Origin: Minisyncoccota bacterium
GTDB lineage: Bacteria; Patescibacteriota; Minisyncoccia; Phycocordibacterales; UBA918
Direction: 5' to 3'
Length of the DNA stretch: 64,000 nt
Assembly: GCA_021129515.1 (NCBI GenBank)
Contig: JAJOLD010000001.1
Location: 257,217-321,216, forward strand
Shown here: positions 1 through 64,000 of the stretch, piece by piece
How the letters are laid out: the number at the start of each line of letters is the position of its first letter
Position numbering within the stretch: the stretch's first letter is position 1
Made by a program: the position numbers and the translations under genes
Notes under the pieces: model-generated
Told to the model about the DNA's origin: nothing
The model's input: only the letters and a program-made list of their open reading frames with translations
Databases searched by the model: none

Positions 1-616
1 CAAGTACTCGGAGGAGTGAGGTGATTGGGAACTTTCGCTTGCGGTCAATCTTCACATATATTGCACCATCAGCTTCAGATTCAATCTCTACCCATGCACC
101 GCGGGCAGGAATGATTTTTGCGCCAAAATAGGTTCCTCCTTTAATATCAGTGGTCGTGAAGAAAATACCGTAACTTCGTGCAAGCTGCGGCACAATCACA
201 CGTTCAACACCATTGATAATGAAGGTACCCTGGTCCGTCATCACCGGAATGTCGGTCATGAAGATTTCCTGGTCCTTTTCACCACCAAAGGTTTTGTTCT
301 TCAGAATTACCTGTGCGCGAAGTGGCGCTTCGTAGGTAATTTTGTTTTCCTTTGCATACTCCGGAGTCGTCTTCGGAGCACCCATTTCATACTTCTTAAA
401 TACCAACTCAAACTTCTTGTCTGAGTAGTCGCTAATTGGAGAAAATTCTTTAAATACCTCCTTGAGGCCATGTTCTACAAACCAGGTGAATGATTCGCGC
501 TGTGGTTGAATCAGGTCAGGAAGGTCGATACGCGGCTTTGTGAAGTGCCGGAACTCCTTCTTTGGCAGCTGTCCCACTGATGGTGGTGTTGCTGTCTTTG
601 GTGCATTTTTAGACAT
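1..616 (-). CDS. rpoB: DNA-directed RNA polymerase beta subunit, N-terminal part; the gene runs past the window start
   Basis: Not in the ORF track because it runs off the window edge. Reverse-strand translation from the ATG at ~614-616 gives MSKNAPKTATPP...QRESFTWFVEHGLKEVFKEFSPISDYS...ITYEAPLRAQVIL...DQEIFMTDIPVMTDQGTFIINGVERVIVPQLARSYGIFF, the conserved RpoB N-terminus. An in-frame TAA lies two codons upstream of the ATG. Confidence 0.88.
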   Translation of the reverse strand, partial: MSKNAPKTATPPSVGQLPKKEFRHFTKPRIDLPDLIQPQRESFTWFVEHGLKEVFKEFSPISDYSDKKFELVFKKYEMGAPKTTPEYAKENKITYEAPLRAQVILKNKTFGGEKDQEIFMTDIPVMTDQGTFIINGVERVIVPQLARSYGIFFTTTDIKGGTYFGAKIIPARGAWVEIESEADGAIYVKIDRKRKFPITSLLRVL

Positions 617-1082
617 TGATTAGATGTTAGTTAGTAGTACGTAGACGGTAGTAAGAAAATTCCTATGGAATTTTCTTATAACGCCCTCTATTAAAATTTG
701 AATACGTTGGGAAACACGAAAAAACCGCGCTTTGCAGCACGTCAGTAACCTCCCCACCTACTCGGCTTGTAATGCAGTCACGTTGTGTATGTTTTGAAAG
801 AAGCTTTGGAACCAGCCGATTCCACGCCCCACCTACGTTGTTTGAGTATGAGCTCTGTACAAAACTCTCCTCAGACGCCTCCATCCAAAACTCAATCAAG
901 TTAGCGTTGCCCGGCATTGTACCAGAGCCTCAAAAATAGTCAACGGCTATACGAGTATAAGTTATGTAGTATGAGAATGAGTATATATGCATTCGATGCA
1001 TCAAGGGATGCATTTCAATATGACACATAAAAACTGCGTAAGTTTCGTATAGACCTGCGCAGTTCAGATACCGCAAAAATTA

Positions 1083-1391
1083 TTATCTAATCGCAATACT
1101 CTCTCCCAACTGGTTGAGCACTGGCTCACCATTACTTGTATATGGTCGCCAAAATAGTTTGGATGCTTCTTCGTCATCAACGTGCCGTCTGTCACAACAC
1201 CTCCATCGAGGTATTAACTTTTCTTCTAGCATGACACAACGTGCCTGTTTTGAGTGTATGCCAAATAAATGCAACAATCCAGCGCGTATAGCACACGTAC
1301 TTCCACATGGCGCATCGATGAGTTTAAATGCGTGTGTAACACGAATCTTTCCGTAAAAAGGACAATCAGGTTGCCGTAGTACATCTTCCAT
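1083..1391 (-). CDS. hypothetical small Cys-containing protein (CPFYGK...PCGSTC)
   Basis: 102-aa ORF on the same strand as the flanking trmD and rpoB. No confident family match. An overlapping plus-strand 80-aa ORF is judged spurious. Confidence 0.3.
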   Translation of the reverse strand: MEDVLRQPDCPFYGKIRVTHAFKLIDAPCGSTCAIRAGLLHLFGIHSKQARCVMLEEKLIPRWRCCDRRHVDDEEASKLFWRPYTSNGEPVLNQLGESIAIR

Positions 1392-1450
1392 ATAATACCC
1401 CTTAATTACGAACCTATGGTGATGGTATCAAAAAATCGTACTGATGCAAC

Positions 1451-2119
1451 TTACGAATGGTTTTTTCGATACTTCTCAATCTCTGCGTGGTTCCCTGTAG
1501 TAAATACTTTCGGCACAGTGTGCTTTTTCTTCTTGTAGATGATTGTTTCTGGACGAGTATACATCTCACCTGATGAAACACGCTCATCTTCGAGCGATTC
1601 ATAGGTACCAAGGACTCCTGGGACATTCCGCGCAACGCTGTCTACAATAGTGAGCGCGGGGAGGTCGCCTGAGGTGAGTACATAGTCCCCCACTGACACC
1701 TCTTCGGCCTTGAGGATTTTTTGTACCCGTGAGTCGATACCCTCATAGCGCCCTGAGATGAGCACTATGTGCTTATGCTTCTTTGCAAGCTTCTTTGCGT
1801 ACGCCTGGTCAAAAGTTTTTCCACGCGGCGACATCATTAACACTTTCACGTCTTTCTTCCGCCCGATTGCTTTTGCAGCCGCCTTGAGGACTGGCTCCGC
1901 CTGCATCACCATACCGGGACCACCGCCATATGGCTTGTCGTCTACCTTCTTGTGTTTATTCTTTGAAAAATCGCGCGGGTCATAGTAGCTCACCTCAATC
2001 TTCTTGCCTTTATGCTTTGCACCTTTACCCTTCTCAGCCTTCTGAGCACGCCCAAGTACCGACGCATCGGTATACGCCTTACAAACCTCTGGGAACAATG
2101 TGATGATATGGAAATGCAT
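1451..2119 (-). CDS. trmD: tRNA (guanine37-N1)-methyltransferase
   Basis: The N-terminus MHFHIITLFPE and the motifs PYGGGPGMVM, ISGRYEGIDSRV and GDYVLTSGDLPALTIVDSVAR...PGVLG are classic TrmD (SPOUT fold) signatures. Confidence 0.95.
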   Translation of the reverse strand: MHFHIITLFPEVCKAYTDASVLGRAQKAEKGKGAKHKGKKIEVSYYDPRDFSKNKHKKVDDKPYGGGPGMVMQAEPVLKAAAKAIGRKKDVKVLMMSPRGKTFDQAYAKKLAKKHKHIVLISGRYEGIDSRVQKILKAEEVSVGDYVLTSGDLPALTIVDSVARNVPGVLGTYESLEDERVSSGEMYTRPETIIYKKKKHTVPKVFTTGNHAEIEKYRKNHS

Positions 2120-2138
2120 GTTTTAGCTCTTAGTATTG

Positions 2139-2573
2139 TTATATTAGTTTATCTTTGTATTTTTCTAGAAAAGTTGGGAATTGAGAATGCATTGGTTCTG
2201 GGAGTGCGTCGAGTGTATACCACTCAAGCGCTAAACATTTTTCAGGTTCCATTATTCGCACCTGGTCAGGATTCACTTGCACTTTAAAGTCAAACTGTAT
2301 CCAATGGGTCTTTGTACCATTCTGTTCACGAAACACCTCTCGGTGTCCTAAAAATTCCATGGCAACAACTTCTGAACCGCACTCCTCTTTTACTTCTCGA
2401 TGTACGGTGTCTTCAATAGTATCACCAACTTCAATACCTCCACTCCCTATTGGATCCCATCTACCATGTTCGTCGCGGCATTTGTCGCTCCGTAAACCTA
2501 AAAGGCACCGACCATTCCCATCATGACAAAAAGTAGTGACCGCATTACCAATATAGTCATATCCTTGTTGCAT
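2139..2573 (-). CDS. NUDIX family hydrolase
   Basis: Carries a Nudix box: GGIEVGDTIEDTVHREVKEECG, matching the Gx5Ex7REVxEExG pattern. Confidence 0.88.
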   Translation of the reverse strand: MQQGYDYIGNAVTTFCHDGNGRCLLGLRSDKCRDEHGRWDPIGSGGIEVGDTIEDTVHREVKEECGSEVVAMEFLGHREVFREQNGTKTHWIQFDFKVQVNPDQVRIMEPEKCLALEWYTLDALPEPMHSQFPTFLEKYKDKLI

Positions 2574-2587
2574 ACAGGAATCCTAGC

Positions 2588-2626
2588 ACAGAAGAAGCAC
2601 ATGGCTACGCCATGTGCTTCTTCTGT
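2588..2626. other. perfect 18-bp stem hairpin (ACAGAAGAAGCACATGGC / GCCATGTGCTTCTTCTGT) in the noncoding gap between the NUDIX and KH genes
   Basis: Seen directly. No flanking U-tract on either strand, so it is not a canonical intrinsic terminator. Confidence 0.6.
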
Positions 2627-2700
2627 AGTTTCCGTGACTTATTTGAAAACTAGAAATGGGATGGAGTGCAAGGCGTGAGAAGAAAATAATATGAGTCTTA

Positions 2701-2817
2701 ATTGACGCAAGATATACCTAACCTAAAGACCTTAAACCGAGTAACGTATCAATATAGTACAAAATCTACATTGACTGAGTGCCTTATACCTAAAGATCTT
2801 AAACTGAATGAAGTACG
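2701..2817. repeat. two ~48-nt imperfect direct repeats (ATTGAC....TATACCTAAAGAyCTTAAACyGA...GTA) inside a 330-nt noncoding insert
   Basis: Copy 1 lies at ~2701-2748 and copy 2 at ~2770-2817, aligned by eye. Confidence 0.55.
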
Positions 2818-2901
2818 CGGAACAGCAAAGCCGCGACGGAAGACGTACTTAGTGGTACGGCGCCTGTCGCGGCTGTAGCTGTGACAAAGTAATTCGTCAG
2901 T

Positions 2902-3267
2902 TTAAATCTTTAGGTCGTCGATAGCTTCGTCGAGCGTCTTCTCTTCCATAGGCTCATCACCCCCCATCTCCACAACTTCTGTTGCATCGCCTCCCTGTTC
3001 CATTGCAGCTGGTGGGCGACCTCCTTCTGGTTCATTAATCTTAAGGTTGACCCGTGCATCGTTCTTCATACCAACCACGCGGAGCAATGTTCGAATTGCC
3101 TTTGCAGTGTTACCTGAACGACCGATAATCTTCCCCATGTCGTCAGCATGGACATCGAGTGTAAGGAGTACCCCCATCTCATCGACAGTACGACTACACG
3201 TTACATCCTCTGGGTGATCTACAAGCGCTTTCACAAGCGTCTCGAGAAACTGCTGATCTGATTCCAT
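2902..3267 (-). CDS. KH-domain RNA-binding protein (YlqC/KhpA-like) with an acidic C-terminal extension
   Basis: Shows the GKIIGRSGNTAKAIRTLL KH/GXXG motif. It sits downstream of rpsP, as KhpA does in the rpsP operon of other bacteria. Confidence 0.85.
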   Translation of the reverse strand: MESDQQFLETLVKALVDHPEDVTCSRTVDEMGVLLTLDVHADDMGKIIGRSGNTAKAIRTLLRVVGMKNDARVNLKINEPEGGRPPAAMEQGGDATEVVEMGGDEPMEEKTLDEAIDDLKI

Positions 3268-3404
3268 AAATTTCTAGATATATATCTGTTAAGCGTCCGT
3301 TTCACTCTTACAGAAACGTCCTATAGTAATGGTAGCAAGTGACTCTGATACGTCAACACTCCCGCGTGGGTGTGGGAGTGTGAGATACTTCTTGTTTTAA
3401 AGAC

Positions 3405-3920
3405 TTATGCCTTTGCTTCTTCGTCTTCAGTAGTTTCCCCGCCTGCCTCATCGGCGCGGTCAGGTTCGGTCGCAGGAGCCTCCTCTGAAGCTGCTTCTGT
3501 TGATTCCTCTGCTGGTGCTTCCGCCTCCTCAGCAGGAGTCTCATCAGCTTCTGCTGGAGTATCAACTGCCTCAGCTTCAGCAGCTTTCGCTTCTTCCGCC
3601 GCCTTAGCCTCTTCTTCAGCTTTCTTGATAGCTTCTTCGTCAACAATAGGAGATTTCTTTGGGAGGACATTTACCTTCTTCCCGTCGATAATCTTCTCGC
3701 TTACGAGCATATTGTGGACCGTATCTGACACCTGTACCCCTTTTGAGATCCAGTCTTTCGCCTTATCGCCATCGATAACAAGCTTGCCCATTTTAGGATC
3801 AAATGAACCCAACAGGTCTACATGCTTGCCGCTTTTTGGACCTCGACGAGAATCAGTAACCACCACACGATATGATGGGTTATTTCTTCGACCGATTCGT
3901 TGTAAACGCATTTTTAACAT
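3405..3920 (-). CDS. rpsP: 30S ribosomal protein S16 with a ~90-aa Ala/Glu-rich C-terminal extension
   Basis: The N-terminus MLKMRLQRIGRRNNPSYRVVVTDSRRGPKSGKHVDLLGSFDP is canonical S16. The tail is low-complexity AEEAKAAE repeats. Confidence 0.95.
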   Translation of the reverse strand: MLKMRLQRIGRRNNPSYRVVVTDSRRGPKSGKHVDLLGSFDPKMGKLVIDGDKAKDWISKGVQVSDTVHNMLVSEKIIDGKKVNVLPKKSPIVDEEAIKKAEEEAKAAEEAKAAEAEAVDTPAEADETPAEEAEAPAEESTEAASEEAPATEPDRADEAGGETTEDEEAKA

Positions 3921-4012
3921 GACGGGAGAACAATACCAGAATGCACGAATAAGGTCAATATAGGCAGACGCACCTATGCTAACAACCGGATTATATATTG
4001 CAAAATACTAGA

Positions 4013-4085
4013 TTGCCTGCCTGTTTGCCTGTGCGTATACTTACGCAAACAGATGCGTGACGCACAGGCAGGCAATCCAGAAATG
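4013..4085. repeat. imperfect palindromic element ending in ACGCACAGGCAGGCAATCCAGAAAT; the same 25-nt motif recurs at 47677-47701
   Basis: GATTGCCTGCCTG...TGTGCGT pairs with ACGCACAGGCAGGCAATC. It lies directly downstream of the stop of the minus-strand gene 4164-4520. Confidence 0.7.
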
Positions 4086-4163
4086 TAATGAGCATAGGTG
4101 CCGCAGAAGAAAAGGCTCAACACACGAGTAGTGTGCTCAGCCCTCAAAGATGCCAATCTATAA

Positions 4164-4520
4164 CTATCCTCCATGTCTGCTGAATTGGAATGTATGTTGC
4201 AAACGATTCGTTGACTCCGTCAGCGATGTCAATATAAGCACATACACATTCGCCAACACAAACAACAGTATGTGCACCAACACCATGCGGTCAAATAGCG
4301 CTACCTGCATTCCATCCGCTACTTGATACATAGCTGCCACACACACCATCCATAAAAGTACTATCACCAGAAAAACCATTACCTCACCAAAATTAAAATT
4401 GGGTGACTTATCGGCTTGTGTGGGATTCCACAGGTATTCTTTTATAAATACCACAGCCATGTAAACCGCCAATACAAAAGGTATGCCAAACTGAACTTGT
4501 GCCACGTAATCCACTGTCAT
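4164..4520 (-). CDS. hypothetical small integral membrane protein
   Basis: 118 aa with 3-4 hydrophobic helices. Its own promoter-like motif lies upstream. Confidence 0.6.
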   Translation of the reverse strand: MTVDYVAQVQFGIPFVLAVYMAVVFIKEYLWNPTQADKSPNFNFGEVMVFLVIVLLWMVCVAAMYQVADGMQVALFDRMVLVHILLFVLANVYVLILTSLTESTNRLQHTFQFSRHGG

Positions 4521-4553
4521 TAACTTTCTCCAAGTGACCTATATTCCGAGAGG

Positions 4554-4590
4554 CACAGTACCGACCACGCAATAGTTTGTCAATATAAAA
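4554..4590 (-). promoter_or_regulatory. putative promoter (minus-strand -35 TTGACA, 17-nt spacer, -10 TACTGT) for gene 4164-4520
   Basis: The minus-strand sequence is TTTTATATTGACAAACTATTGCGTGGTCGGTACTGTG. It is nearly duplicated at 4950-4985, including the conserved spacer GTGGTCGG. Confidence 0.55.
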
Positions 4591-4614
4591 ACCGGCGACT
4601 ATGCGCCGGGTTTT
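4587..4614. terminator. bidirectional rho-independent terminator (AAAACCGGCG-ACTAT-GCGCCGGGTTTT)
   Basis: A GC-rich stem flanked by an A-run and a T-run. It lies downstream of the minus-strand gene 4634-4927. Confidence 0.7.
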
Positions 4615-4633
4615 CAGATTTTTGACATTGTTT

Positions 4634-4927
4634 TCATCCTTTCAGAAGACGACTACAAGATACTATGGAGAAAATGCTATTGAGTATCATACCCAGCAGC
4701 AGCAACATCACAACAGCTATTGTAGCAGGATTTGCATCATCAGGTATCAAGAAAAGCAACGGAAAGGACACAAATATAAGCACTGTGTATGCGCTTATAA
4801 CAATTCTATCACTTACGATACTACGACCGTATATACGACGTACTGCTGCAAGAGCAAGCCTCACAACAATGTATGCTAGACCATAGCATGTTGCCAACAG
4901 AAAAAAACTATCATCCATCAGGAACAC
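4634..4927 (-). CDS. hypothetical small integral membrane protein
   Basis: 97 aa with 3 hydrophobic helices. The conserved promoter motif lies immediately upstream. Confidence 0.55.
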   Translation of the reverse strand: MFLMDDSFFLLATCYGLAYIVVRLALAAVRRIYGRSIVSDRIVISAYTVLIFVSFPLLFLIPDDANPATIAVVMLLLLGMILNSIFSIVSCSRLLKG

Positions 4928-4949
4928 TCCAAAAGGTGGCTACCAAAAT

Positions 4950-4985
4950 CACAGTACCGACCACAAATTCGTTTGTCAACATACC
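4950..4985 (-). promoter_or_regulatory. putative promoter (TTGACA, 17 nt, TACTGT), a paralogous copy of the 4554-4590 motif
   Basis: The minus-strand sequence is GGTATGTTGACAAACGAATTTGTGGTCGGTACTGTG. It overlaps the first codons of the track's rnr ORF, so the true rnr start is probably the downstream Met at ~5015. Confidence 0.55.
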
Positions 4986-7033
4986 CTCCCCCGTGTATAC
5001 TCACGAAACTAATTATGACTCAAAATAACAATACAACATATGAAGGCACCCTCCTTGTGCGCGGGAAAGGCATAGGATTTGTTTCTATTCCCGACCACGA
5101 GGAGGATATTGTGATTCCAACCGAATCACTTAATTTCGGACTGGATGGCGACAGAGTCGAAATCGAACTCCTCGACCCGAGAGCAGCTCACGCTGCACGG
5201 GCAGGAAAAAAGCCCGGCGAACGACAAGAAGGGCGCGTAGTGCGTGTTATCGAACCCGCACGTAGTGAGTTTGTGGGGCTTGTTGAAATGAAACCTACTC
5301 CCACAAGTGGGTCGGGCGGGAAAGAAAACTGGCGACTCCTCCCAGACAACCGCCGTATCCATATTCGCCCAGTACTTCCCGAGGCAACTGATACCCACAA
5401 AGGCATGAAGGTGGTGGTAACCATTGACGCATGGCAGAATCCCCATGTAGATCCTGTTGGTAGTATCACTGAAGTGCTCGGTCCTGCAGGCAACCATGAG
5501 ACTGAAATGCAAGCCATCATCCGCAGCGGCGGATTCTCAGAAAACTTCCCCGAACACATCGCTCGCGCCGGGCAAGAACTCTACGAGCAGCGTGAGGACA
5601 TTTTTACAAAAGCCATCGAAGACACCAAAGGTGACAATCCTCGCCGTCGTGATATGCGCCATGCGCCTACCTGTACCATTGACCCGGCTGACGCAAAAGA
5701 CTTTGACGACGCTATTTCGCTTGAGCTTTTAGAAAATGGACATGTGTCAGTCGGTATTCATATTGCTGACGTATCGCACTATGTGCAAGACGGCGACGAT
5801 ATCGACATGGAAGCACGTGAGCGTGGTACCTCTATATACCTTGTAGACCGTGTCATTCCGATGCTTCCTGAGGTACTTTCAAACGATCTCTGTTCACTGC
5901 GACCCCACGAAGACCGGCTCGCCTTCTCTGCCGTATTTGAAATGAATGAAAAGGGAGAGATTTTTGACGAATGGTACGGACAAACCATCATCCACTCCGA
6001 TAAACGCTTTAGCTACGAGGAAGCACAAACTGTGCTCGACAACCAAGATGGCGAGATGCTCACTGAACTCAATAGCATCATGACCATCTCCCGAGCACTC
6101 AGGAAACAACGATATAAAAATGGTGCAATTGCCTTTGAACAACCAGAGGTGCGCTTCGAACTCGATGACGACGGCAAACCAATACGTGCATACACCAAAG
6201 TACGCACTGAAACCATGCTTATGATTGAGGACCTCATGCTCCTTGCAAACCGCAAGGTCGCCGAGTATGTACACCAGTTGAGCAAAAAGCACAATCACGA
6301 AGCAGCATTCGTGTATCGTATTCACGACGAACCAAACCAGGAGAGAATTGAAGACCTCGCAACCTTCTTGCACGCACTCGGGCACGAATTTAAGACACAC
6401 CAAGGCATCGTCAGCTCAAAAGAAATCAACAAAATGCTCAAAGGGATTGAAGGTAAACCCGAAGAAGAGCTCATCAAGACTGCCACTATTCGCTCAATGG
6501 CAAAAGCAATCTACACCACCAAGAATATTGGACACTTTGGACTTGCGTTTAAGTTCTACACCCACTTCACCTCACCTATTCGTCGCTATCCTGACCTCAT
6601 GGTGCATCGTATGCTACGCAGGCACTTAGACCAATCTCCAATCAGCAAGAAGGAGCTCACTAAGTATGAGAACCTCTCTGCACAATCTTCAGAACGTGAA
6701 ATGACCGCCGTGCGTGCAGAACGTGACTCTATCAAGTACAAGCAAGTGGAATATATGCAGGGCAAGGTAGACCAAGAATTCGACGGCACCGTAACCGGCG
6801 TCACCGACTGGGGCGTATATGTTGAGGATAAAGAATCACGCGCCGAGGGTATGGTACGCCTCGCGAGTATCAAAGGTGATTATTACGAACACGATGCGAA
6901 AAAGTATCGCATCAAAGGGCAACGTACCGGACGCACCCTCTCACTCGGTGCAGACGTCCGCATCAAGCTCGTCCGTGCAGACATGGAAGAGCGACAGCTT
7001 GATTTTGAGTTAGTGGAAAAAAAGAAGAAATAA
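4973..7033 (+). CDS. rnr: ribonuclease R (RNB exoribonuclease with a C-terminal S1 domain)
   Basis: The RNB catalytic core is present, including the FTSPIRRYPDLMVHR motif. The C-terminal S1 domain reads EFDGTVTGVTDWGVYVE. The real start is probably MTQNNN at ~5015. Confidence 0.93.
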   Translation: MSTYPPPCILTKLIMTQNNNTTYEGTLLVRGKGIGFVSIPDHEEDIVIPTESLNFGLDGDRVEIELLDPRAAHAARAGKKPGERQEGRVVRVIEPARSEFVGLVEMKPTPTSGSGGKENWRLLPDNRRIHIRPVLPEATDTHKGMKVVVTIDAWQNPHVDPVGSITEVLGPAGNHETEMQAIIRSGGFSENFPEHIARAGQELYEQREDIFTKAIEDTKGDNPRRRDMRHAPTCTIDPADAKDFDDAISLELLENGHVSVGIHIADVSHYVQDGDDIDMEARERGTSIYLVDRVIPMLPEVLSNDLCSLRPHEDRLAFSAVFEMNEKGEIFDEWYGQTIIHSDKRFSYEEAQTVLDNQDGEMLTELNSIMTISRALRKQRYKNGAIAFEQPEVRFELDDDGKPIRAYTKVRTETMLMIEDLMLLANRKVAEYVHQLSKKHNHEAAFVYRIHDEPNQERIEDLATFLHALGHEFKTHQGIVSSKEINKMLKGIEGKPEEELIKTATIRSMAKAIYTTKNIGHFGLAFKFYTHFTSPIRRYPDLMVHRMLRRHLDQSPISKKELTKYENLSAQSSEREMTAVRAERDSIKYKQVEYMQGKVDQEFDGTVTGVTDWGVYVEDKESRAEGMVRLASIKGDYYEHDAKKYRIKGQRTGRTLSLGADVRIKLVRADMEERQLDFELVEKKKK

Positions 7034-7049
7034 AACAAACACCCAAAAA

Positions 7050-7086
7050 GCCTCACAAGTCGCCTACGGCAACTTGTGAGGCTTTC
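7050..7086 (+). terminator. rho-independent terminator after rnr
   Basis: GCCTCACAAGT...ACTTGTGAGGC stem followed by TTTCAC. Confidence 0.7.
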
Positions 7087-7351
7087 ACATACCATATGTA
7101 GTGTATCCCGATACCAGTATCGGTGTTACATTATATCATACTATTGTGCTGTTGATGGAGTCGTGTGTGAAAGAAAGCCCATACTCACCCGTCATCACTA
7201 CTAATGGAAAAGAAACGACACAATCCAAATACAGGAAATTTTATGGATGCGCTCTTGCTTATCGCAGCGTTACTCTTTCTGATTGTGCCGTGGCTTCGGT
7301 TCTGAACATACTCTCCAGCCCCTCCTAATACATAGAGAGACCGAGAGCAAC

Positions 7352-7552
7352 ATGCGTGCAACAGTTATTTCCATTAACCAACTCTACACACGCTTTATTT
7401 TTTCTGTTTTTTCACCATTTCTTGTATGGATTGTAGACGTGTGGTCATTTGAGATCGCCTTTTACGCTTCAGCGCTGATTTTAGGAGGACTCGCAGTGCT
7501 TGCACTTGTCTCATTACTGCATGCAATACACATTCGAGAGCAGTACGTGTAG
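7352..7552 (+). CDS. possible small 2-TM membrane protein (66 aa)
   Basis: The internal Met of ORF 7283-7552 gives MRATVISINQLYTRFIFSVFSPFLVWIV...ALILGGLAVLALVSLL. A strong terminator follows immediately. No homology support. Confidence 0.35.
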   Translation: MRATVISINQLYTRFIFSVFSPFLVWIVDVWSFEIAFYASALILGGLAVLALVSLLHAIHIREQYV

Positions 7553-7554
7553 GA

Positions 7555-7590
7555 AAAGCGCTGTGAATCAACAACGATTCACAGCGCTTT
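7555..7590. terminator. bidirectional terminator (AAAGCGCTGTGAATC-AACAACG-GATTCACAGCGCTTT) between the convergent small ORF and smc
   Basis: Perfect 15-bp stem with A/T runs on both sides. Confidence 0.8.
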
Positions 7591-7615
7591 AATATTTAGT
7601 GAGCATTTATTCATT

Positions 7616-9913
7616 TCATTTAGCAACTGCAACTGCCTCATCAAGCTTAATCGAAAGCAGTGTACTTGCGCCGTCGCCGCTCATGGTGACACCGTAGAGT
7701 ACGCCTGCGCGGCTCATGGTCTCGCGGTTGTGGGTAATGAGAATGAGCTGTGAGCGTTCTGAGAGTGCAGTAATCATATCGCCATATCGGCGGCTATTAG
7801 CTTCGTCGAGTGCAGCATCGGTCTCATCGAGAATGACAAACAGTGGCGGATTCACCTGACTCATTGCAAAGATGAGTGCAATACTGGTGAGCGCACGCTC
7901 CCCTCCTGAAAGCATGTCGAGCCCCTGCACACGTTTGTTCGGCAGCTTTACATCAACCTCAATACCCTCTTCGAGTTCTTCCTCCTCCTCTTCTGGTTCC
8001 GGAACTTCCTCTATGTCTTCGAGGTCTGCATCTTTTTTCTTGCGGACCTTTAGCTTTACACGCTTGAGTGCCGCATTTCCACCACCAAACATGAGCGTAA
8101 AGAATTTTTGGAATTCAGAGTCAATTTTTTCAATACCCACAACAAACTGCTCATTGAGTTGCTTGGTGAGGTCGGCAATAAGCTCCTCAAGCTTTCCAAC
8201 TGACGCTTCAAGATCTGCAATCTCACGTACTAAAAACTCATCCCGTTCCTTTACGTCCTTGTATTCTTTCAGAATATCTTCACCAGTCCCCTGACCCAAC
8301 TCTTCAAGGCGAATTTTCATTTTCTCCAATGCACGACGGCGTTCCACCTGCACCCCACGGGTTTCGGTTACTATCTGTTCTCGGGTCAGCACCTTCCCCT
8401 GCGTGTCGATCACTTCATAGTCAAAGTAGCGCGAGAGTGCTTGTCCCATGAGTGACACAGCTTCTTGCAGTTCTCGTTTAAACTCCATACGGTCGCGCTC
8501 AAGCACTGAAAGTTCGCGGGTGATTTTTTCAAGTACCTGCTCAGTTTCCCGCTGTTCATTCATAATACGAAATACTTCACGCTCGGCTTCCCGACTTTCT
8601 GCGCCTTCAGATTCAATTGCTTGTTTGAGTGCCGTGTATGATTCCTGTAATGTTTGTTCGCCCGCTTCAATCTCTCCAAGGAGTGCGTCTGCCTTTTCTT
8701 TTTCACGCTCGAGTGATGCAAGTTCTTGTTCTTCTCCCTTGGTATCGATGGTGAGTCCCATGGTGCGGGCATTCTTCAGCAGCACCTTAAGCGGCGCGAG
8801 CACATCACCTAATGCACGCTGCAACACCGACACATCTTCGCTTGGTGACGCCTTTTCTACGGTCTTCTCAATACTCGTTGCGACTTTTTCAAACTCACTA
8901 AACGGAATTGCCGACTCAGTGACCTTCTCAGAACGCTTCTGTTGTTCTGCAATACGACGCTTGAGGTACGCAATTTGTCCTTCAAGCTGACCGATGGTAC
9001 GCGTGGTCTCCTGACGATGATTGCGATGGTCGGTAATTTTTTGCTCGAGCGCAACGAGTTCTTTGGACTTCTCGTCCTGCTTCTTGTCTTTTTCAAGTTT
9101 TTCTTTTGCATCATTGAGTGCCTTTGCAAGCTCCTCGAGGGTTGCTTCGGGTGCAATCTTTTCCTGCTGCAACCTATCATGATGATGTGCAATGTATGTA
9201 TCCTCACGTTTGAGATACTCGGCGTATACCGCTTTGAGTTCCTCTCGCAGTGCGAGCGATTTCTCAAGCTTTTTTACCTGCCGCTCAAGAAATTTCAGGT
9301 GCGGTGCCACCTCGCGACGGAGCGATTCCACCTTTGCGATATTTTCAAGTGTTTTTTTGAGCTTCTTCTCACTTTCAACTTTTTTGTATTGAAATACTTT
9401 GAGTCCCAAGGCATCTTCTACCATCTCGCGACGTTCCTTTGCTGATGCTGTGAGAATCCGGTCCGCTTCCCCTTGGGAAATAATGTGGTGCCCGGTCGAG
9501 CCAATATTTGCTGCTGCCAAGAGCTCTTGCACGTCTTTCAAGCGTGTTTTGCTCCCATTGATGGAGTATTCATTGACACCATCTCGAAGCACAACACGCT
9601 CAATGGCAATTTCATCAAATTCTACTGGGAACGGGCGCGTACCACCACGCTCTTCGTTATCAAGTGCAATACGCACTGATGCACGGTTTGAGCGTGAGAC
9701 ACTTTCTGAACCATTGAAAATGAGGTCCTCACCACGCTTCCCACGCATCGACTTTACCGACTGCTCACCGAGCACAAACCGAAACGCTTCAGCAACATTC
9801 GACTTCCCCGACCCATTGGGGCCAACAATTGCGGTAATGGGGGTCGAGAAATCGAGTTCGCCTTTCCGAGCGAATGACTTAAATCCATTGATGTGCAGAC
9901 TCTTTAAATGCAT
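7616..9913 (-). CDS. smc: SMC-family chromosome segregation ATPase, unusually short (765 aa) with no recognizable hinge
   Basis: Walker A GPNGSGKSN at the N-terminus. The C-terminus carries LSGGERALTSIALIFA and Walker B/D-loop FVILDETDAALD. The middle is coiled-coil-rich. The rnc-smc neighbourhood is conserved. The stop codon is TGA. Confidence 0.8.
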   Translation of the reverse strand: MHLKSLHINGFKSFARKGELDFSTPITAIVGPNGSGKSNVAEAFRFVLGEQSVKSMRGKRGEDLIFNGSESVSRSNRASVRIALDNEERGGTRPFPVEFDEIAIERVVLRDGVNEYSINGSKTRLKDVQELLAAANIGSTGHHIISQGEADRILTASAKERREMVEDALGLKVFQYKKVESEKKLKKTLENIAKVESLRREVAPHLKFLERQVKKLEKSLALREELKAVYAEYLKREDTYIAHHHDRLQQEKIAPEATLEELAKALNDAKEKLEKDKKQDEKSKELVALEQKITDHRNHRQETTRTIGQLEGQIAYLKRRIAEQQKRSEKVTESAIPFSEFEKVATSIEKTVEKASPSEDVSVLQRALGDVLAPLKVLLKNARTMGLTIDTKGEEQELASLEREKEKADALLGEIEAGEQTLQESYTALKQAIESEGAESREAEREVFRIMNEQRETEQVLEKITRELSVLERDRMEFKRELQEAVSLMGQALSRYFDYEVIDTQGKVLTREQIVTETRGVQVERRRALEKMKIRLEELGQGTGEDILKEYKDVKERDEFLVREIADLEASVGKLEELIADLTKQLNEQFVVGIEKIDSEFQKFFTLMFGGGNAALKRVKLKVRKKKDADLEDIEEVPEPEEEEEELEEGIEVDVKLPNKRVQGLDMLSGGERALTSIALIFAMSQVNPPLFVILDETDAALDEANSRRYGDMITALSERSQLILITHNRETMSRAGVLYGVTMSGDGASTLLSIKLDEAVAVAK

Positions 9914-9918
9914 TGTGT

Positions 9919-10428
9919 CTATCCCGATGATTTCCCAAGTATAACGATATATGCATTCGTATCCTCCGTACCACCTGCACCACCCCAGCTACTGCAGATT
10001 AATTCTGTATTATTACCCAGCGCATCATTTTCCATATGCGCAACTAAGATTGCTTGGGTGTCATGCCCGCCACATACTTGTGAACCATCATAATAGTAGA
10101 TGTAATCTGTAGTGGTAGTTATTGGGTCACGAGGCACTTCCGTGATAAATGAGGAAAGTAATGTGGTTATATCGTTGTTGTTTTCACCAACATAACCACT
10201 ATATCCGTCACTCTCTCGTGGATAATGTCCATGAATATCAAAATATACTTCCAATGCGAGTTGGATTTGTGCCAAATCAGCAATGCGTTTCTTATCGCGA
10301 GCGTTTTGTCGTGCATCACCAAAGGATGGCAGCACAATCGCCAACAATACAATAACAATTGCCAACACCACAAGCATTTCTACGAGCGTAAAGCCCTGTG
10401 CACGCGTGTTATATCTCATACGGTACAT
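9919..10428 (-). CDS. type IV pilin / pseudopilin (prepilin-type N-terminal cleavage/methylation domain)
   Basis: The N-terminus ...AQGFTLVEMLVVLAIVIVLLAIVLPSF is the class III signal peptide (G|FTLVE) plus the hydrophobic alpha-1 helix. Confidence 0.85.
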   Translation of the reverse strand: MYRMRYNTRAQGFTLVEMLVVLAIVIVLLAIVLPSFGDARQNARDKKRIADLAQIQLALEVYFDIHGHYPRESDGYSGYVGENNNDITTLLSSFITEVPRDPITTTTDYIYYYDGSQVCGGHDTQAILVAHMENDALGNNTELICSSWGGAGGTEDTNAYIVILGKSSG

Positions 10429-10448
10429 GATACCAAGCCTGCTACCGC

Positions 10449-10467
10449 AGAACCAGTCTCAAAACCC
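10449..10467 (-). promoter_or_regulatory. conserved upstream motif GGGTTTTGAGACTGGTTCT (minus-strand sense), ~20 nt before the pilin start codon
   Basis: Near-identical 19-mers occur upstream of the sortase gene (24158-24177), the CARDB-protein gene (24251-24271) and the kinase gene (41709-41727, variant). Confidence 0.6.
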
Positions 10468-10475
10468 ACACGCTC

Positions 10476-11186
10476 TTACCATCCTTTTTTCTCAATCGCT
10501 GCGGCTGCAGCATTTTGCTCTGCTTCTTGTTTTGCGCGCCCTTGCCCTTCTGCAATTTGTTCCTCTCCAAGAAAGACACCAACGGTAAAAACTCGGTCAT
10601 GGTCAGGACCTTCTTGATTTAATACTGCGTAGCTCGGGGTAATATTGACATGCTCCTGTGCAACTTCCTGGAAGCGACTTTTTGCGTCTTGCCACAGACG
10701 TTTTTCAACGATGTTTTCAGTTTGTGCAAACAGGTACTCAGCAATAAATGCTTTTGCAGCTGCATACCCTTGATCGAGATACAACGCACCAACAAGTGCC
10801 TCAAACGCATTTGCAAGAATATACTGTCGGGCACGCCCAGTATCTTTTGCCTCGCCTTTAGAAAGGAGCAAATACTCATTAACACCCATTTTTCCTGATG
10901 CTTCAGCAAGTGACACCGTATTCACCAGTGCAGCACGAATTGCAGTCAGCTCGCCTTCAGGCTTATCTGCATATTTTTCAAAAAGAAAATCAGTGACCAC
11001 AAGCTCGAGGACGGCGTCCCCTAAAAACTCATAGCGTTCGTTATGATCCTGAGTTGCTTCTCGATGTTCGTTTAAATATGAGCGATGCGTCAATGCTACC
11101 AAGAGGTGTTTTTTTTCGGTAAAGGTCACACTAATAACATCCTCAAAACGAGCAAGATGCGCATCAATATCTACAGTTTCAGTCAT
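10476..11186 (-). CDS. rnc: ribonuclease III
   Basis: Shows the RNase III signature ERYEFLGDAVLELVVTDFLF and a C-terminal dsRBD. Confidence 0.95.
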   Translation of the reverse strand: MTETVDIDAHLARFEDVISVTFTEKKHLLVALTHRSYLNEHREATQDHNERYEFLGDAVLELVVTDFLFEKYADKPEGELTAIRAALVNTVSLAEASGKMGVNEYLLLSKGEAKDTGRARQYILANAFEALVGALYLDQGYAAAKAFIAEYLFAQTENIVEKRLWQDAKSRFQEVAQEHVNITPSYAVLNQEGPDHDRVFTVGVFLGEEQIAEGQGRAKQEAEQNAAAAAIEKKGW

Positions 11187-11337
11187 AATTGTAATCTATA
11201 TCAATAATTACAGCACCCTATCACGAATGTATGTGTGATACTAGGGGATGGGTTAGTATGTAGTCCTCAGTACATAGTACTCTCACAATTTCGTCTACGA
11301 CGAAACAGCTACGTACTAGGTAACTCACCACTAACCA

Positions 11338-12264
11338 CTATTTCGATCCTCTTCCTACCAACATCGTCACTGCCTTCGTCACAATTGGGAGGATATCCTC
11401 GTAAAAGTTGAGTTCGAGAATATCAGCAACTTTAAACCATTGTGCATCATCAAGCCCTCCCTTCTTCTCAAGCTCCAAATCTTTAAATGCAGCTCGCGCA
11501 AGGACATAGTGTACTTGTTTTCGAACTTTACCTTTTTCGGGTTGTGAGGCAACGTATTCATTCATACCCAGCTCATCCTCAACTTCAATATCGAGTCCAA
11601 TTTCTTCTTTGATTTTTCGTTTTGCGCCCTCGTGGAGGTCTTCATTTTCATCAATACCACCTTTTGAGAGGGTCCAATGTCCAAATATATCGTGCACCAA
11701 AGCAAGATACATTTCACCATCTTCTTCCGCATAGATAACACCACCAGCAAGACGCTCAATAGGCATATCCTCAAACTTCACCACTTTCTTTTTATGCTTT
11801 GAACTTTCCTCCTTGCCTGGCTCACCAATTTCCTTGTATACCGCCCCCAATACGCCGTTTACAAAACGGCTGGAGTTATCGCCCCCAAACTGCTTTGCAA
11901 GCTCAATTGCCTCGTTGATGGCAACTTTTGCAGGCACTTCTGAACGGTCAGCAAACAGCAACTCATAGAGCCCTAAGCGTAAAATGTTTCTATCAACTGG
12001 AGAAATTCGATCAATAGGCCACTCAGGTGCAGCCTTTTCAATCACTAAATCAAGCTCACTTTGTTTTCCAAGTACCCCATCGAGCAATTTCTCCATAAAG
12101 GGCATATCTGTTTTGTTGGGCGCAAATTCCTCAACATTTCGTTTTAAAACTTCGACGACTTCATTCTTCTCTACACCATTTAAATCCCACTCGAAGAGTG
12201 ATTGAAGAACAATTGAACGCGATAGGTGCCTGTTTGCCATATTCGTATGAAAAATAATGAACAC
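11338..12264 (-). CDS. nusB: NusB (transcription antitermination factor) fused to a C-terminal NUDIX hydrolase domain
   Basis: The N-terminal ~150 aa is NusB-like (RHLSRSIVLQSLFEWDL ... FVNGVLGAVYKEI). The C-terminal ~140 aa carries a Nudix box (GHWTLSKGGIDENEDLHEGAKRKIKEEIGL). Confidence 0.85.
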   Translation of the reverse strand: MFIIFHTNMANRHLSRSIVLQSLFEWDLNGVEKNEVVEVLKRNVEEFAPNKTDMPFMEKLLDGVLGKQSELDLVIEKAAPEWPIDRISPVDRNILRLGLYELLFADRSEVPAKVAINEAIELAKQFGGDNSSRFVNGVLGAVYKEIGEPGKEESSKHKKKVVKFEDMPIERLAGGVIYAEEDGEMYLALVHDIFGHWTLSKGGIDENEDLHEGAKRKIKEEIGLDIEVEDELGMNEYVASQPEKGKVRKQVHYVLARAAFKDLELEKKGGLDDAQWFKVADILELNFYEDILPIVTKAVTMLVGRGSK

Positions 12265-12329
12265 TACTGTATTAATGAACTACCTACTATAGTAGCAGAT
12301 TCACAGCATGCCGTGTATCACCTAATCCC

Positions 12330-12357
12330 CAAACGTCCCGCAAAAGCGGGACGTTTG
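12330..12357. other. hairpin (CAAACGTCCCGC-AAAA-GCGGGACGTTTG) downstream of rpmF; possible terminator lacking a clear U-tract
   Basis: Perfect 12-bp stem. Confidence 0.45.
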
Positions 12358-12380
12358 AAAATGAGTGTCGGTGTATACCA

Positions 12381-12707
12381 TTATGCCTCTTTCTTCTCAT
12401 CAGCAGTTGCTACTGCCTCGGTTGTAGTTTCTGTGCCTTGTGTCGCTGCATCTGCTTCAGCTTGCTCAGTACCAGCCTCAGCACTGATTCGCTCTCGCTT
12501 TGCCTGCATGCGTGCTTCACGCTTTGCCTTCTGTGCCTCAATATCAAGTACCTGACGTCCTTTATAGAAGCCACATTCAAGACACATGTGGTGCGGGCGA
12601 GTAAGCGCATCACAATCCTGACACTTTGAAAGTGCCGGCTGCTTCAGTGCATGATGTGAGCGGCGGTTCTTTGTGTGAGACCGCGTATGTCGCATTCGAA
12701 TTACCAT
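12381..12707 (-). CDS. rpmF: 50S ribosomal protein L32 with a C-terminal extension
   Basis: RHTRSHTKNRRSHHALKQPALSKCQDCDALTRPHHMCLECGFYKGRQV matches the L32 consensus, including the C-x2-C...C-x2-C zinc ribbon. Confidence 0.9.
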   Translation of the reverse strand: MVIRMRHTRSHTKNRRSHHALKQPALSKCQDCDALTRPHHMCLECGFYKGRQVLDIEAQKAKREARMQAKRERISAEAGTEQAEADAATQGTETTTEAVATADEKKEA

Positions 12708-12801
12708 AGTGGCAGAACTATATCAGATTTGCATAAAAAAGCAATGGTTTTGTATCTAAAAACCTGAGCACGAAACGTGCCCAGGTGGTTGTGCATCCAT
12801 C

Positions 12802-13425
12802 CTAAGATACTCTTCTATATATTGCTGCATCTACAGCTGAGAGGCACTGCCGTATGTCAAAGTAGTACCAGCCCGCACAGTATAAGCCAAATACATTGAC
12901 CGTATGACCATTTGCCGTTTCAAACTTACCAGACTGTTCAGGAAACACCACTGATTTTTTTTGGGGGTCAGCGGTCATACTCTGAACTACAGCCTCCAAC
13001 CCCGCATTCGCGTCTGACTGTGTATCAGCCATATGCCGTGTGTACACTGCTTGGAGTGTTCCTCCAAGCAATATATTCCGTTCTTGACAAACTTCAGCAA
13101 ACGCCTCAGACAATTGGCAGGTAGGCATGGGTGCTTCAAGTGATGCATATATTACACCACTCGATTCTTGAGTCTCAGTGTATACACGACGCAGGTGTAC
13201 ATAACAGCACCACCACTGATCCAACGGTACAGGCACCTTAAGCGACACCGGTCCCCCCGCGCACATAAGCTTATCCCGAGCAGCTTCTACCATCGTGTTC
13301 ACCACAGGAGTACCACATTTTGGATGCGCGATAATATCCCATGTTATGCATCCTTGAGCATGCTCCTGCACAACGCGCATATTTAAGGACTCTAGAAATT
13401 GTACAACTGGTGTATCGGTCTGCAT
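12802..13425 (-). CDS. hypothetical Cys/His-rich protein; a YceD/DUF177-like role is suggested by position upstream of rpmF only
   Basis: 207-aa ORF directly upstream of rpmF on the same strand. No motif-level confirmation. Confidence 0.45.
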   Translation of the reverse strand: MQTDTPVVQFLESLNMRVVQEHAQGCITWDIIAHPKCGTPVVNTMVEAARDKLMCAGGPVSLKVPVPLDQWWCCYVHLRRVYTETQESSGVIYASLEAPMPTCQLSEAFAEVCQERNILLGGTLQAVYTRHMADTQSDANAGLEAVVQSMTADPQKKSVVFPEQSGKFETANGHTVNVFGLYCAGWYYFDIRQCLSAVDAAIYRRVS

Positions 13426-13444
13426 GGGTCTAAAACCCTCCTAG

Positions 13445-14101
13445 TTACGATATTGAGACAAATTCTGCAGGCACGGTACCATATGTATATTTGGTAGTAA
13501 AGCACTTTCGATGGAGTACGCAGCGACCATATTGTTGTAACGCTGCTTGATGTCTTTTGGTGCCATACCCTTTATGTATCTCAAATCCATACTGCGGATA
13601 CTGCGTTGCCACTCGTACCATATAGCGGTCACGGGTTACCTTTGCCATAATCGACGCAAGCCCTATCACTCGTTCCTTGCTATCGCCTTTGATAATGGTT
13701 TTTTGATGTATATATTCCTTAGGAGCGTAGAGCGAGCCATCAAGCTTTACCTGCACCGCCTGAGGAGACACTCCCAATCGCTGCAGTGCACGCTGCAGTG
13801 CGAGTCGCACCGCAGGCACAATACCAATGTCGTCTATCACCTTCGCTGAAACCATCGACACTGCATACTCTAGTTTCCCCTCTTTTTTAAGCCCTCGAGC
13901 ACACTCAAAAATTGCTTCTCGTTTCTTTCCCGTGAGTTTTTTTGAGTCAGTCACCCCCGGCAGTTGTCTCCAATTGAAGCCCTTGGGCACACAGGCAACA
14001 CCGACGGCAACTGGACCAGCGAGGGGACCGCGACCGGCCTCGTCAATACCGATTATATGGGTAATTTTTTTCACGTTTATCATCATACAACATGTCATCA
14101 T
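13445..14101 (-). CDS. rnhB: ribonuclease HII
   Basis: IIGIDEAGRGPLAGPVAVGVACV is the RNase HII active-site region. The true start is probably an internal Met. Confidence 0.95.
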   Translation of the reverse strand: MMTCCMMINVKKITHIIGIDEAGRGPLAGPVAVGVACVPKGFNWRQLPGVTDSKKLTGKKREAIFECARGLKKEGKLEYAVSMVSAKVIDDIGIVPAVRLALQRALQRLGVSPQAVQVKLDGSLYAPKEYIHQKTIIKGDSKERVIGLASIMAKVTRDRYMVRVATQYPQYGFEIHKGYGTKRHQAALQQYGRCVLHRKCFTTKYTYGTVPAEFVSIS

Positions 14102-14160
14102 GTTACCTCTGTGGTCTAATGGTTATGTAGAAATAATCGTCGTGTATAATATCTCCACCT

Positions 14161-17100
14161 ATGGCAGATACGAAACTCAATGCAGACTTCATTCACCTCC
14201 ACACCCACGGACACTACTCTCTTTTAAACGCGCTTCCAACCTCCTCTGAGCTTGTCGATGCTGCGAATGCAGATACTATGCCCGCACTCGCACTGACCGA
14301 TGCTGGGGCTCTCTATGGTGCCGTTGATTTCTACAAAGCATGCACCAAGGGCGGTATCAAAGCTATTATTGGTGTTGATGCATACCTTGCACCACGTACT
14401 CGACACGATAAGGATGGACGCCTCGACAAACCACGTGGACGCGTCGTATTCCTCGCCAAAAATAATGACGGATATGTAAACCTCATCAAGATGGTCACGG
14501 AGTCATGGGTGAACGGCTTCTACTACAAACCTCGTATTGACCATGAGCTCATCGAGCAATACCACCAGGACCTCATTTGTATTATTCCTTCCTTCAGCGG
14601 CGAAAGCACCCTTGCGCTCAAAGACGGCGACACCGAAAAAGCAGGCGAAGTACTCGATTGGTACAAGAGTATCTTTAAAGACGACTGCCACCTTGAAGTG
14701 ACGCACCACCCAGAAATTGGAGACCATGAGGAACTCCAGGAAAAAATTATTGCACTCGGAAAAGCGTCAAACACACCACTGGTTGCCGCACACGACGTGT
14801 ACTACCTCAAACCCGAAGATGCACTCGCTCGAGACGTCGTCATGAAAATCCAAAACGGCGGTGTGGTTGATACCCTCGGCGGCGCAGGCGAAGAGGACTT
14901 CTCATTCATTACGCAAGCAAAAGCAAAAGAACTCTTTGCAAACACGCCTGAAGCACTCGCAAATACCGTCAAAATCGCCGAGCAGTGTAATGTCACCATG
15001 ACGCCGGGAGAAGTATGGCACTTCCCCAACTACATCATTGAGAGCGGTCGTGAACCAGACGATGAGCTGCGTATCACCTCGTACGAAGGCATGGCGTGGC
15101 GTGGACTTGATCCAGAAGACCCAGAGGTGAAAGCACGACTCGACTATGAGCTTGATGTCATTAAGACCAAGGGATACGCAAAATATTTCCTCGTGGTGGG
15201 AGACCTCATTCGTGAAGCGCGTGAGCGCGGTATTTTGACGACTATTCGAGGTTCGGTCGCGGGATCACTCACCACCTACGTACTTGGTATTACCAATGTA
15301 GACCCGCTCGACTACAAACTTCCCTTTGAGCGCTTTCTCAACCCAGAACGACCATCAGCTCCTGATATCGATATGGACTTCGCCGATAATCGCCGCGACG
15401 AGATTATTGCGTATGCACGAGAGAAGTATGGCGACGATAAAGTAGCACAGATTGGTACCTTTGGAACCATGATGGCACGCGCTGCGGTGCGTGATACTGC
15501 GCGCGCCTTAGGGCACCCGTATGCAACCGGAGACCGCATTGCAAAACTCATTCCTATGGGGAGCCAAGGATTTGCAATGACCATCGACCGCGCACTCGAT
15601 ATGGAGCCAGAACTTGCAGAACTCTATAAAAAAGATGCAGAAACGCGTGAAGTTATTGATCTTGCAAAGCAAATAGAGGGACGTGCGCGTCACCTTGGGG
15701 TACACGCAGCCGGTGTGGTGATTGCACCCGAACCCCTCGGCGAGTTTACTCCCGTACAGATTGATACCAAATCAGGCAAGATCATTACCCAATACGAAAT
15801 GCATAGTGTAGGTGAAGATGGTGTGGGACTTTTGAAATTCGACTTCCTCGGCATCAAAAACCTTGCCATCCTTGCAGACGCCGTGAAGCGGGTAAAGAAA
15901 ATCCGTGACATTGATATCGATATTGAAAACATTCCACTTGATGACCAAAAGACCTTCGACATGCTCGCACGCGGTGAAACCATGGGGCTCTTCCAGCTCA
16001 ATGGGTCCGGCATGACTGCCTTCCTGAAACAACTCCGCCCAACCACCATTCACGACATCAACGCGATGGTTGCACTCTATCGCCCAGGACCGATGGAATC
16101 TATTCCACAGTATATTGAGCGTAAACATAATCCCACACTCGTGACCTACCTCGACCCGCGACTTGAGGAGGTTCTCGACCGTTCCTATGGGGTGATTACC
16201 TACCAAGACGATGTTATGATGATTTCTATCAAGCTCGCAGGCTACTCATGGCTCGATGCCGACAAACTCCGTAAAGCGATGGGTAAGAAGGTGCCTGAGA
16301 TTATGGAAGCGGAAAAGGAGAAGCTCATGGTTGGTTTTGCTGACCATGGCAAAATCTCCCCGACCATCGCTAACAAGCTCTGGGCGCTCATTGAGCCATT
16401 TGCTGCATACGGGTTCAACAAGGCGCATGCGGCGAGTTATGGGCGTGTTGCGTACCAAACCTCATATATGAAGGCAAACTTCCCTGAGGAGTATATGTCT
16501 GCCGTCCTCACTGCTGACTCTGGTGACACGGAAAAAATTTCTGAAATCATCCATGAGTGTGAACGTATGGGTATCGAGGTACTGCCACCAGACATTAACG
16601 AAAGTTTCGGACCGTTCTCTGTCGTACCCGCTAGTAAAACAGTAATTCAAGCCAGCGCTACAGAACCTGATGTAGGTAATCCTGGCACTGATTCACAGGT
16701 TGAGGCTACTAGTTCGACTACTGATTCTCCTGAAAAATCCCAGATGCGAGGCTCTGACGAGAATCGTAGTGAGCCATATCAAGTATATGGTGAAGGAGAC
16801 TCGGAGTCAGGAACGAAGCAGGTGGGAGAATTTCAGGAGAATCAGGCAAGGATTCGATTTGGTTTGACTACCATTAAAAATTTTGGAGAAGGTATCACCG
16901 AAGCCATCATCGACGAACGCAAAGCGAACGGACCATTTACCTCCCTCACCGACTTCCTCACTCGCGTTATCGATAAAAATCTCAACAAAAAATCCCTCGA
17001 GGCACTCATTATGGCAGGTGCACTCGATAGTATTGGTGATGAGCGTGGCAAAATGCTCCACAACCTCGACACCATGCTTGCCTTTAATAAAGAAAAAAGC

Positions 17101-17589
17101 ACCGCAGCCGAATCGTCGCAAGATTCGCTCTTTGGCATGATGAATGACGCAACCTTGCACGAAGTGACCCTTGAAGACGCAGCACCCGCAAGCAAACGCG
17201 ATATGCTCATTTGGGAAAAAGAGCTACTTGGTGTGTACGTATCAGGGCACCCGCTCGACGAGTATCCCGACGAACTCAAAAAGCGTCCCAGCATTGCACA
17301 AACCTTAGAGAGCTACAAAGGCGCCTCGGTCGTGACCGCCGGCATGATTGAGTCGGTACGCGAGCTGCTTACCAAGAAAGGTGACCATATGGCATTTGTT
17401 GTACTCGGTGACCAAACACACACCATTGAAATGGTCACTTTCCCTGAGACCTACAAAACCCACAAGGAACTCCTCGAACCAGGCACCTGTGTTGCCGTCA
17501 AAGGCAAATTCACCGTCCGTAATGATGAGCCCGGTATTATGGTAGATAAAATCAAAAAGCTTGTGCCGAGTTCTATTGAAACTAAGTAG
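14161..17589 (+). CDS. dnaE: DNA polymerase III alpha subunit
   Basis: Begins with the PHP domain (FIHLHTHGHYSLLNA), then the polymerase core, and ends with an OB-fold C-terminus. A low-complexity insertion lies at ~16620-16870. Confidence 0.97.
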   Translation: MADTKLNADFIHLHTHGHYSLLNALPTSSELVDAANADTMPALALTDAGALYGAVDFYKACTKGGIKAIIGVDAYLAPRTRHDKDGRLDKPRGRVVFLAKNNDGYVNLIKMVTESWVNGFYYKPRIDHELIEQYHQDLICIIPSFSGESTLALKDGDTEKAGEVLDWYKSIFKDDCHLEVTHHPEIGDHEELQEKIIALGKASNTPLVAAHDVYYLKPEDALARDVVMKIQNGGVVDTLGGAGEEDFSFITQAKAKELFANTPEALANTVKIAEQCNVTMTPGEVWHFPNYIIESGREPDDELRITSYEGMAWRGLDPEDPEVKARLDYELDVIKTKGYAKYFLVVGDLIREARERGILTTIRGSVAGSLTTYVLGITNVDPLDYKLPFERFLNPERPSAPDIDMDFADNRRDEIIAYAREKYGDDKVAQIGTFGTMMARAAVRDTARALGHPYATGDRIAKLIPMGSQGFAMTIDRALDMEPELAELYKKDAETREVIDLAKQIEGRARHLGVHAAGVVIAPEPLGEFTPVQIDTKSGKIITQYEMHSVGEDGVGLLKFDFLGIKNLAILADAVKRVKKIRDIDIDIENIPLDDQKTFDMLARGETMGLFQLNGSGMTAFLKQLRPTTIHDINAMVALYRPGPMESIPQYIERKHNPTLVTYLDPRLEEVLDRSYGVITYQDDVMMISIKLAGYSWLDADKLRKAMGKKVPEIMEAEKEKLMVGFADHGKISPTIANKLWALIEPFAAYGFNKAHAASYGRVAYQTSYMKANFPEEYMSAVLTADSGDTEKISEIIHECERMGIEVLPPDINESFGPFSVVPASKTVIQASATEPDVGNPGTDSQVEATSSTTDSPEKSQMRGSDENRSEPYQVYGEGDSESGTKQVGEFQENQARIRFGLTTIKNFGEGITEAIIDERKANGPFTSLTDFLTRVIDKNLNKKSLEALIMAGALDSIGDERGKMLHNLDTMLAFNKEKSTAAESSQDSLFGMMNDATLHEVTLEDAAPASKRDMLIWEKELLGVYVSGHPLDEYPDELKKRPSIAQTLESYKGASVVTAGMIESVRELLTKKGDHMAFVVLGDQTHTIEMVTFPETYKTHKELLEPGTCVAVKGKFTVRNDEPGIMVDKIKKLVPSSIETK

Positions 17590-17599
17590 AATTGACAAC

Positions 17600-17822
17600 G
17601 CTATAATAAAAACGGTAGGATAAGAGTCCGTCAGAGATTGCTGCGCTTACCAACCGCAGGTACACATGTGCTGTACGTATACACCTAATCTGACGCAAAT
17701 AACAAAGAGCCAAGTCGTCCTGATTTGGAAGCCCGGTGGAACCGCGGATAAGATAGTCATCTTAATCGTCCGAGTGAGTGTATGAAGCAACAATTTCATA
17801 CTTTCACCTGGGCGTTTTTTAC
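17600..17822 (+). promoter_or_regulatory. T-box leader (tRNA-sensing riboswitch) upstream of thrS
   Basis: T-box consensus AGCCCGGTGGAACCGCGG at 17731-17747. Candidate specifier region CTTACCAACC with ACC (Thr) followed by a purine. AGAGA motif at ~17631. U-run GGGCGTTTTTT at ~17810-17820. Confidence 0.7.
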
Positions 17823-17834
17823 TTTATAAGTACC

Positions 17835-17909
17835 GTCATCGCGAGGGACGAAGCGATCCAGAGTATAGGCGCCAAACTCCTGGATTGCTTTGCATCCGCT
17901 CGCAATGAC
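17835..17909. repeat. imperfect palindromic repeat element (GTCATCGCGAGGGACGAAGCGATCCAG ... CTGGATTGCTTTGCATCCGCTCGCAATGAC) lying between the T-box and the thrS start codon
   Basis: It is a member of the same family as the elements at 31535-31609, 47553-47701 and 4013-4085. Confidence 0.7.
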
Positions 17910-17929
17910 ACCCTAATTAACATACAACA

Positions 17930-19717
17930 GTGATTATGAGTAACTTAGAACAAAAACGACACACCCTCGCACACCTTCTCGCCGACGCGGTGCGCAAGGA
18001 ATACCCCCACGCGAAACCAACCATCGGCCCTGCAATCGAGAATGGCTTTTATTATGACTTTGATTTCTCTGGAGGTCCTAATCCTTCGGACGGACAAGCG
18101 AATGCACCCGGCGATGGAGACCTGAAGAAAATCCAAAAGCACATGAAGAAGACATTGTCTTCGTGGACAGCATTTTCCCACAAAGAAGTATCTGCAGACG
18201 ATGCTCGTGCATACTTCAAAGACAATCCGTACAAAATCGAGCTCATTGATGAACTTGAGAAAGCGGGTGAAGCAATTACGTTCTATACAGTTGGCAAAGA
18301 AGGTGCCGAATTTACCGACCTCTGCGGTGGTGGCCACGCTGAGAATCCTGCAGCAGACATTCCCACTGACAGCTTCAAGCTCGACAAAATCGCCGGTGCG
18401 TACTGGCGGGGTGACGAGAAGAACGCAATGCTCACGCGCATCTACGGTGTCGCCTTTGATACAAAAGAAGACCTCGAAGCATACGAAGTACAGCTCGAGG
18501 AAGCAAAGAAGCGCGACCACCGGAAGCTCGGCAAAGAGCTCGACCTATTCACCTTTTCAGAACTGGTCGGTTCGGGGCTGCCGCTCTTTACCCCAAAAGG
18601 AACCCTGATGCGTGACTTAATCGTTGAGAAAATCATGCACATTCAGGCAAAATATGGGTATGAAAAGGTAACGATTCCACACATTACGAAATGTGACCTA
18701 TACAAAACCTCAGGACATTGGGAGAAATTTGGAGATGAATTATTTAAAGTGAAAGGAAAGTCGGACGCTGAGTTTGTGATGAAGCCGATGAATTGCCCGC
18801 ACCATACACAAATTTTTGCGAGTAAGCCACGCTCATACAAAGAACTCCCCATCCGATACGCGGAAGCAACCATGGTGTACCGCGATGAGCAGCAGGGTGA
18901 GCTAATTGGACTTGGGCGTGTCCGTTCCATTACGCAAGATGATGGACATGTCTTTTGTACCACTGACCAAATTGAACAAGAAGTCGAAAATATTGTGCAT
19001 GTGATTAGTGAGTTTTACCAAAGCCTCGGCATGTTTACCGAAGGCAATTATTGGGTATCCCTTTCAGTACGTGACCCAGAGGAGCCTGACAAGTCCCTTG
19101 GTGGTACAGAAGTATGGGACAAAGCGGAAGCAACACTCGCTGCGATTGCAGAAAAGCTCTCACTTCCCTACACACGCGTTGAAGGAGAAGCTGCATTTTA
19201 TGGACCAAAACTCGACTTTATGTTTAAAGACGCACTGGGTCGTGAGCGGCAGCTTGCAACTGCACAGCTCGATTTTGTGATGCCGGGACGGTTTAACCTA
19301 GAATACACCGACAATGAAGGCAATAAACAGACACCGGTCATGATTCATCGCGCAATTGCCGGCTCACTTGAGCGATTCATGGCAATTATGATTGAGCATT
19401 TTGCGGGGGCCTTTCCACTCTGGCTCTCCCCTGTACAAGTTGCGGTGATTCCGGTTTCAGATGCACACAACGAATACGCACAGAGCGTCTACGATGCGCT
19501 CAAGGCTGCCGGTATTCGTACCGAGCTCGATACCTCAAATGAGTCAATGGGCAAGAAGATTCGGAATGCAAAGAAAGAGAAGCTGCCATACTTTGTTGTT
19601 ATCGGCGACAAGGAAGTCGGGGGGAAAACGATTACGGTTGAATCACGCGATGGCGAATCAACTGCAATGACTTTGAGTGCATTTACGAATCATCTTCTGA
19701 GCGAGATTGATACCTAG
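17930..19717 (+). CDS. thrS: threonyl-tRNA synthetase, short form without an N-terminal TGS domain
   Basis: Class II aaRS core with motifs CGGGHAENP and MNCPHH and a C-terminal anticodon-binding domain. Confidence 0.96.
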   Translation: MIMSNLEQKRHTLAHLLADAVRKEYPHAKPTIGPAIENGFYYDFDFSGGPNPSDGQANAPGDGDLKKIQKHMKKTLSSWTAFSHKEVSADDARAYFKDNPYKIELIDELEKAGEAITFYTVGKEGAEFTDLCGGGHAENPAADIPTDSFKLDKIAGAYWRGDEKNAMLTRIYGVAFDTKEDLEAYEVQLEEAKKRDHRKLGKELDLFTFSELVGSGLPLFTPKGTLMRDLIVEKIMHIQAKYGYEKVTIPHITKCDLYKTSGHWEKFGDELFKVKGKSDAEFVMKPMNCPHHTQIFASKPRSYKELPIRYAEATMVYRDEQQGELIGLGRVRSITQDDGHVFCTTDQIEQEVENIVHVISEFYQSLGMFTEGNYWVSLSVRDPEEPDKSLGGTEVWDKAEATLAAIAEKLSLPYTRVEGEAAFYGPKLDFMFKDALGRERQLATAQLDFVMPGRFNLEYTDNEGNKQTPVMIHRAIAGSLERFMAIMIEHFAGAFPLWLSPVQVAVIPVSDAHNEYAQSVYDALKAAGIRTELDTSNESMGKKIRNAKKEKLPYFVVIGDKEVGGKTITVESRDGESTAMTLSAFTNHLLSEIDT

Positions 19718-19728
19718 ACACCTTCACA

Positions 19729-19768
19729 GGCAACAAAAAAATCCCCTTGCGGGGATTTTTTTGTTGCC
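19729..19768. terminator. bidirectional terminator (GGCAACAAAAAAATCCCC-TTGC-GGGGATTTTTTTGTTGCC) between thrS and the convergent surface-protein gene
   Basis: Perfect long stem with A/T runs. Confidence 0.85.
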
Positions 19769-19783
19769 TCTATGAAAGGAAGT

Positions 19784-22700
19784 TTAGCCAATAGCTTTCA
19801 CTGCCTTCATCACAGCCAACTTAACGGAAGCTGTTTCGTTAGAGTACGTACCATCAATTGCTGAGGTAAGCGCTCCGATAGCTGCTTCGTACTTCGCGTC
19901 GAGGTCGGCATTTTGACCCTTCGTCGCTCGGTACTGTGCATCAAGGTCTGCTGCTGCAGTCGCAAGTGTCGCAAGTGGGTTTTCACCAAGTGTTGCGTAT
20001 GCAGCTACTACGTCACCCTTCATGATTGCTGCCGCAAGTGCGTCAGTTGACGCTGGAGTGGCAACGGGTGCTGGAGTTGGTGCTGCGGTCATCTGCACAC
20101 CTGCAGCATGCATAAGTGCTACTGCACGTTCTTTGTTGATGACTGCCCATCCATCTTCAAGTGGATGTGCTTCTTTCACTTTGTTAATAAGTGTATCCAA
20201 GAGTGCAAATCGCGCTTCAGTAGTATCAGCTTGTTCGATAATGAATCGAATTGCGTTACTTGAAAGTAGACAATTTGCTTCGTTTGCTCGGTTTTCGAGT
20301 GCTGCGATTTCGTCGGCATCCTGACCGTTGTCTGCAAATGCCACATCCTCTGTTGCCACCTCTTCTGTGTCCGCTGCATATCCAACAACTGGATTGTATG
20401 TTGCAGTTGGCAGATTTGATGGAATGTCAGTCGCTGCAGGAATCGTGTGCTTGGTCACCTCAGGAACAGTTACGCTCTGTGGCATAAATGTCTGTTCTGT
20501 TGCCGTATCATTTGGAAGTTCGATACCAAGTACTGAACTCTTTCGAATCACGAGTACGTATGCAACACCAAGACTCCAGACAATAAGCAGTGTGTAGAAG
20601 ATTGCGGTCAATGTTGGACCTGCTTCAAAACCAGTGTATGGCACGCTTCCGAGGGACACCACGAGTGGCTGTTGGTCACGTACAACACTCAAGGTTACAT
20701 CATCTTCAATTTCTACCTCGACTTTACAGTCACGATCCCTACTTCCACGGAATACGGTCATCGTATACTCAGTATCTCGCGTTGGCTTGAGGGTAATAGA
20801 ACCGTCATCCTCGTCAACATCTTTATCTTCTGATCGTTCGGTGTCGATAATCACGTTTCCGCGGTTATCTTCAATCTTCATGTCATTTGTTCGGGCGTTG
20901 TCCCAGGTAAGGGTAATTTCTTCACCCTTGGTAATCTTGGTGTCTGAAATTTCAAGTTCACAACGAGGTGAGCTTGAACCACCACCGCCACCACCAGAAG
21001 TGGTATCAACTGATACGGTACACGTCACTTCATCGGTACCATCGGTAGCAGTAAGCGTGTAGGTGGTATCGCTGTTTACGGTAACGGTTTCATCACCATC
21101 AACAGCTACCGCACCAATACCTTGGTCAATAGACACACTCGTTGCACCAGTTGTGTTCCACTTGAGTTCTACTGATGAACCTTCATGAACACTGCTGTCA
21201 CTCACCGTAAATGCATCACAACGTAGTTCTGAAACCGGTTCATCTTCAATAGTTACCGTATCATCACAGGTCACAGTCTTACCATGTCCTGTTGCAGTCA
21301 ATGTATATGTTGTATCGGTAGTTGGTGCAGATGTAGTAGAACCATCAGTTGTGACAGAACCAATACCTTGGTCAATAGATACCGTATCAGCATTTACCGT
21401 TGACCACGTGAGCGTCACGTCGTCACCCTTGGTAATCGTGTCGGGAGTCACGGCAAGTGTACACTGTGGTTCAGGATTTGGCGTTGCAACAATAATTTTT
21501 TCTTCACATGTTACCTGACCGCCAGCGCCCGTTGCAGTAAGGGTATAGGTTTTTGTTTCTGTTACGTTGAGTACCTTGCTTCCATCGGGATCTACCGTAC
21601 CAACCCCTTGGTCAATAGAGACATCAGTAGCGTTTGTTGTTTCCCACGTGAAGGTCACGTCGCCACCACCAATAGGAAGTGATGCTGGAATACCAGCAAA
21701 TGCATCACAGGTAGGTGCAGGTACTTCGATTTTTTCAAACATCGCACATACTGGTTCTACGCTGTTTGCTGATGTGGTGTCTGGGTATTTTGCATGTATT
21801 GCTTTAATACCAGTAATTGGCTGTGTGAGCATATACTTTGTTTCGACAACCTGCTCACGCTGTGCTTCACGCACAGTATCAGCAAGATCACCAATTGCAT
21901 CAGATGCTTGTACACGAGTACCGTTCACAAAGAATCCAAGGTACCACCGTTCATCTGGCTGTGAGACTTGCTCACGACCGTTGTACCCATCCCATGAGAA
22001 GAGGGTAATTTTGTAGCTCCCAGCATCAAGATTCACATTTCGAAGCACAGTTGTCGCTTGTGAAGAATCTTGGTCGCTGCGGATGCGATTATTAAATGAA
22101 ACAACAGTTCGGTCAGCATTGCCCGCAAATGGACATGCTGGACGTACCGGATTTTCTGGCACCTCGACAACCACCTCAGTTGTACAGGTTTTGCTTCCTG
22201 CTGCATTTTTTGCAGTGAGAGTGTACGTTGTGTCGGTTGTTGGTGCTACGGTTGTCGTACCGTCTTCAGCAACAACACCAACGCCATTATCAATCATAAC
22301 TTCGGTTGCGTCGGTAGTCTCCCAAGTCAACGTTGCTGACGCACCTTTCGTAATTTTTGATGGCTGTGCGTCAAATGCATCACATGTTGGCAATGGATCT
22401 GGAATGCGTTCAACCATTGCACACACTGGCCAAAGACTATTTGGACTTGTGTTGTCTACCCATGCTGCATGTACTGCTTTTACACCGGTAATTGTGTCGG
22501 TAATAGTAAGTGCATTGTTCACCTTTTGCTTTCGCTGTGCAGTTTCTACACCATCAGCAAGATCAGCTGTTGAACCAGACTCAGCAAGTACGTTTGCACC
22601 ATTGAGGAACACCAAACGGTATTGCTCTCGATTCTGTCCAGTTACTGCTGTGCGCCCAACATACCCGTCGTACGCAAAGAGGTGTACTTTGTAGTCTCCC

Positions 22701-23041
22701 GCAGGAAGATTGGTTGACTCAACATCAGTTTCAGGATTATTGAAATTCTTTGAGCTGTAAATACGGTCAGTGAATTCAAAAACTGTTTTAGTATCACTAT
22801 CCTTAAATGGACATGCCGGAGGATCAATAAATTGTGTTGATGCAGATGCAACTGCCACCTCCATGGTCAATCCAGTTGTGTCAGTGCCCACATTTCCTAG
22901 TGATGGTAGCATCACAAAAACCGCAAGCAATGCACTGATAAGCGCAATAGCGGTAAATGCAACAGTACCAATATGTGTGTGTTTGATAATTGTATTCATG
23001 ATAATGTTTGTTGTTTCTAAATAATCCCACCTGCAATGCAC
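19784..23041 (-). CDS. giant repeat-containing surface protein (1085 aa) with an LPXTG-like sorting segment in mid-protein
   Basis: N-terminal signal/TM, then two tandem ~230-aa repeats (ACPF...YK..LF..DGY.GR...PVCAM.E.I..P.PTCDAF), then five Ig-like ~90-aa repeats (TLTW.T.NA..V.ID.G.G.V...TTDTTYTLTA). It continues with a Gly/Ser stretch, the segment SLGSVPYTGFEAG, a TM helix PTLTAIFYTLLIVWSLGVAYVLVI, then RK, and a ~290-aa tail. The likely start is the Met at ~22999 (MNTIIKH...). Confidence 0.85.
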   Translation of the reverse strand: MHCRWDYLETTNIIMNTIIKHTHIGTVAFTAIALISALLAVFVMLPSLGNVGTDTTGLTMEVAVASASTQFIDPPACPFKDSDTKTVFEFTDRIYSSKNFNNPETDVESTNLPAGDYKVHLFAYDGYVGRTAVTGQNREQYRLVFLNGANVLAESGSTADLADGVETAQRKQKVNNALTITDTITGVKAVHAAWVDNTSPNSLWPVCAMVERIPDPLPTCDAFDAQPSKITKGASATLTWETTDATEVMIDNGVGVVAEDGTTTVAPTTDTTYTLTAKNAAGSKTCTTEVVVEVPENPVRPACPFAGNADRTVVSFNNRIRSDQDSSQATTVLRNVNLDAGSYKITLFSWDGYNGREQVSQPDERWYLGFFVNGTRVQASDAIGDLADTVREAQREQVVETKYMLTQPITGIKAIHAKYPDTTSANSVEPVCAMFEKIEVPAPTCDAFAGIPASLPIGGGDVTFTWETTNATDVSIDQGVGTVDPDGSKVLNVTETKTYTLTATGAGGQVTCEEKIIVATPNPEPQCTLAVTPDTITKGDDVTLTWSTVNADTVSIDQGIGSVTTDGSTTSAPTTDTTYTLTATGHGKTVTCDDTVTIEDEPVSELRCDAFTVSDSSVHEGSSVELKWNTTGATSVSIDQGIGAVAVDGDETVTVNSDTTYTLTATDGTDEVTCTVSVDTTSGGGGGGSSSPRCELEISDTKITKGEEITLTWDNARTNDMKIEDNRGNVIIDTERSEDKDVDEDDGSITLKPTRDTEYTMTVFRGSRDRDCKVEVEIEDDVTLSVVRDQQPLVVSLGSVPYTGFEAGPTLTAIFYTLLIVWSLGVAYVLVIRKSSVLGIELPNDTATEQTFMPQSVTVPEVTKHTIPAATDIPSNLPTATYNPVVGYAADTEEVATEDVAFADNGQDADEIAALENRANEANCLLSSNAIRFIIEQADTTEARFALLDTLINKVKEAHPLEDGWAVINKERAVALMHAAGVQMTAAPTPAPVATPASTDALAAAIMKGDVVAAYATLGENPLATLATAAADLDAQYRATKGQNADLDAKYEAAIGALTSAIDGTYSNETASVKLAVMKAVKAIG

Positions 23042-23287
23042 GCGAGAATATCAAAAATAACAAATATGATACGCACCATCACCACATGCAGACGATTGCT
23101 GTGGTAGACGATACTAGTAGGTTGTAAAAGAGGTTATTTGGGTCGCACCCAAAGAACAAGTAATAGTAAAATTGTATACTATTTTTAATATTTTGTCAAG
23201 TATCATACCTACTCCATCAGGCTACCAAAGGTATACACCGAAATGGACGGTTTTTCACCCTTTACAACAATGCAGATATACTGCCAA

Positions 23288-24106
23288 CTATACATCTGCA
23301 TTTAATGCTCGTTTTTCAACAAGCGTTGCTTCGACAATATAGCGATCATCTTTTGAACCAAATGAGTTACAAGTCGCAAGTGTCAGTTTTGCTTCCCCAT
23401 ATTCAATTGCGACATCAGCACTGCTTGCCTTTACTTCGTAGACACGGTCTACACGATATACATACTCCATATCTGCTGAGTGGAGGCGCACGGTATCACC
23501 CCAAGTGAGTTTCTGGATACCGTTAAATGCTTGAAAATTCTTATTGATGACATTAGGCAGATAGCTTGAGTGCCCAAAGAGAAACAACGTACCATCTTGC
23601 ATGAGGTTCGCTGAATCAGGGTGTCGCACTACACCTGAAAGCAACGCATGGTCAAGGTCAGCAATACTGGTTGATTGCGGATTACGCACTGACACGATGC
23701 GATTATCAAGCGAATCAAAGATAATCTGGAGTGGCAGTGCTGCCGTTGCGGCAGGCGCATCCGCAGAAGAAGACGTGTATACTTCTTCTGTACGAACTGG
23801 CTCAGACGCAGCACGGAGCGTATCTGTACGTAACACTTCAGTATCAGCATCAATTTCAGCGCTCTGTTCAGCGATGGTAGGGCTATCTGGTACCGGAGTA
23901 GCAAACGTAGGCTCGTCAATCACCACAGCAGCTTTGGTCTCAGATGCATCGTGAGTTGGTTTCTCCGGCAAAAAATCAATAACGAATAGAAGCCCATACG
24001 TTACCGTAATAACACCCATAAATACCAAGAAAAAGAGTACCTTTTCCTCCCAAAAAATATCCCAGATGTCAGGTGTATTGTTGTCGTGTGTAATCTTTGT
24101 AGTCAT
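23288..24106 (-). CDS. sortase family transpeptidase, membrane-anchored
   Basis: N-terminal TM segment. Catalytic His in FLFGHSSY and catalytic Cys in LTLATCNSF (TLxTC motif). It is adjacent to the candidate substrate. Confidence 0.85.
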   Translation of the reverse strand: MTTKITHDNNTPDIWDIFWEEKVLFFLVFMGVITVTYGLLFVIDFLPEKPTHDASETKAAVVIDEPTFATPVPDSPTIAEQSAEIDADTEVLRTDTLRAASEPVRTEEVYTSSSADAPAATAALPLQIIFDSLDNRIVSVRNPQSTSIADLDHALLSGVVRHPDSANLMQDGTLFLFGHSSYLPNVINKNFQAFNGIQKLTWGDTVRLHSADMEYVYRVDRVYEVKASSADVAIEYGEAKLTLATCNSFGSKDDRYIVEATLVEKRALNADV

Positions 24107-24157
24107 AACTTATGTAAATATATAATACATTATTTATACTTATTTGTCAACATCACT

Positions 24158-24177
24158 TAGAACCAGTCTCAAACCCC
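24158..24177 (-). promoter_or_regulatory. conserved motif GGGGGTTTGAGACTGGTTCT (minus-strand sense) upstream of the sortase gene; a TTGACA-17-TATTAT promoter follows on the minus strand
   Basis: It forms an inverted pair with 24251-24271 in the divergent intergenic region. Confidence 0.6.
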
Positions 24178-24250
24178 CTGGAGCACTAAGATTTTCAAAA
24201 TGTGTTGAGAATCGACTGCCCAGAACAGTTTTTTAGAATATCTTTTACGT

Positions 24251-24271
24251 GGGAGTTTTGAGACTGGTTCT
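24251..24271 (+). promoter_or_regulatory. conserved motif GGGAGTTTTGAGACTGGTTCT upstream of gene 24365-25459
   Basis: Plus-strand copy of the shared motif. A larger ~90-nt block (24207-24271) is conserved with 41663-41727. Confidence 0.6.
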
Positions 24272-24364
24272 TATGTACGGCGATACATACATAGGGCTAT
24301 ATAGTGTATGCGTACACAATACCATATTGACAAAAGACTTCTTGGATGGTAGTATCCCCGCACT

Positions 24365-25459
24365 ATGAATCAGGTATCAGAAAAATCAAAAAACGGAGCC
24401 ATTAAGACCTTAGCAATTATTGGCTTTGTTGCCATGGTGGTACTTGTGGTGTGGCTATTTATACAAGTAATTCGTGTTGTGCCAACCGCATTCTCTTCCC
24501 TCGCCTCTTTGGCTGATAGTGTCTACAACAATCGACCTATCAATACACTCGATGTCGCTCTTGAAAAAAGCATTGTCAATGCAGGTGATGATTTCACCGT
24601 ATCATGGACCAATCTTAATCGTGAAGGTATCTACACCTTCCAGTACGAGTGTGTCGATGGTGTATCGGTTGATGTCCGTACTGCAGCTGGTGTAAACGCA
24701 GTACCCTGTGAGCACGGACTTGCACTTCCAGGAAGTACAAACCAAATGGACATGCTTATCTCATCAGAAAAACGACGATTTACTGATGTACCCTTCACCC
24801 TCACTTTCACCGAGATAAACGAGGTAGAACCACTCTTCACTCGTGACGGTAAAGTAACCATCATCAATGCTACTATCCCGCAAAACGTAGATCTTGCTGA
24901 ACACACTGATGACGATACCGACACCACCACTGATACCACACCTGACACTGCTCACGGTACGGTTGCTGGTGAACGTACAACTACCGAAGAAAGCACCGAA
25001 GTTGCAACACGACCAACACCAACACAAACAACAGGCACGACCCCGGCGCCACGTACTCCCACACCAACAACCTACTCATACATCCCGGTATCATATGAAA
25101 ATGGTTTTACCGACCTTCGGGTAACCTTCCTCGGTATCGGTGTGTTGAGCGGTGGCACCTTTACACCAAAGGCGGCACTCGACACTGACGAAGATAATGG
25201 TGCATTCCAGTTTGAGGTAAAGAACATTGGTACCAAAACTTCAGAAAAGTGGTCATTTGAGGCAATACTACCATCAGGCCAGGAATTCGACTCAGAAAGC
25301 CAGACCGCACTCAAGCCAAACGAACGAGCAGTATTTACGTTAGGATTTGAAGATATTGGAGATACTGGTTCAAAAGAAATTTCTGTTGCACTTGACGTCG
25401 ACAATGACTCTAAGAAAAGTAACAACTCCTTTGACTGGAGCGTGAAAGTGACTGACTAG
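24365..25459 (+). CDS. membrane-anchored cell-surface protein with a Thr/Pro-rich linker and a CARDB-like C-terminal domain
   Basis: N-terminal TM. TTTDTTPDT...PTPTQTTGTTPAPRTPTPTT linker. The C-terminal FQFEVKNIGTKTSEKWSFEAILPSG pattern resembles CARDB/DUF11 beta-sandwich domains. Confidence 0.7.
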   Translation: MNQVSEKSKNGAIKTLAIIGFVAMVVLVVWLFIQVIRVVPTAFSSLASLADSVYNNRPINTLDVALEKSIVNAGDDFTVSWTNLNREGIYTFQYECVDGVSVDVRTAAGVNAVPCEHGLALPGSTNQMDMLISSEKRRFTDVPFTLTFTEINEVEPLFTRDGKVTIINATIPQNVDLAEHTDDDTDTTTDTTPDTAHGTVAGERTTTEESTEVATRPTPTQTTGTTPAPRTPTPTTYSYIPVSYENGFTDLRVTFLGIGVLSGGTFTPKAALDTDEDNGAFQFEVKNIGTKTSEKWSFEAILPSGQEFDSESQTALKPNERAVFTLGFEDIGDTGSKEISVALDVDNDSKKSNNSFDWSVKVTD

Positions 25460-25476
25460 TAGTTAGTACTTAGTCA

Positions 25477-25516
25477 ACAAGAAACCCGCGGCCTCCGGCT
25501 GCGGGTTTCTTGTTGT
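25477..25516 (+). terminator. rho-independent terminator after gene 24365-25459
   Basis: ACAAGAAACCCGC...GCGGGTTTCTTGT followed by a T-rich run. It is preceded by a three-frame stop cluster, TGACTGACTAGTAGTTAGTACTTAG. Confidence 0.85.
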
Positions 25517-25621
25517 AATTTTAAATTTTGAATTATACATTTGACCAATATTTTAATCATCAATTTAGTCAAATCGATACCAACCCATGGCAATCAAATA
25601 ACGAACCACACACCTCATGCG

Positions 25622-25957
25622 TTAGTGCCTAGACCGCTTAATCTCATGGAAAATTTCCTCATAGAATCTTTCACATTCTGTGTACGTCATAAAAAGACTC
25701 TCAATTACATGTCCACCAGCATGAGCAACAAATTTTTCATACAGCTCCTCACGTTCTGGGGTGTCTAGATATCGAGTGATAGTATATTTTATAGCGTTAT
25801 CACTCCAGAATTGTATATAGAAAATATCATATTCCTTTTCTTCTGCGTATGGTGAGCTCTTTATGTACTCTATTCCACATGAAAATATTTTAGCTTCATA
25901 ATCAAGTGCCTGTTTTATATGTTCTGAATTGAGAAGATTATTCTCTGCTAAGTACAT
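25622..25957 (-). CDS. hypothetical cytoplasmic protein in a low-GC islet; its size and context suggest an immunity protein
   Basis: 111 aa. Markedly AT-rich relative to its neighbours. The start codon overlaps the stop of the upstream secreted-protein gene (ATGTACTTAG). Confidence 0.5.
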   Translation of the reverse strand: MYLAENNLLNSEHIKQALDYEAKIFSCGIEYIKSSPYAEEKEYDIFYIQFWSDNAIKYTITRYLDTPEREELYEKFVAHAGGHVIESLFMTYTECERFYEEIFHEIKRSRH

Positions 25958-26319
25958 TTGATATTCAGTGACTTGGGTACCAGCAAAAAACTCTCCACCA
26001 CCTGCCGGTCGCGATGAAACACTTCAACAATAGCGATTTCAATGTCATCCCTCACTCCGTTGTCATTCGTGTCCACAAAAGACCGCTTTGCTTCACGAGG
26101 AGTTGGAACGGCTGGAAGTACATCGGTGTAGAATTTTGATTCCTTTACTACACTATCACTGTCTGCATATTTTTGGTTATGCTCCGCTATAAAAGCTTTC
26201 TGCTTTTGGTATGTTGTCTGTTCATCATATAGTTTAAAAATTTGCACTAGTGCAAAAGCTGCCAGAAGCACTGCCAAAATTGCGTACCGTTTCTTCATAT
26301 GACTAATTGTACCAAACAA
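25948..26319 (-). CDS. hypothetical small secreted protein (signal peptide MKKRYAILAVLLAAFALVQ)
   Basis: Likely start at ~26298. Translationally coupled to the 25622-25957 gene. Confidence 0.5.
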   Translation of the reverse strand: MFGTISHMKKRYAILAVLLAAFALVQIFKLYDEQTTYQKQKAFIAEHNQKYADSDSVVKESKFYTDVLPAVPTPREAKRSFVDTNDNGVRDDIEIAIVEVFHRDRQVVESFLLVPKSLNIKCT

Positions 26320-26396
26320 AACCCCGCAGGCTTCGCCTGCGGGGTTTTGTTTCCATATACTTATACTAAATACTTATTCTATATACTGAGCGCCAG

Positions 26397-28502
26397 CTAT
26401 ACATCAATCTCAGCATTGAGTGCATTTGTCTGAATGAATGACTTACGGCTCGACACATCGGTACCCATGAGAATATCGAAGACTTTATCAGCACCTTGCG
26501 CATCTTCGATAGTCACCTGCTTCAAGATACGATTCTCAGGATTCATAGAGGTCTCCCAGAGCTCTTCGGGGTTCATTTCACCAAGACCCTTGTAGCGCTG
26601 AATACGAAACTTTGATGATTTCTTTGCAGCCTCTTCTTCATTCGCGTCTTCTTCAGGAGTTTCATCATCATCTGCAGATGGCTCTTCCTCTCCTACAATG
26701 GCAAGTTTCTCAGCTTCGGTATACGCATACCAGATTTCCTTCCCTTTTTGAATCTTATACAGCGGCGGTTGCGCAATATAGAGATAGCCGCCATCGATAA
26801 TTGGTCTAAAGTAGCGGTAGAACAGCGTGAGCAAGAGCGTGGTAATATGTGCGCCGTCAACGTCAGCATCGGTCGCAATAATAACCTTGTGGTAGCGGAG
26901 CTTTTCCATATCAAACACATCCCCAATTGCAGTACCCATGGCAATCACGAGGTTCTTGATTTGCTCTGACGCGAGCATTTTATCGAGTCGTGCACGCTCC
27001 ACGTTCAGAATCTTACCGCGCAGTGGCAAAATCGCCTGTGTACGTCTATCGCGCCCCATCTTCGCTGAACCACCCGCAGAGTCTCCCTCTACAATAAAGA
27101 TTTCAGATTCCTCGGCACTCTTGGTCTGACAGTCAGCGAGCTTGCCCGGCAGGGTCATACCCTCAAGCGCACCTTTACGAAGTACTGAGTCTTTTGCAGC
27201 CTTCGCAGCCTTGCGCGCCTTCACCGCAATGATGACCTTATTAATCATCTGCTTTGCATCATCAGGATGTTCTTCGAGAAATTCCTGAAATGCCTCACTA
27301 AAGACCGATTCCACCGCACCACGTGCTTCGACCGAACCAAGCTTCGCCTTTGTTTGTCCCTCAAACTGAATCTCAGGCATTTTTATTGATATCACCGCAG
27401 TGATACCCTCAAGCACATCGTCTCCAGTAAAGGTACCATCTTTTTCTTTGATGAGATTATTTTTCTTTCCGTATGAGTTAAGCGTTCGCGTGAGTGCTGT
27501 TTTAAAACCAGTGACATGCGTACCGTGTTCTGGGTTGTAGATATTGTTTGCAAACGCACTGATACGTGCAGAAATATCATCAACATACTGTAGTGCAATT
27601 TCAACACCAAGTACCTTTTCATCGATATCTTTGCGTTCAACATAAAAGATATTTTTATGCACTGCTTTTTGATGTTGGTTATTGAATGCCACCAGTGACC
27701 GCAACCCCCCTTCAAAGTAGAAGGTCATTGTAGGTGCTTCAATACGGAGGTCGTCAATGTAGACAGTGTCCTGGAGTGACTTTGGATCGAGTTTCACATC
27801 ACTCTCCCGAGCATCAATCACGGTGAGCCGCATTCCCTTCACCAAGTATGCCTGCTGCCGAAGATGGTTCACAATTTTTTTCCAGCTATAGGTAATCTCT
27901 GGGAAAATATCAGGATCAGCTTGAAATGCCACAATAGTGCCCTGGAATTTTGTCTTACCTAGCTTCTTTACTTTTGCTTTTGCCTTTCCAATATTGTATT
28001 CCTGCATGTACTGGAAGCCGTCTTTGTGGACATCAACACGCGTATGTGTCGATAGTGCATTCACCACAGACACACCCACACCATGGAGTCCACCAGACAC
28101 CTTATACCCGGAGTCCTCACCACCGAATTTACCTCCAGCGTGGAGTGTTGTCATAATGGTCTCAAGCGCAGACACCTTTGTCTGTTTGTGTATATCAACC
28201 GGAATACCTCGACCGTTATCGACAACCCGAATGTAGTTGTCGGGCAAGAGCGTCACTTCAACCGTATCGGCAAAACCACCCATGGCTTCATCGCGAGCAT
28301 TATCAAAAATCTCCCAAATCATGTGGTGGAGACCTTCAGGACCCGTCGTACCGATGTACATCCCCGGACGCTTTCGTACCGGCTCCAACCCCTCAAGGAC
28401 TGAAATAGCTGATGCGTCGTATCCTTTCTTTTTACTTGCCCGTGCGTTTTTAGGCGCTTTAGGGGTTGCTTTCTTTGCTGTTTTTGTGGCTTTTTTAGGC
28501 AT
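26397..28502 (-). CDS. gyrB: DNA gyrase subunit B (or topoisomerase IV ParE) with a Lys-rich N-terminal extension
   Basis: GHKL ATPase region (GLHHMIWEIFDNARDE, GGLHGVGVSVVNALS) and TOPRIM (EGDSAGGSAKMGRDRRTQAILPLRGKILNV). No gyrA is adjacent. Confidence 0.92.
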   Translation of the reverse strand: MPKKATKTAKKATPKAPKNARASKKKGYDASAISVLEGLEPVRKRPGMYIGTTGPEGLHHMIWEIFDNARDEAMGGFADTVEVTLLPDNYIRVVDNGRGIPVDIHKQTKVSALETIMTTLHAGGKFGGEDSGYKVSGGLHGVGVSVVNALSTHTRVDVHKDGFQYMQEYNIGKAKAKVKKLGKTKFQGTIVAFQADPDIFPEITYSWKKIVNHLRQQAYLVKGMRLTVIDARESDVKLDPKSLQDTVYIDDLRIEAPTMTFYFEGGLRSLVAFNNQHQKAVHKNIFYVERKDIDEKVLGVEIALQYVDDISARISAFANNIYNPEHGTHVTGFKTALTRTLNSYGKKNNLIKEKDGTFTGDDVLEGITAVISIKMPEIQFEGQTKAKLGSVEARGAVESVFSEAFQEFLEEHPDDAKQMINKVIIAVKARKAAKAAKDSVLRKGALEGMTLPGKLADCQTKSAEESEIFIVEGDSAGGSAKMGRDRRTQAILPLRGKILNVERARLDKMLASEQIKNLVIAMGTAIGDVFDMEKLRYHKVIIATDADVDGAHITTLLLTLFYRYFRPIIDGGYLYIAQPPLYKIQKGKEIWYAYTEAEKLAIVGEEEPSADDDETPEEDANEEEAAKKSSKFRIQRYKGLGEMNPEELWETSMNPENRILKQVTIEDAQGADKVFDILMGTDVSSRKSFIQTNALNAEIDV

Positions 28503-28622
28503 ATCGTATAGGCATAAATAAAACGAGCTCTAGAGCTCAACAAACGCACCCCACAACAAACCAATCAAGAGTGCTTTCCAAAGTGGTTTCTTGTGGGAGT
28601 GCTTTTCGAGACCAATTATACC

Positions 28623-28650
28623 AAAAAAACAGGCAATTTGCCTGTTTTAT
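28623..28650 (-). terminator. terminator (AAACAGGC-AATT-TGCCTGTTT) downstream of gene 28678-29889
   Basis: Hairpin with an A-run and a T-run. Confidence 0.65.
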
Positions 28651-28677
28651 TTGTGGGATAATACGTATAAAACAAGC

Positions 28678-29889
28678 TTATTCTTCAAGAATCATTTGAT
28701 AGATAAGTGTCCCGTCATACACATACACCGAACCATTTTCAATACGTGCATCAAGTCCTGCACCACGCACTAACGGCTGCATGTTTTGCCATGCACGATT
28801 ATCAACTTCAACCACATAGACACCACTATTCAGAACAAGCAACACAAGGTTGGTGTTCCCCAAGAAAAAGTCAAAGTAGCGGACAGGTTCATAGTGTGGA
28901 CCAATTTCAATAATAGGCTCACACGTACTATCATCTGCCACCGTTTGTATTGGGTGTATAAACTCAACCACCTCGGGCTCTTCAGGAACTTGCTCAAGTG
29001 AAATCAACGATGGCGCTACTATATCTCCTTCTGCAACACTGGTGGTAGTGCTATAGCGTGCAAAGGGTTCAGCACAGTAGTAATAGGGCATTTGCTCACC
29101 AGCGCCAACCCATCGAGCAAAGAGTCGATTATCAGATTCATAGAGCCGCACACCACGACTTTCTTTTGTTGTCGTCGCGACCGTGTCGGTACTAGTTGCC
29201 GTTGTGGTCGCAGGCTGCAGTAGTGGCAAATTGATACCCGGAATTCCCACATCAGCATCGGTCGTTGATGTAGCAAACAAGGCAATCAACGCACCAAACT
29301 CCTGATTACGCTCAGTCTGTTCGGTAATTGTGGTGGTTGTTGCTATATACAGTGGGTTTGTGGTCGACGCAACAAGGAGTGACGATGTCGCAACCGGTAG
29401 GCCGGTATCATTGTCCGGAGTGGTAATGAGCAACGGCGTAATCACACGCGCCCGAGGCACCAGCGGCAAGTTAAATGCTTCTGCCTCGGTCACAATATGC
29501 GCATACACTGGCAACTCCTTTACCCACGTATGAAACCCTTCCCGCTGTACAGTCACTCGATGTGTCTTTGGGACCAAACTTTGGGCATAAAACGCTTGTC
29601 GGAATACTCGTGACTCTGGCACAATCTCATCATCAATATAAATGGCGGTTCCTTCTCGCTCCGCAGCAATATACATACCGCCCGTGCTCACAATATTAGT
29701 TGTCCCTCCTAACTGGATACGATATCCCGTTGCATACAGATACAAAAATGGAATCAGCACAACAAATAACGTCACCAACGCAAGGAACGCTGTATGTCGG
29801 TGCCGAATAGAGAGTGGTTCTTGAGGTTCTGTGTGCATATGTATATACAGCCTATCACTTTTTATGCGCGATGTTTTGGTGTTACCCAA
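28678..29889 (-). CDS. hypothetical membrane-anchored protein with a PEGA-like domain
   Basis: N-terminal TM. SLVPKTHRVTVQREGFHTWVKEL resembles a PEGA domain. A Thr-rich segment is present. Confidence 0.6.
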   Translation of the reverse strand: MGNTKTSRIKSDRLYIHMHTEPQEPLSIRHRHTAFLALVTLFVVLIPFLYLYATGYRIQLGGTTNIVSTGGMYIAAEREGTAIYIDDEIVPESRVFRQAFYAQSLVPKTHRVTVQREGFHTWVKELPVYAHIVTEAEAFNLPLVPRARVITPLLITTPDNDTGLPVATSSLLVASTTNPLYIATTTTITEQTERNQEFGALIALFATSTTDADVGIPGINLPLLQPATTTATSTDTVATTTKESRGVRLYESDNRLFARWVGAGEQMPYYYCAEPFARYSTTTSVAEGDIVAPSLISLEQVPEEPEVVEFIHPIQTVADDSTCEPIIEIGPHYEPVRYFDFFLGNTNLVLLVLNSGVYVVEVDNRAWQNMQPLVRGAGLDARIENGSVYVYDGTLIYQMILEE

Positions 29890-31430
29890 AATCCCATGTA
29901 TTTTCCAAACATAAGGCGCGTCTGCGCATCAAGACCTGGAATAGCACTAAAGACAATCATAGTAAATGGTACCAATATCCACTGCAGCATAAGGACAATA
30001 TACATAAATCGACTTTTTTCTTTAGGGCGCGGTGGCAAGAGTGTCAACGAAATCATGGAGGATACCACCAACCCAAACATAGAAATAGTCAGCAGGTCAC
30101 GCACCATGAGTGGCAGGTTGTACGACAAGACGGTCTCATGAAAGACGCGCCCGCCGAAGAAAATCGGTGTCCATCCCAAAATAAAGAGCATAATCGGATT
30201 GGTCACCAGGGACCAATATCCTTCTGCTTGCTGCAGACCAATTTTAATACGTGTACCGAGTGGAATATTTTTGTTCTTGGTGAAGTGATACACAATGTAT
30301 ACAAAATTCTCCACTCCATAGGTCCAACGGCGATGTTGTTTGTAGATATTTTTTACCGTTCCCCACAACGTTGGCGCAACGTTTGCGTCCATCGATACGG
30401 GATACGAAAGAGGCACCACATCATACTCCCCATCATTTGCCATCAGCAGATTCCAAAAAATACGTGAGTCTTCACTCACCATGTTTGTTTGCCAATACCC
30501 AATCTCATAGAGTGCTTGAAAACTCACTGAGTGTGAGGAGAACGTCGCCATACGTTCGGGGCGTTCCTGTTGCACCATCTCCCAAAATGTACTCGACATA
30601 CCGACCACACGACCAAATGCAGACGCTTCCCATATGTTGTTGTTGAAGAGTGGTACTGGCTGGAATGAGGTCTTGAGCGGACGCTTTGCCGTCATAAAGT
30701 GCCAAATGAGACAGTTGAAATAATCAGGATACACCACACTATCAATATCAAAAATAGACACCAATGCATGATTGTACCGGATACCATGTGGATCCAACAC
30801 CTTCCGTCTCAGCTGCTCAATGGCATAGGTAGCATTTGCACCTTTTCCTGCAAGCTCTCCAACTGTATCAGCGGGGTGTGTCGTAATAAGGAAATACGCA
30901 AACATATCACCCCACTTCTCTTTCATTGCAGCCGCAACCGCTTGTGCCGATTCACCCGCGCGAGCTTCCGCTGCTAAGACCACAATGACATTCTTTTTGT
31001 CATATTTAATCTTTGCAAGTGCGGTAAGTGTGGCATCAACTACTTCTTCTGACTCCTGATAAAACGGTAAAATAACAATCTGATACAGATGCCCATATTC
31101 AAAGCGAGCAACCATGTGCTCCCAGTCAAGTGACATGTGGTACCGCAGTCGTTTCCAGTTATATCGAAGATGATAGGAAAGAAACGCAGTCTTCAAAACC
31201 CAAAAGACCGCGAAGGCAATAATGAAATACGCCGCAATAAATGGTGCGTAGATAGAAAGCAGCACCACACCAATAAGTGTGGTCCATGAGGCTACACCGG
31301 GAAGCATTTCGAGCGCTCGATAAAAAACACGGTCCCTACCAGAAAGATCCGTAGCACGACCCACCTTAAAATCCTCCCGCTGTGCATACGGAAGCAATTG
31401 TGGTTTTGATACCTTTTTACGCGACGCCAT
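29862..31430 (-). CDS. family 2 glycosyltransferase, integral membrane, processive-synthase-like (QxxRW motif)
   Basis: Multiple TM helices flank a GT-A domain. The QHRRWTYG (Q-x-x-R-W) motif is typical of cellulose/chitin/hyaluronan-synthase-like GT2 enzymes. Confidence 0.82.
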   Translation of the reverse strand: MASRKKVSKPQLLPYAQREDFKVGRATDLSGRDRVFYRALEMLPGVASWTTLIGVVLLSIYAPFIAAYFIIAFAVFWVLKTAFLSYHLRYNWKRLRYHMSLDWEHMVARFEYGHLYQIVILPFYQESEEVVDATLTALAKIKYDKKNVIVVLAAEARAGESAQAVAAAMKEKWGDMFAYFLITTHPADTVGELAGKGANATYAIEQLRRKVLDPHGIRYNHALVSIFDIDSVVYPDYFNCLIWHFMTAKRPLKTSFQPVPLFNNNIWEASAFGRVVGMSSTFWEMVQQERPERMATFSSHSVSFQALYEIGYWQTNMVSEDSRIFWNLLMANDGEYDVVPLSYPVSMDANVAPTLWGTVKNIYKQHRRWTYGVENFVYIVYHFTKNKNIPLGTRIKIGLQQAEGYWSLVTNPIMLFILGWTPIFFGGRVFHETVLSYNLPLMVRDLLTISMFGLVVSSMISLTLLPPRPKEKSRFMYIVLMLQWILVPFTMIVFSAIPGLDAQTRLMFGKYMGFWVTPKHRA

Positions 31431-31534
31431 AATGGAGTGAGTATAGCCCTATTTTACGTAAATACAAGAGTGTATACGCATTAGTCCAAATGGTCTTAGG
31501 GAGTCTCTGAATATTACGTCCTCTGGGTATACCT

Positions 31535-31609
31535 CTGGATTGCTTCGGCTCTACCCGCAATGACGGACGCCCGAAGGGCGTCATTGCGAGTGGATGCGAA
31601 GCAATCCAG
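31535..31609. repeat. nested long imperfect palindromic element (CTGGATTGCTTCG ... GACGCCC-GAA-GGGCGTC ... CGAAGCAATCCAG)
   Basis: Outer 13-bp perfect inverted repeat, an inner GTCATTGCGAG/CGCAATGAC pair, and an innermost 7-bp stem. It is homologous to the elements at 17835-17909 and 47611-47660. Confidence 0.75.
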
Positions 31610-31802
31610 GGTCATGTTGCCTTGCTCAACTTTTTGTCACAGTGGATTCGGCGTCCAACTTTAGTTCACTATTCTGAGCGTCACGGATTGCTAAGCACTC
31701 TCTAGATTCGGCGTCCGCCAGTAATTCGCTGACGCTCATAACTAGCACCTGCCCAGGTTCACTGGTTCGGCGCTATAGGTAAGCGCCTCACATCGTGAAC
31801 CT

Positions 31803-31827
31803 TTCGAATCTGAGAGGTGGCTCAGAG
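31803..31827 (+). other. 25-nt inverted copy of the tRNA-Thr 3' end (T-loop through acceptor and discriminator: TTCGAATCTGAGAGGTGGCTCAGAG)
   Basis: Identical to the reverse complement of 31879-31903. The two copies flank the tRNA terminator hairpin. Confidence 0.8.
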
Positions 31828-31848
31828 GTATGCGAATACCTTCGCATA

Positions 31849-31878
31849 CAAAAAAGACAGCTGGCGCTGTCTTTTTTA
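31849..31878 (-). terminator. bidirectional terminator (AAAAAAGACAGC-TGGC-GCTGTCTTTTTT) immediately 3' of tRNA-Thr
   Basis: Perfect stem with A/T runs. Confidence 0.85.
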
Positions 31879-31883
31879 CTCTG

Positions 31884-31957
31884 AGCCACCTCTCAGATTC
31901 GAACTGAGGACCTACGGTTTACAAAACCGTTGCTCTAACCAACTGAGCTAAGGTGGC
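31884..31957 (-). tRNA. tRNA-Thr (anticodon UGU); CCA is not encoded
   Basis: Manual fold: acceptor GCCACCT/AGGTGGC, D-arm GCTC-AGTTGGTTA-GAGC, anticodon arm ACGGT-TTTGTAA-ACCGT, variable loop AGGTC, T-arm CTCAG-TTCGAAT-CTGAG, discriminator U. Confidence 0.88.
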
Positions 31958-32006
31958 GTATGAAATTGTGACTACTTACTTATTATCAAGTGGTCAAAGC
32001 GATTTT

Positions 32007-32019
32007 GCAACGGTTTTGT
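32007..32019 (+). other. plus-strand copy of the tRNA-Thr D-stem/anticodon-stem 13-mer GCAACGGTTTTGT
   Basis: The tRNA itself is on the minus strand. A further GCAACGGTT copy lies at 32127-32135. Confidence 0.7.
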
Positions 32020-32055
32020 AACAAAACTTTAAAAGAATATCCCATATTCTTTTAA

Positions 32056-32080
32056 CTCTAACCAACTGAGCTAAGCTGGC
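32056..32080 (-). other. tRNA 5'-half fragment (GCCAGCTTAGCTCAGTTGGTTAGAG: acceptor 5' strand plus D-arm) with no cognate 3' half
   Basis: It matches positions 1-25 of the neighbouring tRNA-Thr except at 1-2 bases. It is followed by unrelated hairpin sequence. Confidence 0.7.
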
Positions 32081-32212
32081 AATATTTTATTTTACATACT
32101 TCTACACTTTGCAGACGGTTTTGAATGCAACGGTTCAGGTATAAAAAATGCGCGAAAGCGCTCCGCTATTATGCGAAAAAATGAGTAAAAATGCAACCCA
32201 TATATGAATATG

Positions 32213-32240
32213 AAAAATGCCGCTTACTCAGCGGCATTTT
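32213..32240 (-). terminator. terminator (AAAAATGCCGC-TTACTCA-GCGGCATTTT) downstream of gene 32246-32638
   Basis: Stem with an A-run and a T-run. Confidence 0.8.
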
Positions 32241-32245
32241 GAGTA

Positions 32246-32638
32246 TTACTCAGTATCAGCAAATGCAGACTCAACGGTATTCGACCAACGAGCCTCCACA
32301 TCAGTGCCACTAAAATATTGATGTTTGATTGTGAATATAAACCAAAGCAATGATTGCATACCGCAATCAGCTATAGTGTAGCTTGATGTTCCTCTAGATA
32401 GTCGTAATACGGTATACACCATACAGGCATATCCAACCCCTAAAACATACACCGCAAGCCACGTATATACCACAACGGGCGTATAGTTAGCTCCAATCAA
32501 ATGCACATCAAAGTTAAAAAATGGCTCAGCCACAAATATAATTACACCAATCCCAATCATTCCGATAACCGGCATACACTGAGCAACAAATACATTACAT
32601 CGAACGAACAGATCTCTCATCGATTCCTCCTCAGACAC
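32246..32638 (-). CDS. hypothetical integral membrane protein (3-4 TM)
   Basis: Hydrophobic segments only; no family assignment. Confidence 0.5.
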   Translation of the reverse strand: MSEEESMRDLFVRCNVFVAQCMPVIGMIGIGVIIFVAEPFFNFDVHLIGANYTPVVVYTWLAVYVLGVGYACMVYTVLRLSRGTSSYTIADCGMQSLLWFIFTIKHQYFSGTDVEARWSNTVESAFADTE

Positions 32639-32700
32639 TCGATGGGTTAGAAAACAGCCCGCATCATAGCGTATTGCTGCGGGCTGTCAATGATTGCTAT

Positions 32701-33084
32701 TCAGTATAGCTGTGCATCCAAAAACTCCTTCACACTTTCAATATCCTTCTCCTCTGGATCGAAGTAGTGCGTCAAAATCCCCGCATCTTCTGCTGCTTGC
32801 GCCGCAGTCGGACTATGTTCAATATAGACCACTTGTTCAGGAGTCAGTTTGTAATGCTCGAGCACACCCTCATAATACTCTGGCTCTGATTTCGGATATA
32901 CCTTTCGCGTGTATACCTCATATGGCATTTCATCGAGGTGGAGTGATGGTGCTTTTGCGTCATCAGCGTTGGTCAAAATAATTTTTGTATTCTCGTACTC
33001 ATCGAGCAATTCATGCAGCGGACCTGAAATACCCTCTGTTTCAGTCACAAATGTTTGTAGTGCATCTACCAAAATTGTTTTCAT
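32701..33084 (-). CDS. small HAD-superfamily hydrolase-like protein, possibly degenerate
   Basis: The N-terminus MKTILVDALQTFV resembles HAD motif I. The C-terminus VVYIEHSPTAAQAAEDAGILTHYFD resembles HAD motifs III/IV. Confidence 0.5.
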   Translation of the reverse strand: MKTILVDALQTFVTETEGISGPLHELLDEYENTKIILTNADDAKAPSLHLDEMPYEVYTRKVYPKSEPEYYEGVLEHYKLTPEQVVYIEHSPTAAQAAEDAGILTHYFDPEEKDIESVKEFLDAQLY

Positions 33085-33235
33085 CCCGTTAAAGTTTATT
33101 GATTAATAAATATTACTTTTACAGTACCACCTCAACATCTTTGTTCCTGATTCACATCCCAGTATTTTTTATAAACTCTAACGGGATTCATATACTTCTA
33201 GTATACAAAATAATCGAACAGGAGTCTCCGTTCGA

Positions 33236-33667
33236 TTATGTTTTACCCAGCAAGGCGTCTTCTTTATGTTTTTGTTTTTCTTCCTCAGTGAGCGCCACCG
33301 ACTGTTTGTGTGCCTGTATCTCATCAAGCTTATTACGTGCTGTTCGCTCCTCTGTAGCAATCCGATGTGCCGTCTCTTTGTTGCGCACTAATGCTGTTTT
33401 TATCCATTGCTCAAATCCACGCACCAGTGATAATATCAGCACAAGTACCTTATGAAAGAGATAGTGTAGCGAACCTCGGAGTGCATCACGACGTACATAC
33501 GCAAATACCCCATCAAGATATTGAGCAGCCGCGATAATGACACGATCAAAAAACATGCGGGGCGTCTTCAGGAACCGTGTACCACGACGCGCTTCTAGTC
33601 GATACAAAAGTACAAGCAGTATGATACTGCTTGTACTTGCAATCATGCCAATGACCGGAGCTATCAT
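33236..33667 (-). CDS. hypothetical membrane-anchored coiled-coil protein
   Basis: N-terminal TM. The C-terminal half is charged and helical. Confidence 0.45.
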   Translation of the reverse strand: MIAPVIGMIASTSSIILLVLLYRLEARRGTRFLKTPRMFFDRVIIAAAQYLDGVFAYVRRDALRGSLHYLFHKVLVLILSLVRGFEQWIKTALVRNKETAHRIATEERTARNKLDEIQAHKQSVALTEEEKQKHKEDALLGKT

Positions 33668-33671
33668 GCTG

Positions 33672-34256
33672 TTATTTTACCGAAACTCGTGAGATTTCTG
33701 AAATAACAACATTCTCACCAAACTTTTGAACTGCACCAGTGACGAGGTCACCGATGGTTTTGTCAGGATCTTTGATGAATGGCTGCTCCATGAGCACAAA
33801 TTCTTTGAAGTATGAGCCAAGCTTTCCTTCGAGGATTTTTTCCTGCATTTCTGCCGGCTTATCCTGTACTTCTTCTGCAAACACTTCGCGTGCTTTTGCC
33901 ATAGCGGCTTCATCCACATCGTCGCGCGAGATGAACTTTGGCGCCTGTGCTGCGACATGCATAGCAATGTCACGTGAGAGTGCAATAAATTCCTCATTCT
34001 TCGCCACAAAGTCAGTCTCACATGCAAGGTTTACAAGCGCAGCAACTTCGTTAGTAGTGTGCACATATGCGCCAATCGCACCCGCGCCGAGTTCGCGGTC
34101 CGATTTCTTTGCTGCAGCTTCTCCACTTTTTTTGCTGAGAAGAATTTTTGCTTTTGCCATGTCTCCCTCAGCCTCTTCGAGTGCCTTCTTGCACTGCATC
34201 ACTGAGATACCAGTTTCATCACGAAGTGATTTTATCTGTTCTGATGTAATTTCCAT
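33672..34256 (-). CDS. tsf: elongation factor Ts, short form
   Basis: N-terminal UBA-like EITSEQIKSLRDETGISVMQCKKALEEAEGDMAKAKILL. Located downstream of rpsB. Confidence 0.93.
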   Translation of the reverse strand: MEITSEQIKSLRDETGISVMQCKKALEEAEGDMAKAKILLSKKSGEAAAKKSDRELGAGAIGAYVHTTNEVAALVNLACETDFVAKNEEFIALSRDIAMHVAAQAPKFISRDDVDEAAMAKAREVFAEEVQDKPAEMQEKILEGKLGSYFKEFVLMEQPFIKDPDKTIGDLVTGAVQKFGENVVISEISRVSVK

Positions 34257-34297
34257 AGTAAATAAGAACGAGTTAATACGTATAGATGTTGGGTAGA

Positions 34298-35062
34298 TTA
34301 CCCACGAGTGTGCCGACGGTTGTCTTCACGCTTTGGAGGTACATACTCTGCTTTCCCTGCAGTGTATGCAGCGGTCAATTCTTCAAGTACGAGCGTTACA
34401 CTTGACTGGAGTGCATCGTTTACCACCACTGGGTGCTTAAGGTTCCGTAGGTTGTAGTCCGAGCTGGTAACACCAACAACAGGGATGTTGAGATCGTTTG
34501 CTTCCTGCACCGCAATTTCGTTGTGACGTGGATCTACCACAAGGAGCATTTGTGGAAGCCGTTCGAGTGTCTTCATGCCACCAAAGTTGAAGTTAAGCTT
34601 TTCAAGTTCGCGACCAATCACCACACGCTCTTTCTTAGTGTATTTGCGTTCAAGCTCTCCCTGCTCACCCTGCTCGGTCAAATCAGTTAAACGAGCAATA
34701 CGACGCTTGATTTCAGAGAAGTTGGTGAGCATACCACCAATCCATCGGTTGGTTACGTATGGCATCTCAGCCTGCTCAGCAAACTGCTTTACAATGGTTG
34801 CTACTTCATCTTTTGAACCCACAAAAAGGACAGTTTTTCCTGCCTTTCCAGCTTCATTGAGGGCAGCTTTTGCCTCTTCGAGCAATACACTAGTCTTTTC
34901 GAGATCGAAAATATCAGTACCCTGCTTACTCCCAAATAGGTATGGAACAACGGTTGGGTGCCGTCGTGACTTAGTGAAGCCAAAGTGTGCTCCAGCAGCA
35001 AACAAGCGCTCAATAAGCGATTGATTTCCGGTTGTGTTATTAGTTTTTGTCTCGGTATTCAT
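34298..35062 (-). CDS. rpsB: 30S ribosomal protein S2
   Basis: LFAAGAHFGFTKSRRHPTVVPYLFG and downstream S2 motifs. Confidence 0.95.
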   Translation of the reverse strand: MNTETKTNNTTGNQSLIERLFAAGAHFGFTKSRRHPTVVPYLFGSKQGTDIFDLEKTSVLLEEAKAALNEAGKAGKTVLFVGSKDEVATIVKQFAEQAEMPYVTNRWIGGMLTNFSEIKRRIARLTDLTEQGEQGELERKYTKKERVVIGRELEKLNFNFGGMKTLERLPQMLLVVDPRHNEIAVQEANDLNIPVVGVTSSDYNLRNLKHPVVVNDALQSSVTLVLEELTAAYTAGKAEYVPPKREDNRRHTRG

Positions 35063-35174
35063 AATTTAAAAAATGCGCGCATGCGCAGCAATTGGCACAA
35101 ATGTAGCACAGCAAACCTTATTCTGCAACAACATTTTAGGATACGCACTAGATTTAGAACTGGACGCAATGCCT

Positions 35175-35220
35175 CTATATTATCCGAATCATTAGGTACC
35201 TAATGATTCGGATAATATAG
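35175..35220. repeat. 46-nt perfect palindrome (CTATATTATCCGAATCATTAGGT | ACCTAATGATTCGGATAATATAG) between the rpsB start and the yafQ stop
   Basis: Both 23-nt arms are exact reverse complements. No U-tract is present. Confidence 0.8.
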
Positions 35221-35305
35221 ATGCGTACTTTGAGAAGCAATTAAAGTAACAAACACCACCTGCAGAAAAGATATGTACCACCCGCAGGGTTTTAATACTG
35301 TATTT

Positions 35306-35587
35306 TTAGTTAAATAGTTGACTGTGATTACCAATATTAACCAAGGTAAGTAGCAAAAAACCATCATCAATTTGATACACGAGCAAAATATCTGGAGCCA
35401 AATGACACTCGCGGTGACCAGCAAGGTTACCGGTCAGCTTATGGTCATGATACTCCTTCGGTAACTCCTTTCCTTCAGACAAAACTGTAATAGCAAGCTT
35501 CAGTCTATCTGCCTTGAAAGACGCATGCTGCTTGATTCTTTTTAAGGATTTTTTAAATCTACTAGATTTATGAACCGTGTACTTCAT
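35306..35587 (-). CDS. yafQ: type II toxin, YafQ/RelE-family mRNA interferase
   Basis: HKLTGNLAGHRECHLAPDILLVYQIDDGFLLLTLVNIGNHSQLF matches the YafQ family. Confidence 0.85.
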   Translation of the reverse strand: MKYTVHKSSRFKKSLKRIKQHASFKADRLKLAITVLSEGKELPKEYHDHKLTGNLAGHRECHLAPDILLVYQIDDGFLLLTLVNIGNHSQLFN

Positions 35588-35589
35588 GT

Positions 35590-35862
35590 CTATAAATCAA
35601 GATCCGCATATAACTCATCAAGATTGTTATACCCTTTTGACTGCTTTGCCTCCTCTGTTTCCCGCACCATAGCCAACTCTTCAGCTATCGTATAGCCATT
35701 CTCTGTCTTGAGATCAAAAGGAATACCCTGCCTGTTTACCACATTAGTTAAAAACAACTTAACCGCGCTCGACATATCAAGACCAAGCTCTTCAAGGGTT
35801 TTACGTGCTTTTGCCTTTGTCTCGGCGTCTATTCTAATTTGTATTGTTTCTTGTGCACTCAT
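35590..35862 (-). CDS. dinJ: type II antitoxin, DinJ/RelB family
   Basis: IQIRIDAETKAKARKTLEELGLDMSSAVKLFLTNVVNRQGIPFDL is DinJ-like (RHH fold). It lies immediately upstream of yafQ. Confidence 0.8.
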   Translation of the reverse strand: MSAQETIQIRIDAETKAKARKTLEELGLDMSSAVKLFLTNVVNRQGIPFDLKTENGYTIAEELAMVRETEEAKQSKGYNNLDELYADLDL

Positions 35863-35951
35863 ACAGGTATTGTATACAGTGTAATGACAATGTCAATACA
35901 CAAAATTTACATCTTAGAAACAGTATTAAAACGTGTTCACCTACCACCTAA

Positions 35952-35989
35952 GTCATCCAACTAATTACGTGCATGACTAGTTGGATGAC
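35952..35989. promoter_or_regulatory. 12-bp inverted repeat (GTCATCCAACTA-n14-TAGTTGGATGAC) ~90 nt upstream of dinJ and just after the prfA stop
   Basis: Seen directly. It is a candidate TA operator or a prfA terminator stem. Confidence 0.4.
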
Positions 35990-36014
35990 GTAGCGTCAGT
36001 TTCAGAATTAGATA

Positions 36015-36998
36015 TTATTCACCACTTTCAGCCTTCTCCTCAGCGGCACGATGGAGGGCATCCACAATAGCGGTGATGTCGCCTCCCAAGGTCTGCTCAA
36101 TAGTGTGCCACGATTCCTTAATGCGGTGGTCAGTAATGCGGTTTTGTGGGAAGTTGTAGGTGCGAATCTTTTCAGAACGGTCTCCGGTACCAATTTGGCC
36201 GCTCCTCGTATCAGCATGCTTTTTTGCTTCTTCTTCCTCGTGTATCATTTCAAGCTTTGCAGTCAACATACTCATCGCCATTTCACGGTTTTTGAGTTGG
36301 CTGCGGGCTGACGAGCAGCGAACACTGAGCCCGGTTGGCTTATGAATCAGTCGCACGGCGGTTTCAACCTTGTTTACGTTTTGCCCACCAGCGCCACTTG
36401 ATCGTGAAAATTCCATATCAATGTCACCCTGATTGATTTCAATCGATGGCTTTTTGCGCATTGGAAGGATAGCCACTGATGCCGTCGAGGTATGAATACG
36501 TCCAGACTTCTCGGTTGCAGGAATACGCTGTACTCGATGCACGCCAGTTTCATAGCGAAGCGTTTCATACACATCAGCCCCCAAAATTTCAAAGGAAGCT
36601 TCTTTGTATCCACCCTGCCCTGCGCGCGATTCTGAAGTCACGGCATTGCTCCAACCTTTTGTCTCGGCATATCGCAAGTACATTTGTGCAAGCTCTTCAG
36701 CAAAGAGCGCGGCTTCTTCACCACCAGCACCAGCCCGTACTTCAAGCACCACACCATAGGGCTTTGCTTCCTCCTCCTTAGACGCTTCAAGAATTCTATC
36801 CATCTCGGTATACAACCCCTCCATTTGCTCCATGAGTGCTGCAGCCTCTTCTTCTGCAAGCTCGCGCATACTCTCGTCACCCTCTGCCATTTCGAGTGCC
36901 TCTGTGTGCTTTGTTTCAAAATCACTAAACTGGCTCGCCAAAAATTGCGTTTTATGATTTTCCTTAAATGCTGTTAGTTTTTCTTGGTCGAATTCCAT
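36015..36998 (-). CDS. prfA: peptide chain release factor 1
   Basis: GGQ motif ([19 protein letters not shown]) and the RF1-specific tripeptide P-A-T ([17 protein letters not shown]), as opposed to SPF in RF2. Confidence 0.9.
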
Positions 36999-37064
36999 AG
37001 TGACTCTATTATTACATACGAAAAACCACCCCGAGGGACTCGAAGTGGTTTTTCATTTGCGTCG

Positions 37065-37340
37065 TTACGCAGCAGCTTTTTTCTTTCGTCCAGCAGCTTT
37101 CTCAGCACGAGCCTTAAAGCGCTCAACACGTCCTGCGGTGTCCATAACCTTCTCGGTACCGGTATAAAACGGATGAGAAGCACTCGACACATCAACGTAC
37201 GCAATTGGGTATTCCTTACCATCGGTCCATTTCTCTGTTGCTTCAGTTGCAATAGTTGAACCAACAAGAAAACGCTCTCCACTTGAGTTGTCGTGGAAAA
37301 TCACCATGCGGTAGGTATCTGGATGTATATCTTTTTTCAT
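37065..37340 (-). CDS. rpmE: 50S ribosomal protein L31
   Basis: [17 protein letters not shown]...[24 protein letters not shown] matches L31. Confidence 0.9.
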
Positions 37341-37480
37341 TGCCGAAACACTATACCAGAACGCATGTATTTGGCAATAGTGGGTTAGTGCTTAGCAACA
37401 ACGACGGAGGCGAAGCCTCCGTCGTTGTCAAAGGCAGCGAAGCTGCCAAAGCTATGTGCCAAGTACTAGGAGCTAGGTGC

Positions 37481-38887
37481 TCATCCACCTCGGAGAATTC
37501 TGATTTCATTTTCTAAGCGCGCCTTCCGCTTCATCACTCCATCACCATACGGTGCATTAACCGGGTTTGAGGCACCACCCCAGCCTGCAAAGTACCGCAG
37601 CGCCGCGAGTCGCTCTGCTGCATAGGTCCCTGCAGCTGCGCCATTGTCGCGCATCAAGAGTGCAGTTGCCATGAAGGCGTCCTGATTATTAAATGGATTT
37701 GATGGGCTTGCCTTACCCGTTCGACTGCGAATCATGTCGCTCCCCTTTTCATACACCCAACCTCCACTGCCATCACGCACAATACCGCCGTACATTGCCC
37801 AGGTTGATGGAATAAATTGCGATGGTCCCATAGCGCCACCCCAGCCGAGACGCTCGCCACTTCGAATCCATGGACACGAGACTTGCTGTGAACGTGGGTC
37901 AAATCCAAGAATTTTTGCAATCTCTATAAACACGGGCTGGTCACGGTCAGGCTTCATAACCGCACGTCCTTGCACAATATCATCATAGACACACGAACCG
38001 ATATTCGAACCGTACGCTGACTCTTGTTCGAGAATTGCGAGCACCAATGCAGGTGCGACCCCTGTTTGTCCACCAGCGAACTCTGCAAGTCCTACCGCCT
38101 CTGGAAATGGAATTGCCCCACCACCACCAGAAAGGTCGAAGAGTGCTGCCCTAAGCTGTGACGCGGTCTTCTGTTGTGACTCCAAAAGCTGTTTGTATTC
38201 CGATTCTTGCCCGCGTGTCACGGTGAGAATTTCTTCCTTTTTTGCTTCCTGTACTTCAATCTCCTTTTTTTCAACTTCTTGCAGTCGCTTCATTTCAGCT
38301 TCTGAAAGCTGTTTATCCTCAAGCGCATCGCGTTGCTCCTTCGTATCGATGCGTATTTCCTTGAGCAGGTGCACCGACTCATTGAGTGATGACTTAATCG
38401 ACTGAAAGCTCTCCAAATCTTCAAAAAACTCAGAAAACTTCTCTTTTCCCAAAATTACTTCAGCAAGGGAATAATCATCAATCTCTTGTGTTTTTCGAAT
38501 AAGCTGTGCAAGCGATTGGCGCTGTTTATCGAGTCGATCGTTAAGTTCCACAATCACCCCTTCCTTATCAACAATTTGGTCACCCAGCTGCGCAATAGCT
38601 ACATTACGTGCCTTAATACCGAGACGTGCTTTTTCAATTTCCGCATCAAGAAGTGCAACATCGCGCTCAAGCGACTGTCGCTCACGGGTGGTATCCTCCA
38701 CCAATACCTGCTGTTTGAGAATTTGCCGCTCTACATTTTGAAGCTCAAGCTCAAGTCGAGCCTTTCGTTCTTCTGCTGTTTCAGCATAGACAAAGTCAAC
38801 TGACAACATCAGCAAAGCAGCGAGGGTGAGTAATGCAAATCCGTTTCTCATACGTGTTATGAGGGATATTATACCGTGGTTTAGCAC
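37481..38887 (-). CDS. membrane-anchored coiled-coil protein with a C-terminal lytic-transglycosylase-like (SLT) domain
   Basis: N-terminal TM, a ~250-aa heptad-rich region, then LVLAILEQESAYGSN ... GAMGPSQFIPSTW, which fits the SLT ES...GLMQ pattern. Confidence 0.7.
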   Translation of the reverse strand: MLNHGIISLITRMRNGFALLTLAALLMLSVDFVYAETAEERKARLELELQNVERQILKQQVLVEDTTRERQSLERDVALLDAEIEKARLGIKARNVAIAQLGDQIVDKEGVIVELNDRLDKQRQSLAQLIRKTQEIDDYSLAEVILGKEKFSEFFEDLESFQSIKSSLNESVHLLKEIRIDTKEQRDALEDKQLSEAEMKRLQEVEKKEIEVQEAKKEEILTVTRGQESEYKQLLESQQKTASQLRAALFDLSGGGGAIPFPEAVGLAEFAGGQTGVAPALVLAILEQESAYGSNIGSCVYDDIVQGRAVMKPDRDQPVFIEIAKILGFDPRSQQVSCPWIRSGERLGWGGAMGPSQFIPSTWAMYGGIVRDGSGGWVYEKGSDMIRSRTGKASPSNPFNNQDAFMATALLMRDNGAAAGTYAAERLAALRYFAGWGGASNPVNAPYGDGVMKRKARLENEIRILRGG

Positions 38888-38987
38888 TTAGTACACAGCG
38901 CTTAGTACTCAATACGAAACAACTCCAAGGACAAATGTCCTTGGAGTTGTTTCTCAGTGCTAGAAGCTCAAGACTCGGTGCCAAAAA

Positions 38988-39635
38988 CTATTCAGCTGCA
39001 GCCTCTCCTTCAGCATCCTCACCTTTTCCTTTCTGTTCTACTTCGATAGCATCCATATCTACTGCTGCGGTTTCTTCTTCCGCTTCTTCAACCGCCTGTA
39101 CAACTGAAGCAACTGTATCGTCAGGACTGTTGTTCACGGTTACCCCTTCACCAATTGGGAGATCTTTTACGTGGATTGCCGCACCATAATCCTCAAGTAC
39201 TGACACATCAACCGTGATATGCGCAGGAAGATTACTCGGCCGACAGGTCACCTCAACATCATGGAGCACTTTCACCAAACTACCACCCTGCTTCACTGCA
39301 GGTGCTTCACCCACAAACTCAAGTGGTACATTTGTGGTGAGTTCCTTACCACGCTCAATCGCGTAGAAGTCTACGTGTGATACACCGCCCTTCACCGGGT
39401 CAAATGCAACATCCTGGATGAGCACTTCTTTGTCTTCATCAAGTCCCTTGAGGGTGATGATGCTTGCTTCTCCGGCAGTACGGAGTAGTTTTTCAAATGT
39501 CAGTGCATCAATCGCAATCTTGGTACTTTCTTCTTTTGCACCATAGAGTACTGCAGGCACGTTACCCTCTGCACGAAGTGCTGCATTCGCTTTTCCTGTA
39601 GTTTCACGCTTTGTTACTGCAAGTGTGGTTGTCAT
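38988..39635 (-). CDS. rplY: 50S ribosomal protein L25 / general stress protein Ctc with an acidic C-terminal tail
   Basis: KRETTGKANAALRAEGNVPAVLYG ... matches L25/Ctc. Confidence 0.9.
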   Translation of the reverse strand: MTTTLAVTKRETTGKANAALRAEGNVPAVLYGAKEESTKIAIDALTFEKLLRTAGEASIITLKGLDEDKEVLIQDVAFDPVKGGVSHVDFYAIERGKELTTNVPLEFVGEAPAVKQGGSLVKVLHDVEVTCRPSNLPAHITVDVSVLEDYGAAIHVKDLPIGEGVTVNNSPDDTVASVVQAVEEAEEETAAVDMDAIEVEQKGKGEDAEGEAAAE

Positions 39636-39901
39636 AATAAAATTATTAATATCTTTGGGCTAAAAGCCTTGTTTGGTAAGTCAACTCCTTATAATAGAAA
39701 CACTGAACTTCTTTCAAAAGTAGCGCATTTGCACTAGTTTCAAAATTTTTTTCCATCGCCGTATGGCAAAGATACGTCTTAGTCGCAAAATCTTTCCAAC
39801 CAGCACACCTGCATCAACTTTTGAAAGAAGTCTAAACGTCAGCGGTATAGAGTCGCGGACTACAATACCACACATATATGATTTCTCAACTCCTGAGAGC
39901 G

Positions 39902-39929
39902 GTTGACATGTCATCAAGTTGTTGTATTA
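39902..39929 (+). promoter_or_regulatory. sigma70-like promoter (TTGACA-16nt-TATTAT) ~30 nt upstream of the small secreted-peptide gene
   Basis: Consensus -35 and a near-consensus -10. Confidence 0.6.
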
Positions 39930-39958
39930 TTTCTCCACCTTAACGAAACGGGAGTTCT

Positions 39959-40189
39959 TTGATGGCAATACCGAAGCATATAATACGCAAAGTACTTGCA
40001 TTGATACTGTCAATGTTTTTCTTGAGTACACTAGCCGTTTCAATAGCCCTAGTCTGGCCTCAACAAGCTACTGCCGATCCTCTGGATGCATATCGCTGCT
40101 CAGACAAAGACGGTCAAGTTCGATACAGCAGTGATTGCCCAGGGATAGACAAACGAAAGCAAGCAGCTGCAAAACAAAAAAAGAAGTAG
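39959..40189 (+). CDS. small secreted, Lys-rich protein (~75 aa) with a signal peptide and two Cys
   Basis: MAIPKHIIRKVLALILSMFFLSTLAVSIALV signal peptide. The mature part is ~45 aa ending in KRKQAAAKQKKK. A strong promoter lies upstream. Confidence 0.45.
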   Translation: MMAIPKHIIRKVLALILSMFFLSTLAVSIALVWPQQATADPLDAYRCSDKDGQVRYSSDCPGIDKRKQAAAKQKKK

Positions 40190-40260
40190 CACCATACCCC
40201 GAAAAAGGCCCGCACAAGCGGGCCTTCCTTATACTCTATGCGCATTCTAAAGACGCACAC

Positions 40261-41241
40261 TTACGACACCACATTCTGTGGCGTATCCCCTGCCAAATGG
40301 TCAATAACATTTTGCGCAGCCATTTCAGACATCTTGCCTCGCGTCTCTTCTGTTGCTGAGGCAATATGCGGTGTGATAACCACATTGTCGAGGTCTGCAA
40401 GCCCCTTTGCAAGCGCCGGTTCGTCTTCATACACATCGAGCCCCGCCGCACGAATTACTTTGTCTTTCAATGCTTTCACGAGCGCCTTTTCGTCAACCAC
40501 TGGACCACGTGAGGTGTTAATCAAAATCGCACCTTCTTTCATCATTGCGAGTCGGTCCTCATTAATGAGGTGTGTAGTTGATTCAAGGAGTGGTACATGC
40601 ACCGTCACAATATCCGCTTCTTTAAGCACCTCATCTACCGTTTCTTTAAACGTACAATCAATTTCTTTTTCAAGATGCTCATTCGGCTTGATGTCGTAGT
40701 AGATAACATCCATATCAAATGCTTTCTTTGCACGTGTTGCCACACCAGAACCAATACGCCCAGCACCCAAGACACCAAGTGTCTTGCCTTTCATATCGCT
40801 ACCAAGCAGCAATTCAGGTGCCCAGCCATCGTACTTCCCCGCGCGTGTGAACCGATCTGCTTCTGGAATACACTTTGCCGTTGCAAGGATAAGCGAAAGC
40901 GCATACTCAGCGACCGTATCCGTGAGTACGCCTGGTGTGTTGGTGATGGTCACCCCACGCTCACGCGCTGCATCAAGATCAATGTTGTTATACCCCACTG
41001 CATAGTTTGCAAAAATCTTTGCGCTAGGTGCTGCATCAAATACGTCTCCATCAATCGTGTCAGTCAGGAGTGAGAGCACCGCGTCATACGGTTTCGTATC
41101 AAGCGCGGTCAACAATTCATCACGAGTGAGCACGCCATCTTTCTGACTCACATCTACTTCATGTCCCGCTGCACGCAACAGGTTAATACCAATATCAGGA
41201 ATTTTCCGCGTTACAAAAACAAGTGCCATATACAATATCAA
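40261..41241 (-). CDS. D-isomer-specific 2-hydroxyacid dehydrogenase family (glyoxylate/hydroxypyruvate reductase or phosphoglycerate dehydrogenase-like)
   Basis: NAD-binding GVLGAGRIGSGVATRA and the catalytic region ...SRGPVVDEKALVKALKDKVIRAAGLDVYEDEP. Confidence 0.85.
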   Translation of the reverse strand: MILYMALVFVTRKIPDIGINLLRAAGHEVDVSQKDGVLTRDELLTALDTKPYDAVLSLLTDTIDGDVFDAAPSAKIFANYAVGYNNIDLDAARERGVTITNTPGVLTDTVAEYALSLILATAKCIPEADRFTRAGKYDGWAPELLLGSDMKGKTLGVLGAGRIGSGVATRAKKAFDMDVIYYDIKPNEHLEKEIDCTFKETVDEVLKEADIVTVHVPLLESTTHLINEDRLAMMKEGAILINTSRGPVVDEKALVKALKDKVIRAAGLDVYEDEPALAKGLADLDNVVITPHIASATEETRGKMSEMAAQNVIDHLAGDTPQNVVS

Positions 41242-41708
41242 TAATTATCTGATTACACCCAATAATACCATGCACACGCAGCAAAATAGGCGAGAACCAG
41301 TTTGAAAAGACTCGGAGTACAAAGATTTCAAAAATTCGAGCAGAAAAACATATAAAATTTCGTCTCTTACTGAGACCGTTTAGGTTGACGCCGCTCACGC
41401 GGCTGGCAACCTCTTGCGCCAGTACGTAGGTACTGGCTCACCATATCGAGATACAGTGATAAGTTCCGAGGGAACTTTGCAAGACCTTTAGAGATATTTT
41501 GACGAAGGAGAAATATCCTAAAGGTGTACCGCTTCCGTAGGAAGAGAAGATTTTAGAAGTTTTATCTCTTACAGATACTGTGCAGGTCGTATGATAATGT
41601 TCGTTCCTCACACTATCGACGACCTCTTGCGAACGTGTCTGTACACGTTTTCACCGAATTTTGGGAATCGACTACCCGAAACAGTTCTTCACTTAAATTT
41701 CACTGTAT

Positions 41709-41727
41709 GGGTTTTTAAACTGGTTCT
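41709..41727 (+). promoter_or_regulatory. variant of the shared motif (GGGTTTTTAAACTGGTTCT) directly upstream of the kinase gene
   Basis: It ends a ~65-nt block (41663-41727) conserved with 24207-24271. Confidence 0.5.
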
Positions 41728-41729
41728 CA

Positions 41730-42749
41730 GTGCTATACTTTGTGCATATGTCACAACAATATGATTTTGTCGCACTTGGCGATATCGTTGTCGATGCGTT
41801 TATCGAACTCGACAAAGATCAGGCTGATGTCTCAGTCGACCTCGATACTGGTCGAAAGACCCTCGAAATGTCTTTTGGAAATAAACTACCCTATAAGGAT
41901 GTCACCGTCGTAAATGCAGTGGGCAACTCACCAAATGCCTCAATCTCTGCATATCGACTCGGACTGCGCTCAGCGCTCGTTACTAACCTTGGACACAATC
42001 GCAATGGGAGGGACTGTCTCGACCAACTCCGCAGTGAAGGTGTTGATACAGACTATGTCAAAGTGCATGAAGGTAAAGAAACCAATTACCACTATGTACT
42101 TCGCTACGGTCCCGAGCGAACCATCCTTATCAATCATGAGACCTATCCGTACCTGCTCCCCGATTTTGGCGTTGCACCGAAGTTTATGTACTTCTCCTCT
42201 ATTGGTGAGAATGGTGTTGATTTCCATCACGACGTCGCAGACTTCATACGCGACAACGAAACCAAGCTCGCCTTCCAACCCGGAACCTTCCAAATTCGCC
42301 TCGGGTACGAAAAAATAAAAGACCTCTACGAACAAACTGAAATCTTCTTCTGCAACAAAGAAGAGGCGCAGAGTATCCTAAAGACTGAAGAGCAGAGTAT
42401 TCCGGTACTCCTTCGAGAATTCAAAAAACTCGGTCCAAATATTCCAGTGATTACCGACGGACCAAACGGTGCGTTTGCGCTTGATGGTGAAGAAATCTGG
42501 TTCATGCCTATGCACCCAGACCCAGCTCCACCAGTCGACCGCACTGGTGCAGGTGACTCATTCTCGTCTACCTTCACTGCAGCGATTATCCGTGGCGAGG
42601 ATGTAAAGACCGCACTCTCATGGGGACCAATCAACTCCATGTCAGTGGTACAACACATCGGTGCACAAAAGGGTCTCGTCACCAAAGACCAACTCGATGA
42701 ATACCTTAAAGTCGCACCACCCGAATACAAATTGCAGCAGGTTGAATAA
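41730..42749 (+). CDS. PfkB-family carbohydrate kinase (ribokinase/fructokinase-like)
   Basis: DRTGAGDSFSSTFTAAIIRG matches the PfkB DTxGAGD motif. The track ORF starts at GTG 41730; the probable ATG start is at 41748 (MSQQYDF). Confidence 0.85.
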   Translation: MLYFVHMSQQYDFVALGDIVVDAFIELDKDQADVSVDLDTGRKTLEMSFGNKLPYKDVTVVNAVGNSPNASISAYRLGLRSALVTNLGHNRNGRDCLDQLRSEGVDTDYVKVHEGKETNYHYVLRYGPERTILINHETYPYLLPDFGVAPKFMYFSSIGENGVDFHHDVADFIRDNETKLAFQPGTFQIRLGYEKIKDLYEQTEIFFCNKEEAQSILKTEEQSIPVLLREFKKLGPNIPVITDGPNGAFALDGEEIWFMPMHPDPAPPVDRTGAGDSFSSTFTAAIIRGEDVKTALSWGPINSMSVVQHIGAQKGLVTKDQLDEYLKVAPPEYKLQQVE

Positions 42750-42932
42750 CCACACAAAAAGCACCCGATTCAATCGGGTGCTTTTTGTGTTATGTAAACT
42801 ACCCTGTCCCAAGAGCACAAAGCATTTGCCGTTGTATTCTTGGGACAGGGTAGTTTGCGAACTGTAGATGTCGCCTCCTCGACAGCTATTTAATCAGCCT
42901 GATTCATCTCCGATCACAAGCTCGGGGCGTTC

Positions 42933-43440
42933 TTAGGCAGTACTCGTAAACATTCTCCGCAAGAAAACCTCTACCTGTTCTTTTAAGCAATCAAACTCAA
43001 CCTCAACAGCACGTGGTCGTGCAGTAATTAACGCAAGGTTGTACATTGCAAATTCTTGAGGCGTAAAACTCTCATAATCATCTAGTTGCTGTTCACCAAA
43101 TATATCAAGAAGCCACTCAGCATATACGTGCTTCTCAGTAGGCGTTGGATGCAAACCATTGTTTTCTATAAAAAATGTGAGGCTGAATGTTGCAAGACGT
43201 TTATTTCCATTAAAAAAATAATGTCCGCTGTTCACATATAGGAAGAGGGCTGTAGCTTTTGCATATATCAGGATAAAATGAGTCATCTTTTATCCGCTCG
43301 ATAAGCGTCAAATAATCATCGATACCACCTTCTTCTTCGTCGTATCGAGGCACTTCCTCATCATGCACATACTCAAAGTTCTGAATGATGTCGACAATGA
43401 CAATAAGGTCTTCAGGAGTGATGTATTTAATGTCGGACAT
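42933..43440 (-). pseudogene. doc: Doc (death-on-curing) / Fic-family toxin gene split by a frameshift into two overlapping ORFs
   Basis: ORF 43210-43440 encodes the Doc N-terminus (MSDIKYITPEDLIVIVDII...). ORF 42933-43286 encodes ...YAKATALFLYVNSGHYFFNGNKRLA with the Doc motif HxFx(D/N)GNKR. The frames switch inside CCTGATATATGC, consistent with loss of 2 nt from an (AT)n run. Confidence 0.7.
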
Positions 43441-43443
43441 ATA

Positions 43444-43599
43444 CTAGGTGCTGCCAAGACGCTTAATAGCGTTACCATAGTTTTTCTTCACACGCTTATA
43501 TACACCGGCAATCTGCCCTTTGCGGTTTTGTTTCGTTGTACGCTGTCTGATTGCGTAATATTTATCGGTTGCCGGGTTGTGAATTCGCTTCCGAGTCAT
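43444..43599 (-). CDS. hypothetical 51-aa basic protein immediately upstream of doc; possible cognate antitoxin
   Basis: Absent from the track (under 60 aa). It translates as MTRKRIHNPATDKYYAIRQRTTKQNRKGQIAGVYKRVKKNYGNAIKRLGST. Its stop abuts the doc start. No similarity to Phd was recognized. Confidence 0.3.
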   Translation of the reverse strand: MTRKRIHNPATDKYYAIRQRTTKQNRKGQIAGVYKRVKKNYGNAIKRLGST

Positions 43600-43796
43600 A
43601 CATAAACTGCATCAAAATTGTATAGTGAAGCAAAGTATCCTTGTGAAAATATCAAAGTAATAGTATGAAGTTACATTATATCATACCACTGCTCAGGCAC
43701 TGTGCGGTCTGTTACTCCAATAAAAAGCAGCGGTGGAGACACCGCTGCTTTTTCATAATCTGTTTTTATCTAAATACTCATTCTGAATACTCCTCA

Positions 43797-44783
43797 CTAC
43801 CCTGCTACTTTCTTCACCGTTTCAATAATGGTCTTTGTATCCATGCCATAGTGCGCAATAAGTTCATCAGGGTCTCCCGATTGTCCGAACTTATCATGAA
43901 CACCAAGCTTCACCACGCGGGTTGGGCGTTCCTCTGAGAGGTATTCAGACACTGCTGACCCCACACCACCTGCAACCTGATGTTCTTCTACCGTCACTAA
44001 TGCATCGTGCTCTTCTGCAAAGGCTTTGATTGCTTCCGTATCAAGTGGCTTAATCGTCGCAAGGTTCATCACTGACACGCCAATACCCTGTTCATTGAGT
44101 TGCTTACCTGCCATGAGTGCATTATGGAGTACCACTCCACAAGAAATAATACCCACTTTCTTTGCATGTGTACCATCACGCCGCATATACACCTCAGCTT
44201 TGCCAATAGCAAACGGTGAACCTGGTGTCGTCACCACCGGCACTCCCTCACGTGCGAGGCGAATATATACCGGTCCTTCATGCTCAGCAGCTGCGAGTGT
44301 AGCTCTCCGTGCTTCATGCACATCACACGGTACCAAGACAGTCATACGTGGTACCACACGCATAATTGCAATGTCCTCAATCGCCTGGTGCGTTGCTCCA
44401 TCAGGACCAACCGACACCCCCGAGTGTGCACCAATAATCTTCACATTCGCATTGTTATACGCAATCGTGGTGCGTACTTGCTCCCAGCTACGCCCTGGAG
44501 AAAACATCGCATACGACGCAATAAACGGAATCTTGCCCATGGCAGCCATACCCGACGCCACCGACGCCATAGACTGCTCACCAATACCTACCTGCACAAA
44601 TCGATCAGGGAAGGCGTCTGCAAAAATGTTTGTGCGTGTTGAACCAGTGAGGTCAGCAGAGAGCGCCACGACACGCTCGTCCTTCTCACCCGCTTCTTTG
44701 AGCCCCTCACCATACCCGTTACGGTTTGGTACCCGCTCAATGTTGTCATCAAAAATATTTGGATTTATATGGTCTGGTGTCAT
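43797..44783 (-). CDS. transketolase, C-terminal subunit (split transketolase)
   Basis: Pyrimidine-binding and C-terminal domains of transketolase. It lies adjacent to the N-terminal-subunit gene. Confidence 0.92.
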   Translation of the reverse strand: MTPDHINPNIFDDNIERVPNRNGYGEGLKEAGEKDERVVALSADLTGSTRTNIFADAFPDRFVQVGIGEQSMASVASGMAAMGKIPFIASYAMFSPGRSWEQVRTTIAYNNANVKIIGAHSGVSVGPDGATHQAIEDIAIMRVVPRMTVLVPCDVHEARRATLAAAEHEGPVYIRLAREGVPVVTTPGSPFAIGKAEVYMRRDGTHAKKVGIISCGVVLHNALMAGKQLNEQGIGVSVMNLATIKPLDTEAIKAFAEEHDALVTVEEHQVAGGVGSAVSEYLSEERPTRVVKLGVHDKFGQSGDPDELIAHYGMDTKTIIETVKKVAG

Positions 44784-44784
44784 A

Positions 44785-45771
44785 TTATGCTCCTGGCTTA
44801 ATCTGGCCTCCTAACGTACGAAGTCGACGCAATGCTTCGTCTGCCTGTTCTCCCTTTGGCACTCGTTCTTCAGGCCCCTTGCCCGGAGGATTACCGTGCC
44901 ACCTAAAGTCGCGCTCAAAAACATCAACCCCCTTCGATGGGATCGTGTGTGCAATAATCACCGAGGGTTGACTATATACCGCTTGTGCCTTTCCGATCGC
45001 ATCGTTTACCGACCGAATGTTGTGTCCATCTACCTCCTGCACATCCCAGTTAAAGGCAGCCAGCTTTTCCGCGAGTGGTTCAAGCGGCATCACATCTTTC
45101 GTGTATCCATCAATCTGAATACCGTTGCGGTCTACTATCACAATAAGGTTATGGAGCTTCTCCTTGCCGGCATGCATAAACGCCTCCCACATCTGCCCAG
45201 CATTGATTTCCCCATCACCCGTGAGGCAGTAGAAATACCTTGAGGAGTACGGATTCTCCATACGCTCCGCAATCGCCATACCGACGGCTTGTGAGAGTCC
45301 TGAGCCCAAGGGACCAGAACTTGTTTCAATACCCGGCAATACTTCTCGGTGTGGATGTCCCTGAAGACGCGTACCAAACTTGCGCAAGGTCAACAACTCT
45401 TCTTCCGGGAAATACCCTGCATGTGCCATAGTAGCGTAAAGCACCGGGCAAATATGCCCGTTTGAGAGAATCAGCCGGTCACGCTCTTCCCAAAAGGGAT
45501 TCTTAGGGTCGTGTTTTAATACTTCAAAATAGAGGAGGGTAAAGATATCTGCCATGCCCAAAGGCCCAGCGGTGTGTCCACTTTTAGCCTCAAAGAGCAT
45601 CTCGATAATACTTTGACGAATCTCATTCGCTTTCGCTTCAAGCTCATGAACCTCCGCGTCGGTAAGATAGTGCATATGCCTTAAGTATATAGTATGAGAA
45701 GCAAGTATGAGTATGATGATGTTAAAAACACAAGACCGGTCAACTGGACCGGTCTTCATCAGATGTGTCAT
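44785..45771 (-). CDS. transketolase, N-terminal (TPP-binding) subunit
   Basis: TPP-binding motifs GHTAGPLGMAD... and GDGEINAGQMWEA. Confidence 0.92.
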   Translation of the reverse strand: MTHLMKTGPVDRSCVFNIIILILASHTIYLRHMHYLTDAEVHELEAKANEIRQSIIEMLFEAKSGHTAGPLGMADIFTLLYFEVLKHDPKNPFWEERDRLILSNGHICPVLYATMAHAGYFPEEELLTLRKFGTRLQGHPHREVLPGIETSSGPLGSGLSQAVGMAIAERMENPYSSRYFYCLTGDGEINAGQMWEAFMHAGKEKLHNLIVIVDRNGIQIDGYTKDVMPLEPLAEKLAAFNWDVQEVDGHNIRSVNDAIGKAQAVYSQPSVIIAHTIPSKGVDVFERDFRWHGNPPGKGPEERVPKGEQADEALRRLRTLGGQIKPGA

Positions 45772-46253
45772 ACACCATATTTATGCTGCCCAGCAATAGT
45801 GGGTGCCCACGCAACTGATTCTATTGGAGTAGTTGCCACTTCCACTGACTTTTCGAGTAAGCGTATTAATACATATGCAATCGAAGTACAGAATAAAGCA
45901 AAATTCGGATTCTCTCTGTCATACTGTTCTACACACACTTCAACATAAATAACATCATCTTGTTGTAACATACTCGCATTGACGACCCAAATTTTATCTG
46001 GGTCATCATACCCAATCTTCTTTCCCTTGGATTTGATCGTCTCTACAAGTGACTTGGGTATGGGCTTATCTGAGTAGACCTTCACTACAGGCATTGCTAT
46101 ATCCTCAAGAACAATTCTTTTCGACCATAGCACATACTGTTGTATATGGATAGATGTTTTATTAAAATCGTACGAGGTAATCAAATTCTCGATATACCTC
46201 TTGTGGATCGCTTGCTTTGAGGATTGCTGAGCCTGAGACGAAGTGCTGTGCAC
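45768..46253 (-). CDS. hypothetical protein; the true start is probably the internal Met at ~46094
   Basis: As given, the track ORF would overlap rpe by ~90 nt. Starting at MPVVKVYSD... removes the overlap. Confidence 0.4.
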   Translation of the reverse strand: MHSTSSQAQQSSKQAIHKRYIENLITSYDFNKTSIHIQQYVLWSKRIVLEDIAMPVVKVYSDKPIPKSLVETIKSKGKKIGYDDPDKIWVVNASMLQQDDVIYVEVCVEQYDRENPNFALFCTSIAYVLIRLLEKSVEVATTPIESVAWAPTIAGQHKYGV

Positions 46254-46830
46254 CTGCTTCGTAGAGGCGTGGAAGTGTGTCTTTGTTTACCGAGCCATCG
46301 ATACTAATCTGAAGGTCGGGGTGCGCAGCAAGCAATGTCTTGATACGATCAATCACTCGCTCGTCAAACGGTTGCCCTTGTGAACCAATCTGAGCAATGC
46401 CCATAAGTTGTACGAAGTCGATTCGGTCGAGGTACTGGATGAGTTCCTCAAGCAGCGTGTCGTTGTTTATTGAAAAGCCAAGCCCATAGTTGTGGGCGGC
46501 GTGGTGTTCAAGGATTGTCTCGATAGCTGCTTCGTCCTTCACACTTTCAAGATGCACCACCATGCGTTCTACACCCGCGCCGTAATACGCCGCAATCACT
46601 TCTTCCGGATGTTCTATCATGAGGTCAATTTCGACATCAAACTTCTCAGTTATCTCAGCAAGCTGCGCAATGTCTTCACCCGCGCCATAGGGCCATGAGG
46701 TAAAGGGTACAAACTTTCCATCGACAACATCGATTTGCACCGCTTCTGCAAATGGCTCAACGACTTTGAGTGTCTCCTTGAGATGCTCAAATGTTTTGGG
46801 AATGATTGCTGGAAGTATTTTCTGTTTCAT
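46162..46830 (-). CDS. rpe: ribulose-phosphate 3-epimerase
   Basis: IDVVDGKFVP, DLMIEHPEE, MGIAQIGSQGQPF and SIDGSVN motifs. Confidence 0.93.
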   Translation of the reverse strand: MKQKILPAIIPKTFEHLKETLKVVEPFAEAVQIDVVDGKFVPFTSWPYGAGEDIAQLAEITEKFDVEIDLMIEHPEEVIAAYYGAGVERMVVHLESVKDEAAIETILEHHAAHNYGLGFSINNDTLLEELIQYLDRIDFVQLMGIAQIGSQGQPFDERVIDRIKTLLAAHPDLQISIDGSVNKDTLPRLYEAGAQHFVSGSAILKASDPQEVYREFDYLVRF

Positions 46831-46857
46831 AGACGTTATGCGTTATATGCAGAGATA

Positions 46858-47298
46858 CTAAAACTTATTGATGCGGCGCACATGCCGTTCATCACCAGGA
46901 AACTGGATAGTGAGCCACACGCGGACGACTTCTTTTGCTTCCTCGGGAGTCACAAAGCGCGCACCAAGCGAAAGAACGTTTGCATTGTTGTGTTCACGCG
47001 AGAGTGTGATTATTTCTGGTTGTCCACCGTAGTACACAGTTGCCCGCACACCAGGTACTCGATTTGCAACCATTGCCTCACCCTGTCCTGAGCCACCAAG
47101 CACAAGAGCTCGGTCTTCTTCTGGATTTGCGGCAACTTTTGTTGCAGCAATACTGACAAAATCGGGATAATCATCAACGGCGTTAAACGAATGTGCACCA
47201 CAGTCCTCTGCCACAAGTCCAAGCTCAGTCACCACAAAATCCTTAAGTATATTCTTAAGTTCAAATCCTGCGTGGTCGGTGGCGAAATAAATCTTCAT
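46858..47298 (-). CDS. rpiB: ribose-5-phosphate isomerase B
   Basis: MKIYFATDHAGFELK ... CGAHSF ... matches RpiB/LacAB. Confidence 0.93.
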   Translation of the reverse strand: MKIYFATDHAGFELKNILKDFVVTELGLVAEDCGAHSFNAVDDYPDFVSIAATKVAANPEEDRALVLGGSGQGEAMVANRVPGVRATVYYGGQPEIITLSREHNNANVLSLGARFVTPEEAKEVVRVWLTIQFPGDERHVRRINKF

Positions 47299-47552
47299 AT
47301 ATTAGAAGGTAGTGCGTAGTTAGTAGTACGTAGAACCTACTTGTTAATCATAACATTTTTGTCACCAATGCTGTCATGATGAATTTAGTTCAACATCTTA
47401 AGAGATTCTGAAACACACCACAAGGGCATTACCATTATTTCTGCTGCGCTCTAAATTCAGAATAGTCGTTCCACTCCTTTCTTCATTCATAATTCCCTCC
47501 GGTCATAAGAAAAATGGGTCAGTCCAGAATGACCGATGCTTTGATTGCCCAT

Positions 47553-47701
47553 ACCTGGATTGCTTTGTCATTCCACTCCGTTTCATTCCTCGCAATAACG
47601 CTCTTTCAGAACGAAAGACGCCGCCCGTAGGGCGGCGTCTTTGCGAGTGCTTGCGCGAAGCCTGTCTGCGTACGGACACGCACAGGCAGGCAATCCAGAA
47701 A
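47553..47701. repeat. composite palindromic-repeat region downstream of gap
   Basis: Contains CCTGGATTGCTTTGTCATTCC...CCTCGCAATAACG, a perfect terminator hairpin (47615-47639), GTCTTTGCGAGTGCTTGCGCGAAGC (homologous to 31585-31605), and ACGCACAGGCAGGCAATCCAGAAAT (identical to 4061-4085). Confidence 0.7.
47615..47639 (-). terminator. terminator hairpin (AGACGCCGCCC-GTA-GGGCGGCGTCT) downstream of gap
   Basis: Perfect 11-bp GC-rich stem. Confidence 0.75.
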
Positions 47702-47702
47702 T

Positions 47703-48749
47703 CTACTTCCCTTTATTGAAAAATCCTGCAATAGCCGCTACGTGTTCGACTAATGTGTGCGTATAGCTGGTCTCGTTGTCGTACCACGCGAGCACTTTCA
47801 CAAGGTTACCACCGACCACGCGCGTGAATGCAAGATCAGCAATTGATGCGTAGCGAGCACCAATAATGTCCGAAGAAACAATCGGCTCATTGGTCACGGC
47901 AAAGAGGTTTTTCCAGCGGTCGGTTGCTGCAGCTTCAGTAAGTACTTTGTTCACCTCTTCTACCGTTGTCTCTCGATTTGCCACAAAGGTAACATCAACA
48001 ATAGACCCAACCGGCACGGGCACACGCATGGCAATACCATCGAACTGTCCATCGAGTTCAGTATGCACCTTGGTCGTTGCGACCGCAGCACCGGTTGAGG
48101 TTGGAATGATGTTTTGTGCAGCTGAACGCCCCTTACGAAAGTCTTTTGCGTTTGGTCTATCCACCAATGCCTGCGTTGAGGTGTATGCATGTACGGTGTT
48201 GAGGAGTGCTTTTTCGATACCAATATCTTCCTTCAAAATTGCAATCAATGGACTCGTCGCGTTTGTTGTACACGACGCGTTTGAACTCACACTGCAGGTC
48301 TCGAGCACGCTTTCGTTAGCACCCATAAGCACGGTTGCGCCTTCAATACCTGCAGCGACTGGATCGTCTTTGACCGGCGCTGAGATTACCACCCGCTTTG
48401 CACCAGCCTCAAGATGCACCTTTGCTTTCTCATAGCTCGCAAAGAAACCGGTTGCCTCAACCACAATATCAATATCTGTATCCTTCCACGGAAGGTTGAG
48501 GGGATCCCGCTCTGCATGACACGCGATGGTCTTGCCATCGACTACGAGGTTGCCGTCTTTGGTAGACACGTCGTGCGTACCACGACCATAGGCAGTATCG
48601 TACTTAAGGAGGTAGGCGAGGTTTTCAATATCGCCAAGATCATTGATAGCAACAATTTCAAATGAAGGGTTGTCGAGTGCCATACGGAAAAACGTTCTTC
48701 CAATACGACCAAATCCATTGATAGCTACACGTGTCATAACAAGGTGCAA
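47703..48749 (-). CDS. gap: glyceraldehyde-3-phosphate dehydrogenase
   Basis: VAINGFGRIGR and the active-site sequence SNASCTTN. Confidence 0.95.
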   Translation of the reverse strand: MHLVMTRVAINGFGRIGRTFFRMALDNPSFEIVAINDLGDIENLAYLLKYDTAYGRGTHDVSTKDGNLVVDGKTIACHAERDPLNLPWKDTDIDIVVEATGFFASYEKAKVHLEAGAKRVVISAPVKDDPVAAGIEGATVLMGANESVLETCSVSSNASCTTNATSPLIAILKEDIGIEKALLNTVHAYTSTQALVDRPNAKDFRKGRSAAQNIIPTSTGAAVATTKVHTELDGQFDGIAMRVPVPVGSIVDVTFVANRETTVEEVNKVLTEAAATDRWKNLFAVTNEPIVSSDIIGARYASIADLAFTRVVGGNLVKVLAWYDNETSYTHTLVEHVAAIAGFFNKGK

Positions 48750-48799
48750 AATTTAGAACTAAAAAGTAATACTTCCATTATACCGTACCCAGGTATATA

Positions 48800-50371
48800 T
48801 CAGCGTGCCGATTTGATAAGTGTTCTCGCAATAAGAAGCAGTATGATGAGCAAAAGAACAAACCATGGAAACAAATTCCAGAACAAAAAACCAAAACGTT
48901 CAATGAGTAGTGCCCATACACCCTCTGATGTTTCTGTGACGGAGGGAAAACTGATGGTAGCGCGCAGTGTACCGGTGAGTGTGCCACGCTGTTGCGTTTT
49001 GTAGTCATAGAGTGACACTACGAACGGAAACACTCCCGCAGTCCCAAGTGGCGCGAGCACGGCAACATATGCATCTTTTTCAGCATTAGCGCGCAACAAA
49101 AACGCAAAACGCTGCGTACTATCGGTTGCATCGTAGAGTGTGACCACAATGCTTTTAAGATGTTGTGGCACCGCATCAGCAGGCATAGACACAATAAGCT
49201 GCTTGGCACCGTCTATAGGAATAGTGGCATCATCAGCATGTATGGCGTGTCCATCTTGTATAAACGATAGCGTATCAAAAGAGAGTGGTATCTGCTGCGC
49301 GATTGGGACTGTTGGTGTTGCTGAAGGGATTAGTATCTCCGTATCTTCTGGTATGTGAGGTGGTACGTACGCAGTGAGTGCTCCCGATGAGACATTTCCT
49401 GCAGCATCGTATGCAAAGACACCATAGTATTGCACCTCAGTGGTCTGCCCCCTCTGCGCATCAATTGCCATGGTACTCGCGCCTTCATGTACGAGCCATC
49501 CGTCTGCAGCATCACTTGGATAGAATCGGTCGTTACGCAACACACGCACCTTCTCAATAGCACTCCCTGGTGGAATATCCCATTGAATAATCAAATGTGG
49601 ACCATCGCGATGTACTCGTACATTACGAACGTTCGTGGGTGGGTACTGTATGTCAAGCGGGAGTGTGGTAAAGGTGCTGGTGGTCAACACACCATGCGCA
49701 CCCACCTTATTCACTCCATGAATAGTGAATGCATAGGGGGTATTGGGAGTGAGCCCGGTAATCACCGTCTCGTGAGTTTTGCTATAGGAATGTGCCGCAA
49801 TAGAACCGAGTTCATAGGATGCTGTTTCACCCCAGTGCACCGTTGGGCGCACATACCCTTGTGTTTCATATCGAATACGTACCGCGTCCTGCATCGGAAT
49901 AATTTCAAGTGCGGTCAACACAATCGGTATGGGCTGCAAGGTAGTACTAGATCCACCGCCACCGCCGCTACTGCTCGTTGTTGTTGCAACGGCAAGTGTT
50001 GTCGTTGCAACCGACGCTGATGAGCTTGAAATATTATTTGAGGTATCAAACGCACGGATGAAGTAGGTATAGAGTGTCTCTGCAGTAAGTCCTGTATCTA
50101 CATATGTAGCGGTGGTGGCGGTTGCTATCTGGAGTGCATCACGAAACACCTGATACGCAACTGTACTCATGGCGTCGGTTGACGACGACCACGATACATT
50201 TATTTGTGACGTTGCTACCGGCACTGCCACCACATTGGTGGGTATCGATGGCGGAGTAGTATCACTGCCAAAAACAGTACGGACCGTGACCGTGTCAGAC
50301 ACTGCGTGTGCGTGGAATGCAACAACACAATATCCAATGAGTGCTATTGAAACAAGTCGTACATATGACAT
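48800..50371 (-). CDS. secreted fibronectin-type-III repeat protein with a C-terminal TM anchor
   Basis: Signal peptide. At least 3 FN3 modules, e.g. PPSIPTNVVAVPVATSQINVSWSSSTD...YQVFRD...LYTYFIRAFDTSNN. A Ser/Thr/Gly linker. The C-terminus is LFPWFVLLLIILLLIARTLIKSAR. Confidence 0.8.
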   Translation of the reverse strand: MSYVRLVSIALIGYCVVAFHAHAVSDTVTVRTVFGSDTTPPSIPTNVVAVPVATSQINVSWSSSTDAMSTVAYQVFRDALQIATATTATYVDTGLTAETLYTYFIRAFDTSNNISSSSASVATTTLAVATTTSSSGGGGGSSTTLQPIPIVLTALEIIPMQDAVRIRYETQGYVRPTVHWGETASYELGSIAAHSYSKTHETVITGLTPNTPYAFTIHGVNKVGAHGVLTTSTFTTLPLDIQYPPTNVRNVRVHRDGPHLIIQWDIPPGSAIEKVRVLRNDRFYPSDAADGWLVHEGASTMAIDAQRGQTTEVQYYGVFAYDAAGNVSSGALTAYVPPHIPEDTEILIPSATPTVPIAQQIPLSFDTLSFIQDGHAIHADDATIPIDGAKQLIVSMPADAVPQHLKSIVVTLYDATDSTQRFAFLLRANAEKDAYVAVLAPLGTAGVFPFVVSLYDYKTQQRGTLTGTLRATISFPSVTETSEGVWALLIERFGFLFWNLFPWFVLLLIILLLIARTLIKSAR

Positions 50372-50383
50372 ATCGATACGCTA

Positions 50384-51163
50384 TTACAACGGCAATGCCG
50401 TAATAGTAGTAGTAGCAGTATACACCCCTGGTGCCTGCAATACTGACCCGCCAACCCCAACACGGAAGTGAATAGTCGTCGTTGCACCGTTTGGATGGTT
50501 GGCATTTGTATTGGCAGCAATTTGTACCGCCGTGGTACTCAACCCATCCCAACACGCAAACGCAGAGTCAGTGGTATCGACATTACAGGTGTCGGAGCCA
50601 TTGTCTTTAAAGCGTTGTACGATATCGACCCCTTCTGGAGTATAGCCTAAGTGACTATCAGCAGTGCTCGTGATAAATGCAAAATCAGGCACTGCGCCTA
50701 CCGGCGTATAATCAGCAATGGTGTCAGACCCTTTTTGCATTGCCGGACTGTTTGCAGCTGCAATAGTGAGCTCGTACCCTGATGGACTATCAGTGGTGAC
50801 GGTGACCGTGGTTGAGCCATTTGAAATACCACCCGTGACACCTGCAATTGAAGGACTCATGGTCACATTGCCTGCTCCAGTGAGCGCAATATATACTTCC
50901 TGCATCTGCTGGTATCCTGCCTTGAGTGCATACGATGCGCTCGACGACTCACCCGTTGCAACCTCGCCAACGGTGGATTCTTGTACATAACTTGTCGATG
51001 ATGAAAGCCCTCCACCGGCATTGATGCTGTCACTTTGTATTGCATAGTTACTACTCTGCATGACCTGTGCATACAGCGTATTTCCGTACACACATCCGAA
51101 ACCGAGTATTGCAGAGAGCACTACTATGGGTATGAAATCACTGCGCATACCTTTTTTCATCAC
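50384..51163 (-). CDS. secreted beta-rich Ser/Thr/Gly-rich protein (259 aa), paralog of 52199-52912
   Basis: Signal peptide. Shared blocks with the paralog: VTMSP.I.G..GG..NG..TV.V.T...SGY..TI and TTTIHFRV...YTAT. Possibly WxL-like (CWDGL); not confirmed. Confidence 0.65.
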   Translation of the reverse strand: MMKKGMRSDFIPIVVLSAILGFGCVYGNTLYAQVMQSSNYAIQSDSINAGGGLSSSTSYVQESTVGEVATGESSSASYALKAGYQQMQEVYIALTGAGNVTMSPSIAGVTGGISNGSTTVTVTTDSPSGYELTIAAANSPAMQKGSDTIADYTPVGAVPDFAFITSTADSHLGYTPEGVDIVQRFKDNGSDTCNVDTTDSAFACWDGLSTTAVQIAANTNANHPNGATTTIHFRVGVGGSVLQAPGVYTATTTITALPL

Positions 51164-52182
51164 ACTTTTCTCTTAAATTCAAAGGTGGTAAAGAACATGC
51201 GTATCAAGAACACAATCATAAACACCACTACACACACCATGAGGAGCACCTTCCATGGAAGCACCCAGAAGGTCACGTCCATTTCATCAATAATATCGTC
51301 GTAGCCTCGATTAATACGAGCGGTTGCCGTGTACTTACCAAACAAAAATTCTCGCGACCATACAACCTCACGGAACCGCAATGACTGTGGCAGTGCGAAC
51401 CATGGTTCTATTTCAATAAAACCTACTTCCTCACCAAACATATTGGTGATGGAGAGTTCTCCATAGGGGTTTACGTGTACCGAGCCGGTGTTTGCATACA
51501 GTAATTCAAAATGAATGGGACCGCCGTCGAACCACGACGCATCCGGAATGGTAGCAAATTTCTGCAATGCGCCTTCGTATGCAATAGCACCTGGTACTGT
51601 AATGAAAAACAATGTACCAATACGACTCACAATAGGAGACTTTGGTACCGCATTTGTACTGGAGGTATCAGCAACATCTTTCGTCACCGTTGTCACCAGC
51701 ACACTTCCGTAGAGTCCTCCTGGTTCGGCATCAGCAGGAATAGATACCGTCACTGGTACCCGTGCCCGCTCTGCATGTTTAAGTGGAATTCCCTCGGTGG
51801 GCACCTCAAGGTAATCACGCAACGAATAAGGACCGCGGTCATCACCGAGCAATTTAACCGCAATATCACCTCCTGTAGTACCAACGACATCTTCTGTTTC
51901 AAAATTAAAGACACGTGATTCACCAGTACGGTTTGTGATGAGAATTTCGGTAGTCACCGTCTCTCCAGGCTGCAGACGCAATTCCGTTTTGCCTGGTCCT
52001 ACCACAAAGTCACCAAGCACTTCATCGCCAGGAATTGTTTCAAGACGATACGCAGGTTTTTGCTGTATCTCAGCGGCTTCTGTTGCTGCTTCTTGCGCAA
52101 AAACACTCATGGGGAGCCCCATGAGCGCAAGCGCGCAGACCCACATAGACACACCATATTGCATGCGATCTGCTTGTATCAT
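51160..52182 (-). CDS. cell-surface protein with an N-terminal signal peptide and a C-terminal TM anchor (340 aa); architecture like CscA/DUF916 proteins
   Basis: Signal peptide MWVCALALMGLPMSVFAQE. Predicted extracellular beta-rich domain. C-terminal VLPWKVLLMVCVVVFMIVFLIRMFF followed by basic residues. Confidence 0.65.
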   Translation of the reverse strand: MIQADRMQYGVSMWVCALALMGLPMSVFAQEAATEAAEIQQKPAYRLETIPGDEVLGDFVVGPGKTELRLQPGETVTTEILITNRTGESRVFNFETEDVVGTTGGDIAVKLLGDDRGPYSLRDYLEVPTEGIPLKHAERARVPVTVSIPADAEPGGLYGSVLVTTVTKDVADTSSTNAVPKSPIVSRIGTLFFITVPGAIAYEGALQKFATIPDASWFDGGPIHFELLYANTGSVHVNPYGELSITNMFGEEVGFIEIEPWFALPQSLRFREVVWSREFLFGKYTATARINRGYDDIIDEMDVTFWVLPWKVLLMVCVVVFMIVFLIRMFFTTFEFKRKV

Positions 52183-52198
52183 AGTAGTCGAATGTAAG

Positions 52199-52912
52199 TT
52201 AATTAGTAGTTGCGGTCAACGTAGCCGTTGCGGTGTAAGTGTCCGCCTGTAAGAGTGGTGATGGGTTTGATGGTACTGAAACACGGAAATGAATAGTGGT
52301 TGTTGAACCACTTGCTGGAGTTTCGGTACTTCGGTTAATTATGGTTTCTGCAATTGGAGTACTCCCATCGGTAGTACTTGCATTGAACCAACACCGATCA
52401 AACGTATTGTTCGAACCAGCACCACACGCAGCACCATTATCGAGGAACGTTGGGTCTACATCACTTGAGGTTGATGCCTGCACTGAGTATGCAAACTCAC
52501 CCGGGGTACCCGAACCACCAATGCTAAAGTTGTAGTCAGGAACGCTTGCGGATGCTGGAGAGTAGTTGTTGATGACACCACCTTCACTATCACCCTGCAT
52601 CGCCGTCCCCGTCGCGAACTGGATAGTCATGTTATAGCCCGATGTGTTGTTGGTTGATACCACTACGGTTGCGTTACCATTTGCAGTACCTCCAGAGATA
52701 CCAGGAATAGTTGGACTCATGGTTACGTCAGTTGCTGTGGTGTCGAAAGAAATTTCAGCAGTGATTGATTGCGTAATCTCAAAGAAATCAGAATCTGCAG
52801 CTGCACGACCAACAACCGGCTCAAGTACCACGTACGAGGTGATACCAATTACTGCCACTATCAGCGTAGTGACGAACGACATTTTTGCGGAATACAACGC
52901 TTGTAAAAACAT
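52199..52912 (-). CDS. secreted beta-rich protein (237 aa), paralog of 50384-51163
   Basis: N-terminal TM/signal segment. Conserved blocks are shared with 50384-51163. Confidence 0.65.
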   Translation of the reverse strand: MFLQALYSAKMSFVTTLIVAVIGITSYVVLEPVVGRAAADSDFFEITQSITAEISFDTTATDVTMSPTIPGISGGTANGNATVVVSTNNTSGYNMTIQFATGTAMQGDSEGGVINNYSPASASVPDYNFSIGGSGTPGEFAYSVQASTSSDVDPTFLDNGAACGAGSNNTFDRCWFNASTTDGSTPIAETIINRSTETPASGSTTTIHFRVSVPSNPSPLLQADTYTATATLTATTN

Positions 52913-53027
52913 ACAATTAGATACGACTGCAATTACAGATTAATGTAGAGCCATTATAGCCTTAAAATACCTACGAGGTGATACCGAACGTATATATATG
53001 TGTATAACTACACGCTACCTCCACCAC

Positions 53028-53876
53028 TTATTGTGTCTCTGTAGCTGGTACGGGTACGAGTATAAATTGATACGCATCTCCTGTGGCATCTTTGAATTCA
53101 GGCACAAGAGCACCCTGCTGCATATCTTTCGAATCAAATATAATATGCACATCATCAGAAAATGAATTGCGCAATGCATCCAACTGTTCCATGGTCTGTA
53201 CATCCATATGTGGCGACATAACCAAGACACCAGTATTTGTCGTGGTCGCCACGACTGCATGTGGGTGCGGTGTCGGTGTTTCAGTGTGTGTCGATACCTG
53301 CCCTACACGCTCGTACTCATGAGACACCACTGTTGGCTGATGTGCGATACGCCTGTCTTTGGAAATAAAGGTGTACCAACGCACCGCTACCTGTTCAAAA
53401 AAACCCCAATCGGCATGCGCAACAAGCGCCACTTGTGAGTTGGACATGGTATATCCACCAAGACCAAAGAGCACACCAATCAATGCAATAATAGTTGCCT
53501 GCGCAAGTGCATGTCGCTTTTGTGTACCAACCTTTGTATGGAGCGATGCGGTGGCTTCGTATACCGGCATCGGTTGTGCAGCAAAGACTCGTTTACGCTC
53601 AATACTCGTTTGCTTACTGGTGCGCACTTTATTGTTCTCGAGCTGCACGACCGTATCTTCAACAGAATCAAGCGACACAAACCAACGACCGTTAATCTTA
53701 CTTGCCGCAATTCTTTTTTCTCGCGCCAACTTGGTGAGGTAGTCTGAGGTGTATCCAAACTTTTTTGCTGCCACACTGACGGGCACGTATTGTGTGCCAT
53801 GTATTTCTAAATATTCGCTCATACCTGCATCCTCGCTCATGGTCTCAGTGTATCGCTCCACACCGTCTACGACCAT
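53028..53876 (-). CDS. membrane protein with an N-terminal excisionase-type HTH_17 DNA-binding domain
   Basis: YVPVSVAAKKFGYTSDYLTKLAREKRIAASKINGRWFVSLDSVE fits the HTH_17 pattern (..s..eaA..lG.s...l.rl...g.i.a.k.gGrW.i). One TM helix (IIALIGVLFGLGGYT). A ~150-aa C-terminal domain. Confidence 0.65.
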   Translation of the reverse strand: MVVDGVERYTETMSEDAGMSEYLEIHGTQYVPVSVAAKKFGYTSDYLTKLAREKRIAASKINGRWFVSLDSVEDTVVQLENNKVRTSKQTSIERKRVFAAQPMPVYEATASLHTKVGTQKRHALAQATIIALIGVLFGLGGYTMSNSQVALVAHADWGFFEQVAVRWYTFISKDRRIAHQPTVVSHEYERVGQVSTHTETPTPHPHAVVATTTNTGVLVMSPHMDVQTMEQLDALRNSFSDDVHIIFDSKDMQQGALVPEFKDATGDAYQFILVPVPATETQ

Positions 53877-53907
53877 ACGTCATATACACACTGCGTATGC
53901 GCATGTT

Positions 53908-54993
53908 CTATCGCAGCGTATCAATAATGTATGCCTTGAGCGCGCTTGTCTGTACACCGAAGTGTGACTCAAACACATATGCGTCTTCATACTGTCCGCT
54001 TGCAGCATAGTATGTCCAACGTGTCTCTGGAAGAAGCGACAGCGCAGTGAGTACCGCACAAAAGCATGCTGTCAGAATGACAAACCCAAACCCTGCAGGT
54101 TGTGGCTCTGCCTCGACTACCGGCACACGAGATCCACGCTTCGTAACCGAAGCGACTTGTGCTTCATCATCAGCGCCTGCTTCTTGCGTAGTAGCGCTGT
54201 CATGCACTGGTGTCTGAGTAGTTGCTGGCGTAGCAGCAACATCGTACTGCTCGAGCTTATCAGAAAATGGCACCGGTGCATCTGCGTCAACACCCTCATG
54301 ATGTTCGGGAACCTCGTCATGCATTACATGCACTGGCACCGCATTAGTATCTGCCGATTTTGACTGCTTCTTTTTTTTATGGGTGTGTCGTTTTTTGGCA
54401 GCATGCGCTTCTGCGCGTTCAAGTGCTGCAATTTCTTTTTCAGTGAGCACATCAGCATGCAACAGCACCGCATCTGCATCATGGTATTCTTCATCGCCCA
54501 CATCAACGACATCAAGCGTCCCTGACATGAGCACCTTTTCACCTTCGTGTTCAATGGTGTAGTCTGGCTCTGAGTCTGCGGGTGCTGTCGCTGTGTGTTT
54601 TGCACGATTGGCTGGAGGTGCCTCACTCGTGATGCTGAGCTTGCGCACATTTGGGATGAGCGCCTCAGTGTCTTCTTCGTAGTGCACTGTGGTGAGGTGT
54701 CGGGTCATAAAATGTCTATTGGTCTGTGGCGCAGTATGTTTTTGTACTGTGCGTTTTTGTGTTGCAACCGCAGCACGCACTTGCTCTCGTGATTTTGTTT
54801 TTGCTGTTCTGTTTGCGGTTGAGCGGTATGCACGCAAATCATTCTGATCAACATACCAACTCCGCCCTACTAGTTGCGCATCAACTTTCCCACCACGACA
54901 AAGCTGCCCCACATAGTCTGGAGTGTACCCAGCATCCTTTGCTGCTTCAGATGCTTTTACATATGTTTTTCCATCAAGAACAACAGACTTCAT
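53908..54993 (-). CDS. paralogous HTH_17-domain membrane protein with a long His/Lys/acidic linker
   Basis: YVKASEAAKDAGYTPDYVGQLCRGGKVDAQLVGRSWYVDQNDL N-terminal HTH. TM helix GFGFVILTACFCAVLTALSLL near the C-terminus. Confidence 0.65.
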   Translation of the reverse strand: MKSVVLDGKTYVKASEAAKDAGYTPDYVGQLCRGGKVDAQLVGRSWYVDQNDLRAYRSTANRTAKTKSREQVRAAVATQKRTVQKHTAPQTNRHFMTRHLTTVHYEEDTEALIPNVRKLSITSEAPPANRAKHTATAPADSEPDYTIEHEGEKVLMSGTLDVVDVGDEEYHDADAVLLHADVLTEKEIAALERAEAHAAKKRHTHKKKKQSKSADTNAVPVHVMHDEVPEHHEGVDADAPVPFSDKLEQYDVAATPATTQTPVHDSATTQEAGADDEAQVASVTKRGSRVPVVEAEPQPAGFGFVILTACFCAVLTALSLLPETRWTYYAASGQYEDAYVFESHFGVQTSALKAYIIDTLR

Positions 54994-55069
54994 AACGTGT
55001 ACAAATTATACACCGTCAAGACGAGATGTATAGTCCGAGATACGTATATCTCTGCGAGACGATATAGCT

Positions 55070-56512
55070 TTATTTTAAAGCTTCAATGTGCTCTTTTAAG
55101 AGCTTTGCCAAGATTCCTGGGTTAGCAGCACCTTTTGTTGCCTTCATACCTTGTCCAATCAAAAACTGTAACGATGCCTCTTTACCTCCCCGAAATTCCT
55201 CCACCACCGAGGTGTGTTCAGCAATGACAGCCTGAACCACTGGGAGCAGTGCCTCGTCAGAGCTGTCTTGTAGCAACCCACGCTCTTTTGCAACGGCATG
55301 TACATCAATATCTGCAAAGAGCACTTCTTCGAGTAAATCCTTTGCTATACGTGAATTTAGGGTACCCGCTTTCAGCAGTTTAAGTAGTGTAATAAACCCA
55401 GTATGTGATGCTTCAGTCAGTGAACGAGACTCGGTGATCAGTGGCGGTACATCGGTCGTGAGATAGTTTGCAGCAGATTTAGCAAGTACTGGTTCAAAGG
55501 CAGCATCAGTAATCATCCGATCAAAGAAGGTTACCAGTGCTTTATTTACGAGAATGACATCAGTCTGTTCTCTCGTTAATCCGAGATTAGCATAGTTAGT
55601 ACGCTTTATATCCGGTGTTTCTTCCATATTCTCCTTTAAACGAGATAGTGAAAATTCTTCAATTTCTCGGAGGTCTAACTTCGGCAAATCAGGATCAGGG
55701 AAATACCGATACTCATCCGCAGATTCCTTTACTCGCTGCGTGAATGTTTTAGCACGGTTCTCATCCCATCCACGTGTTTCCTGAATGATTTTGTCACCCT
55801 TTTCTAACAATTTTGTTTGACGTTTTATCTCGTAGGTAATTGCCGACTCAACCGCTTTAAATGAGTTGAGGTTTTTGACTTCAACCTTCGTACCAAGTTC
55901 GTCAGTATCACTGATTGAAATGTTTGCCTCTACACGCATTTCCCCACGTTCCATATTCGCATCAGACACACCCAACGTTCGGAGCAGTAGTTGTAACTCC
56001 CGCGCAAAGTGTCCGGCAGTTTTTGCATCATGTATAACTGGCTCGGTGACCAACTCCATAAGCGGCACCCCTGCTCGATTGTAGTCGACAACACTTCCTT
56101 CAGTCTGGTCATGCAGTGACCGTGCAGTGTCTTCTTCTAGGTGCACTCGGGTGATTGCCACATCGGCAAGCTCGCCGCCTTTCACAAATGGAAATTCATA
56201 CTGACTAATTTGATACCCTTTTGGAATGTCAGGATAGAAATAATTTTTTCTATCAAACTCAGTGTATGTTGCAATGTCTGCATTCAGTGCAACACCAACA
56301 GTGAGTACATGTTCGACTGCCGCTTTATTAATGACCGGAAGTGTCCCTGGGTGTGCCATACACACCGGGCACACATGTGCATTGGGTGCTGCGCCATGTG
56401 GTTGGTTCACACAGTTACAAAACATTTTTGTTTTTGTTTTTAATTCTGCGTGCACTTCAATACCGATGGTGGGTTTATACGTTGTCATGACGAGTATAGT
56501 ACCTTTTGTCAC
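55070..56512 (-). CDS. gatB: aspartyl/glutamyl-tRNA(Asn/Gln) amidotransferase subunit B
   Basis: YKPTIGIEVHAELKTKTKMFCNC ... with the GatB/YqeY C-terminal domain. The likely start is MTTYKP at ~56488. Confidence 0.95.
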   Translation of the reverse strand: MTKGTILVMTTYKPTIGIEVHAELKTKTKMFCNCVNQPHGAAPNAHVCPVCMAHPGTLPVINKAAVEHVLTVGVALNADIATYTEFDRKNYFYPDIPKGYQISQYEFPFVKGGELADVAITRVHLEEDTARSLHDQTEGSVVDYNRAGVPLMELVTEPVIHDAKTAGHFARELQLLLRTLGVSDANMERGEMRVEANISISDTDELGTKVEVKNLNSFKAVESAITYEIKRQTKLLEKGDKIIQETRGWDENRAKTFTQRVKESADEYRYFPDPDLPKLDLREIEEFSLSRLKENMEETPDIKRTNYANLGLTREQTDVILVNKALVTFFDRMITDAAFEPVLAKSAANYLTTDVPPLITESRSLTEASHTGFITLLKLLKAGTLNSRIAKDLLEEVLFADIDVHAVAKERGLLQDSSDEALLPVVQAVIAEHTSVVEEFRGGKEASLQFLIGQGMKATKGAANPGILAKLLKEHIEALK

Positions 56513-56717
56513 CCTTCCTTACAAGCGAACATACCGATGTACGCACCAACATATGTGGTATCAATGCACTGCTCACATGCCCATGAACGCCCCTAGCGTG
56601 CTTTTTATATACTTTCAATCACACATTTCTCAATTTTGTCAACAGTATTATATGATATATAAAAAATACCCTTATAATAAAGGGTATTTTAGCCATGCGT
56701 ATATGTATACTAGTATA

Positions 56718-57701
56718 TTATTCCGATTCATTTTCAGAGCTAATATGCTTTGTGAGGGCATCTGAGAGAGTTTTTATACCCTCCCCCGTGTGTGCTGAAA
56801 CGACAAATACCCGTGCTGCGTGCGCGGCAAACGTGTCTATGAGTTGCTGCACAACTGTTTCATCAGTATTGATATCTGTCTTAGTGAGCACAATCCACTC
56901 TGGTTTTTTTGCAAGACTCTTGTCGTAGGCAACAAGTTCTTCACGTACTGCGGTGTATACCGCAACTGGATCTTGATTTTCGAGCGACACACAATGCAGT
57001 ACCATTTTGGTGCGAGTCACGTGCCGCAAAAATTTATGGCCCAATCCTTTTCCATCTGATGCCCCTTCGATGAGCCCTGGGATATCCGCAAGCAATACAC
57101 CATAGAGGTCACCAAGATGTGGTTCAAGTGTCGTAAATGGATATGCCCCGACTGCAGCCTTGGCATTGGTCAGTGTATTGAGCAAGGTTGATTTACCAGC
57201 ATTCGGAAGCCCAATAAGCCCCACATCAACCAAGAGTGCTAACTCAATCATAAACGCACCAGACTCCCCCTGCTTACCAGGTGTTGCTTTTTCTGGAGCT
57301 CGATTAGTTGATGACTTAAAGTACTCATTTCCAAGTCCACCATGCCCCCCTAAGAGAATTTTTTCAGTGGCACCCACCGTATCAAGAGTATACGTTCTAT
57401 CCCGAGCAATATCACGCACCGTGGCACCGACAGGCACATCAATATAGCAGTCAGCACCATCATGCCCGTGTTGACTTTGGTTCCTACCAGCCTCGCCATC
57501 TTCTGCAGCAAATGCTTTGCTTCCAGTATATTTACTCAAAATACTGAGGTCATGTACGGCACGAATATAGACATCGCCACCCCTGCCGCCATTTCCGCCT
57601 GCAGGACCACCCATGGGCTTAAATTTCTCACGACGCCACCTGACGACACCGTCGCCTCCATTTCCTGCTTTTGCGGTTATTTCTAATTCGTCTACAAACA
57701 T
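56718..57701 (-). CDS. obg: GTPase Obg/CgtA
   Basis: N-terminal Gly-rich Obg fold (GGDGGDG-like: AGNGGDGVVRWRREKFKPMGGPAGGNGGRGGDVYI) followed by a GTPase domain (GLIGLPNAGKSTLL). Confidence 0.95.
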   Translation of the reverse strand: MFVDELEITAKAGNGGDGVVRWRREKFKPMGGPAGGNGGRGGDVYIRAVHDLSILSKYTGSKAFAAEDGEAGRNQSQHGHDGADCYIDVPVGATVRDIARDRTYTLDTVGATEKILLGGHGGLGNEYFKSSTNRAPEKATPGKQGESGAFMIELALLVDVGLIGLPNAGKSTLLNTLTNAKAAVGAYPFTTLEPHLGDLYGVLLADIPGLIEGASDGKGLGHKFLRHVTRTKMVLHCVSLENQDPVAVYTAVREELVAYDKSLAKKPEWIVLTKTDINTDETVVQQLIDTFAAHAARVFVVSAHTGEGIKTLSDALTKHISSENESE

Positions 57702-57756
57702 TAACTGAAAAAAGGAGCGTAAGCGACTATTCTGAAATTACGTCCCGATTTGTTCT

Positions 57757-58030
57757 GCCCTTGGGCAAATCGCTGGACGAGCAAATGTAGTATGTCACTA
57801 TACGCACTCCATTGTTTATATATTGATAATTCTTTTGACCTTTTATTATACCTCTTCCCTAGGAAAAATTGCTGGACAAGGAACTGTGGCATGTCGCCTG
57901 TTCCCATTACTTATAAATGACTTATTTACAATTCGTCTTCCCTTACAGGGACTGTTCAGGTTGTCGCTGCTTACGCAGCTGGCAACCTCTTGCGAAATGA
58001 CAGTAAGTCATTTCTCACCCAGAGCGAATT
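57757..58030. repeat. three degenerate tandem ~90-100-nt repeat units inside a 490-nt noncoding region
   Basis: Each unit opens with CT(T/G)CCCTT..GG and contains AAAT(C/T)GCTGGAC(G/A)AG(C/G)AA(A/C)TGT(A/G)G(T/C)ATGTC(A/G)C. The third unit carries AGGTTGTCGCTGCTTACGCAGCTGGCAACCTCTTGCG, ~80% identical to 41385-41425. Confidence 0.55.
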
Positions 58031-58194
58031 CCTGGAACACATAGTCATAGTCCAAGCTACCCTACTTGTGATTACATACCAATAAATACTCGGCTTGTTC
58101 GTTACACTTGATTTTGTATACCCCCTTCCACCTCTCTCGCACCACATACCACCATACATCTTCCAACAATACAAACACTTCTGCGCTCAACCAC

Positions 58195-58527
58195 CTATAC
58201 CAATTTGTTCCCAATGGCACTCACAACACTGACAATCAATGAGCCAATGAGTGCCGCGAGGAATCCTTGTACCGCAAAGCCATCAACAAAAGAAGCGACA
58301 AACAAGAAGAGCGCGGCATTGATAACAAACATAAAGAGTCCAAGTGTCAGAATGGTAATTGGCAGGGTAAGTACCACTAACACTGGACGCACAATGAGAT
58401 TAAGCAATCCTAATATAATTGCTGCAATAATTGCAATATAAAGGTTTGCAATGGCAATACCAGGCACCACATATGCAGCAATGAGTAATCCGAGTGCGGT
58501 TATCAATACTCGTACAAGAATAGTCAT
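58195..58527 (-). CDS. DUF360 / phage-holin-family-IV-like small membrane protein
   Basis: Four TM helices with VVPGI...VRPVL..LTLPITILTLGLF, typical of COG1950/holin_4. Confidence 0.65.
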   Translation of the reverse strand: MTILVRVLITALGLLIAAYVVPGIAIANLYIAIIAAIILGLLNLIVRPVLVVLTLPITILTLGLFMFVINAALFLFVASFVDGFAVQGFLAALIGSLIVSVVSAIGNKLV

Positions 58528-58558
58528 AGGCGTAGTATACCGTAGAACGTCACGATTG

Positions 58559-61084
58559 CTATGTGCGCAATTGCCATTCTCCTGAGGTGATTAATGGTTC
58601 TGCTTTTTTGTACTTCATCTCTTTTGTGTCGGTTCCATTGGTGATGGTTACCATTTCATTTCGAGCAGGTGTTGCATCTTTAACTACTGGTGTATTCCGC
58701 GGTGGTGCCGTATGTGCAGTCCTTGCACCACCCGAGCGCTTGGCTGCTTCTTGCGCTTTACGCAGCTCGGCCTCTTCTTTATTGAGTGCTTCAACCTGCA
58801 TATTTGGAATAAGTTCTGCAAGGCGATGCACTGCGGCTTCTTGCATTTCGCTAAAGAGCCGCAAGCCTTCTTTGCGATACTCAATCAGTGGATTCTGTTG
58901 TCCATAGGCACGCAAACTCACACTCGAGCGTGTGTACTGCATCACCTCAAGATGCTCGACCCACAAGATGTCATGTACTTGCACCAAGAGTCGCCGTGCT
59001 GTTTCATACCACTGCGTTTCACCCATTTCCTGGATACGTTTTTCAATTGCATCTGCGACCGTTGGTGCAATAGCCACCACTTCATCCAGGAGCTCTTTGA
59101 TGTCTGCGTGACTCCCGGTGAGCATCTTCATACGTCGCTCGTAGACCACCTGCCGCTGCTGGTTCAGCACGTCATCATATGCCAGTACTTGTTTACGTGC
59201 ATCAAAGTTGAAGCCTTCAATCTTCTTTTGTGCTGACTCAAGTGAACGAGTCACCATTGCGTTTTCGATTGGTTGGTCTTCGGGGATGCCGAGCTTGCCC
59301 ATCATGTTTTTAACGGTATCAGTTGCAAAGACACGCAATAAGGTATCTTCCATAGACACAAAAAACTGTGTGGTGCCTGGATCACCCTGTCGTCCAGAAC
59401 GACCACGGAGCTGGTTGTCGATACGACGTGCCTCGTGTCGCTCGGTACCAAGCACAAAGAGTCCACCAAGTTCGAGTACTTTTTGTGTTTGTTCCTCAGT
59501 TGCATTGATGCCACCGAGCTTAATGTCAACACCTCGCCCTGCCATATTGGTTGCCAATGTCACGTTGCCGAGTTCACCCGCACCTGCAATAATCTCACCC
59601 TCATTTTCATGGTTTTTTGCATTCAAGACCTTATGTGGGATTTTGGCTTTGGTAAGTTCCTGGCTTAGCTCCTCATTCTTATCAATAGACGCGGTACCAA
59701 TGAGTATCGGCTGTCCGGTTTCATGCACCTCCTTCACTTTGCGGATGATAGCAGTGTACTTCCCTTTTTCGGTCTGGAAGATTTGGTCGTTGAGGTCCGC
59801 ACGCTTTACCTCGCAATGTGTGGGTACTGGAATCACATCGAGCTTATACACGGTATAGAATTCTTCTTGTGAGGTTAGTCCGGTACCGGTCATACCTGCG
59901 AGCTTGTCGTACATGCGGAAGTAATTTTGGAAGGTAATCGACGCATAGGTGCGAGATTCCTTTTGGATGGTGATACCTTCTTTTGCTTCTACTGCTTGAT
60001 GCAAACCATCTGACCATCGTCGACCTGGCTGGAGACGCCCCGTGAATTCATCGACAATCACTGCCTCACCATCGCGCACCACATACTCCTTGTCACGCGT
60101 ATAGAGTGCTTGCGCACGTACGGCGGTTTCTAAATGATGTACATACTTAATACCTTTGTCGGTATAGATATTTTCAATACCCAGTATCTGCTCGGCAGCC
60201 TCGATACCAGTGTCGGTAAGTGTTGCTGACTTTAGTTTTTCATCGATGGTGTAGTGCTCTTCTGTTTTGAGTTTTTGCGCCACCTTTGCAAAAAGCTCGT
60301 AGAGGTTTTCTGAATCTTGTGCTGGTGCAGAAATAATAAGTGGTGTCCGCGCCTCATCAATAAGAATAGAGTCGACCTCGTCGATGATGGCGTAGGAATG
60401 CGACCGCTGCCTGATCTTTTCTGTATCAAACTCAATATTATCGCGCAGGTAATCAAAGCCAAACTCATTATTCGTGCCATAGGTAATGTCTGCGGCATAG
60501 GCTTCGGTACGGGTACACGGTCGCAAAAACTCATACCGAATGGCATGCGCACCCTCAGCATCACGCGCTTCATCTGCTTCACCATGCCCTGCATCATAGA
60601 GATATGATGCATTTTGGTTGATGACACCAACAGTCAAACCAAGTGCATGATAGATTTGTCCCATCCATACCGCGTCACGACGCGCGAGGTAATCGTTAAC
60701 CGTAATCACGTGTACGCCCTGTTTGGTCAATGCATTGAGGTAGGCAGGAAGCGTCCCCACCAAGGTTTTTCCCTCTCCAGTACGCATCTCCGTGATTTTT
60801 CCGCGATGCAGAATAATACCACCAATAAGCTGCACATCGTAATGGCGCTGATTGAGCGTTCGTCGTGCTGCTTCGCGCACCAGAGCAAATGCTTCGGGCA
60901 ATACTGTATCAAGGTCTTTCCCGTCTGTTATTTCTTGCTTGAGTTCGTCCGTACGTGCACGTAACGCCTCATCAGTATGTGTTTCTACGTTGGATTCAAG
61001 TGCATTGATTTCGTCTACAATTGGTCGGATTTGCTTCAATTCTTTTTCATAGGTTGGACCAAAAAATCTATCTAAAAATGACAT
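58559..61084 (-). CDS. secA: preprotein translocase ATPase SecA
   Basis: DEAD-like motor (GEGKTLV, DEVDSILIDEARTPLIIS) with preprotein-binding and helical scaffold domains. Confidence 0.97.
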   Translation of the reverse strand: MSFLDRFFGPTYEKELKQIRPIVDEINALESNVETHTDEALRARTDELKQEITDGKDLDTVLPEAFALVREAARRTLNQRHYDVQLIGGIILHRGKITEMRTGEGKTLVGTLPAYLNALTKQGVHVITVNDYLARRDAVWMGQIYHALGLTVGVINQNASYLYDAGHGEADEARDAEGAHAIRYEFLRPCTRTEAYAADITYGTNNEFGFDYLRDNIEFDTEKIRQRSHSYAIIDEVDSILIDEARTPLIISAPAQDSENLYELFAKVAQKLKTEEHYTIDEKLKSATLTDTGIEAAEQILGIENIYTDKGIKYVHHLETAVRAQALYTRDKEYVVRDGEAVIVDEFTGRLQPGRRWSDGLHQAVEAKEGITIQKESRTYASITFQNYFRMYDKLAGMTGTGLTSQEEFYTVYKLDVIPVPTHCEVKRADLNDQIFQTEKGKYTAIIRKVKEVHETGQPILIGTASIDKNEELSQELTKAKIPHKVLNAKNHENEGEIIAGAGELGNVTLATNMAGRGVDIKLGGINATEEQTQKVLELGGLFVLGTERHEARRIDNQLRGRSGRQGDPGTTQFFVSMEDTLLRVFATDTVKNMMGKLGIPEDQPIENAMVTRSLESAQKKIEGFNFDARKQVLAYDDVLNQQRQVVYERRMKMLTGSHADIKELLDEVVAIAPTVADAIEKRIQEMGETQWYETARRLLVQVHDILWVEHLEVMQYTRSSVSLRAYGQQNPLIEYRKEGLRLFSEMQEAAVHRLAELIPNMQVEALNKEEAELRKAQEAAKRSGGARTAHTAPPRNTPVVKDATPARNEMVTITNGTDTKEMKYKKAEPLITSGEWQLRT

Positions 61085-61135
61085 ATGGGCTCATGATTTA
61101 TTCGAATTCACACAGCATAGCATAAATACAGATAC

Positions 61136-61171
61136 CAAAAAACATAACACCTCCTGGTGGAGGTGTTATGT
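61136..61171 (-). terminator. terminator (ACATAACACCTCC-TGGT-GGAGGTGTTATGT) downstream of the basic-protein gene
   Basis: 13-bp perfect stem with an A-run and a T-run. Confidence 0.8.
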
Positions 61172-61215
61172 GATACTTATGACGCGAAGGTGCCGTACTC
61201 GTCCGGTTACTCGTG

Positions 61216-61506
61216 TTACTTTCGACGTCGAGTTGACTTTTTTGCAACCTTTCGCTTTGTGGCTTTTTTAGCCGACTTTCGTTTAGTTGCCGCTTTTCGC
61301 GTAGTCTTACGCTTCGCTGTCTTCTTTGCTGGCTTTCGCTTTACGGTCTTCTTTGCAGCTTTTCGCTTCGTTGCTTTTTTCGTCGCTTTTCTCGCTGTAC
61401 GCTTTGCTGGCTTTCGCTTTGCAACCTTGCGCTTTGCAGCAGTCTTTCGTGCTGGCTTTCGCTTGGTAGCAGCTTTGCGAGTTGCTTTCTTCTTTTTTGC
61501 TGGCAT
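61216..61506 (-). CDS. histone H1-like Lys/Ala/Thr-rich basic protein (~97 aa)
   Basis: From the internal Met: MPAKKKKATRKAATKRKPARKTAAKRKVAKRKPAKR..., i.e. KRK/AAK repeats throughout. The track ORF extends further 5' but would overlap murB. Confidence 0.7.
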   Translation of the reverse strand: MPAKKKKATRKAATKRKPARKTAAKRKVAKRKPAKRTARKATKKATKRKAAKKTVKRKPAKKTAKRKTTRKAATKRKSAKKATKRKVAKKSTRRRK

Positions 61507-61655
61507 GAATAGAAGTTGTTGAATGTCTAACAAATTCGACCGCATTATTCTCTTTTCAAAGAGCAGGTATAGAGAGAATGTCTGCTTAGCTTCATTATCA
61601 AGCAAATAGTTTGCTACGACAATAAAAAATAAAAATGTTTTTGTGGATAAACATG

Positions 61656-62675
61656 CTATATCTGAGTCACCTCCCACTCAAGTGCAATGCCACAACATTC
61701 CTGTACCCTATCAGCAATCGACTGTGCGAATCCTGCCACCTCTGTTGCGGTTGCACCACCACAATTCACGAGCACGAGTGGTTGCCGTTCGTATAACCGC
61801 ACGCTACCCTCCTGCACTCCCTTGCTATGCAGTATATGGTCAAGTATCCACGCGGTTGATGTTTTTATATGTCCATCATCAGTTGGAAATCCTGGCATAT
61901 CTGGATACCGCTCGATAAGTTCCGCATACTGCACGCGGGGGATAACGGGGTTTTTAAAAAATGATCCTGCATTCCCTTCTGTGGACCAGTCGGGAAATTT
62001 TTGCGAACGAATAGCAATCACTGCATCGCGCACGTGAGCACACGTAGGCATGTCGTTGCCATCGAAATGATGCGCAAGGTCTTTGTACGCGATATTTGGA
62101 CCACCTTCTGTGTGAAGCAAAAAGGTAACCTGCGTCACCACCCATGATGCCGCTACTTCCTTTTTAAAAATTGAATCACGATACCCAAACGCACATTCAT
62201 GACCCGACAAGCGACGCGTCTCATTGGTGGCATAGTCATAGATTGCAACTTCAGTAATCATGGTTGCAACCTCAGCTCCATATGCGCCAATATTCTGTAC
62301 TGGCGCTGCACCAACTGAACTCGGGATTGCTGAGAGATTCTCCAACCCCCACAGCCCACGCGCAACCGTGTCAGCAACCAAGTCGTCAAACACCACACCA
62401 GCGCCAGCAGTCACCAACACACCCGCTGGTGTATCCGTATAGGTCACCCCGTGCACTGCCATATGTATCACCAACCCACGCACACCCTCGTCGGATATGA
62501 GCACGTTTGAACCATGCCCTAAAATCTGTATTGGTTGATTGTTCGCTTGCGCCCACTGACACGCTTCGCGCACTGCGTCGAATGAATCAACCGAGACAAA
62601 AAAATCCGCCACGCCACCAATACCAAAGGTGGTATACGGTGCAAGCGGAATATCTTTCTGTATCGTATCAGTCAT
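61656..62675 (-). CDS. murB: UDP-N-acetylenolpyruvoylglucosamine reductase
   Basis: FAD-binding YTTFGIGGVADFFV... and the C-terminal MurB domain. Confidence 0.93.
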   Translation of the reverse strand: MTDTIQKDIPLAPYTTFGIGGVADFFVSVDSFDAVREACQWAQANNQPIQILGHGSNVLISDEGVRGLVIHMAVHGVTYTDTPAGVLVTAGAGVVFDDLVADTVARGLWGLENLSAIPSSVGAAPVQNIGAYGAEVATMITEVAIYDYATNETRRLSGHECAFGYRDSIFKKEVAASWVVTQVTFLLHTEGGPNIAYKDLAHHFDGNDMPTCAHVRDAVIAIRSQKFPDWSTEGNAGSFFKNPVIPRVQYAELIERYPDMPGFPTDDGHIKTSTAWILDHILHSKGVQEGSVRLYERQPLVLVNCGGATATEVAGFAQSIADRVQECCGIALEWEVTQI

Positions 62676-62993
62676 ATAAAAATACTCACCTAAAGATATG
62701 GCCAGCGGGTGCGAGCTCCAAATATAATTGAAAGTTTAAAAGTGAGTGCCGCCGCTAGCCACGTCTGTAGACGAGCTCTGTTTATGGTAGCACACACAAC
62801 GTGCGTCATGTACTGAGAAGCTGCGTACAATACCCTAGTCAAAGAGTACTACGACAGCCGTTGACAACCTATCAGCACACCCATAACGTAAAAATCCCCA
62901 CCCCAGGGATTTTTACGTAAACTTTCATTTGAGTCTCCAACTGTGACACTCCCCAACAGTATAGATGCTCACCCCCCTATGCTGCAAGCGTGC

Positions 62994-63944
62994 TTATTGC
63001 ATAGTCGCATCAACCGTCTCTCCATCTACCTGCACACGTGGTGCACCAGGCGTACGACCTGCTTCTATATCTTCAATAAAGGTTTCTGCTTGCGCAGCAA
63101 ATGTCGGAATCTGTGCAGCGGCATCCTGCAAAATCTGTATTGCACCAGCACTATCACCCTGTTCATACGCAACAACGGCAAGATGTACATGGTTTTGTGG
63201 ATCCAGTGGCTTCCGTGCGACACGAGATGCGTATACATCGGTGAGCACATCATATGCTTGTGCAGCATAGATTGCTTGTATCACCATATTATTGTCAGAA
63301 ATGGTTCGAATAACACGTTTTGTATCTGCCGCATCATCGTAAATCAATGCACGCGCTTCATCGGCAGCGCCGGTCTGGAAGAGTGCCATAGCATAGAATA
63401 CACGAGCAAGTTCATACTGTGTCTCAAGCATATATGCTTCTTTAAACAATGCTTGTGATGACGATGCATTACCCAATTGCATCTGGGTCAATGCCTGCTC
63501 AAAAATAATTTGCTGTTTTTGCGGTGAGAGTGACCGAGCGATGGCAAGTTGTTCAACCGCTTTTTCAAGCTGTCCCGTTGTGCGATAGAACGAACTAATA
63601 AACACATGAATACGCGCATCGTTTGGTTTTTCTATAGCCTGTTGCAGCAACGCTTCTTCTGTTTTTATAAAGAAGACCTCTTTGAACGTATCTGGTACGT
63701 GTTGTGCCCGCATGATAACACCCATCTGACGCATCATTTGTTCACGAATTTCTTGATCCGCAAAGGAACCACGCGCCAATGCCTCTTCAAATTCAGTAAG
63801 CATCGCCTCCGGGGACTGGCTTGTAAATGCTTGAATGATATCTCGTGCCGCTTGTATATGCGGCACATTCACAAAATATACGGTACCGACCAACACCACT
63901 CCCACCACAGGCGCTACGACCTGACTTATAAGTCTTGCGTCCAT
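62994..63944 (-). CDS. membrane-anchored TPR-like repeat protein
   Basis: N-terminal TM. Helical-repeat character in the rest (AxxAxxYxxxG-like units). Confidence 0.55.
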   Translation of the reverse strand: MDARLISQVVAPVVGVVLVGTVYFVNVPHIQAARDIIQAFTSQSPEAMLTEFEEALARGSFADQEIREQMMRQMGVIMRAQHVPDTFKEVFFIKTEEALLQQAIEKPNDARIHVFISSFYRTTGQLEKAVEQLAIARSLSPQKQQIIFEQALTQMQLGNASSSQALFKEAYMLETQYELARVFYAMALFQTGAADEARALIYDDAADTKRVIRTISDNNMVIQAIYAAQAYDVLTDVYASRVARKPLDPQNHVHLAVVAYEQGDSAGAIQILQDAAAQIPTFAAQAETFIEDIEAGRTPGAPRVQVDGETVDATMQ

Positions 63945-64000
63945 AGGTTTTGTTTGTTTGGGCGCACTATCTGCCGTTACATGTGCATGAATAAATGCAA

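Follow-up and report, generated by a model that had tools for sequence, protein, structure and literature searches.

Intergenic palindromic repeats in a Paceibacteria genome are probably REPs of the CGTC-tagged superfamily

GTAG REPs and REPINs are reportedly mobilised by RAYT tyrosine transposases, and descriptions of REPIN-RAYT systems portray them as specific to a lineage and inherited vertically. The CGTC-tagged REPs, with families CGTC-1 to CGTC-4, were described by Di Nocera, De Gregorio & Rocco (2013, BMC Genomics 14:522, PMC3733652) and include Neisseria dRS3 (listed as CGTC-1) and Rickettsia RPE-4 and RPE-6. They are defined there by a CGTC or TGTC tag (CCTC being allowed), a stem in which complementary A-T residues occupy the first and second positions, and a tail of three unpaired bases fitting CCA. 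In the parts of that description used here, dimers mostly have their tags outside, the TT arrangement being rare; the repeats are intergenic, mainly between unidirectional or convergent ORFs; the four published families have a perfect 8- to 9-bp stem with a 4- to 5-nt loop; and the superfamily has no linked transposase and no known dedicated one. Variable loops are given for Bradyrhizobium CGTC-1, and bulged units may have escaped detection (PMC3733652).

We analysed a 64-kb stretch of DNA (the window) from a Paceibacteria MAG (Patescibacteria). The preliminary description of this window had read a set of palindromic repeats at four loci as REP/MITE-like elements or as RNA modules. The REP-like part of that reading was borne out by the defining parts of CGTC-tagged REPs and by the lack of three of the four loci in relatives, while neither the MITE part nor an RNA module as the primary nature of the elements was upheld. 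We conclude, with a probability of about 0.78, that the elements belong among the REP repeats of the CGTC-tagged superfamily, as asymmetric units of ~28 to 46 nt that occur singly or as inverted pairs and that were gained in this lineage. The window contains three unit pairs (loci 2 to 4) and one degenerate derivative (locus 1), as listed in Table 1.

Table 1. Repeat units and spacers at the four loci (positions in the window; bit scores and E values are from covariance model R1)
Feature	Position	Strand	Description
Locus 1, derived palindrome	4008-4084		ATTGC 4013-4017, GCAAT 4072-4076, CCAG tail kept
Locus 2, left unit	17834-17861	+	CGTC-ATCGC-GA-GGGAC-GA-A-GCGAT-CCAG; 39.1 bits, E = 6e-9
Locus 2, spacer	17862-17879		18 nt between the two CCAG tails
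Locus 2, right unit	17880-17910	-	TGTC tag, inner hairpin GCGGATGC; 40.3 bits
Locus 3, left unit	31535-31565	-	CGTC tag, inner part GGGTAGAGCC; 39.1 bits
Locus 3, spacer	31566-31578		With the right-unit tag forms hairpin GACGCCC-GAA-GGGCGTC (31566-31582)
Locus 3, right unit	31579-31609	+	CGTC tag, inner hairpin GTGGATGC; 42.6 bits
Locus 4, left unit	47555-47600	-	CGTT tag, long inner part GGAATGAAACGGAGTGGAATGAC; 29.7 bits, E = 3e-6
Locus 4, spacer	47601-47635		Most of an 11-bp GC hairpin (47616-47640) engaging the right-unit CGTC tag
Locus 4, right unit	47636-47698	+	CGTC-TTTGC-GA-GTGCTTGCGC-GA-A-GC[...]GCAAT-CCAG; 14.7 bits, E = 0.08

The nested inverted repeats claimed for the four loci were confirmed at all of them. 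CTGGATTGC occurs six times in the window, each time at one of these loci, against 0.61 copies expected from shuffled sequences, and none of 100 shuffles reached six; GTCATTGCGAG, with at most one mismatch, gave nine matches against 1.45 expected. Folding of the whole elements, a check that the preliminary description had proposed, gave stable structures on either strand (-37 to -68 kcal/mol, z = -4.8 to -8.6). Covariance model R1, trained mostly on units from other organisms but also on the four window units of loci 2 and 3, returned exactly six units from the window, only at loci 2 to 4, the two units of locus 4 being outside the training set. Under nearest-neighbour DNA parameters, in an energy model without terms for G-A/GNA mini-hairpin stability, single units did not exceed shuffled sequences in folding stability (-2 to -4 kcal/mol, z of ~0). 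Because single-unit folding is weak, the unit hairpin rests on covariation together with the known stability of such mini-hairpins.

The unit follows the pattern (C/T)GTC-ATTGC-GA-(variable hairpin)-GA-A-GCAAT-CCAG. It is asymmetric, about 28 to 46 nt long, and comprises a foot stem of 5 bp (ATTGC/GCAAT) flanked by two unpaired ends, a (C/T)GTC tag and a CCA(G) tail, with an interior of tandem G-A juxtapositions, one extra A and an inner hairpin that is free in sequence and in length (3 to >20 nt). In the short form, nine positions on the 5' side (ATTGC-GA-GC) are arranged around a GNA turn, two of them being G-A, and one A is bulged. Units are single or in inverted pairs, and a pair can form one long hairpin. 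The window units carry the tags CGTC (four), TGTC (one) and CGTT (one), and five of the six have an ATTGC/GCAAT or ATCGC/GCGAT foot stem, the other having TTTGC/GCAAT. Foot-stem pairing reaches 98.7% in alignment A2, a near-invariance to which the search patterns themselves contribute (ascertainment). The CCAG tail follows all six units and is also found at locus 1. At pattern-free positions of units elsewhere, the tag has GT in 95 to 96%, preceded by C (65%) or T (27%), and 156 units from viral contigs showed CGT(C) in 63% and TGT(C) in 25%; in the tail, AATCC is followed by A in 62% and then by G in 53%. The inner hairpin covaries, with a terminal stem length of 2.1 versus 0.53 in shuffles and a covariation score of 0.114 versus 0.058 (none of 500 shuffles was as high, and slid controls were at most 0.036). 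Double changes were seen in five of the six inner pairs.

Locus 2 is a dimer with its tags outside ("HH" in the terminology of Di Nocera) and lies where the preliminary description had placed it, between the thrS T-box terminator, whose T-run ends near 17822, and the thrS ATG at 17936. The T-box itself scored low in Rfam (23.6 bits versus a gathering score of 93), and its GGTGGAACCGCG box, terminator and position are kept in three relatives. In the thrS leaders of relatives L125, L126 and L128 the terminator leads directly to the ATG, a block of ~95 nt being missing. The foot stem of the left unit exhibits a compensatory T>C / A>G double change by which pairing within the unit is kept and pairing with the partner unit is broken. 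The spacer of tags-outside dimers elsewhere is typically 20 to 22 nt. The ATCGC/GCGAT foot variant was also observed in L210.

Loci 3 and 4 are dimers with their tags inside ("TT") and GC hairpin spacers. The right units of loci 2 and 3 are 92% identical, five flanking bases included, and the GGATGC-type inner hairpin, present in two of the six window units, was found in none of 540 units from other organisms. A repeat copy had been claimed at the tRNA locus; locus 3 in fact lies ~275 nt away from tRNA-Thr. At locus 4, GGAATGAAACGGAGTGGAATGAC is a duplicated version of the GGAATGAAATGAC variant, which was observed in a viral contig (L063), and the 3' strand of the right-unit foot stem is split by a 28-nt hairpin of the locus 1 type (47662-47689). 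This right unit ends 4 nt short of the gap stop codon (47703-47705, minus strand).

Locus 1 is without the GA/GA motif and the CGTC tag, has a 54-nt CCTGCCTGTGCGT-type structure in place of the inner hairpin and gave no match to model R1; it is linked to the units solely by the foot, the tail and a hairpin in common with locus 4. It folds at -37 / -41 kcal/mol (z = -5.8 / -6.7). The identity of its 3' 25 nt, four flank bases included, with part of locus 4 was correctly noted before, with coordinates one base off in each case (the true positions are 4060-4084 and 47678-47702), and the placement directly after a minus-strand stop codon holds for the gap copy and fails for locus 1. Among ORFs of at least 60 aa, the one closest to locus 1 ends at 4164, and a 66-aa ORF running across the element is probably spurious.

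All four loci are intergenic, between genes of the same direction. Loci 1, 2 and 4 are absent at the orthologous sites of relatives: locus 1 has no counterpart upstream of rpsP in relatives L258 to L260, and the gap-rpiB spacer, 404 nt long here, is represented in relatives by 7 nt, 21 nt or an 11-nt overlap. No unit was found in about 150 kb of relatives' DNA from nine loci. These comparisons indicate that the copies were gained specifically in this lineage, at intergenic sites of the Paceibacteria genome. Signs of copying within the genome are the inner hairpin and flanking bases common to two of the six units and the 25-mer common to loci 1 and 4.

Units of the same type were found in >120 genome stretches of at least eight phylum-level groups, mostly Alphaproteobacteria, with Bacteroidota, Melainabacteria, Bacillota and another Parcubacteria MAG among the other hosts, as well as in >120 viral contigs and on plasmids of Novosphingobium, Methylobacterium, Methylosinus and Aulosira. 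Identical units occur in genomes of 30 to 72% G+C, one 30-mer being identical in three contigs of 34%, 59% and 65% G+C, and they lie beside unrelated genes, including phage structural genes, the only recurrent neighbours of units elsewhere. The arrangements elsewhere were 69 tags-outside dimers, 4 tags-inside dimers, 6 direct dimers and 117 singletons; the window has one HH and two TT pairs, the latter being the type that is rare elsewhere.

Judged on the published description of their parts, the CGTC-tagged REPs and the window elements are alike in the unpaired CGTC/TGTC tag, the A-T/T-A stem start and the unpaired CCA tail; in occurring as singletons and as inverted dimers that, elsewhere, mostly have tags outside, with small spacer hairpins; and in an intergenic position between unidirectional genes, a patchy occurrence in several phyla with its centre in Alphaproteobacteria and the lack of a linked transposase. 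Our own back-translation of the R. palustris peptide VIAGLDPAIH (PMC3733652 supplement) suggests that the CGTC-3 unit shares CGTC-ATTGC...GCAAT-CCA with the window unit. Relative to the repeats as described, the window stem has a bulged A and consists of 5 bp, G-A and 2 to 6 bp, and the inner hairpin varies in length rather than closing a perfect stem with a short loop; the Paceibacteria host is outside the five phyla listed, and two of the three pairs have tags inside.

GTAG REPs and REPINs are likewise short, imperfectly palindromic repeats bearing an unpaired tag of four nucleotides, in which inverted doublets give long hairpins, no target is duplicated and variants are amplified within a genome. 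Membership among them was rejected on the tag, which is CGTC/TGTC and not GTAG/GTGG. In contrast to REPIN-RAYT systems, near-identical units of the window type are common to several phyla, and no RAYT was found in the window or beside units elsewhere. The REP/BIME elements of E. coli resemble locus 4 in its 3' UTR position between the stop codon and a terminator-like hairpin, and also form stable hairpins in operon spacers; the window elements, however, are dispensable in relatives.

By analogy with the GTAG REPs, on which HUH tyrosine transposases act, units would spread as single-stranded DNA hairpins, and a trans-acting enzyme would recognise the conserved foot, tag and tail. We put this joint proposal forward tentatively, at somewhat less than even odds. 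Such spread would leave no target duplication, and the enzyme would be encoded elsewhere than next to the repeats. The mechanism is an analogy only, because neither our searches nor the literature yielded a mobilising enzyme. No transposase domain was detected in ~50 window ORFs, no RAYT gene (for a Y1 HUH transposase) in the window and the adjoining 8.5 kb on its left, and no parental IS or transposase in the window or among the neighbours of units elsewhere; an IS200 TnpA query, a weak test, had no match in the window or the viral loci.

The elements could instead be primarily RNA modules that protect the 3' end of the gap mRNA, serve RNase III or other processing, or modulate thrS after the T-box. 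All four loci, lying between same-direction genes, would be transcribed, the pairs fold into RNA hairpins of high stability, locus 4 begins 4 nt past the gap stop codon and ahead of a terminator-like hairpin (47536-47517), and an RNase III gene is present in the window (10476-11186). E. coli REPs in 3' UTRs stabilise the upstream mRNA, and those that lie up to about 15 nt from a stop codon reduce expression of the gene before them. We nevertheless consider this explanation improbable. Single units after ORF ends were 27 sense versus 28 antisense, and therefore the G-A-rich strand and its pyrimidine-rich complement are used equally; the elements are not required, because relatives lack them at the same genes; and identical units recur beside unrelated genes across widely differing G+C contents. 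A scan for intrinsic terminators (GC-rich hairpin plus U-run) passed none of the REP hairpins at the four loci, its one match being the terminator-like hairpin beside, and outside, the locus 4 REP. In Rfam, the tRNA was the sole real match in the window and no family corresponded to the repeats, and permissive scans of locus 3 and six unit-rich loci gave chance microRNA matches only.

Less probable still is that the repeats are immobile double-stranded protein sites, either targets of site-specific insertion or integration (by IS110-type recombinases or phage integrases) or sites of gyrase or nucleoid binding. Filamentous prophages are reported to integrate at the dRS3 repeats of Neisseria, and REPs serve as insertion targets of IS110/IS1111-family elements. 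The listing of dRS3 among CGTC-1 members (PMC3733652), a conserved foot, tag and tail around a free inner part, which fits protein recognition, and the rearranged tRNA-Thr region adjoining locus 3 all agree with such a role, but it leaves the origin of copies at new places unexplained, the window has no recombinase or IS, and the inner hairpin covaries in a way that suggests a folded single strand and speaks against duplex recognition. The elements also share small size, palindromic ends and intergenic polymorphism between relatives with bacterial MITEs (e.g., Correia/NEMIS). As MITEs they would be deletion derivatives of a DDE-type IS that move by cut and paste, with CTGGATTGC/GCAATCCAG as terminal inverted repeats. 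This reading, to which we give hardly any weight, is already contradicted: direct repeats in the flanks of 124 dimers from other genomes equalled the shuffled control, so that the target-site duplications looked for were not seen; where tags are outside and CCAG ends face each other, the commonest arrangement, the would-be terminal repeats lie inside; 117 units are single; and no related IS or IS-derived ends were found. CTGGATTGC/GCAATCCAG were rejected as terminal repeats: they correspond to the foot of the stem and the CCA tail in a unit that is asymmetric.

As CGTC-tagged REPs, the pairs in the gap 3' UTR and the thrS leader would still be transcribed, and as a side effect they could alter mRNA stability or translation; secondary RNA effects at these two sites are possible. 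The repeats themselves would then be of a common kind, and what is unusual would be their host, an ultra-small Patescibacteria genome in which they lie between housekeeping genes.

The four palindromic loci of the window (loci 1 to 4) belong to an already known superfamily of repetitive palindromic (REP) sequences, the CGTC-tagged one, and add to it a member from a host group new to it. The nested inverted repeats noted in the preliminary description were present at all four loci, and folding energies of the whole elements ran from -37 to -68 kcal/mol whichever strand was folded, with z between -4.8 and -8.6. The word CTGGATTGC occurred six times in the window, every time at one of the four loci (0.61 expected), and GTCATTGCGAG, with at most one mismatch, occurred nine times against 1.45 expected. 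The repeated part was found to be asymmetric rather than a symmetric palindrome, with the order (C/T)GTC - ATTGC - GA - inner hairpin - GA - A - GCAAT - CCAG, comprising a tag, a foot stem closed around the inner hairpin, and a tail. Six such units were detected in the window, at loci 2 to 4, with model R1, a covariance model built mostly from units of other organisms. Locus 1, where neither the tag nor the G-A motif survives, was not detected by this model. The 25-mer shared by loci 1 and 4, which includes four flanking bases, is real, with coordinates corrected as in the table; it had been described as immediately following a stop codon at both places, which holds for the copy next to gap and not directly for the copy at locus 1.

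Positions of the repeat loci and of other features of the window
Feature	Position	Strand	Description
Locus 1	4008-4084		Hairpin of the type interrupting the right unit of locus 4, between ATTGC and GCAAT-CCAG
Locus 2	17834-17910		Dimer, tags outside, 18-nt spacer
Locus 3	31535-31609		Two units, tags inside; GC-rich hairpin between them, engaging the right unit's tag
Locus 4	47555-47698		Two units arranged as at locus 3; long inner part of left unit is a duplicated form of a variant found in a viral contig; right unit interrupted by a 28-nt hairpin
Shared 25-mer	4060-4084; 47678-47702		Loci 1 and 4
66-codon ORF	3974-4174	minus	Crosses the entire locus 1 palindrome; probably spurious
1085-aa ORF	19784-23041	minus	74-nt DNA repeats every ~240-246 nt (21108-21667)
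GGATTCGGCGTCC pair	31645-31657; 31706-31718		Direct repeat located between locus 3 and the tRNA-Thr region; may be a leftover of further REP-related sequence
tRNA-Thr(TGT) gene	31883-31957	minus	
Last 25 nt of tRNA-Thr(TGT)	31879-31903		Perfect inverted copy 51 nt downstream (31803-31827); terminator-like hairpin between
Copy of tRNA-Thr(TGT) 5' end	about 32056-32080		25 nt, one mismatch, ~100 nt upstream
Three-hairpin motif	41340-41445; 57916-58020	minus	Two copies, ~85 nt
31-codon ORF	47401-47496	minus	MNEERSGTTILNLERSRNNGNALVVCFRIS; GGAGGG ahead
Terminator-like hairpin	47536-47517		Directly before the 31-codon ORF
Short ORF	61216-61677	minus	Degenerate 27-84-nt repeats (TTTGC...GCTTTCGCTTT on plus strand)

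Di Nocera, De Gregorio and Rocco (2013, PMC3733652) divided REPs into GTAG- and CGTC-tagged superfamilies. In their description, CGTC REPs have an unpaired CGTC tag (or TGTC or CCTC), stems beginning with A-T pairs and a CCA tail, occur mostly as dimers with the tags outside, and are distributed over five phyla, chiefly Alphaproteobacteria; Neisseria dRS3 and Rickettsia RPE-4 and RPE-6 are among the members, and the superfamily is said to "apparently lack a dedicated transposase" (PMC3733652). The window unit agrees with CGTC REPs in tag, stem start, tail, dimer arrangement and location, and the REP-like reading in the preliminary description was right. It differs in that its stem is interrupted and its inner hairpin variable, compared with the published stem of 8-9 bp and loop of 4-5 nt. 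Variable loops are mentioned in the paper for Bradyrhizobium CGTC-1, and its authors state that their search may have missed bulged units (PMC3733652). Rfam contained no family for the unit, no paper connecting REPs with Patescibacteria was found in the literature searched, and literature searches using the DNA words of the repeats, or the peptides that they encode in spurious ORFs, yielded nothing beyond primers and unrelated matches.

The inner part between the fixed GA...GA is free in sequence, yet closes as a hairpin, with a terminal stem length of 2.1 compared to 0.53 in shuffles. When a two-helix model was evaluated on an alignment of 77 sequences, 82.9% of the cells were paired (75.7% in shuffles), and the covariation score was 0.114 against 0.058, a value as high being reached in 0 of 500 shuffles. 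Double changes were observed at five of the six inner pairs, and slid controls stayed at or below 0.036. In roughly one third of the units from other organisms the inner part is GCGNAGC; d(GCGAAGC) was reportedly described by Hirao and colleagues in the 1990s as an exceptionally stable DNA mini-hairpin. The foot stem was near-invariant in sequence, an effect due in part to the search patterns, in which this stem was fixed; rare compensated variants occurred (ATCGC/GCGAT, ATGGC/GCCAT and ACTGC/GCAGT). The left unit of locus 2 carries one such variant, which keeps pairing within the unit and breaks pairing with the partner unit. The tag and tail were conserved at positions that the search pattern left unspecified. 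Single units folded no better than shuffled sequence under nearest-neighbour DNA folding with standard parameters, which give no credit to sheared G-A pairs or GNA turns.

The window has a G+C content of 46% and contains housekeeping genes only (including trmD, rpsP, rnr, smc, rnc, nusB, rnhB, dnaE, thrS, gyrB, tsf, rpsB, prfA, tkt, rpe, rpiB, gap, gatB, obg, secA and murB). For its ThrS, GAPDH and RNase R, the nearest proteins carry the names Paceibacterota, Pacebacteria, Nomurabacteria or Kaiserbacteria, and metagenome contigs of the BRAZ22-1 samples (SAMN16557391) were 99.6-100% identical to the window. Two contigs of the same population, L256 and L257, are 99.9% identical with two gaps; rpoB is one gene call in L256 and two in L257, a split that reflects either an assembly frameshift or variation within the population. 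Synteny with relatives is broken around the tRNA-Thr(TGT) region, and the repeats there look like scars of integration or rearrangement at a tRNA gene. The two copies of the three-hairpin motif have a core 83% identical; read on the minus strand, one precedes a 2-hydroxyacid dehydrogenase gene by ~120 nt and the other precedes obg by ~235 nt. RNAalifold on these copies gave 28 pairs, seven of them kept via changes on both sides, and no Rfam family matched; the motif is a candidate structured RNA or leader. The 1085-aa ORF has no Pfam match and probably encodes a large repetitive surface protein; at its position relatives have a 650-aa protein, likewise with no Pfam match. The short ORF near the right end of the window would encode a low-complexity protein rich in lysine and alanine.

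Gene order around three of the loci was kept in relatives with marker proteins 70-81% identical. In the thrS leader of three relatives, the T-run of the T-box terminator is followed by the ATG within about 10-25 nt; the window has an additional block of ~95 nt, which is the REP dimer. The T-box itself scored only 23.6 bits in Rfam, yet is conserved in the relatives. Similarly, the gap-rpiB spacer in three relatives is 7 nt, 21 nt or an 11-nt overlap, compared with 404 nt in the window, where it contains the REP composite, a terminator-like hairpin and the 31-codon ORF. Upstream of rpsP, at the place of locus 1, relatives have ordinary terminator-like hairpins. No unit was found in relatives across nine loci totalling ~150 kb, and no additional unit in the 8.5 kb beyond the left edge of the window. 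Two window units share an inner hairpin and flanking bases, and this inner hairpin was present in 0 of 540 units elsewhere; together with the 25-mer of loci 1 and 4, it points to copying within this genome. Shared AGGG and AAAT flanks suggest that the segment moved may be a dimer plus flank.

Outside this lineage, the unit was found on at least 120 viral contigs among the matches listed (pattern with 18 specified bases) and, with a 23-base pattern, at more than 120 places among GTDB species genomes, each on its own stretch. The majority of the latter were Alphaproteobacteria (Bradyrhizobium, Sphingomonadales, Rhodospirillales, Hyphomicrobiales, Rickettsiales, Micavibrio), with further hosts in Gamma- and Betaproteobacteria, Bacteroidota, Melainabacteria, Chitinispirillales, Opitutaceae, Bacillota, one Deltaproteobacteria MAG and one Candidatus Parcubacteria MAG (L238, 47 bits). 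BLAST added plasmids (Novosphingobium, Methylobacterium, Methylosinus and Aulosira) and prophages of Helicobacter canis. The loci carrying it ranged from 30 to 72% G+C. A 30-mer of loci 2 and 3 matched exactly in only three unrelated metagenome contigs (34%, 59% and 65% G+C), and a 22-mer from the module of loci 1 and 4 had no match among GTDB species genomes. One IMG/VR contig of 10.4 kb (L076) carried more than eight units in uniform orientation, each within a longer conserved repeat (...CCCTCAATGTAAGTACGGAGTAACTTCACCCC...), that is, a composite repeat family around the unit.

The classification together with the evidence of gain is the best-supported statement. The loci had also been proposed to be MITE-like, or else RNA structural elements such as RNase III or terminator modules; neither proposal was supported. 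Dimers in other genomes lacked target-site duplications, which argues against a DDE-type MITE and is compatible with HUH-type or recombination-based spread; the ACC...ACC flanking locus 2, considered as such a duplication, gained no support from a family-wide test. Single units downstream of ORF ends were sense in 27 cases and antisense in 28, arguing against a transcript-strand-specific role, and the terminator reading was rejected since no REP hairpin resembles a terminator. There was no transposase among the window genes, and an approximate IS200-type query, a weak test, had no match in the window or the viral loci. ORFs between units and recurrent neighbours of units elsewhere were phage capsid, portal, terminase and tail genes and no transposases; one IS481/IS3-like ORF, on contig L132, was an isolated case.

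By analogy with GTAG REPs and their RAYTs, the units may spread as single-stranded hairpins, acted on in trans by an enzyme that would recognise the hairpin at its foot, tag and tail; we give this a probability of roughly 35-40%. A bolder proposal, which we consider improbable, is that the ATTGCGAG...GAAGCAAT unit is one horizontally travelling hairpin that Alphaproteobacteria, Bacteroidota, Melainabacteria, Bacillota, Patescibacteria and phages have in common, nearly base for base. No element-encoded or dedicated transposase would be needed; spread would rely on a factor present in all its hosts, such as an enzyme of replication or repair that acts on G-A/GNA mini-hairpins of single-stranded DNA, and phages would be the vehicles between phyla.

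For annotation, the repeats account for spurious small ORFs (such as the one across locus 1), contig breaks in repeats (contig L004 begins within locus 4) and, in Patescibacteria MAGs, intergenic spacers that are inflated. For biology, CGTC REPs have reached an ultra-small, streamlined genome and inserted at sensitive places, a T-box leader and the formerly tight gap-rpiB junction; judging by E. coli REPs, these copies may plausibly affect how gap and thrS are expressed. The classification as a known kind of repeat is unaffected by these implications. If the unit is indeed a travelling hairpin moved by a host-common factor, its recent gain in a Patescibacteria genome would leave only a very small set of genes in which to seek that factor. 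Being poor in genes and having clearly gained copies recently, such a host is convenient for seeking the mobiliser of CGTC REPs.

Follow-up and report, generated by a model that had tools for sequence, protein, structure and literature searches.

NusB is widely fused to a Nudix-fold domain of Ap4A-hydrolase ancestry in Paceibacteria-class Patescibacteria

NusB helps RNA polymerase read through rRNA genes, being the subunit of the antitermination complex that binds S10 and BoxA, and the known NusB proteins are, to our knowledge, single-domain polypeptides of ~140 aa. The one protein well known to unite a NusB-type domain with an rRNA-directed enzyme fold is RsmB/Sun, which combines a NusB-like N-terminal domain with a 16S rRNA m5C methyltransferase. 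Among Nudix proteins, RppH/NudH is an Ap4A hydrolase that also removes Np4N caps (PMC7705103). Non-catalytic Nudix domains typically sit in multidomain proteins and bind small molecules (PMC5389931), and CFIm25 binds Ap4A and ATP without hydrolyzing them (PMC2425470). We found no account of a fusion between NusB and a Nudix domain, including in Patescibacteria/CPR, in the open-access literature searched, and a 2017 review of the Nudix clan mentions neither NusB nor antitermination.

Here we describe such a fusion in a 64-kb stretch of DNA (64,000 nucleotides, hereafter the window) from a Minisyncoccota bacterium. The initial annotation of this DNA had proposed that an open reading frame spanning 11338-12264 encodes NusB fused to a NUDIX domain, without stating the strand. 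The gene is on the minus strand, and translation confirmed the reading frame: it is uninterrupted by any stop or frameshift that might split nusB from nudix, and it contains the three peptide strings that had been cited. The GTG start at 12264, which comes from a mechanical ORF list, is probably unused. As all homologues begin MANRHLSRS and independent gene callers agree, the likely start is instead the ATG at 12240, placing the coding sequence at 11338..12240 (minus strand; MANRHLSRS..., 300 aa plus stop). The product is a single polypeptide in which a NusB domain is followed by a charged, disordered linker of ~20 aa and then by a Nudix domain. A promoter and terminator scan around the gene gave nothing over background relevant to the fusion.

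A composite gene of this kind could be an artefact: a missed stop, or a mistake in sequencing or assembly, might have run two adjacent genes together. We give this explanation virtually no credence, and the evidence refutes it. The exact 300-aa product is present on four contigs from three independent assemblies, and therefore the join is no artefact of assembly. A survey of related genomes, proposed by the initial annotation as a check, found the same architecture as a single ORF in 46 species-level genomes and in ~55 representatives of clusters at 50% identity, and both Pfam domains were found in all of the best 120 homologues. Two GTDB loci (L046 and L048) have a broken ORF, with the break falling within the NusB part and not between the domains. 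The NusB-Nudix fusion is thus genuine and conserved, and it is widespread across Paceibacteria-class Patescibacteria.

The N-terminal half is a true NusB, as its first ~150 aa had been taken to be. This all-helical domain (aa 1-140; 11821..12240, minus strand) matches Pfam PF01029 at aa 15-144 (E=3.7e-36; 124.9 bits, cut-off 23.1) and passes the NCBIfam nusB equivalog TIGR01951 (132.8 bits; cut-off 88.35), while a second equivalog model, NF001223, stays under its cut-off (101.9 against 131). NusB entries in the PDB are matched at 6e-21. AlphaFold2 (AF2) models the domain as seven helices with pLDDT mostly 84-97, and Foldseek superposes it on the NusB structures 3imq, 3r2c, 3r2d and 1eyv at TM 0.85-0.89. 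The FVNGVLG motif is nearly invariant, as are the Arg residues at the N terminus.

The genomic neighborhood points to the same identity. Upstream lies rpmF, encoding ribosomal protein L32 (12381..12707, minus strand; Pfam PF01783, E=7.6e-18), and downstream lies rnc, encoding RNase III (10476..11186, minus strand; Pfam Ribonuclease_3 and dsrm). In almost all loci that extend far enough, rpmF is found upstream of nusB, and in essentially every such locus rnc follows nusB, with or without the Nudix domain. The synteny rnhB-rpmF-nusB-rnc-(pilin)-smc holds at 46 loci with the fusion and at 27 with a stand-alone nusB. Because the rpmF-nusB-rnc-smc slot holds stand-alone nusB in sister lineages, we conclude that the fusion gene is the organism's orthologous NusB. 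This bears on a different explanation, in which the N-terminal half would be an RsmB/Sun-like targeting domain steering the enzyme to rRNA, with the true NusB encoded elsewhere in the genome. RsmB does have an N-terminal domain of this type, and RsmB models match aa 16-160 weakly, but they score 21-64 bits against cut-offs of 269-540 where the NusB equivalog is passed. The shared slot argues against it as well, no second NusB occurs in the 80 loci compared or in the 64-kb window, and NCBI annotation calls these proteins NusB. We consider an RsmB-like targeting role very improbable.

Derivation of the Nudix half from a gene adjoining nusB was rejected for the sampled lineages: within ±6 kb of the 27 stand-alone nusB loci there is neither a second NusB nor an ORF of the same Nudix subfamily, and nusB abuts rnc. 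Candidate free-standing close relatives were short matches, mostly fragments that retain the NusB end or the linker, with three (P0212, P0215 and P0270) ambiguous. The separate NUDIX gene that had been reported beside trmD is real (2139-2573, minus strand; Pfam E=1.8e-16). The window contains no rRNA operon and no rpsJ, and a BoxA consensus search of it returned one match with two mismatches against 2.7 expected by chance, and so gave no signal.

Structural modeling, likewise put forward earlier as a check, yielded two confident domains joined by a disordered linker. For the linker (aa 141-160, PGKEESSKHKKKVVKFEDMP; 11761..11820, minus strand), pLDDT falls below 50 at aa 141-151; with this and a pTM of 0.54, the orientation of the domains relative to each other is undefined. 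At ~20 aa, the linker would span roughly 5-6 nm. Stand-alone NusBs of sister lineages have similar charged C-terminal tails of 20-46 aa ('GEPMKDDSSEK...').

The Nudix-fold domain (aa 161-298; 11347..11760, minus strand) matches Pfam PF00293 at aa 175-290 (E=5.5e-14; 52.8 bits, cut-off 21.1), and its AF2 pLDDT is mostly 89-97, dipping to 73-79 at the edges and in one loop. When a profile of the fusion family was compared with the PDB, the best match was the Aquifex Ap4A hydrolase aq_158 (3i7u; 4.5e-24), and CT771 (4ilq; 7.5e-17), Ndx1 (1vc8; 3e-14), the C. elegans Ap4A hydrolase (1kt9; 3.8e-14) and human NUDT2 (3u53; 1.4e-13) were also recovered. Foldseek ranked 3i7u first too, at TM 0.86. The WxxPKG motif is kept, with W189 and K193 each present in 98 of 102 diverse fusions. 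Judged from these profile, fold and motif matches, the Nudix half descends from the asymmetric Ap4A-hydrolase lineage. The earlier guess of an Np4N-type enzyme is supported as to ApnA-hydrolase ancestry; as to pyrophosphohydrolase activity it is not supported in the form given, the Glu of the RE pair being Lys. Membership of the RppH/NudC families is unsupported: the NCBIfam RppH models NF001936, NF001938 and NF001937 give 26.2, 22.3 and 20.3 bits where 118, 116 and 139 are required.

The Nudix box (aa 194-216, GGIDENEDLHEGAKRKIKEEIGL; 11593..11661, minus strand) had been described as complete. Taking the published motif definition, GX5EX7REUXEEXGU, as our yardstick, we read it as G194-x5-E200-x7-R208-K209-I-K-E212-E213-I-G215-L. 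G1, E7, R15, E19, E20 and G22 are present, and position 16 is Lys for Glu, encoded by the AAA codon at 11614..11616 (minus strand), leaving the PS00893 motif incomplete. On the question of whether catalytic glutamates had been lost, then, the RE Glu is gone while E200, E212 and E213 are kept. By HMM alignment to 1kt9, and with the RppH motif at residues 38-60, K209 is equivalent to E52 of the C. elegans Ap4A hydrolase and to E53 of RppH/MutT; RExxEE binds the metal cofactor (PMC5526541), and E. coli RppH E53A is inactive (PMC6061791).

This erosion extends through the family. Across the 102 diverse fusions the box is canonical in 25, and position 16 is Glu in 34, Lys in 21, Val in 15, Ile in 13 and Ala in 10, ranking 86th of 135 columns in conservation; E7 is kept in 73, R15 in 72, E19 in 71 and E20 in 85. 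Canonical and degenerate boxes are interleaved on the tree of fusions. Even among the 120 closest homologues, which are at least 80% identical, position 16 varies (Glu in 58, Lys in 29, Ala in 24, Ser in 8); the full canonical box occurs in 56 of them (47%) and the window's own GERKEEG state in 28. A further change lies at the position of G262, which is Gly in 85 of the 102 and Glu in the Aquifex, CT771 and C. elegans Ap4A hydrolases. The C. elegans residue, E103, is presumably a metal ligand or catalytic base, and it is used here only as a Glu common to the three solved enzymes.

These patterns weigh on the idea that the domain is an active pyrophosphohydrolase, acting on Ap4A/Np4N or, in the manner of RppH, removing 5'-triphosphates or Np4 caps, and brought by NusB to nascent rRNA or to the transcription complex. 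Its Ap4A-hydrolase ancestry favors the idea, as do the precedent of RppH/NudH for Np4N caps (PMC7705103), the intact substrate pocket described below, the RNase III gene next door and the full box in nearly half of the closest homologues. In the window's clade, moreover, E7, R15, E19, E20 and G22 (E200, R208, E212, E213 and G215) are almost invariant (113-120 of 120), which argues for continuing selection on a metal-phosphate site and for turnover that may persist to some degree. Nor does Lys at position 16 prove inactivity, since the residue serving as base varies among Nudix enzymes (PMC5526541). However, K209 stands exactly where E53A abolishes RppH activity (PMC6061791), and a residue needed for a selected function would not be expected to flip among Glu, Lys, Ala and Ser in sequences so closely related. 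The Gly at the G262 position and the RppH scores far under their cut-offs also argue against an active enzyme. Because so few of the diverse fusions retain the full box or the position-16 Glu, and because E53A inactivates RppH, pyrophosphohydrolase activity cannot be the function selected across the family, and for the window protein itself such activity is doubtful. We regard an active hydrolase as a genuine possibility, though one that we doubt.

The nucleotide pocket has a different history from the box. H188, K193, K241, Y229 and Y280 align with His, K42, K89, Y82 and F128 of human NUDT2; in the human enzyme, K42, K89 and the His are ligands of the P1 phosphate, and Y82 and F128 stack the adenine (PMC4734340). 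Position 188 is variable in the 102 diverse fusions (His in 30, Tyr in 28, Lys in 24, Arg in 8). The other four are 93-98% conserved if K/R and Y/F are counted together: K193 in 98 (plus two Arg), Y229 in 89 (plus six Phe), K241 in 82 (plus 13 Arg) and Y280 in 98. All four are invariant in the 120 closest homologues. They persist together in 68 of the 77 members with a non-canonical box, and in 18 of the 22 members that have at most one of the four glutamates. Conservation of W189, W268 and Y245 may reflect folding rather than ligand binding. On alignment evidence, a ligand pocket of the Ap4A-hydrolase type is retained while the catalytic motif erodes.

Pocket retention also speaks to whether the domain might bind no nucleotide and serve only as structure or as a protein-interaction module, perhaps touching RNA polymerase, S10 or another member of the complex. 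SuhB, an enzyme-fold protein that serves in the E. coli rRNA antitermination complex, offers a parallel. The decay of the catalytic residues fits such a module, and so does the domain's persistence at full length: streamlined genomes have kept it even where divergence is deep and identity has fallen to ~30%. Its net charge is -12 in the window protein, with a mean of -5, an acidity that could let it dock on basic proteins, and protein interaction is among the roles open to non-catalytic Nudix domains (PMC5389931). Yet the best-conserved residues of surface type are the phosphate and adenine binders K193, Y229, K241 and Y280 (PMC4734340), and E20 remains in 85 of the 102, which indicates a nucleotide pocket rather than a new interface. 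We think a purely structural role unlikely.

With middling confidence, we favor the explanation that the Nudix domain, held on its tether at the antitermination complex, binds a nucleotide or a 5' end and can dispense with hydrolysis. NusB in a large clade of Paceibacteria gained an Ap4A-hydrolase-derived Nudix domain on a flexible, charged tether, and the selected function of that domain would be to bind an adenine-nucleotide polyphosphate, not necessarily to hydrolyze it. Free Ap4A/Np4N and an ATP-like nucleotide are candidate ligands; alternatively, NusB would already be holding the nascent rRNA leader through BoxA, and the domain may bind the end of that leader, be it a 5'-triphosphate or Np4-capped. 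With Lys in place of the RE Glu, though E200, E212 and E213 are kept, binding would be expected to come with little or no turnover. An extended RNA-binding role like that of CFIm25 was considered and is disfavored by the domain's acidity. In this way NusB-dependent transcription and processing of rRNA would be tied to the status of the nucleotide or of the 5' end; the gene that follows encodes RNase III. A more specific proposal, which we hold only tentatively and think rather unlikely, is that throughout a class of ultra-small bacteria plain NusB has given way to one bearing a pseudo- or weak enzyme of Ap4A-hydrolase descent, which reads either the alarmone Ap4A/Np4N or the 5'-triphosphate or Np4-cap status of the nascent rRNA leader.

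NusB is usually seen as a minimal single-domain adaptor, and here it has two domains throughout a lineage of very small genomes, which rarely keep useless sequence. The appended domain stems from a family that degrades Ap4A and removes Np4 caps, and its nucleotide pocket has stayed fixed as its catalytic motif eroded. The fusion therefore offers a concrete point, open to testing, at which the chemistry of dinucleotide polyphosphates or 5' ends may meet the machinery of rRNA antitermination, and its active-looking and degenerate variants form a natural series for the transition from enzyme to sensor. If the more specific proposal is true, rRNA antitermination and processing would respond directly to nucleotide-stress signaling; we know of no model bacterium with such an input to the Nus complex. 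Meanwhile, thousands of database entries titled only 'transcription antitermination factor NusB' conceal the second domain.

Compared with known systems, the fusion shares its fold, equivalog score and genomic slot with the stand-alone NusBs of E. coli, Aquifex, T. maritima and M. tuberculosis, and differs from them in bearing a C-terminal extension of ~160 aa made up of the linker and the Nudix domain. RsmB differs in both halves: its NusB-like domain is a paralogue found beside a separate nusB, whereas here the orthologous nusB itself is fused, and the partner is a Nudix domain rather than a methyltransferase. The best profile and structure matches of the Nudix half are the asymmetric Ap4A/ApnA hydrolases (aq_158, CT771, Ndx1, the C. 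elegans enzyme, NUDT2 and the N-domain of mycobacterial MutT1). With these it has in common WxxPKG, the Lys/Lys pair for the P1 phosphate and the adenine-stacking Tyr and Tyr/Phe; unlike these free-standing enzymes, it has Lys for the RE Glu, Gly at G262 and a transcription factor as its partner. RppH/NudH, an ApnA-hydrolase-type Nudix enzyme active on the 5' ends of RNA (PMC7705103; PMC6061791), was the functional analogy drawn in the initial annotation, but RppH is itself free-standing, its models fall far under cut-off and K209 occupies the equivalent of its E53. CFIm25/NUDT21, NrtR and Bacteroides AraR likewise belong to RNA or transcription factors of several domains or subunits, and have a Nudix fold whose box is degenerate; AraR (5bs6) and the ADP-ribose-bound Nudix domain of NrtR (3gz8) were among our profile and Foldseek matches. 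Kinship with these three is at the superfamily level only, and their partners are winged-helix DNA-binding domains or CFIm68. At family level the fusions fit the pattern of a degenerate box with a kept pocket, which marks a functional class and not a homologous family, but in the window's clade five of the six key box residues are still conserved; in NusB-Nudix the decay is partial and lineage-dependent, unlike the fixed decay in CFIm25, NrtR and AraR.

The minus strand at 11338-12264 carries a single uninterrupted open reading frame, 308 aa long when counted from a GTG as in the mechanical ORF list, with no stop or frameshift that would split it. Pfam places a NusB domain (PF01029, E=3.7e-36) at aa 15-144 and a NUDIX domain (PF00293, E=5.5e-14) at aa 175-290 of this frame, both far over their gathering scores, and the frame reaches 132.8 bits on TIGR01951, the NCBIfam nusB equivalog, whose cut-off is 88.35. 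Because homologues uniformly open with MANRHLSRS, the start codon is likely the ATG at 12240, which gives a 300-aa protein with the domains at aa 7-136 and 167-282. Four contigs from three independent assemblies encode this exact 300-aa protein, and their gene callers also chose the ATG. Given the domain scores and the recurrence of the exact protein in three assemblies, the fusion is neither chance nor an artefact of assembly or gene calling. The initial annotation had proposed such a NusB-NUDIX fusion and is borne out on this point; the three peptide strings that it quoted are all present in the translation.

AlphaFold2, given a 79-sequence alignment, modeled the window protein with a mean pLDDT of 88.8: the N-terminal domain (aa 1-138) has seven helices, the C-terminal domain (aa 161-298) is alpha/beta/alpha, and between them aa 141-151 are disordered (pLDDT <50). 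Judging from the pTM of 0.54, neither domain is fixed in orientation relative to the other. In Foldseek searches of the PDB, the N-terminal half matched NusB structures (3imq, 3r2c, 3r2d and 1eyv, TM 0.84-0.89), and the best match of the C-terminal half was the Aquifex aeolicus Ap4A hydrolase 3i7u (TM 0.86). Together, model and matches depict a NusB carrying a flexibly tethered Nudix domain.

The architecture is old, diversified and lineage-wide. A word-indexed search with the window protein returned at least 8000 matches, and the top 120 of these are all about 300 aa long with both Pfam domains and 80-88% identity to the query; those with a name in the database are labeled simply NusB and are assigned to Kaiserbacteria, Paceibacterota or Patescibacteria. 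When 1.84 billion 50%-identity representatives were searched exhaustively with HMMER, 157 matched at E<=1e-30, including about 55 full-length fusion representatives, down to ~32% identity. Three other representatives (P0212, P0215 and P0270, 141-171 aa) begin with the Met of 'MP(I/V)E', the conserved motif at the head of the Nudix half (aa 159-162 in the fusion); they may represent split genes, calls from an internal start or fragments at contig edges. Our search of the accessible literature turned up no report of a NusB-Nudix protein.

We surveyed the locus by running the family alignment over GTDB genomes, one for each species, keeping the best 80 of 597 relatives and calling domains with NusB and Nudix HMMs built for this analysis. 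NusB and Nudix share one ORF in 46 of these 80 loci, from Kaiser-, Zambryski-, Nomura-, Niyogi-, Ryan- and Komeilibacteria and other Paceibacterota/Parcubacteria, and 27 loci, from Moran-, Azam-, Yanofsky- and Wildermuthbacteria among others, have a stand-alone NusB of 140-192 aa. Fusion loci, stand-alone loci and the window have in common the gene order rnhB - rpmF - nusB - rnc - (pilin) - smc, and none of the 80 loci contains a second NusB. A merger of neighboring genes would be one route to the fusion, but no ORF of the fused Nudix subfamily lies within +-6 kb of the stand-alone nusB in the 27 loci. These observations indicate instead that the resident nusB gained its Nudix domain by an addition at the 3' end. 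Model score, fold and synteny all support membership of the window protein in NusB, and in a neighbor-joining tree of NusB alone the NusBs that carry the fusion fall, with a few exceptions, into essentially a single clade. Stand-alone NusBs of sister lineages often have charged C-terminal tails of 20-46 aa (GEPMKDDSSEK...) that resemble the fusion linker, and three NusB representatives of 338-345 aa (P0247, P0253 and P0257) carry a long Lys/Glu-rich low-complexity extension in place of Nudix, suggesting that NusB is commonly elaborated at its C-terminus in these lineages.

Several features of these loci vary. In two GTDB genomes (locus L046, 6001-6956, and locus L048, 5992-6546) a break inside the NusB part splits the nusB-nudix frame into two ORFs that overlap or adjoin; this could be sequencing error or a pseudogene. 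Between rnc and smc the window has a type IV pilin-like gene (9919-10428, minus strand; N_methyl and T2SSG), and relatives have zero to three tandem pilin-like genes at this spot, as at 1768-3700 in locus L001. A 207-aa ORF between rnhB and rpmF (12802-13425, minus strand) has no Pfam match; it is called as a gene, again without a Pfam match, in three independent assemblies, and much shorter rnhB-rpmF spacing in several related loci suggests that it is not universal.

The 140-nt rpmF-nusB spacer folds at -48.1 kcal/mol (z=-5.4 versus shuffles) and contains a 17-bp GC-rich hairpin at 12325-12362, AUUUUCAAACGUCCCGC-UUUU-GCGGGACGUUUGGGGAU on the minus strand. No U-tract follows, which is why the terminator scan missed it; the hairpin is possibly an rpmF terminator or an attenuator ahead of nusB. 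Comparable hairpins follow rpmF in three close relatives (L002, L003 and L008), and in many other lineages the spacer is just 2-5 nt. Two further spacers, one of 257 nt with a very long near-perfect inverted repeat (L004, approximately 1452-1708, MFE -127.5 kcal/mol) and one of 133 nt with a long hairpin (L005, approximately 5868-6000), resemble palindromic or MITE-like insertions.

Among PDB sequences, a profile built from 48 Nudix halves ranked the Aquifex Ap4A hydrolase first (4.5e-24), followed by Chlamydia CT771 (7.5e-17), Thermus Ndx1, an Ap6A hydrolase (3e-14), the C. elegans Ap4A hydrolase (3.8e-14) and human NUDT2 (1.4e-13), with Dcp2 and mycobacterial MutT1 lower. Orthology to RppH is ruled out by the NCBIfam RppH models, which score the window ORF at 20-26 bits against cut-offs of 116-139. 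By ranking and scores, the domain thus descends from the asymmetric ApnA-hydrolase lineage, and homology supports placing the domain in the Nudix fold superfamily and the Ap4A-hydrolase lineage. The stand-alone NUDIX gene that had been reported beside trmD is also present: a 144-aa protein encoded at 2139-2573 on the minus strand, immediately upstream of trmD (1451-2119). In the PDB it is closest to Arabidopsis NUDT1 and enzymes of the MutT/MTH1 type (2e-11) rather than to ApnA hydrolases. Its box (GGIEVGD...REVKEECGS) keeps RExxEE, with Asp in position 7 and Ser in position 23. The protein is unrelated to the fused domain and is probably the housekeeping nucleotide sanitizer.

The fused domain had been credited with a complete Nudix box, but alignment to GX5EX7REUXEEXGU gives G194, E200, R208, K209, I210, E212, E213, G215 and L216, with lysine (K209; codon AAA, 11614-11616) in place of the 'RE' glutamate at box position 16. 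The RExxEE motif binds essential metal (PMC5526541), and in E. coli RppH, whose Nudix motif spans residues 38-60, E53A is catalytically inactive (PMC6061791); these limits make E53 the equivalent of K209. We scored the box as the seven-residue pattern GEREEEG. It is canonical in 56 of the 120 closest homologues (>=80% identical, the best 120 of at least 8000 matches), with 28 sharing the window's GERKEEG and 23 having SERAEEG; box 16 is E in 58, K in 29, A in 24, S in 8 and R in 1. Among 102 diverse fusions (the query, 46 GTDB species and 55 representatives) only 25 are canonical, and box 16 is E34, K21, V15, I13 and A10, ranking 86th of 135 columns in conservation of the Nudix half. Many other patterns occur, and their interleaving with canonical states on the tree implies that box residues were lost repeatedly and independently. 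Across this set G1 is kept in 86, E7 in 73, R15 in 72, E19 in 71, E20 in 85 and G22 in 82, and a Glu common to the Aquifex, CT771 and C. elegans enzymes is Gly in 85/102. The window protein lacks the complete box that defines a Nudix hydrolase, and we therefore class it neither as one in the enzymatic sense nor as RppH. Within the clade of the window protein, E7, R15, E19, E20 and G22 are almost invariant (each kept in 113-120 of 120), suggesting that the metal-phosphate site is still under selection there. The catalytic base varies among Nudix enzymes (PMC5526541), and residual or altered catalysis in this clade is conceivable.

Overall, conservation is weaker in the Nudix half than in the NusB half (mean pairwise identity 36% versus 48%), yet the Nudix half is always full-length. 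Its top conserved columns are W268, Y280, W189, K193, T190, G166, D184, Y245 and Y229. By HMM alignment to the C. elegans and human Ap4A hydrolases, K193 (K36 and K42, respectively), K241 (K83 and K89) and H188 (H31 and the human phosphate-binding His) correspond to residues that contact the P1 phosphate in the solved enzymes, Y229 (the Y76 region and Y82) to one engaged in both P1 phosphate binding and adenine stacking, and Y280 (Y121 and F128) to one that stacks on adenine (PMC4734340). K193, Y229, K241 and Y280 are invariant in the 120 closest homologues and are kept in 98 (plus 2 R), 89 (plus 6 F), 82 (plus 13 R) and 98 of the 102 fusions. All four persist in 68/77 non-canonical members and in 18/22 members in which no more than one of the four motif glutamates remains, a pattern indicating selection on the nucleotide pocket independent of the catalytic motif.

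NusB and S10 bind BoxA in the nascent rRNA leader and nucleate the antitermination complex. Held by a tether of ~20 aa, the predicted nucleotide-polyphosphate pocket would lie within a few nanometers of the rRNA leader and RNA polymerase; the 64-kb window itself contains no rRNA operon, BoxA or rpsJ. We propose that the Nudix domain binds an adenine-nucleotide polyphosphate, either free Ap4A/Np4N or ATP-like nucleotides as a regulatory input, or the leader end that bears 5'-ppp or an Np4 cap. Np4N-capped RNA is a substrate of Nudix ApnA hydrolases such as RppH (PMC7705103). The acidic Nudix half (net charge -12 in the window protein) argues against extended RNA binding. Lineages with a canonical box may have kept hydrolysis; in others, probably including that of the window protein with its R-K, the activity would be lower or absent. 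The NusB-Nudix protein is an ancient elaboration, lineage-wide in extent, of a core transcription factor; it bears an enzyme-to-sensor signature, and its putative function is the one proposed here. Non-catalytic Nudix domains generally occur in multidomain proteins as small-molecule binders (PMC5389931), and the Nudix sensor domains of NrtR and AraR are among the structural and sequence matches. CFIm25 likewise lies within an RNA-processing factor, where it binds Ap4A/ATP and does not hydrolyze it (PMC2425470).

What the first reader, a model, noticed from the sequence alone, without database searches (positions are those of the whole stretch)
19784..24106. Sortase adjacent to a 1085-aa repeat protein whose sorting-signal-like segment is in the middle of the protein, followed by a ~290-aa tail
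The sortase (TLxTC Cys, LxGH His) sits directly upstream on the same strand. In the large protein, the segment ...SLGSVPYTGFEAG + PTLTAIFYTLLIVWSLGVAYVLVI + RK has the tripartite architecture of a cell-wall sorting signal: an LPXTG-like pentapeptide, a hydrophobic helix, then basic residues. In known substrates that signal is the extreme C-terminus; here the ORF runs on for ~290 aa in an Ala-rich tail with no recognizable domain. If sortase cleaves at VPYT|G, the ~750-aa repeat ectodomain (two ~230-aa repeats and five Ig-like repeats) would be attached to the wall. A TM-anchored ~310-aa intracellular fragment would be left behind. That would be a sortase-dependent, proteolysis-coupled surface and signalling arrangement not described to my knowledge. 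Alternatively the protein is a bitopic adhesin and the motif is a coincidence.
Basis: partly seen in the sequence, partly recalled or inferred. Interest (0 to 1): 0.72.

Follow-up and report, generated by a model that had tools for sequence, protein, structure and literature searches.

The report
Sortase with internal-signal giant adhesin
A tiny-genome (CPR/Patescibacteria) bacterium carries a conserved gene pair, a sortase and one giant adhesin-like surface protein. The adhesin's strongly conserved sortase-type anchoring signal sits in the middle of the protein, ahead of a folded cytoplasmic tail, which has not been described for sortase substrates.

Summary
ORF 19784-23041(-) encodes a 1085-aa protein with VPYTG at aa 800-804, a TM helix at 809-833 and RK after it. 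A 250-aa tail follows the RK. A bona fide sortase lies directly upstream.

The motif is not chance. A ~55-aa module (GIxLxxVPYTGFEAGP, a TM with invariant F, Y, W, Y, then two basic residues) recurs in 577 protein clusters, nearly all from Patescibacteria MAGs. The sortase lies upstream on the same strand in 73 of 83 loci; the other ten are cut just upstream.

The fusion is not an artefact. Both tail domains are fused in 55 of 84 loci. The tail has two folded domains, with a weak fold resemblance to the lid and collar of clamp-loader AAA+ proteins. It is optional: absent in 9 loci, truncated in 10, and a separate ORF in 10.

Unexpectedly, nearly all the separate tails lie in the -1 frame behind an A8-A9 tract (A7 in one), conserved between species under purifying selection. 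That suggests recoding into short and long isoforms.

Sortase cleavage at VPYT|G is the best-supported reading but is unproven. I rate this a new variant of a known kind.

The parts
23288..24106 (-). Membrane-anchored sortase, 272 aa. It has an N-terminal TM at about aa 22-47 and a low-complexity linker. The catalytic domain is aa ~152-263 (nt 23318-23653), with His179, Cys246 (TLATC) and Arg255.
   Evidence: Pfam PF04203 at E=1.3e-16. All NCBIfam class A-F and GN models score below their cutoffs. The closest solved structure is B. anthracis SrtA 2kw8, E=9e-8. The H/C/R triad is conserved in 74 aligned orthologues.
19784..23041 (-). Giant adhesin-like surface protein, 1085 aa. The start is GTG 23041 or ATG 22999.
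   Evidence: ORF list. No Pfam or NCBIfam family matched. Orthologues occupy the same position in 83 loci.
22883..22978 (-). N-terminal hydrophobic segment (aa 22-53): a signal peptide or signal anchor.
   Evidence: Hydropathy scan.
22145..22822 (-). Repeat unit 1 (aa 74-299): a jelly-roll lectin/CBM-like domain (aa 73-218) followed by an Ig-like domain.
   Evidence: Self-comparison gives 46% identity, E=2e-64. The AF2 model has pLDDT 92 and is all-beta. Foldseek hits include the BC2L-C lectin N-domain, TNF-like folds and CBM6/36, at E about 4e-4 and TM 0.4-0.5.
21467..22144 (-). Repeat unit 2 (aa 300-525): a second jelly-roll plus Ig-like pair.
20702..21466 (-). Three further Ig-like repeats (aa 526-780). 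The last one follows a poly-Gly linker and is conserved in all homologues.
   Evidence: Pattern scan and homologue sequences.
20537..20686 (-). Conserved sorting-signal-like module (aa 786-835). It comprises a stalk, VPYTG (nt 20630-20644), FEAGP, a TM helix (nt 20543-20617) and RK (nt 20537-20542).
   Evidence: A profile search found 577 representative proteins at E<=1e-3. Logo from 209 sequences. In the AF2 model the motif lies in a low-confidence flexible segment just before the TM helix. It is not matched by LPXTG-anchor models.
20327..20536 (-). Cytoplasmic linker, predicted disordered (aa 836-905). It contains a conserved NLPT motif.
   Evidence: AF2 pLDDT is below 50. Alignment A2.
20105..20326 (-). 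Tail domain 1 (aa ~906-979), an alpha/beta domain with the motifs LENxA[HN]...LLSSxAxR...P.EDGW.VIN..R. It has an AAA+ lid-like fold.
19787..20047 (-). Tail domain 2 (aa ~999-1085), a helical bundle with the motifs AAADLDAxYR...LTSAxDGTY...AVK.A.MKA.K. It is collar-like.
   Evidence: AF2 pLDDT is about 80. It is conserved in 55 fused and 10 separate tails. The PDB sequence-profile search found nothing significant.
24365..25459 (+). Divergently transcribed, N-terminally anchored protein of 364 aa with a CARDB-like domain. It is the third conserved member of the cluster.
   Evidence: Weak CARDB hit at E=0.002. An orthologue sits between gyrB and the sortase on the opposite strand in nearly every locus.
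23171..23199 (-). Promoter-like element upstream of the adhesin gene (TTGACA, 17 nt, TACAAT; 11 of 12).
   Evidence: This is a consensus match only.
24122..24150 (-). Promoter-like element upstream of the sortase gene (TTGACA, 17 nt, TATTAT; 11 of 12).
   Evidence: This is a consensus match only.

Best explanation
**What it is.** This is a conserved, single-copy surface module found almost only in Patescibacteria MAGs, mostly labelled Paceibacteria/Parcubacteria. It has three genes:
- a dedicated membrane-anchored sortase;
- immediately downstream, its one cognate substrate;
- on the opposite strand, an N-terminally anchored CARDB-like protein.

**The substrate.** It is an adhesin-like protein. 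It has a signal peptide, two (lectin/CBM-like jelly-roll + Ig) units and three more Ig-like domains. A short stalk leads into the module GIxLxxVPYTGFEAGP, then a TM helix, then [RK][RK].

**Most likely mechanism (inferred, not shown).**
1. The protein is exported by Sec and held in the membrane by the internal TM helix.
2. The sortase recognises VPYTG in the flexible juxtamembrane stalk. Recognition probably also uses FEAGP and the aromatic face of the TM helix.
3. The sortase cleaves between T803 and G804 and transfers the ~750-aa ectodomain to the cell wall or lipid II.
4. Residues G804-G1085 stay behind as a membrane-tethered fragment.

**The remnant.** Its cytoplasmic part is a disordered linker plus two folded domains. 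These resemble the lid and collar domains of clamp-loader-type AAA+ proteins but lack an ATPase. I infer that this is an oligomerisation or partner-binding module. It would act on the precursor before sorting, on the remnant after it, or both.

**The tail is an accessory.** Relatives keep it fused, drop it, or place it in the -1 frame behind an A8-A9 tract. In that last case transcriptional or ribosomal slippage would produce both a short form and a long form. The short form has a classical C-terminal tripartite signal.
For: **Shown.**
- The sortase has an above-threshold Pfam match, and its His/Cys/Arg triad is conserved in 74 orthologues.
- P, T and G of the pentapeptide are invariant, and position 1 is V/I/L/T/M. 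The motif is followed by 5 residues, a ~24-residue TM and two basic residues. That is the geometry of a sorting signal.
- The sortase is upstream on the same strand in 73 of 83 loci. The other ten are cut within about 1.3 kb upstream.
- Each of the 80 retrieved genome loci comes from a different contig and assembly accession.
- No other ORF in 1.4 Mb of neighbourhoods carries a C-terminal tripartite signal.
- In several species the 0-frame protein ends ...VIKKKVS* or ...RKKEQKLY*. That is a classical extreme-C-terminal signal.
- The motif lies in a low-confidence, non-helical segment just outside the TM helix in the AF2 model.
- MurB, an SLT transglycosylase and SecA are encoded in the window. 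Peptidoglycan precursors and Sec export are therefore available.
- The tail is modular: 55 fused, 10 separate, 10 half, 9 absent.
Against: - No cleavage data exist.
- Conservation far exceeds what sortases usually require. Y at the 'X' position is 98% conserved, and FEAGP, F/Y/W/Y in the TM and the cytoplasmic GS[IV]LGF motif are nearly invariant. That could equally mark an uncleaved structural or oligomerising anchor.
- A large, folded, conserved cytoplasmic domain is what one expects of a bitopic receptor whose two sides must stay connected.
- Curated LPXTG-anchor models do not match the module, and the sortase fits no curated class.
- The whole gyrB...dnaE neighbourhood is syntenic. Adjacency alone is therefore weaker evidence than it looks.
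- Whole genomes could not be surveyed for other substrates.
Confidence: 0.55

Rival explanations
1. The protein is an uncleaved bitopic adhesin or receptor. VPYTGFEAGP plus the aromatic TM helix is a structural or oligomerisation anchor that couples the ectodomain to the cytoplasmic lid/collar-like domains. The neighbouring sortase works on other proteins, or is linked only through conserved synteny.
For: - Conservation of the whole 45-residue block is extreme, including the 'X' position and the TM face.
- The cytoplasmic tail is folded and conserved.
- The module does not match LPXTG-anchor HMMs.
- The entire gyrB-dnaE region is syntenic, so linkage is not independent evidence.
Against: - The invariant positions are exactly the sortase-critical P, T and G, at the right distance from a TM and basic residues.
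- The tail is dispensable or separable in about a third of species. Physical coupling of the two sides is therefore not required.
- No alternative substrate was found in the window or in 1.4 Mb of flanks.
- The sortase, adhesin and CARDB-like triad stays together even where insertions break the surrounding synteny.
Confidence: 0.3
2. The sortase does cleave at VPYT|G, but the acceptor is not peptidoglycan. The ectodomain would be ligated to another protein, such as the co-conserved CARDB-like protein or another copy of itself. That would build a polymer or lattice, as pilus-type class C sortases do.
For: - A third, N-terminally anchored beta-sandwich protein is always part of the cluster.
- The sortase scores about equally, and weakly, against class C, D and E models.
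- CPR envelopes are poorly understood (PMC5220378).
Against: No pilin-motif lysine or other acceptor was identified. Nothing was tested. Peptidoglycan synthesis genes are present.
Confidence: 0.1
3. The long ORF in this window is an assembly, frameshift or fusion artefact that joins a normal sortase substrate to a separate downstream gene.
For: About 10 of 84 related loci do have the tail as a separate ORF.
Against: - 55 of 84 loci, from independent assemblies, have the same continuous fused ORF.
- The window junction (GTGATTCGAAAGAGTTCAGTACTTGGT) has no homopolymer, and the window contains no A/T run of 9 or more.
- The split cases share a specific conserved -1 arrangement behind an A-tract (A7 to A9), rather than random breaks.
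Confidence: 0.03

Closest known systems
Sortase A / LPXTG cell-wall sorting signals of Gram-positive bacteria
   Same: A membrane-anchored Cys transpeptidase with a His-Cys-Arg triad. The substrate has an N-terminal signal peptide and a tripartite signal: an xPxTG pentapeptide, a hydrophobic helix and basic residues.
   Different: - The pentapeptide is VPYTG, with a conserved Y at the 'X' position.
- Neither the signal nor the enzyme matches the curated models.
- The signal is internal in most species and is followed by 250 aa with two folded domains.
- The flanks and the TM helix are nearly invariant.
Dedicated sortase with a single adjacent target, for example SrtB-IsdC, or the marine proteobacterial sortase TIGR03784 with its neighbouring target (from my own knowledge of these families)
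   Same: A one-enzyme, one-substrate gene pair with its own variant motif, conserved as a cassette.
   Different: A different lineage (CPR), a different motif, an internal signal and a cytoplasmic extension. A third, CARDB-like partner is also conserved.
C-peptide signalling after sortase cleavage in Streptococcus gordonii, as summarised in PMC11502775
   Same: The membrane-embedded remnant left by sortase is proposed to have a function of its own.
   Different: There the remnant is a ~30-aa TM peptide sensed by a histidine kinase. Here it would be a 282-aa fragment with folded cytoplasmic domains, and no kinase is linked to it.
Tripartite C-terminal signals of exosortase, archaeosortase, rhombosortase and myxosortase (PMC3237569, PMC11980579)
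   Same: A signature motif, a semi-conserved TM helix and a basic cluster, recognised by a dedicated processing enzyme. The signal shows strong sequence conservation.
   Different: Those enzymes are polytopic intramembrane proteins, not sortase-fold transpeptidases. Their signals are strictly C-terminal.
Two length variants made by slippage at A-runs: dnaX tau/gamma (the E. coli A AAA AAG frameshift, and Thermus A9 transcriptional slippage; PMC1088944) and Citrobacter tssM (PMC4256274)
   Same: In some relatives an A8-A9(G) tract (A7G in L078) separates a short 0-frame product from a -1-frame extension that is under purifying selection.
   Different: This is not present in the window's own gene. 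No stimulatory RNA structure was found. Two products have not been demonstrated.
Lid (domain II) and collar (domain III) of clamp-loader-clade AAA+ proteins (DnaX, delta', RFC, Hda, MgsA)
   Different: There is no P-loop ATPase domain and no significant sequence similarity. TM-scores are low (about 0.2). This is a resemblance, not membership.

Membership tests
Sortase (PF04203) | Match to the sortase domain model above the curated threshold | tested here: met
   60.9 bits against a cutoff of 26.6, E=1.3e-16.
Sortase (PF04203) | Catalytic His, TLxTC Cys and downstream Arg | tested here: met
   His179, Cys246 and Arg255 are present. The columns are at least 97% conserved in 74 orthologues.
Sortase classes A-F and GN (NCBIfam) | Score above a class-specific cutoff | tested here: not met
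   The best scores are 29-32 bits against cutoffs of 140-165. The enzyme is unclassified and divergent.
LPXTG-type cell-wall sorting signal | An [L]PxTG pentapeptide, then a hydrophobic helix, then a basic tail | tested here: met
   VPYTG, then 5 aa, a TM at 809-833, then RK. P, T and G are invariant in homologues. Position 1 is V rather than L.
LPXTG-type cell-wall sorting signal | The signal lies at the extreme C-terminus | tested here: not met
   250 aa follow the RK in the window. The signal is internal in most loci. It is terminal only in the 0-frame products of a few relatives.
LPXTG-type cell-wall sorting signal | Match to curated anchor models (TIGR01167 / PF00746) | tested here: not met
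   No hit even at E<=10 on the isolated module, nor on the short-form C-termini.
LPXTG-type cell-wall sorting signal | Cleavage between T and G, and amide linkage to peptidoglycan | not testable with these tools
   This needs biochemistry or proteomics.
Dedicated sortase-target pair | Conserved adjacency, and a single target per genome | tested here: inconclusive
   Adjacency holds in 73 of 83 loci, and the rest are truncated. Each of the 80 retrieved loci is from a different contig and assembly accession. No other candidate was found in the flanks. Whole genomes could not be scanned.
Clamp-loader-clade AAA+ (lid plus collar) | Significant sequence or profile similarity | tested here: not met
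   Hda_lid at E=0.18 only. The PDB profile search returned nothing relevant.
Clamp-loader-clade AAA+ (lid plus collar) | Fold similarity | tested here: inconclusive
Clamp-loader-clade AAA+ (lid plus collar) | P-loop ATPase core | tested here: not met
   The tail has only a linker and two small domains, with no Walker motifs.
Programmed -1 frameshift or transcriptional slippage site (in relatives, not in the window) | A slippery A AAA AAG or A9 tract at the frame junction | tested here: met
   Found in L007, L018, L026, L050, L053, L054, L059, L078, L084 and L085. 9 of the 15 A>=9 runs in 1.36 Mb lie at this junction.
Programmed -1 frameshift or transcriptional slippage site (in relatives, not in the window) | The arrangement is conserved between species, with purifying selection on the downstream frame | tested here: met
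   pS is 0.64-0.78 and pN is 0.14-0.25 for pairs that share the same shift site. dN/dS is about 0.14 where it could be calculated.
Programmed -1 frameshift or transcriptional slippage site (in relatives, not in the window) | A stimulatory downstream RNA structure, or demonstration of two products | tested here: not met
   No conserved structure in 4 sequences. The products cannot be tested here.

The most novel reading that the evidence does not exclude
Sortase cleavage at an internal VPYT|G site is a proteolysis-coupled device. It would wall-anchor a lectin/Ig adhesin and at the same time liberate a membrane-tethered cytoplasmic fragment resembling a clamp-loader lid and collar, which has its own assembly or signalling function. 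In some lineages the ratio of tail-less to tail-bearing precursor would be set by programmed slippage at an A9 tract. If so, this is a previously unknown way of linking surface display to the cytoplasm, in a core and near-universal gene cassette of a major CPR lineage.
Probability: 0.2. Interest if true: 0.85.

Novelty: new variant of a known kind. Interest (0 to 1): 0.68.

Why it matters
- **CPR biology.** CPR/Patescibacteria are thought to live attached to other cells, yet their envelope and attachment machinery are largely unknown. This cassette is single-copy, syntenic and strongly conserved across more than 140 species-level genomes. It is therefore a prime candidate for a core surface structure of these organisms.
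- **Sortase biology.** A sorting signal that is normally internal, and followed by folded cytoplasmic domains, would break the rule that such signals are C-terminal. It would imply a functional remnant.
- **Recoding.** The recurrent A8-A9, -1-frame junctions give a concrete and testable case of possible recoding in uncultivated bacteria.
- **A practical use.** The 55-residue module is an easy signature for annotating this family.

Tried and rejected
- **Family searches on the whole adhesin.** Pfam and NCBIfam gave nothing useful, only a sub-threshold Y_Y_Y hit.
- **LPXTG-anchor, Pfam and NCBIfam models on the isolated module and short-form C-termini.** No relevant hit, only spurious PsaO hits.
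- **Sequence-profile search of the tail against PDB.** Nothing meaningful; the OSCP hit at E=0.018 was judged chance.
- **Pfam on the tail.** Only Hda_lid at E=0.18.
- **Conserved RNA structure downstream of the A9 site.** None found.
- **Literature searches.** I searched for 'PYTG'+sortase, sortase+CPR+sorting signal, sortase+Patescibacteria/Parcubacteria, and 'internal LPXTG'. No description of this module turned up, only general statements that many CPR encode sortases.
- **Sortase homologue search.** It returned only close orthologues in the top 120. It could not be used to infer specificity from distant relatives.
- **Frameshift or fusion artefact in the window.** Rejected.
- **Homopolymer sequencing error as the cause of the split tails.** Rejected. 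The same arrangement recurs in diverged species with saturated synonymous sites, and in independent assemblies.
- **Single-gene ThrRS NJ tree.** It scatters the split states among fused relatives. I did not rely on it for counting events.
- **Rfam and tRNA scan of the window.** Only one tRNA-Thr.

Full report
**1. The observation**

The window reads like a small Patescibacteria (CPR) genome. It has housekeeping genes on both sides of the locus: DnaE at 14161-17589, ThrRS at 17930-19717 and GyrB at 26397-28502. MurB, an SLT transglycosylase and SecA lie elsewhere in the window.

ORF 19784..23041(-) encodes 1085 aa. ORF 23288..24106(-) encodes a 272-aa protein that matches Pfam Sortase well above threshold. 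It has His179, Cys246 in TLATC, and Arg255.

In the large protein, VPYTG is at aa 800-804 (nt 20630-20644). It is followed by FEAGP, a hydrophobic helix at aa 809-833, and RK. After RK come 250 more residues.

The two long repeats are real: aa 74-299 against 300-525 gives 46% identity, E=2e-64. Five Ig-like repeats are present. It is the only motif-plus-TM arrangement of this kind in any real ORF of the window.

**2. The motif belongs to a very conserved module**

A search with the C-terminal 304 aa found 12 homologues. All carry xP[YN]TGF[ED]AGP plus a similar TM helix in an internal position.

A 56-position profile of this module was scanned exhaustively against 1.84 billion representative proteins. 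It found 577 proteins at E<=1e-3 and 249 at E<=1e-10.

- In the best 157 proteins the pentapeptide is VPYTG in 128, and otherwise I/L/T/MPYTG or VPHTG. The next five residues are almost always F[ED]AGP.
- In 209 distinct module sequences the consensus is GIxLxxVPYTGFEAGP. The TM helix has invariant F, Y, W and Y spaced along it, followed by two basic residues. The extraction pattern itself fixed P, T, G, A and G.
- Curated LPXTG-anchor models do not recognise the module.
- I found no paper describing it.

**3. Genomic context in relatives**

I scanned one genome per species (185,579 species) for PYTGFEAG. This gave 146 confirmed relatives, of which 80 loci were retrieved. Each locus comes from a different contig and assembly accession. 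Almost all are Patescibacteria MAGs labelled Paceibacteria, Parcubacteria, Kaiserbacteria, Nomurabacteria or Minisyncoccia. Some are labelled Saccharibacteria, and a few have labels outside the group entirely (Acidimicrobiales, Patiriisocius).

With three further loci found through proteins, the gene order is the same wherever the flank exists: gyrB, CARDB-like (opposite strand), sortase, adhesin, thrS, dnaE. The sortase is upstream on the same strand in 73 of 83 loci. The ten exceptions are cut just upstream.

The catalytic triad is conserved in all 74 aligned sortases. The enzyme fits none of NCBI's class models. Its nearest solved relative is B. anthracis SrtA, at E=9e-8.

Because the housekeeping neighbours are syntenic too, adjacency is supportive rather than decisive. 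No other ORF with a C-terminal tripartite signal occurs in about 1.4 Mb of these neighbourhoods.

**4. The tail**

AlphaFold2 was run with an 11-sequence alignment. It predicts:

| Region (aa) | Prediction |
|---|---|
| just before 809 | flexible segment carrying VPYTG |
| 809-837 | TM helix |
| ~838-905 | disordered linker |
| ~906-979 | compact alpha/beta domain, pLDDT 90 or more |
| ~999-1085 | helical domain, pLDDT about 80 |

Both folded domains have strongly conserved motifs across relatives. The 'Ala-rich tail' is therefore a genuine two-domain region.

**5. The ectodomain**

The repeated N-terminal ~145-aa domain is confidently predicted (pLDDT 92) as a jelly-roll beta-sandwich. Its best matches are a TNF-like lectin (BC2L-C N-domain), TNF-family ligands, phage and virus receptor-binding or capsid jelly-rolls, and CBM6/36 modules. 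Together with five Ig-like domains this looks like an adhesin or ligand-binding surface protein.

**6. The tail is optional and modular**

Across the 83 loci plus the window:

| Tail state | Loci |
|---|---|
| both domains fused (as in the window) | 55 |
| only domain 1 | 10 |
| no tail domains; protein ends in a conserved ~40-aa peptide ...ENRKKVEALVAKY... | 9 |
| tail in a separate downstream ORF | 10 |

The window's fusion is therefore the common state and not an artefact. Its junction has no homopolymer, and the window contains no A/T run of 9 or more.

**7. An unexpected finding in relatives**

In 8 of the 9 clean 'separate' loci, the tail ORF is in the -1 frame and overlaps the end of the adhesin ORF at an A-tract encoding Lys codons: A8-A9 in seven of them and A7G in L078. 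This happens at three different positions:

- directly after the TM helix;
- about 35 aa later;
- just before tail domain 1.

L053 and L059 are the clearest case. The sequence ATAAAAAAAAAGGTTTCTTAGG reads VIKKKVS* in frame 0. In frame -1 it reads KKKGFLGF..., which restores the conserved juxtamembrane motif.

Two further, independent metagenome contigs show the same cassette.

Species that share a given shift have saturated synonymous divergence (pS 0.64-0.78) but low non-synonymous divergence. dN/dS is about 0.14 where it could be calculated. The arrangement is therefore old and the tail is still expressed. That excludes sequencing error and recent pseudogenisation.

A9 tracts are rare in these genomes. 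Of the 15 A>=9 runs on the + strand in 1.36 Mb, 9 lie at this junction and a tenth is in-frame at the same spot. No conserved downstream RNA structure was found.

A AAA AAG is the dnaX slippery heptamer. A9 is the classical transcriptional-slippage tract (PMC1088944; compare tssM, PMC4256274). The simplest reading is that these lineages make two forms:

- a short form, whose module is a textbook C-terminal tripartite signal;
- a long, tail-bearing form.

Phase variation or independent initiation cannot be excluded.

**8. Interpretation**

The best-supported model is a dedicated sortase-substrate pair. Cleavage at VPYT|G would wall-anchor the ectodomain and leave G804-G1085 in the membrane.

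In favour:
- the sortase-critical residues are invariant;
- the geometry is correct;
- the stalk is flexible;
- linkage is strict;
- no other candidate substrate was found nearby;
- short forms with a terminal signal exist.

Against:
- cleavage is unproven;
- the block is conserved far beyond normal sortase requirements;
- a folded cytoplasmic domain fits an uncleaved bitopic receptor equally well.

I give the cleavage model 0.55, the uncleaved bitopic model 0.30, ligation to a protein acceptor 0.10, and artefact 0.03 or less.

**9. Novelty**

Sortases in CPR are known in general (PMC6744442). Functional sortase remnants are known as short C-peptides (PMC11502775). Dedicated sortase-target pairs and tripartite signals are known as well.

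What appears new:
- this specific module and cassette;
- its normally internal position ahead of folded cytoplasmic domains;
- the recurrent A-tract, -1-frame junctions.

Hence 'new variant of a known kind', with moderately high interest that depends on experimental proof of cleavage.

Noticed in passing
L053:10136-10260, L059:10136-10260, L078:10140-10170, L007:7050-7115, L026:10205-10275, L018:1355-1375, L050:4122-4145, L054:1454-1475, L084:3344-3370, L085:818-845: In relatives whose tail is a separate ORF, that ORF is in the -1 frame behind an A-tract encoding KKK (A8-A9 in most, A7G in L078). Examples are A AAA AAG and A9. The junction occurs at three different positions. Frame -1 restores conserved motifs, the arrangement is shared by diverged species, and dN/dS is about 0.14 where it could be calculated. 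This is a candidate for programmed slippage giving short and long isoforms. The window itself has no such tract.
   Followed up: yes
window 19787-20326 (-), aa ~906-1085 of the large protein: The cytoplasmic tail folds into two domains. Their best structural matches are the lid and collar domains of clamp-loader-type AAA+ proteins (DnaX, RFC, Hda, delta', MgsA), but there is no ATPase core and no significant sequence similarity. The gene sits two genes away from dnaE. I regard that as probably coincidental.
   Followed up: partly
window 24365-25459 (+): A divergently transcribed 364-aa protein with an N-terminal TM helix, a Thr/Pro-rich linker and a weak CARDB-like domain. It is conserved next to the sortase in nearly every related locus, so it is a likely third component of the system. 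Its role is unknown.
   Followed up: partly
window 22388-22825 and 21713-22150 (-), aa 73-218 and 298-443: A duplicated ~145-aa jelly-roll domain with conserved CP[FL], WDGYxGR, QPNE, SPNSLxPICA and a Cys at each end. It is predicted at pLDDT 92. It resembles TNF-like lectins and CBM6/36 modules, which suggests glycan or ligand binding. No family model covers it.
   Followed up: partly
L002, L012, L013, L025, L040, L052, L055, L068, L074 (short-tail loci, several labelled Kaiserbacteria): In these loci the adhesin ends about 40 aa after the TM helix in a conserved peptide, GSILGFSLY...ENRKKVEALVAKYxGxNxK. No tail domain is detectable within 10 kb. The same peptide type ends the 0-frame product in L007 and L026, which still have a -1-frame tail.
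   Followed up: partly
window 48800-54993 (-): A run of six same-strand genes, several without any Pfam match. It includes an fn3-containing 523-aa protein and a protein with a near-threshold (26.9 bits vs cutoff 27.3) WxL-interacting-protein peptidoglycan-binding-like domain. This may be a second surface-protein cluster.
   Followed up: no
window 28678-31430 (-): A PEGA-domain protein and a family-2 glycosyltransferase lie next to gyrB. The same glycosyltransferase neighbourhood appears at the edge of L002.
   Followed up: no
L001 (ENA ERZ1714332 contig_782): This 993-kb contig has almost every gene in the region broken into small ORFs, including gyrB, pheST, thrS and dnaE. It appears to be an error-rich assembly. 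I did not use its 'split' tail as evidence.
   Followed up: partly
L015, L060 and the many loci labelled 'Candidatus Saccharibacteria': The record titles (Acidimicrobiales, Patiriisocius, Saccharibacteria) sit oddly with the shared cassette and gene order that these loci have in common with those labelled Paceibacteria, Parcubacteria or Kaiserbacteria. This suggests mis-binning or automated mislabelling of the MAGs.
   Followed up: no
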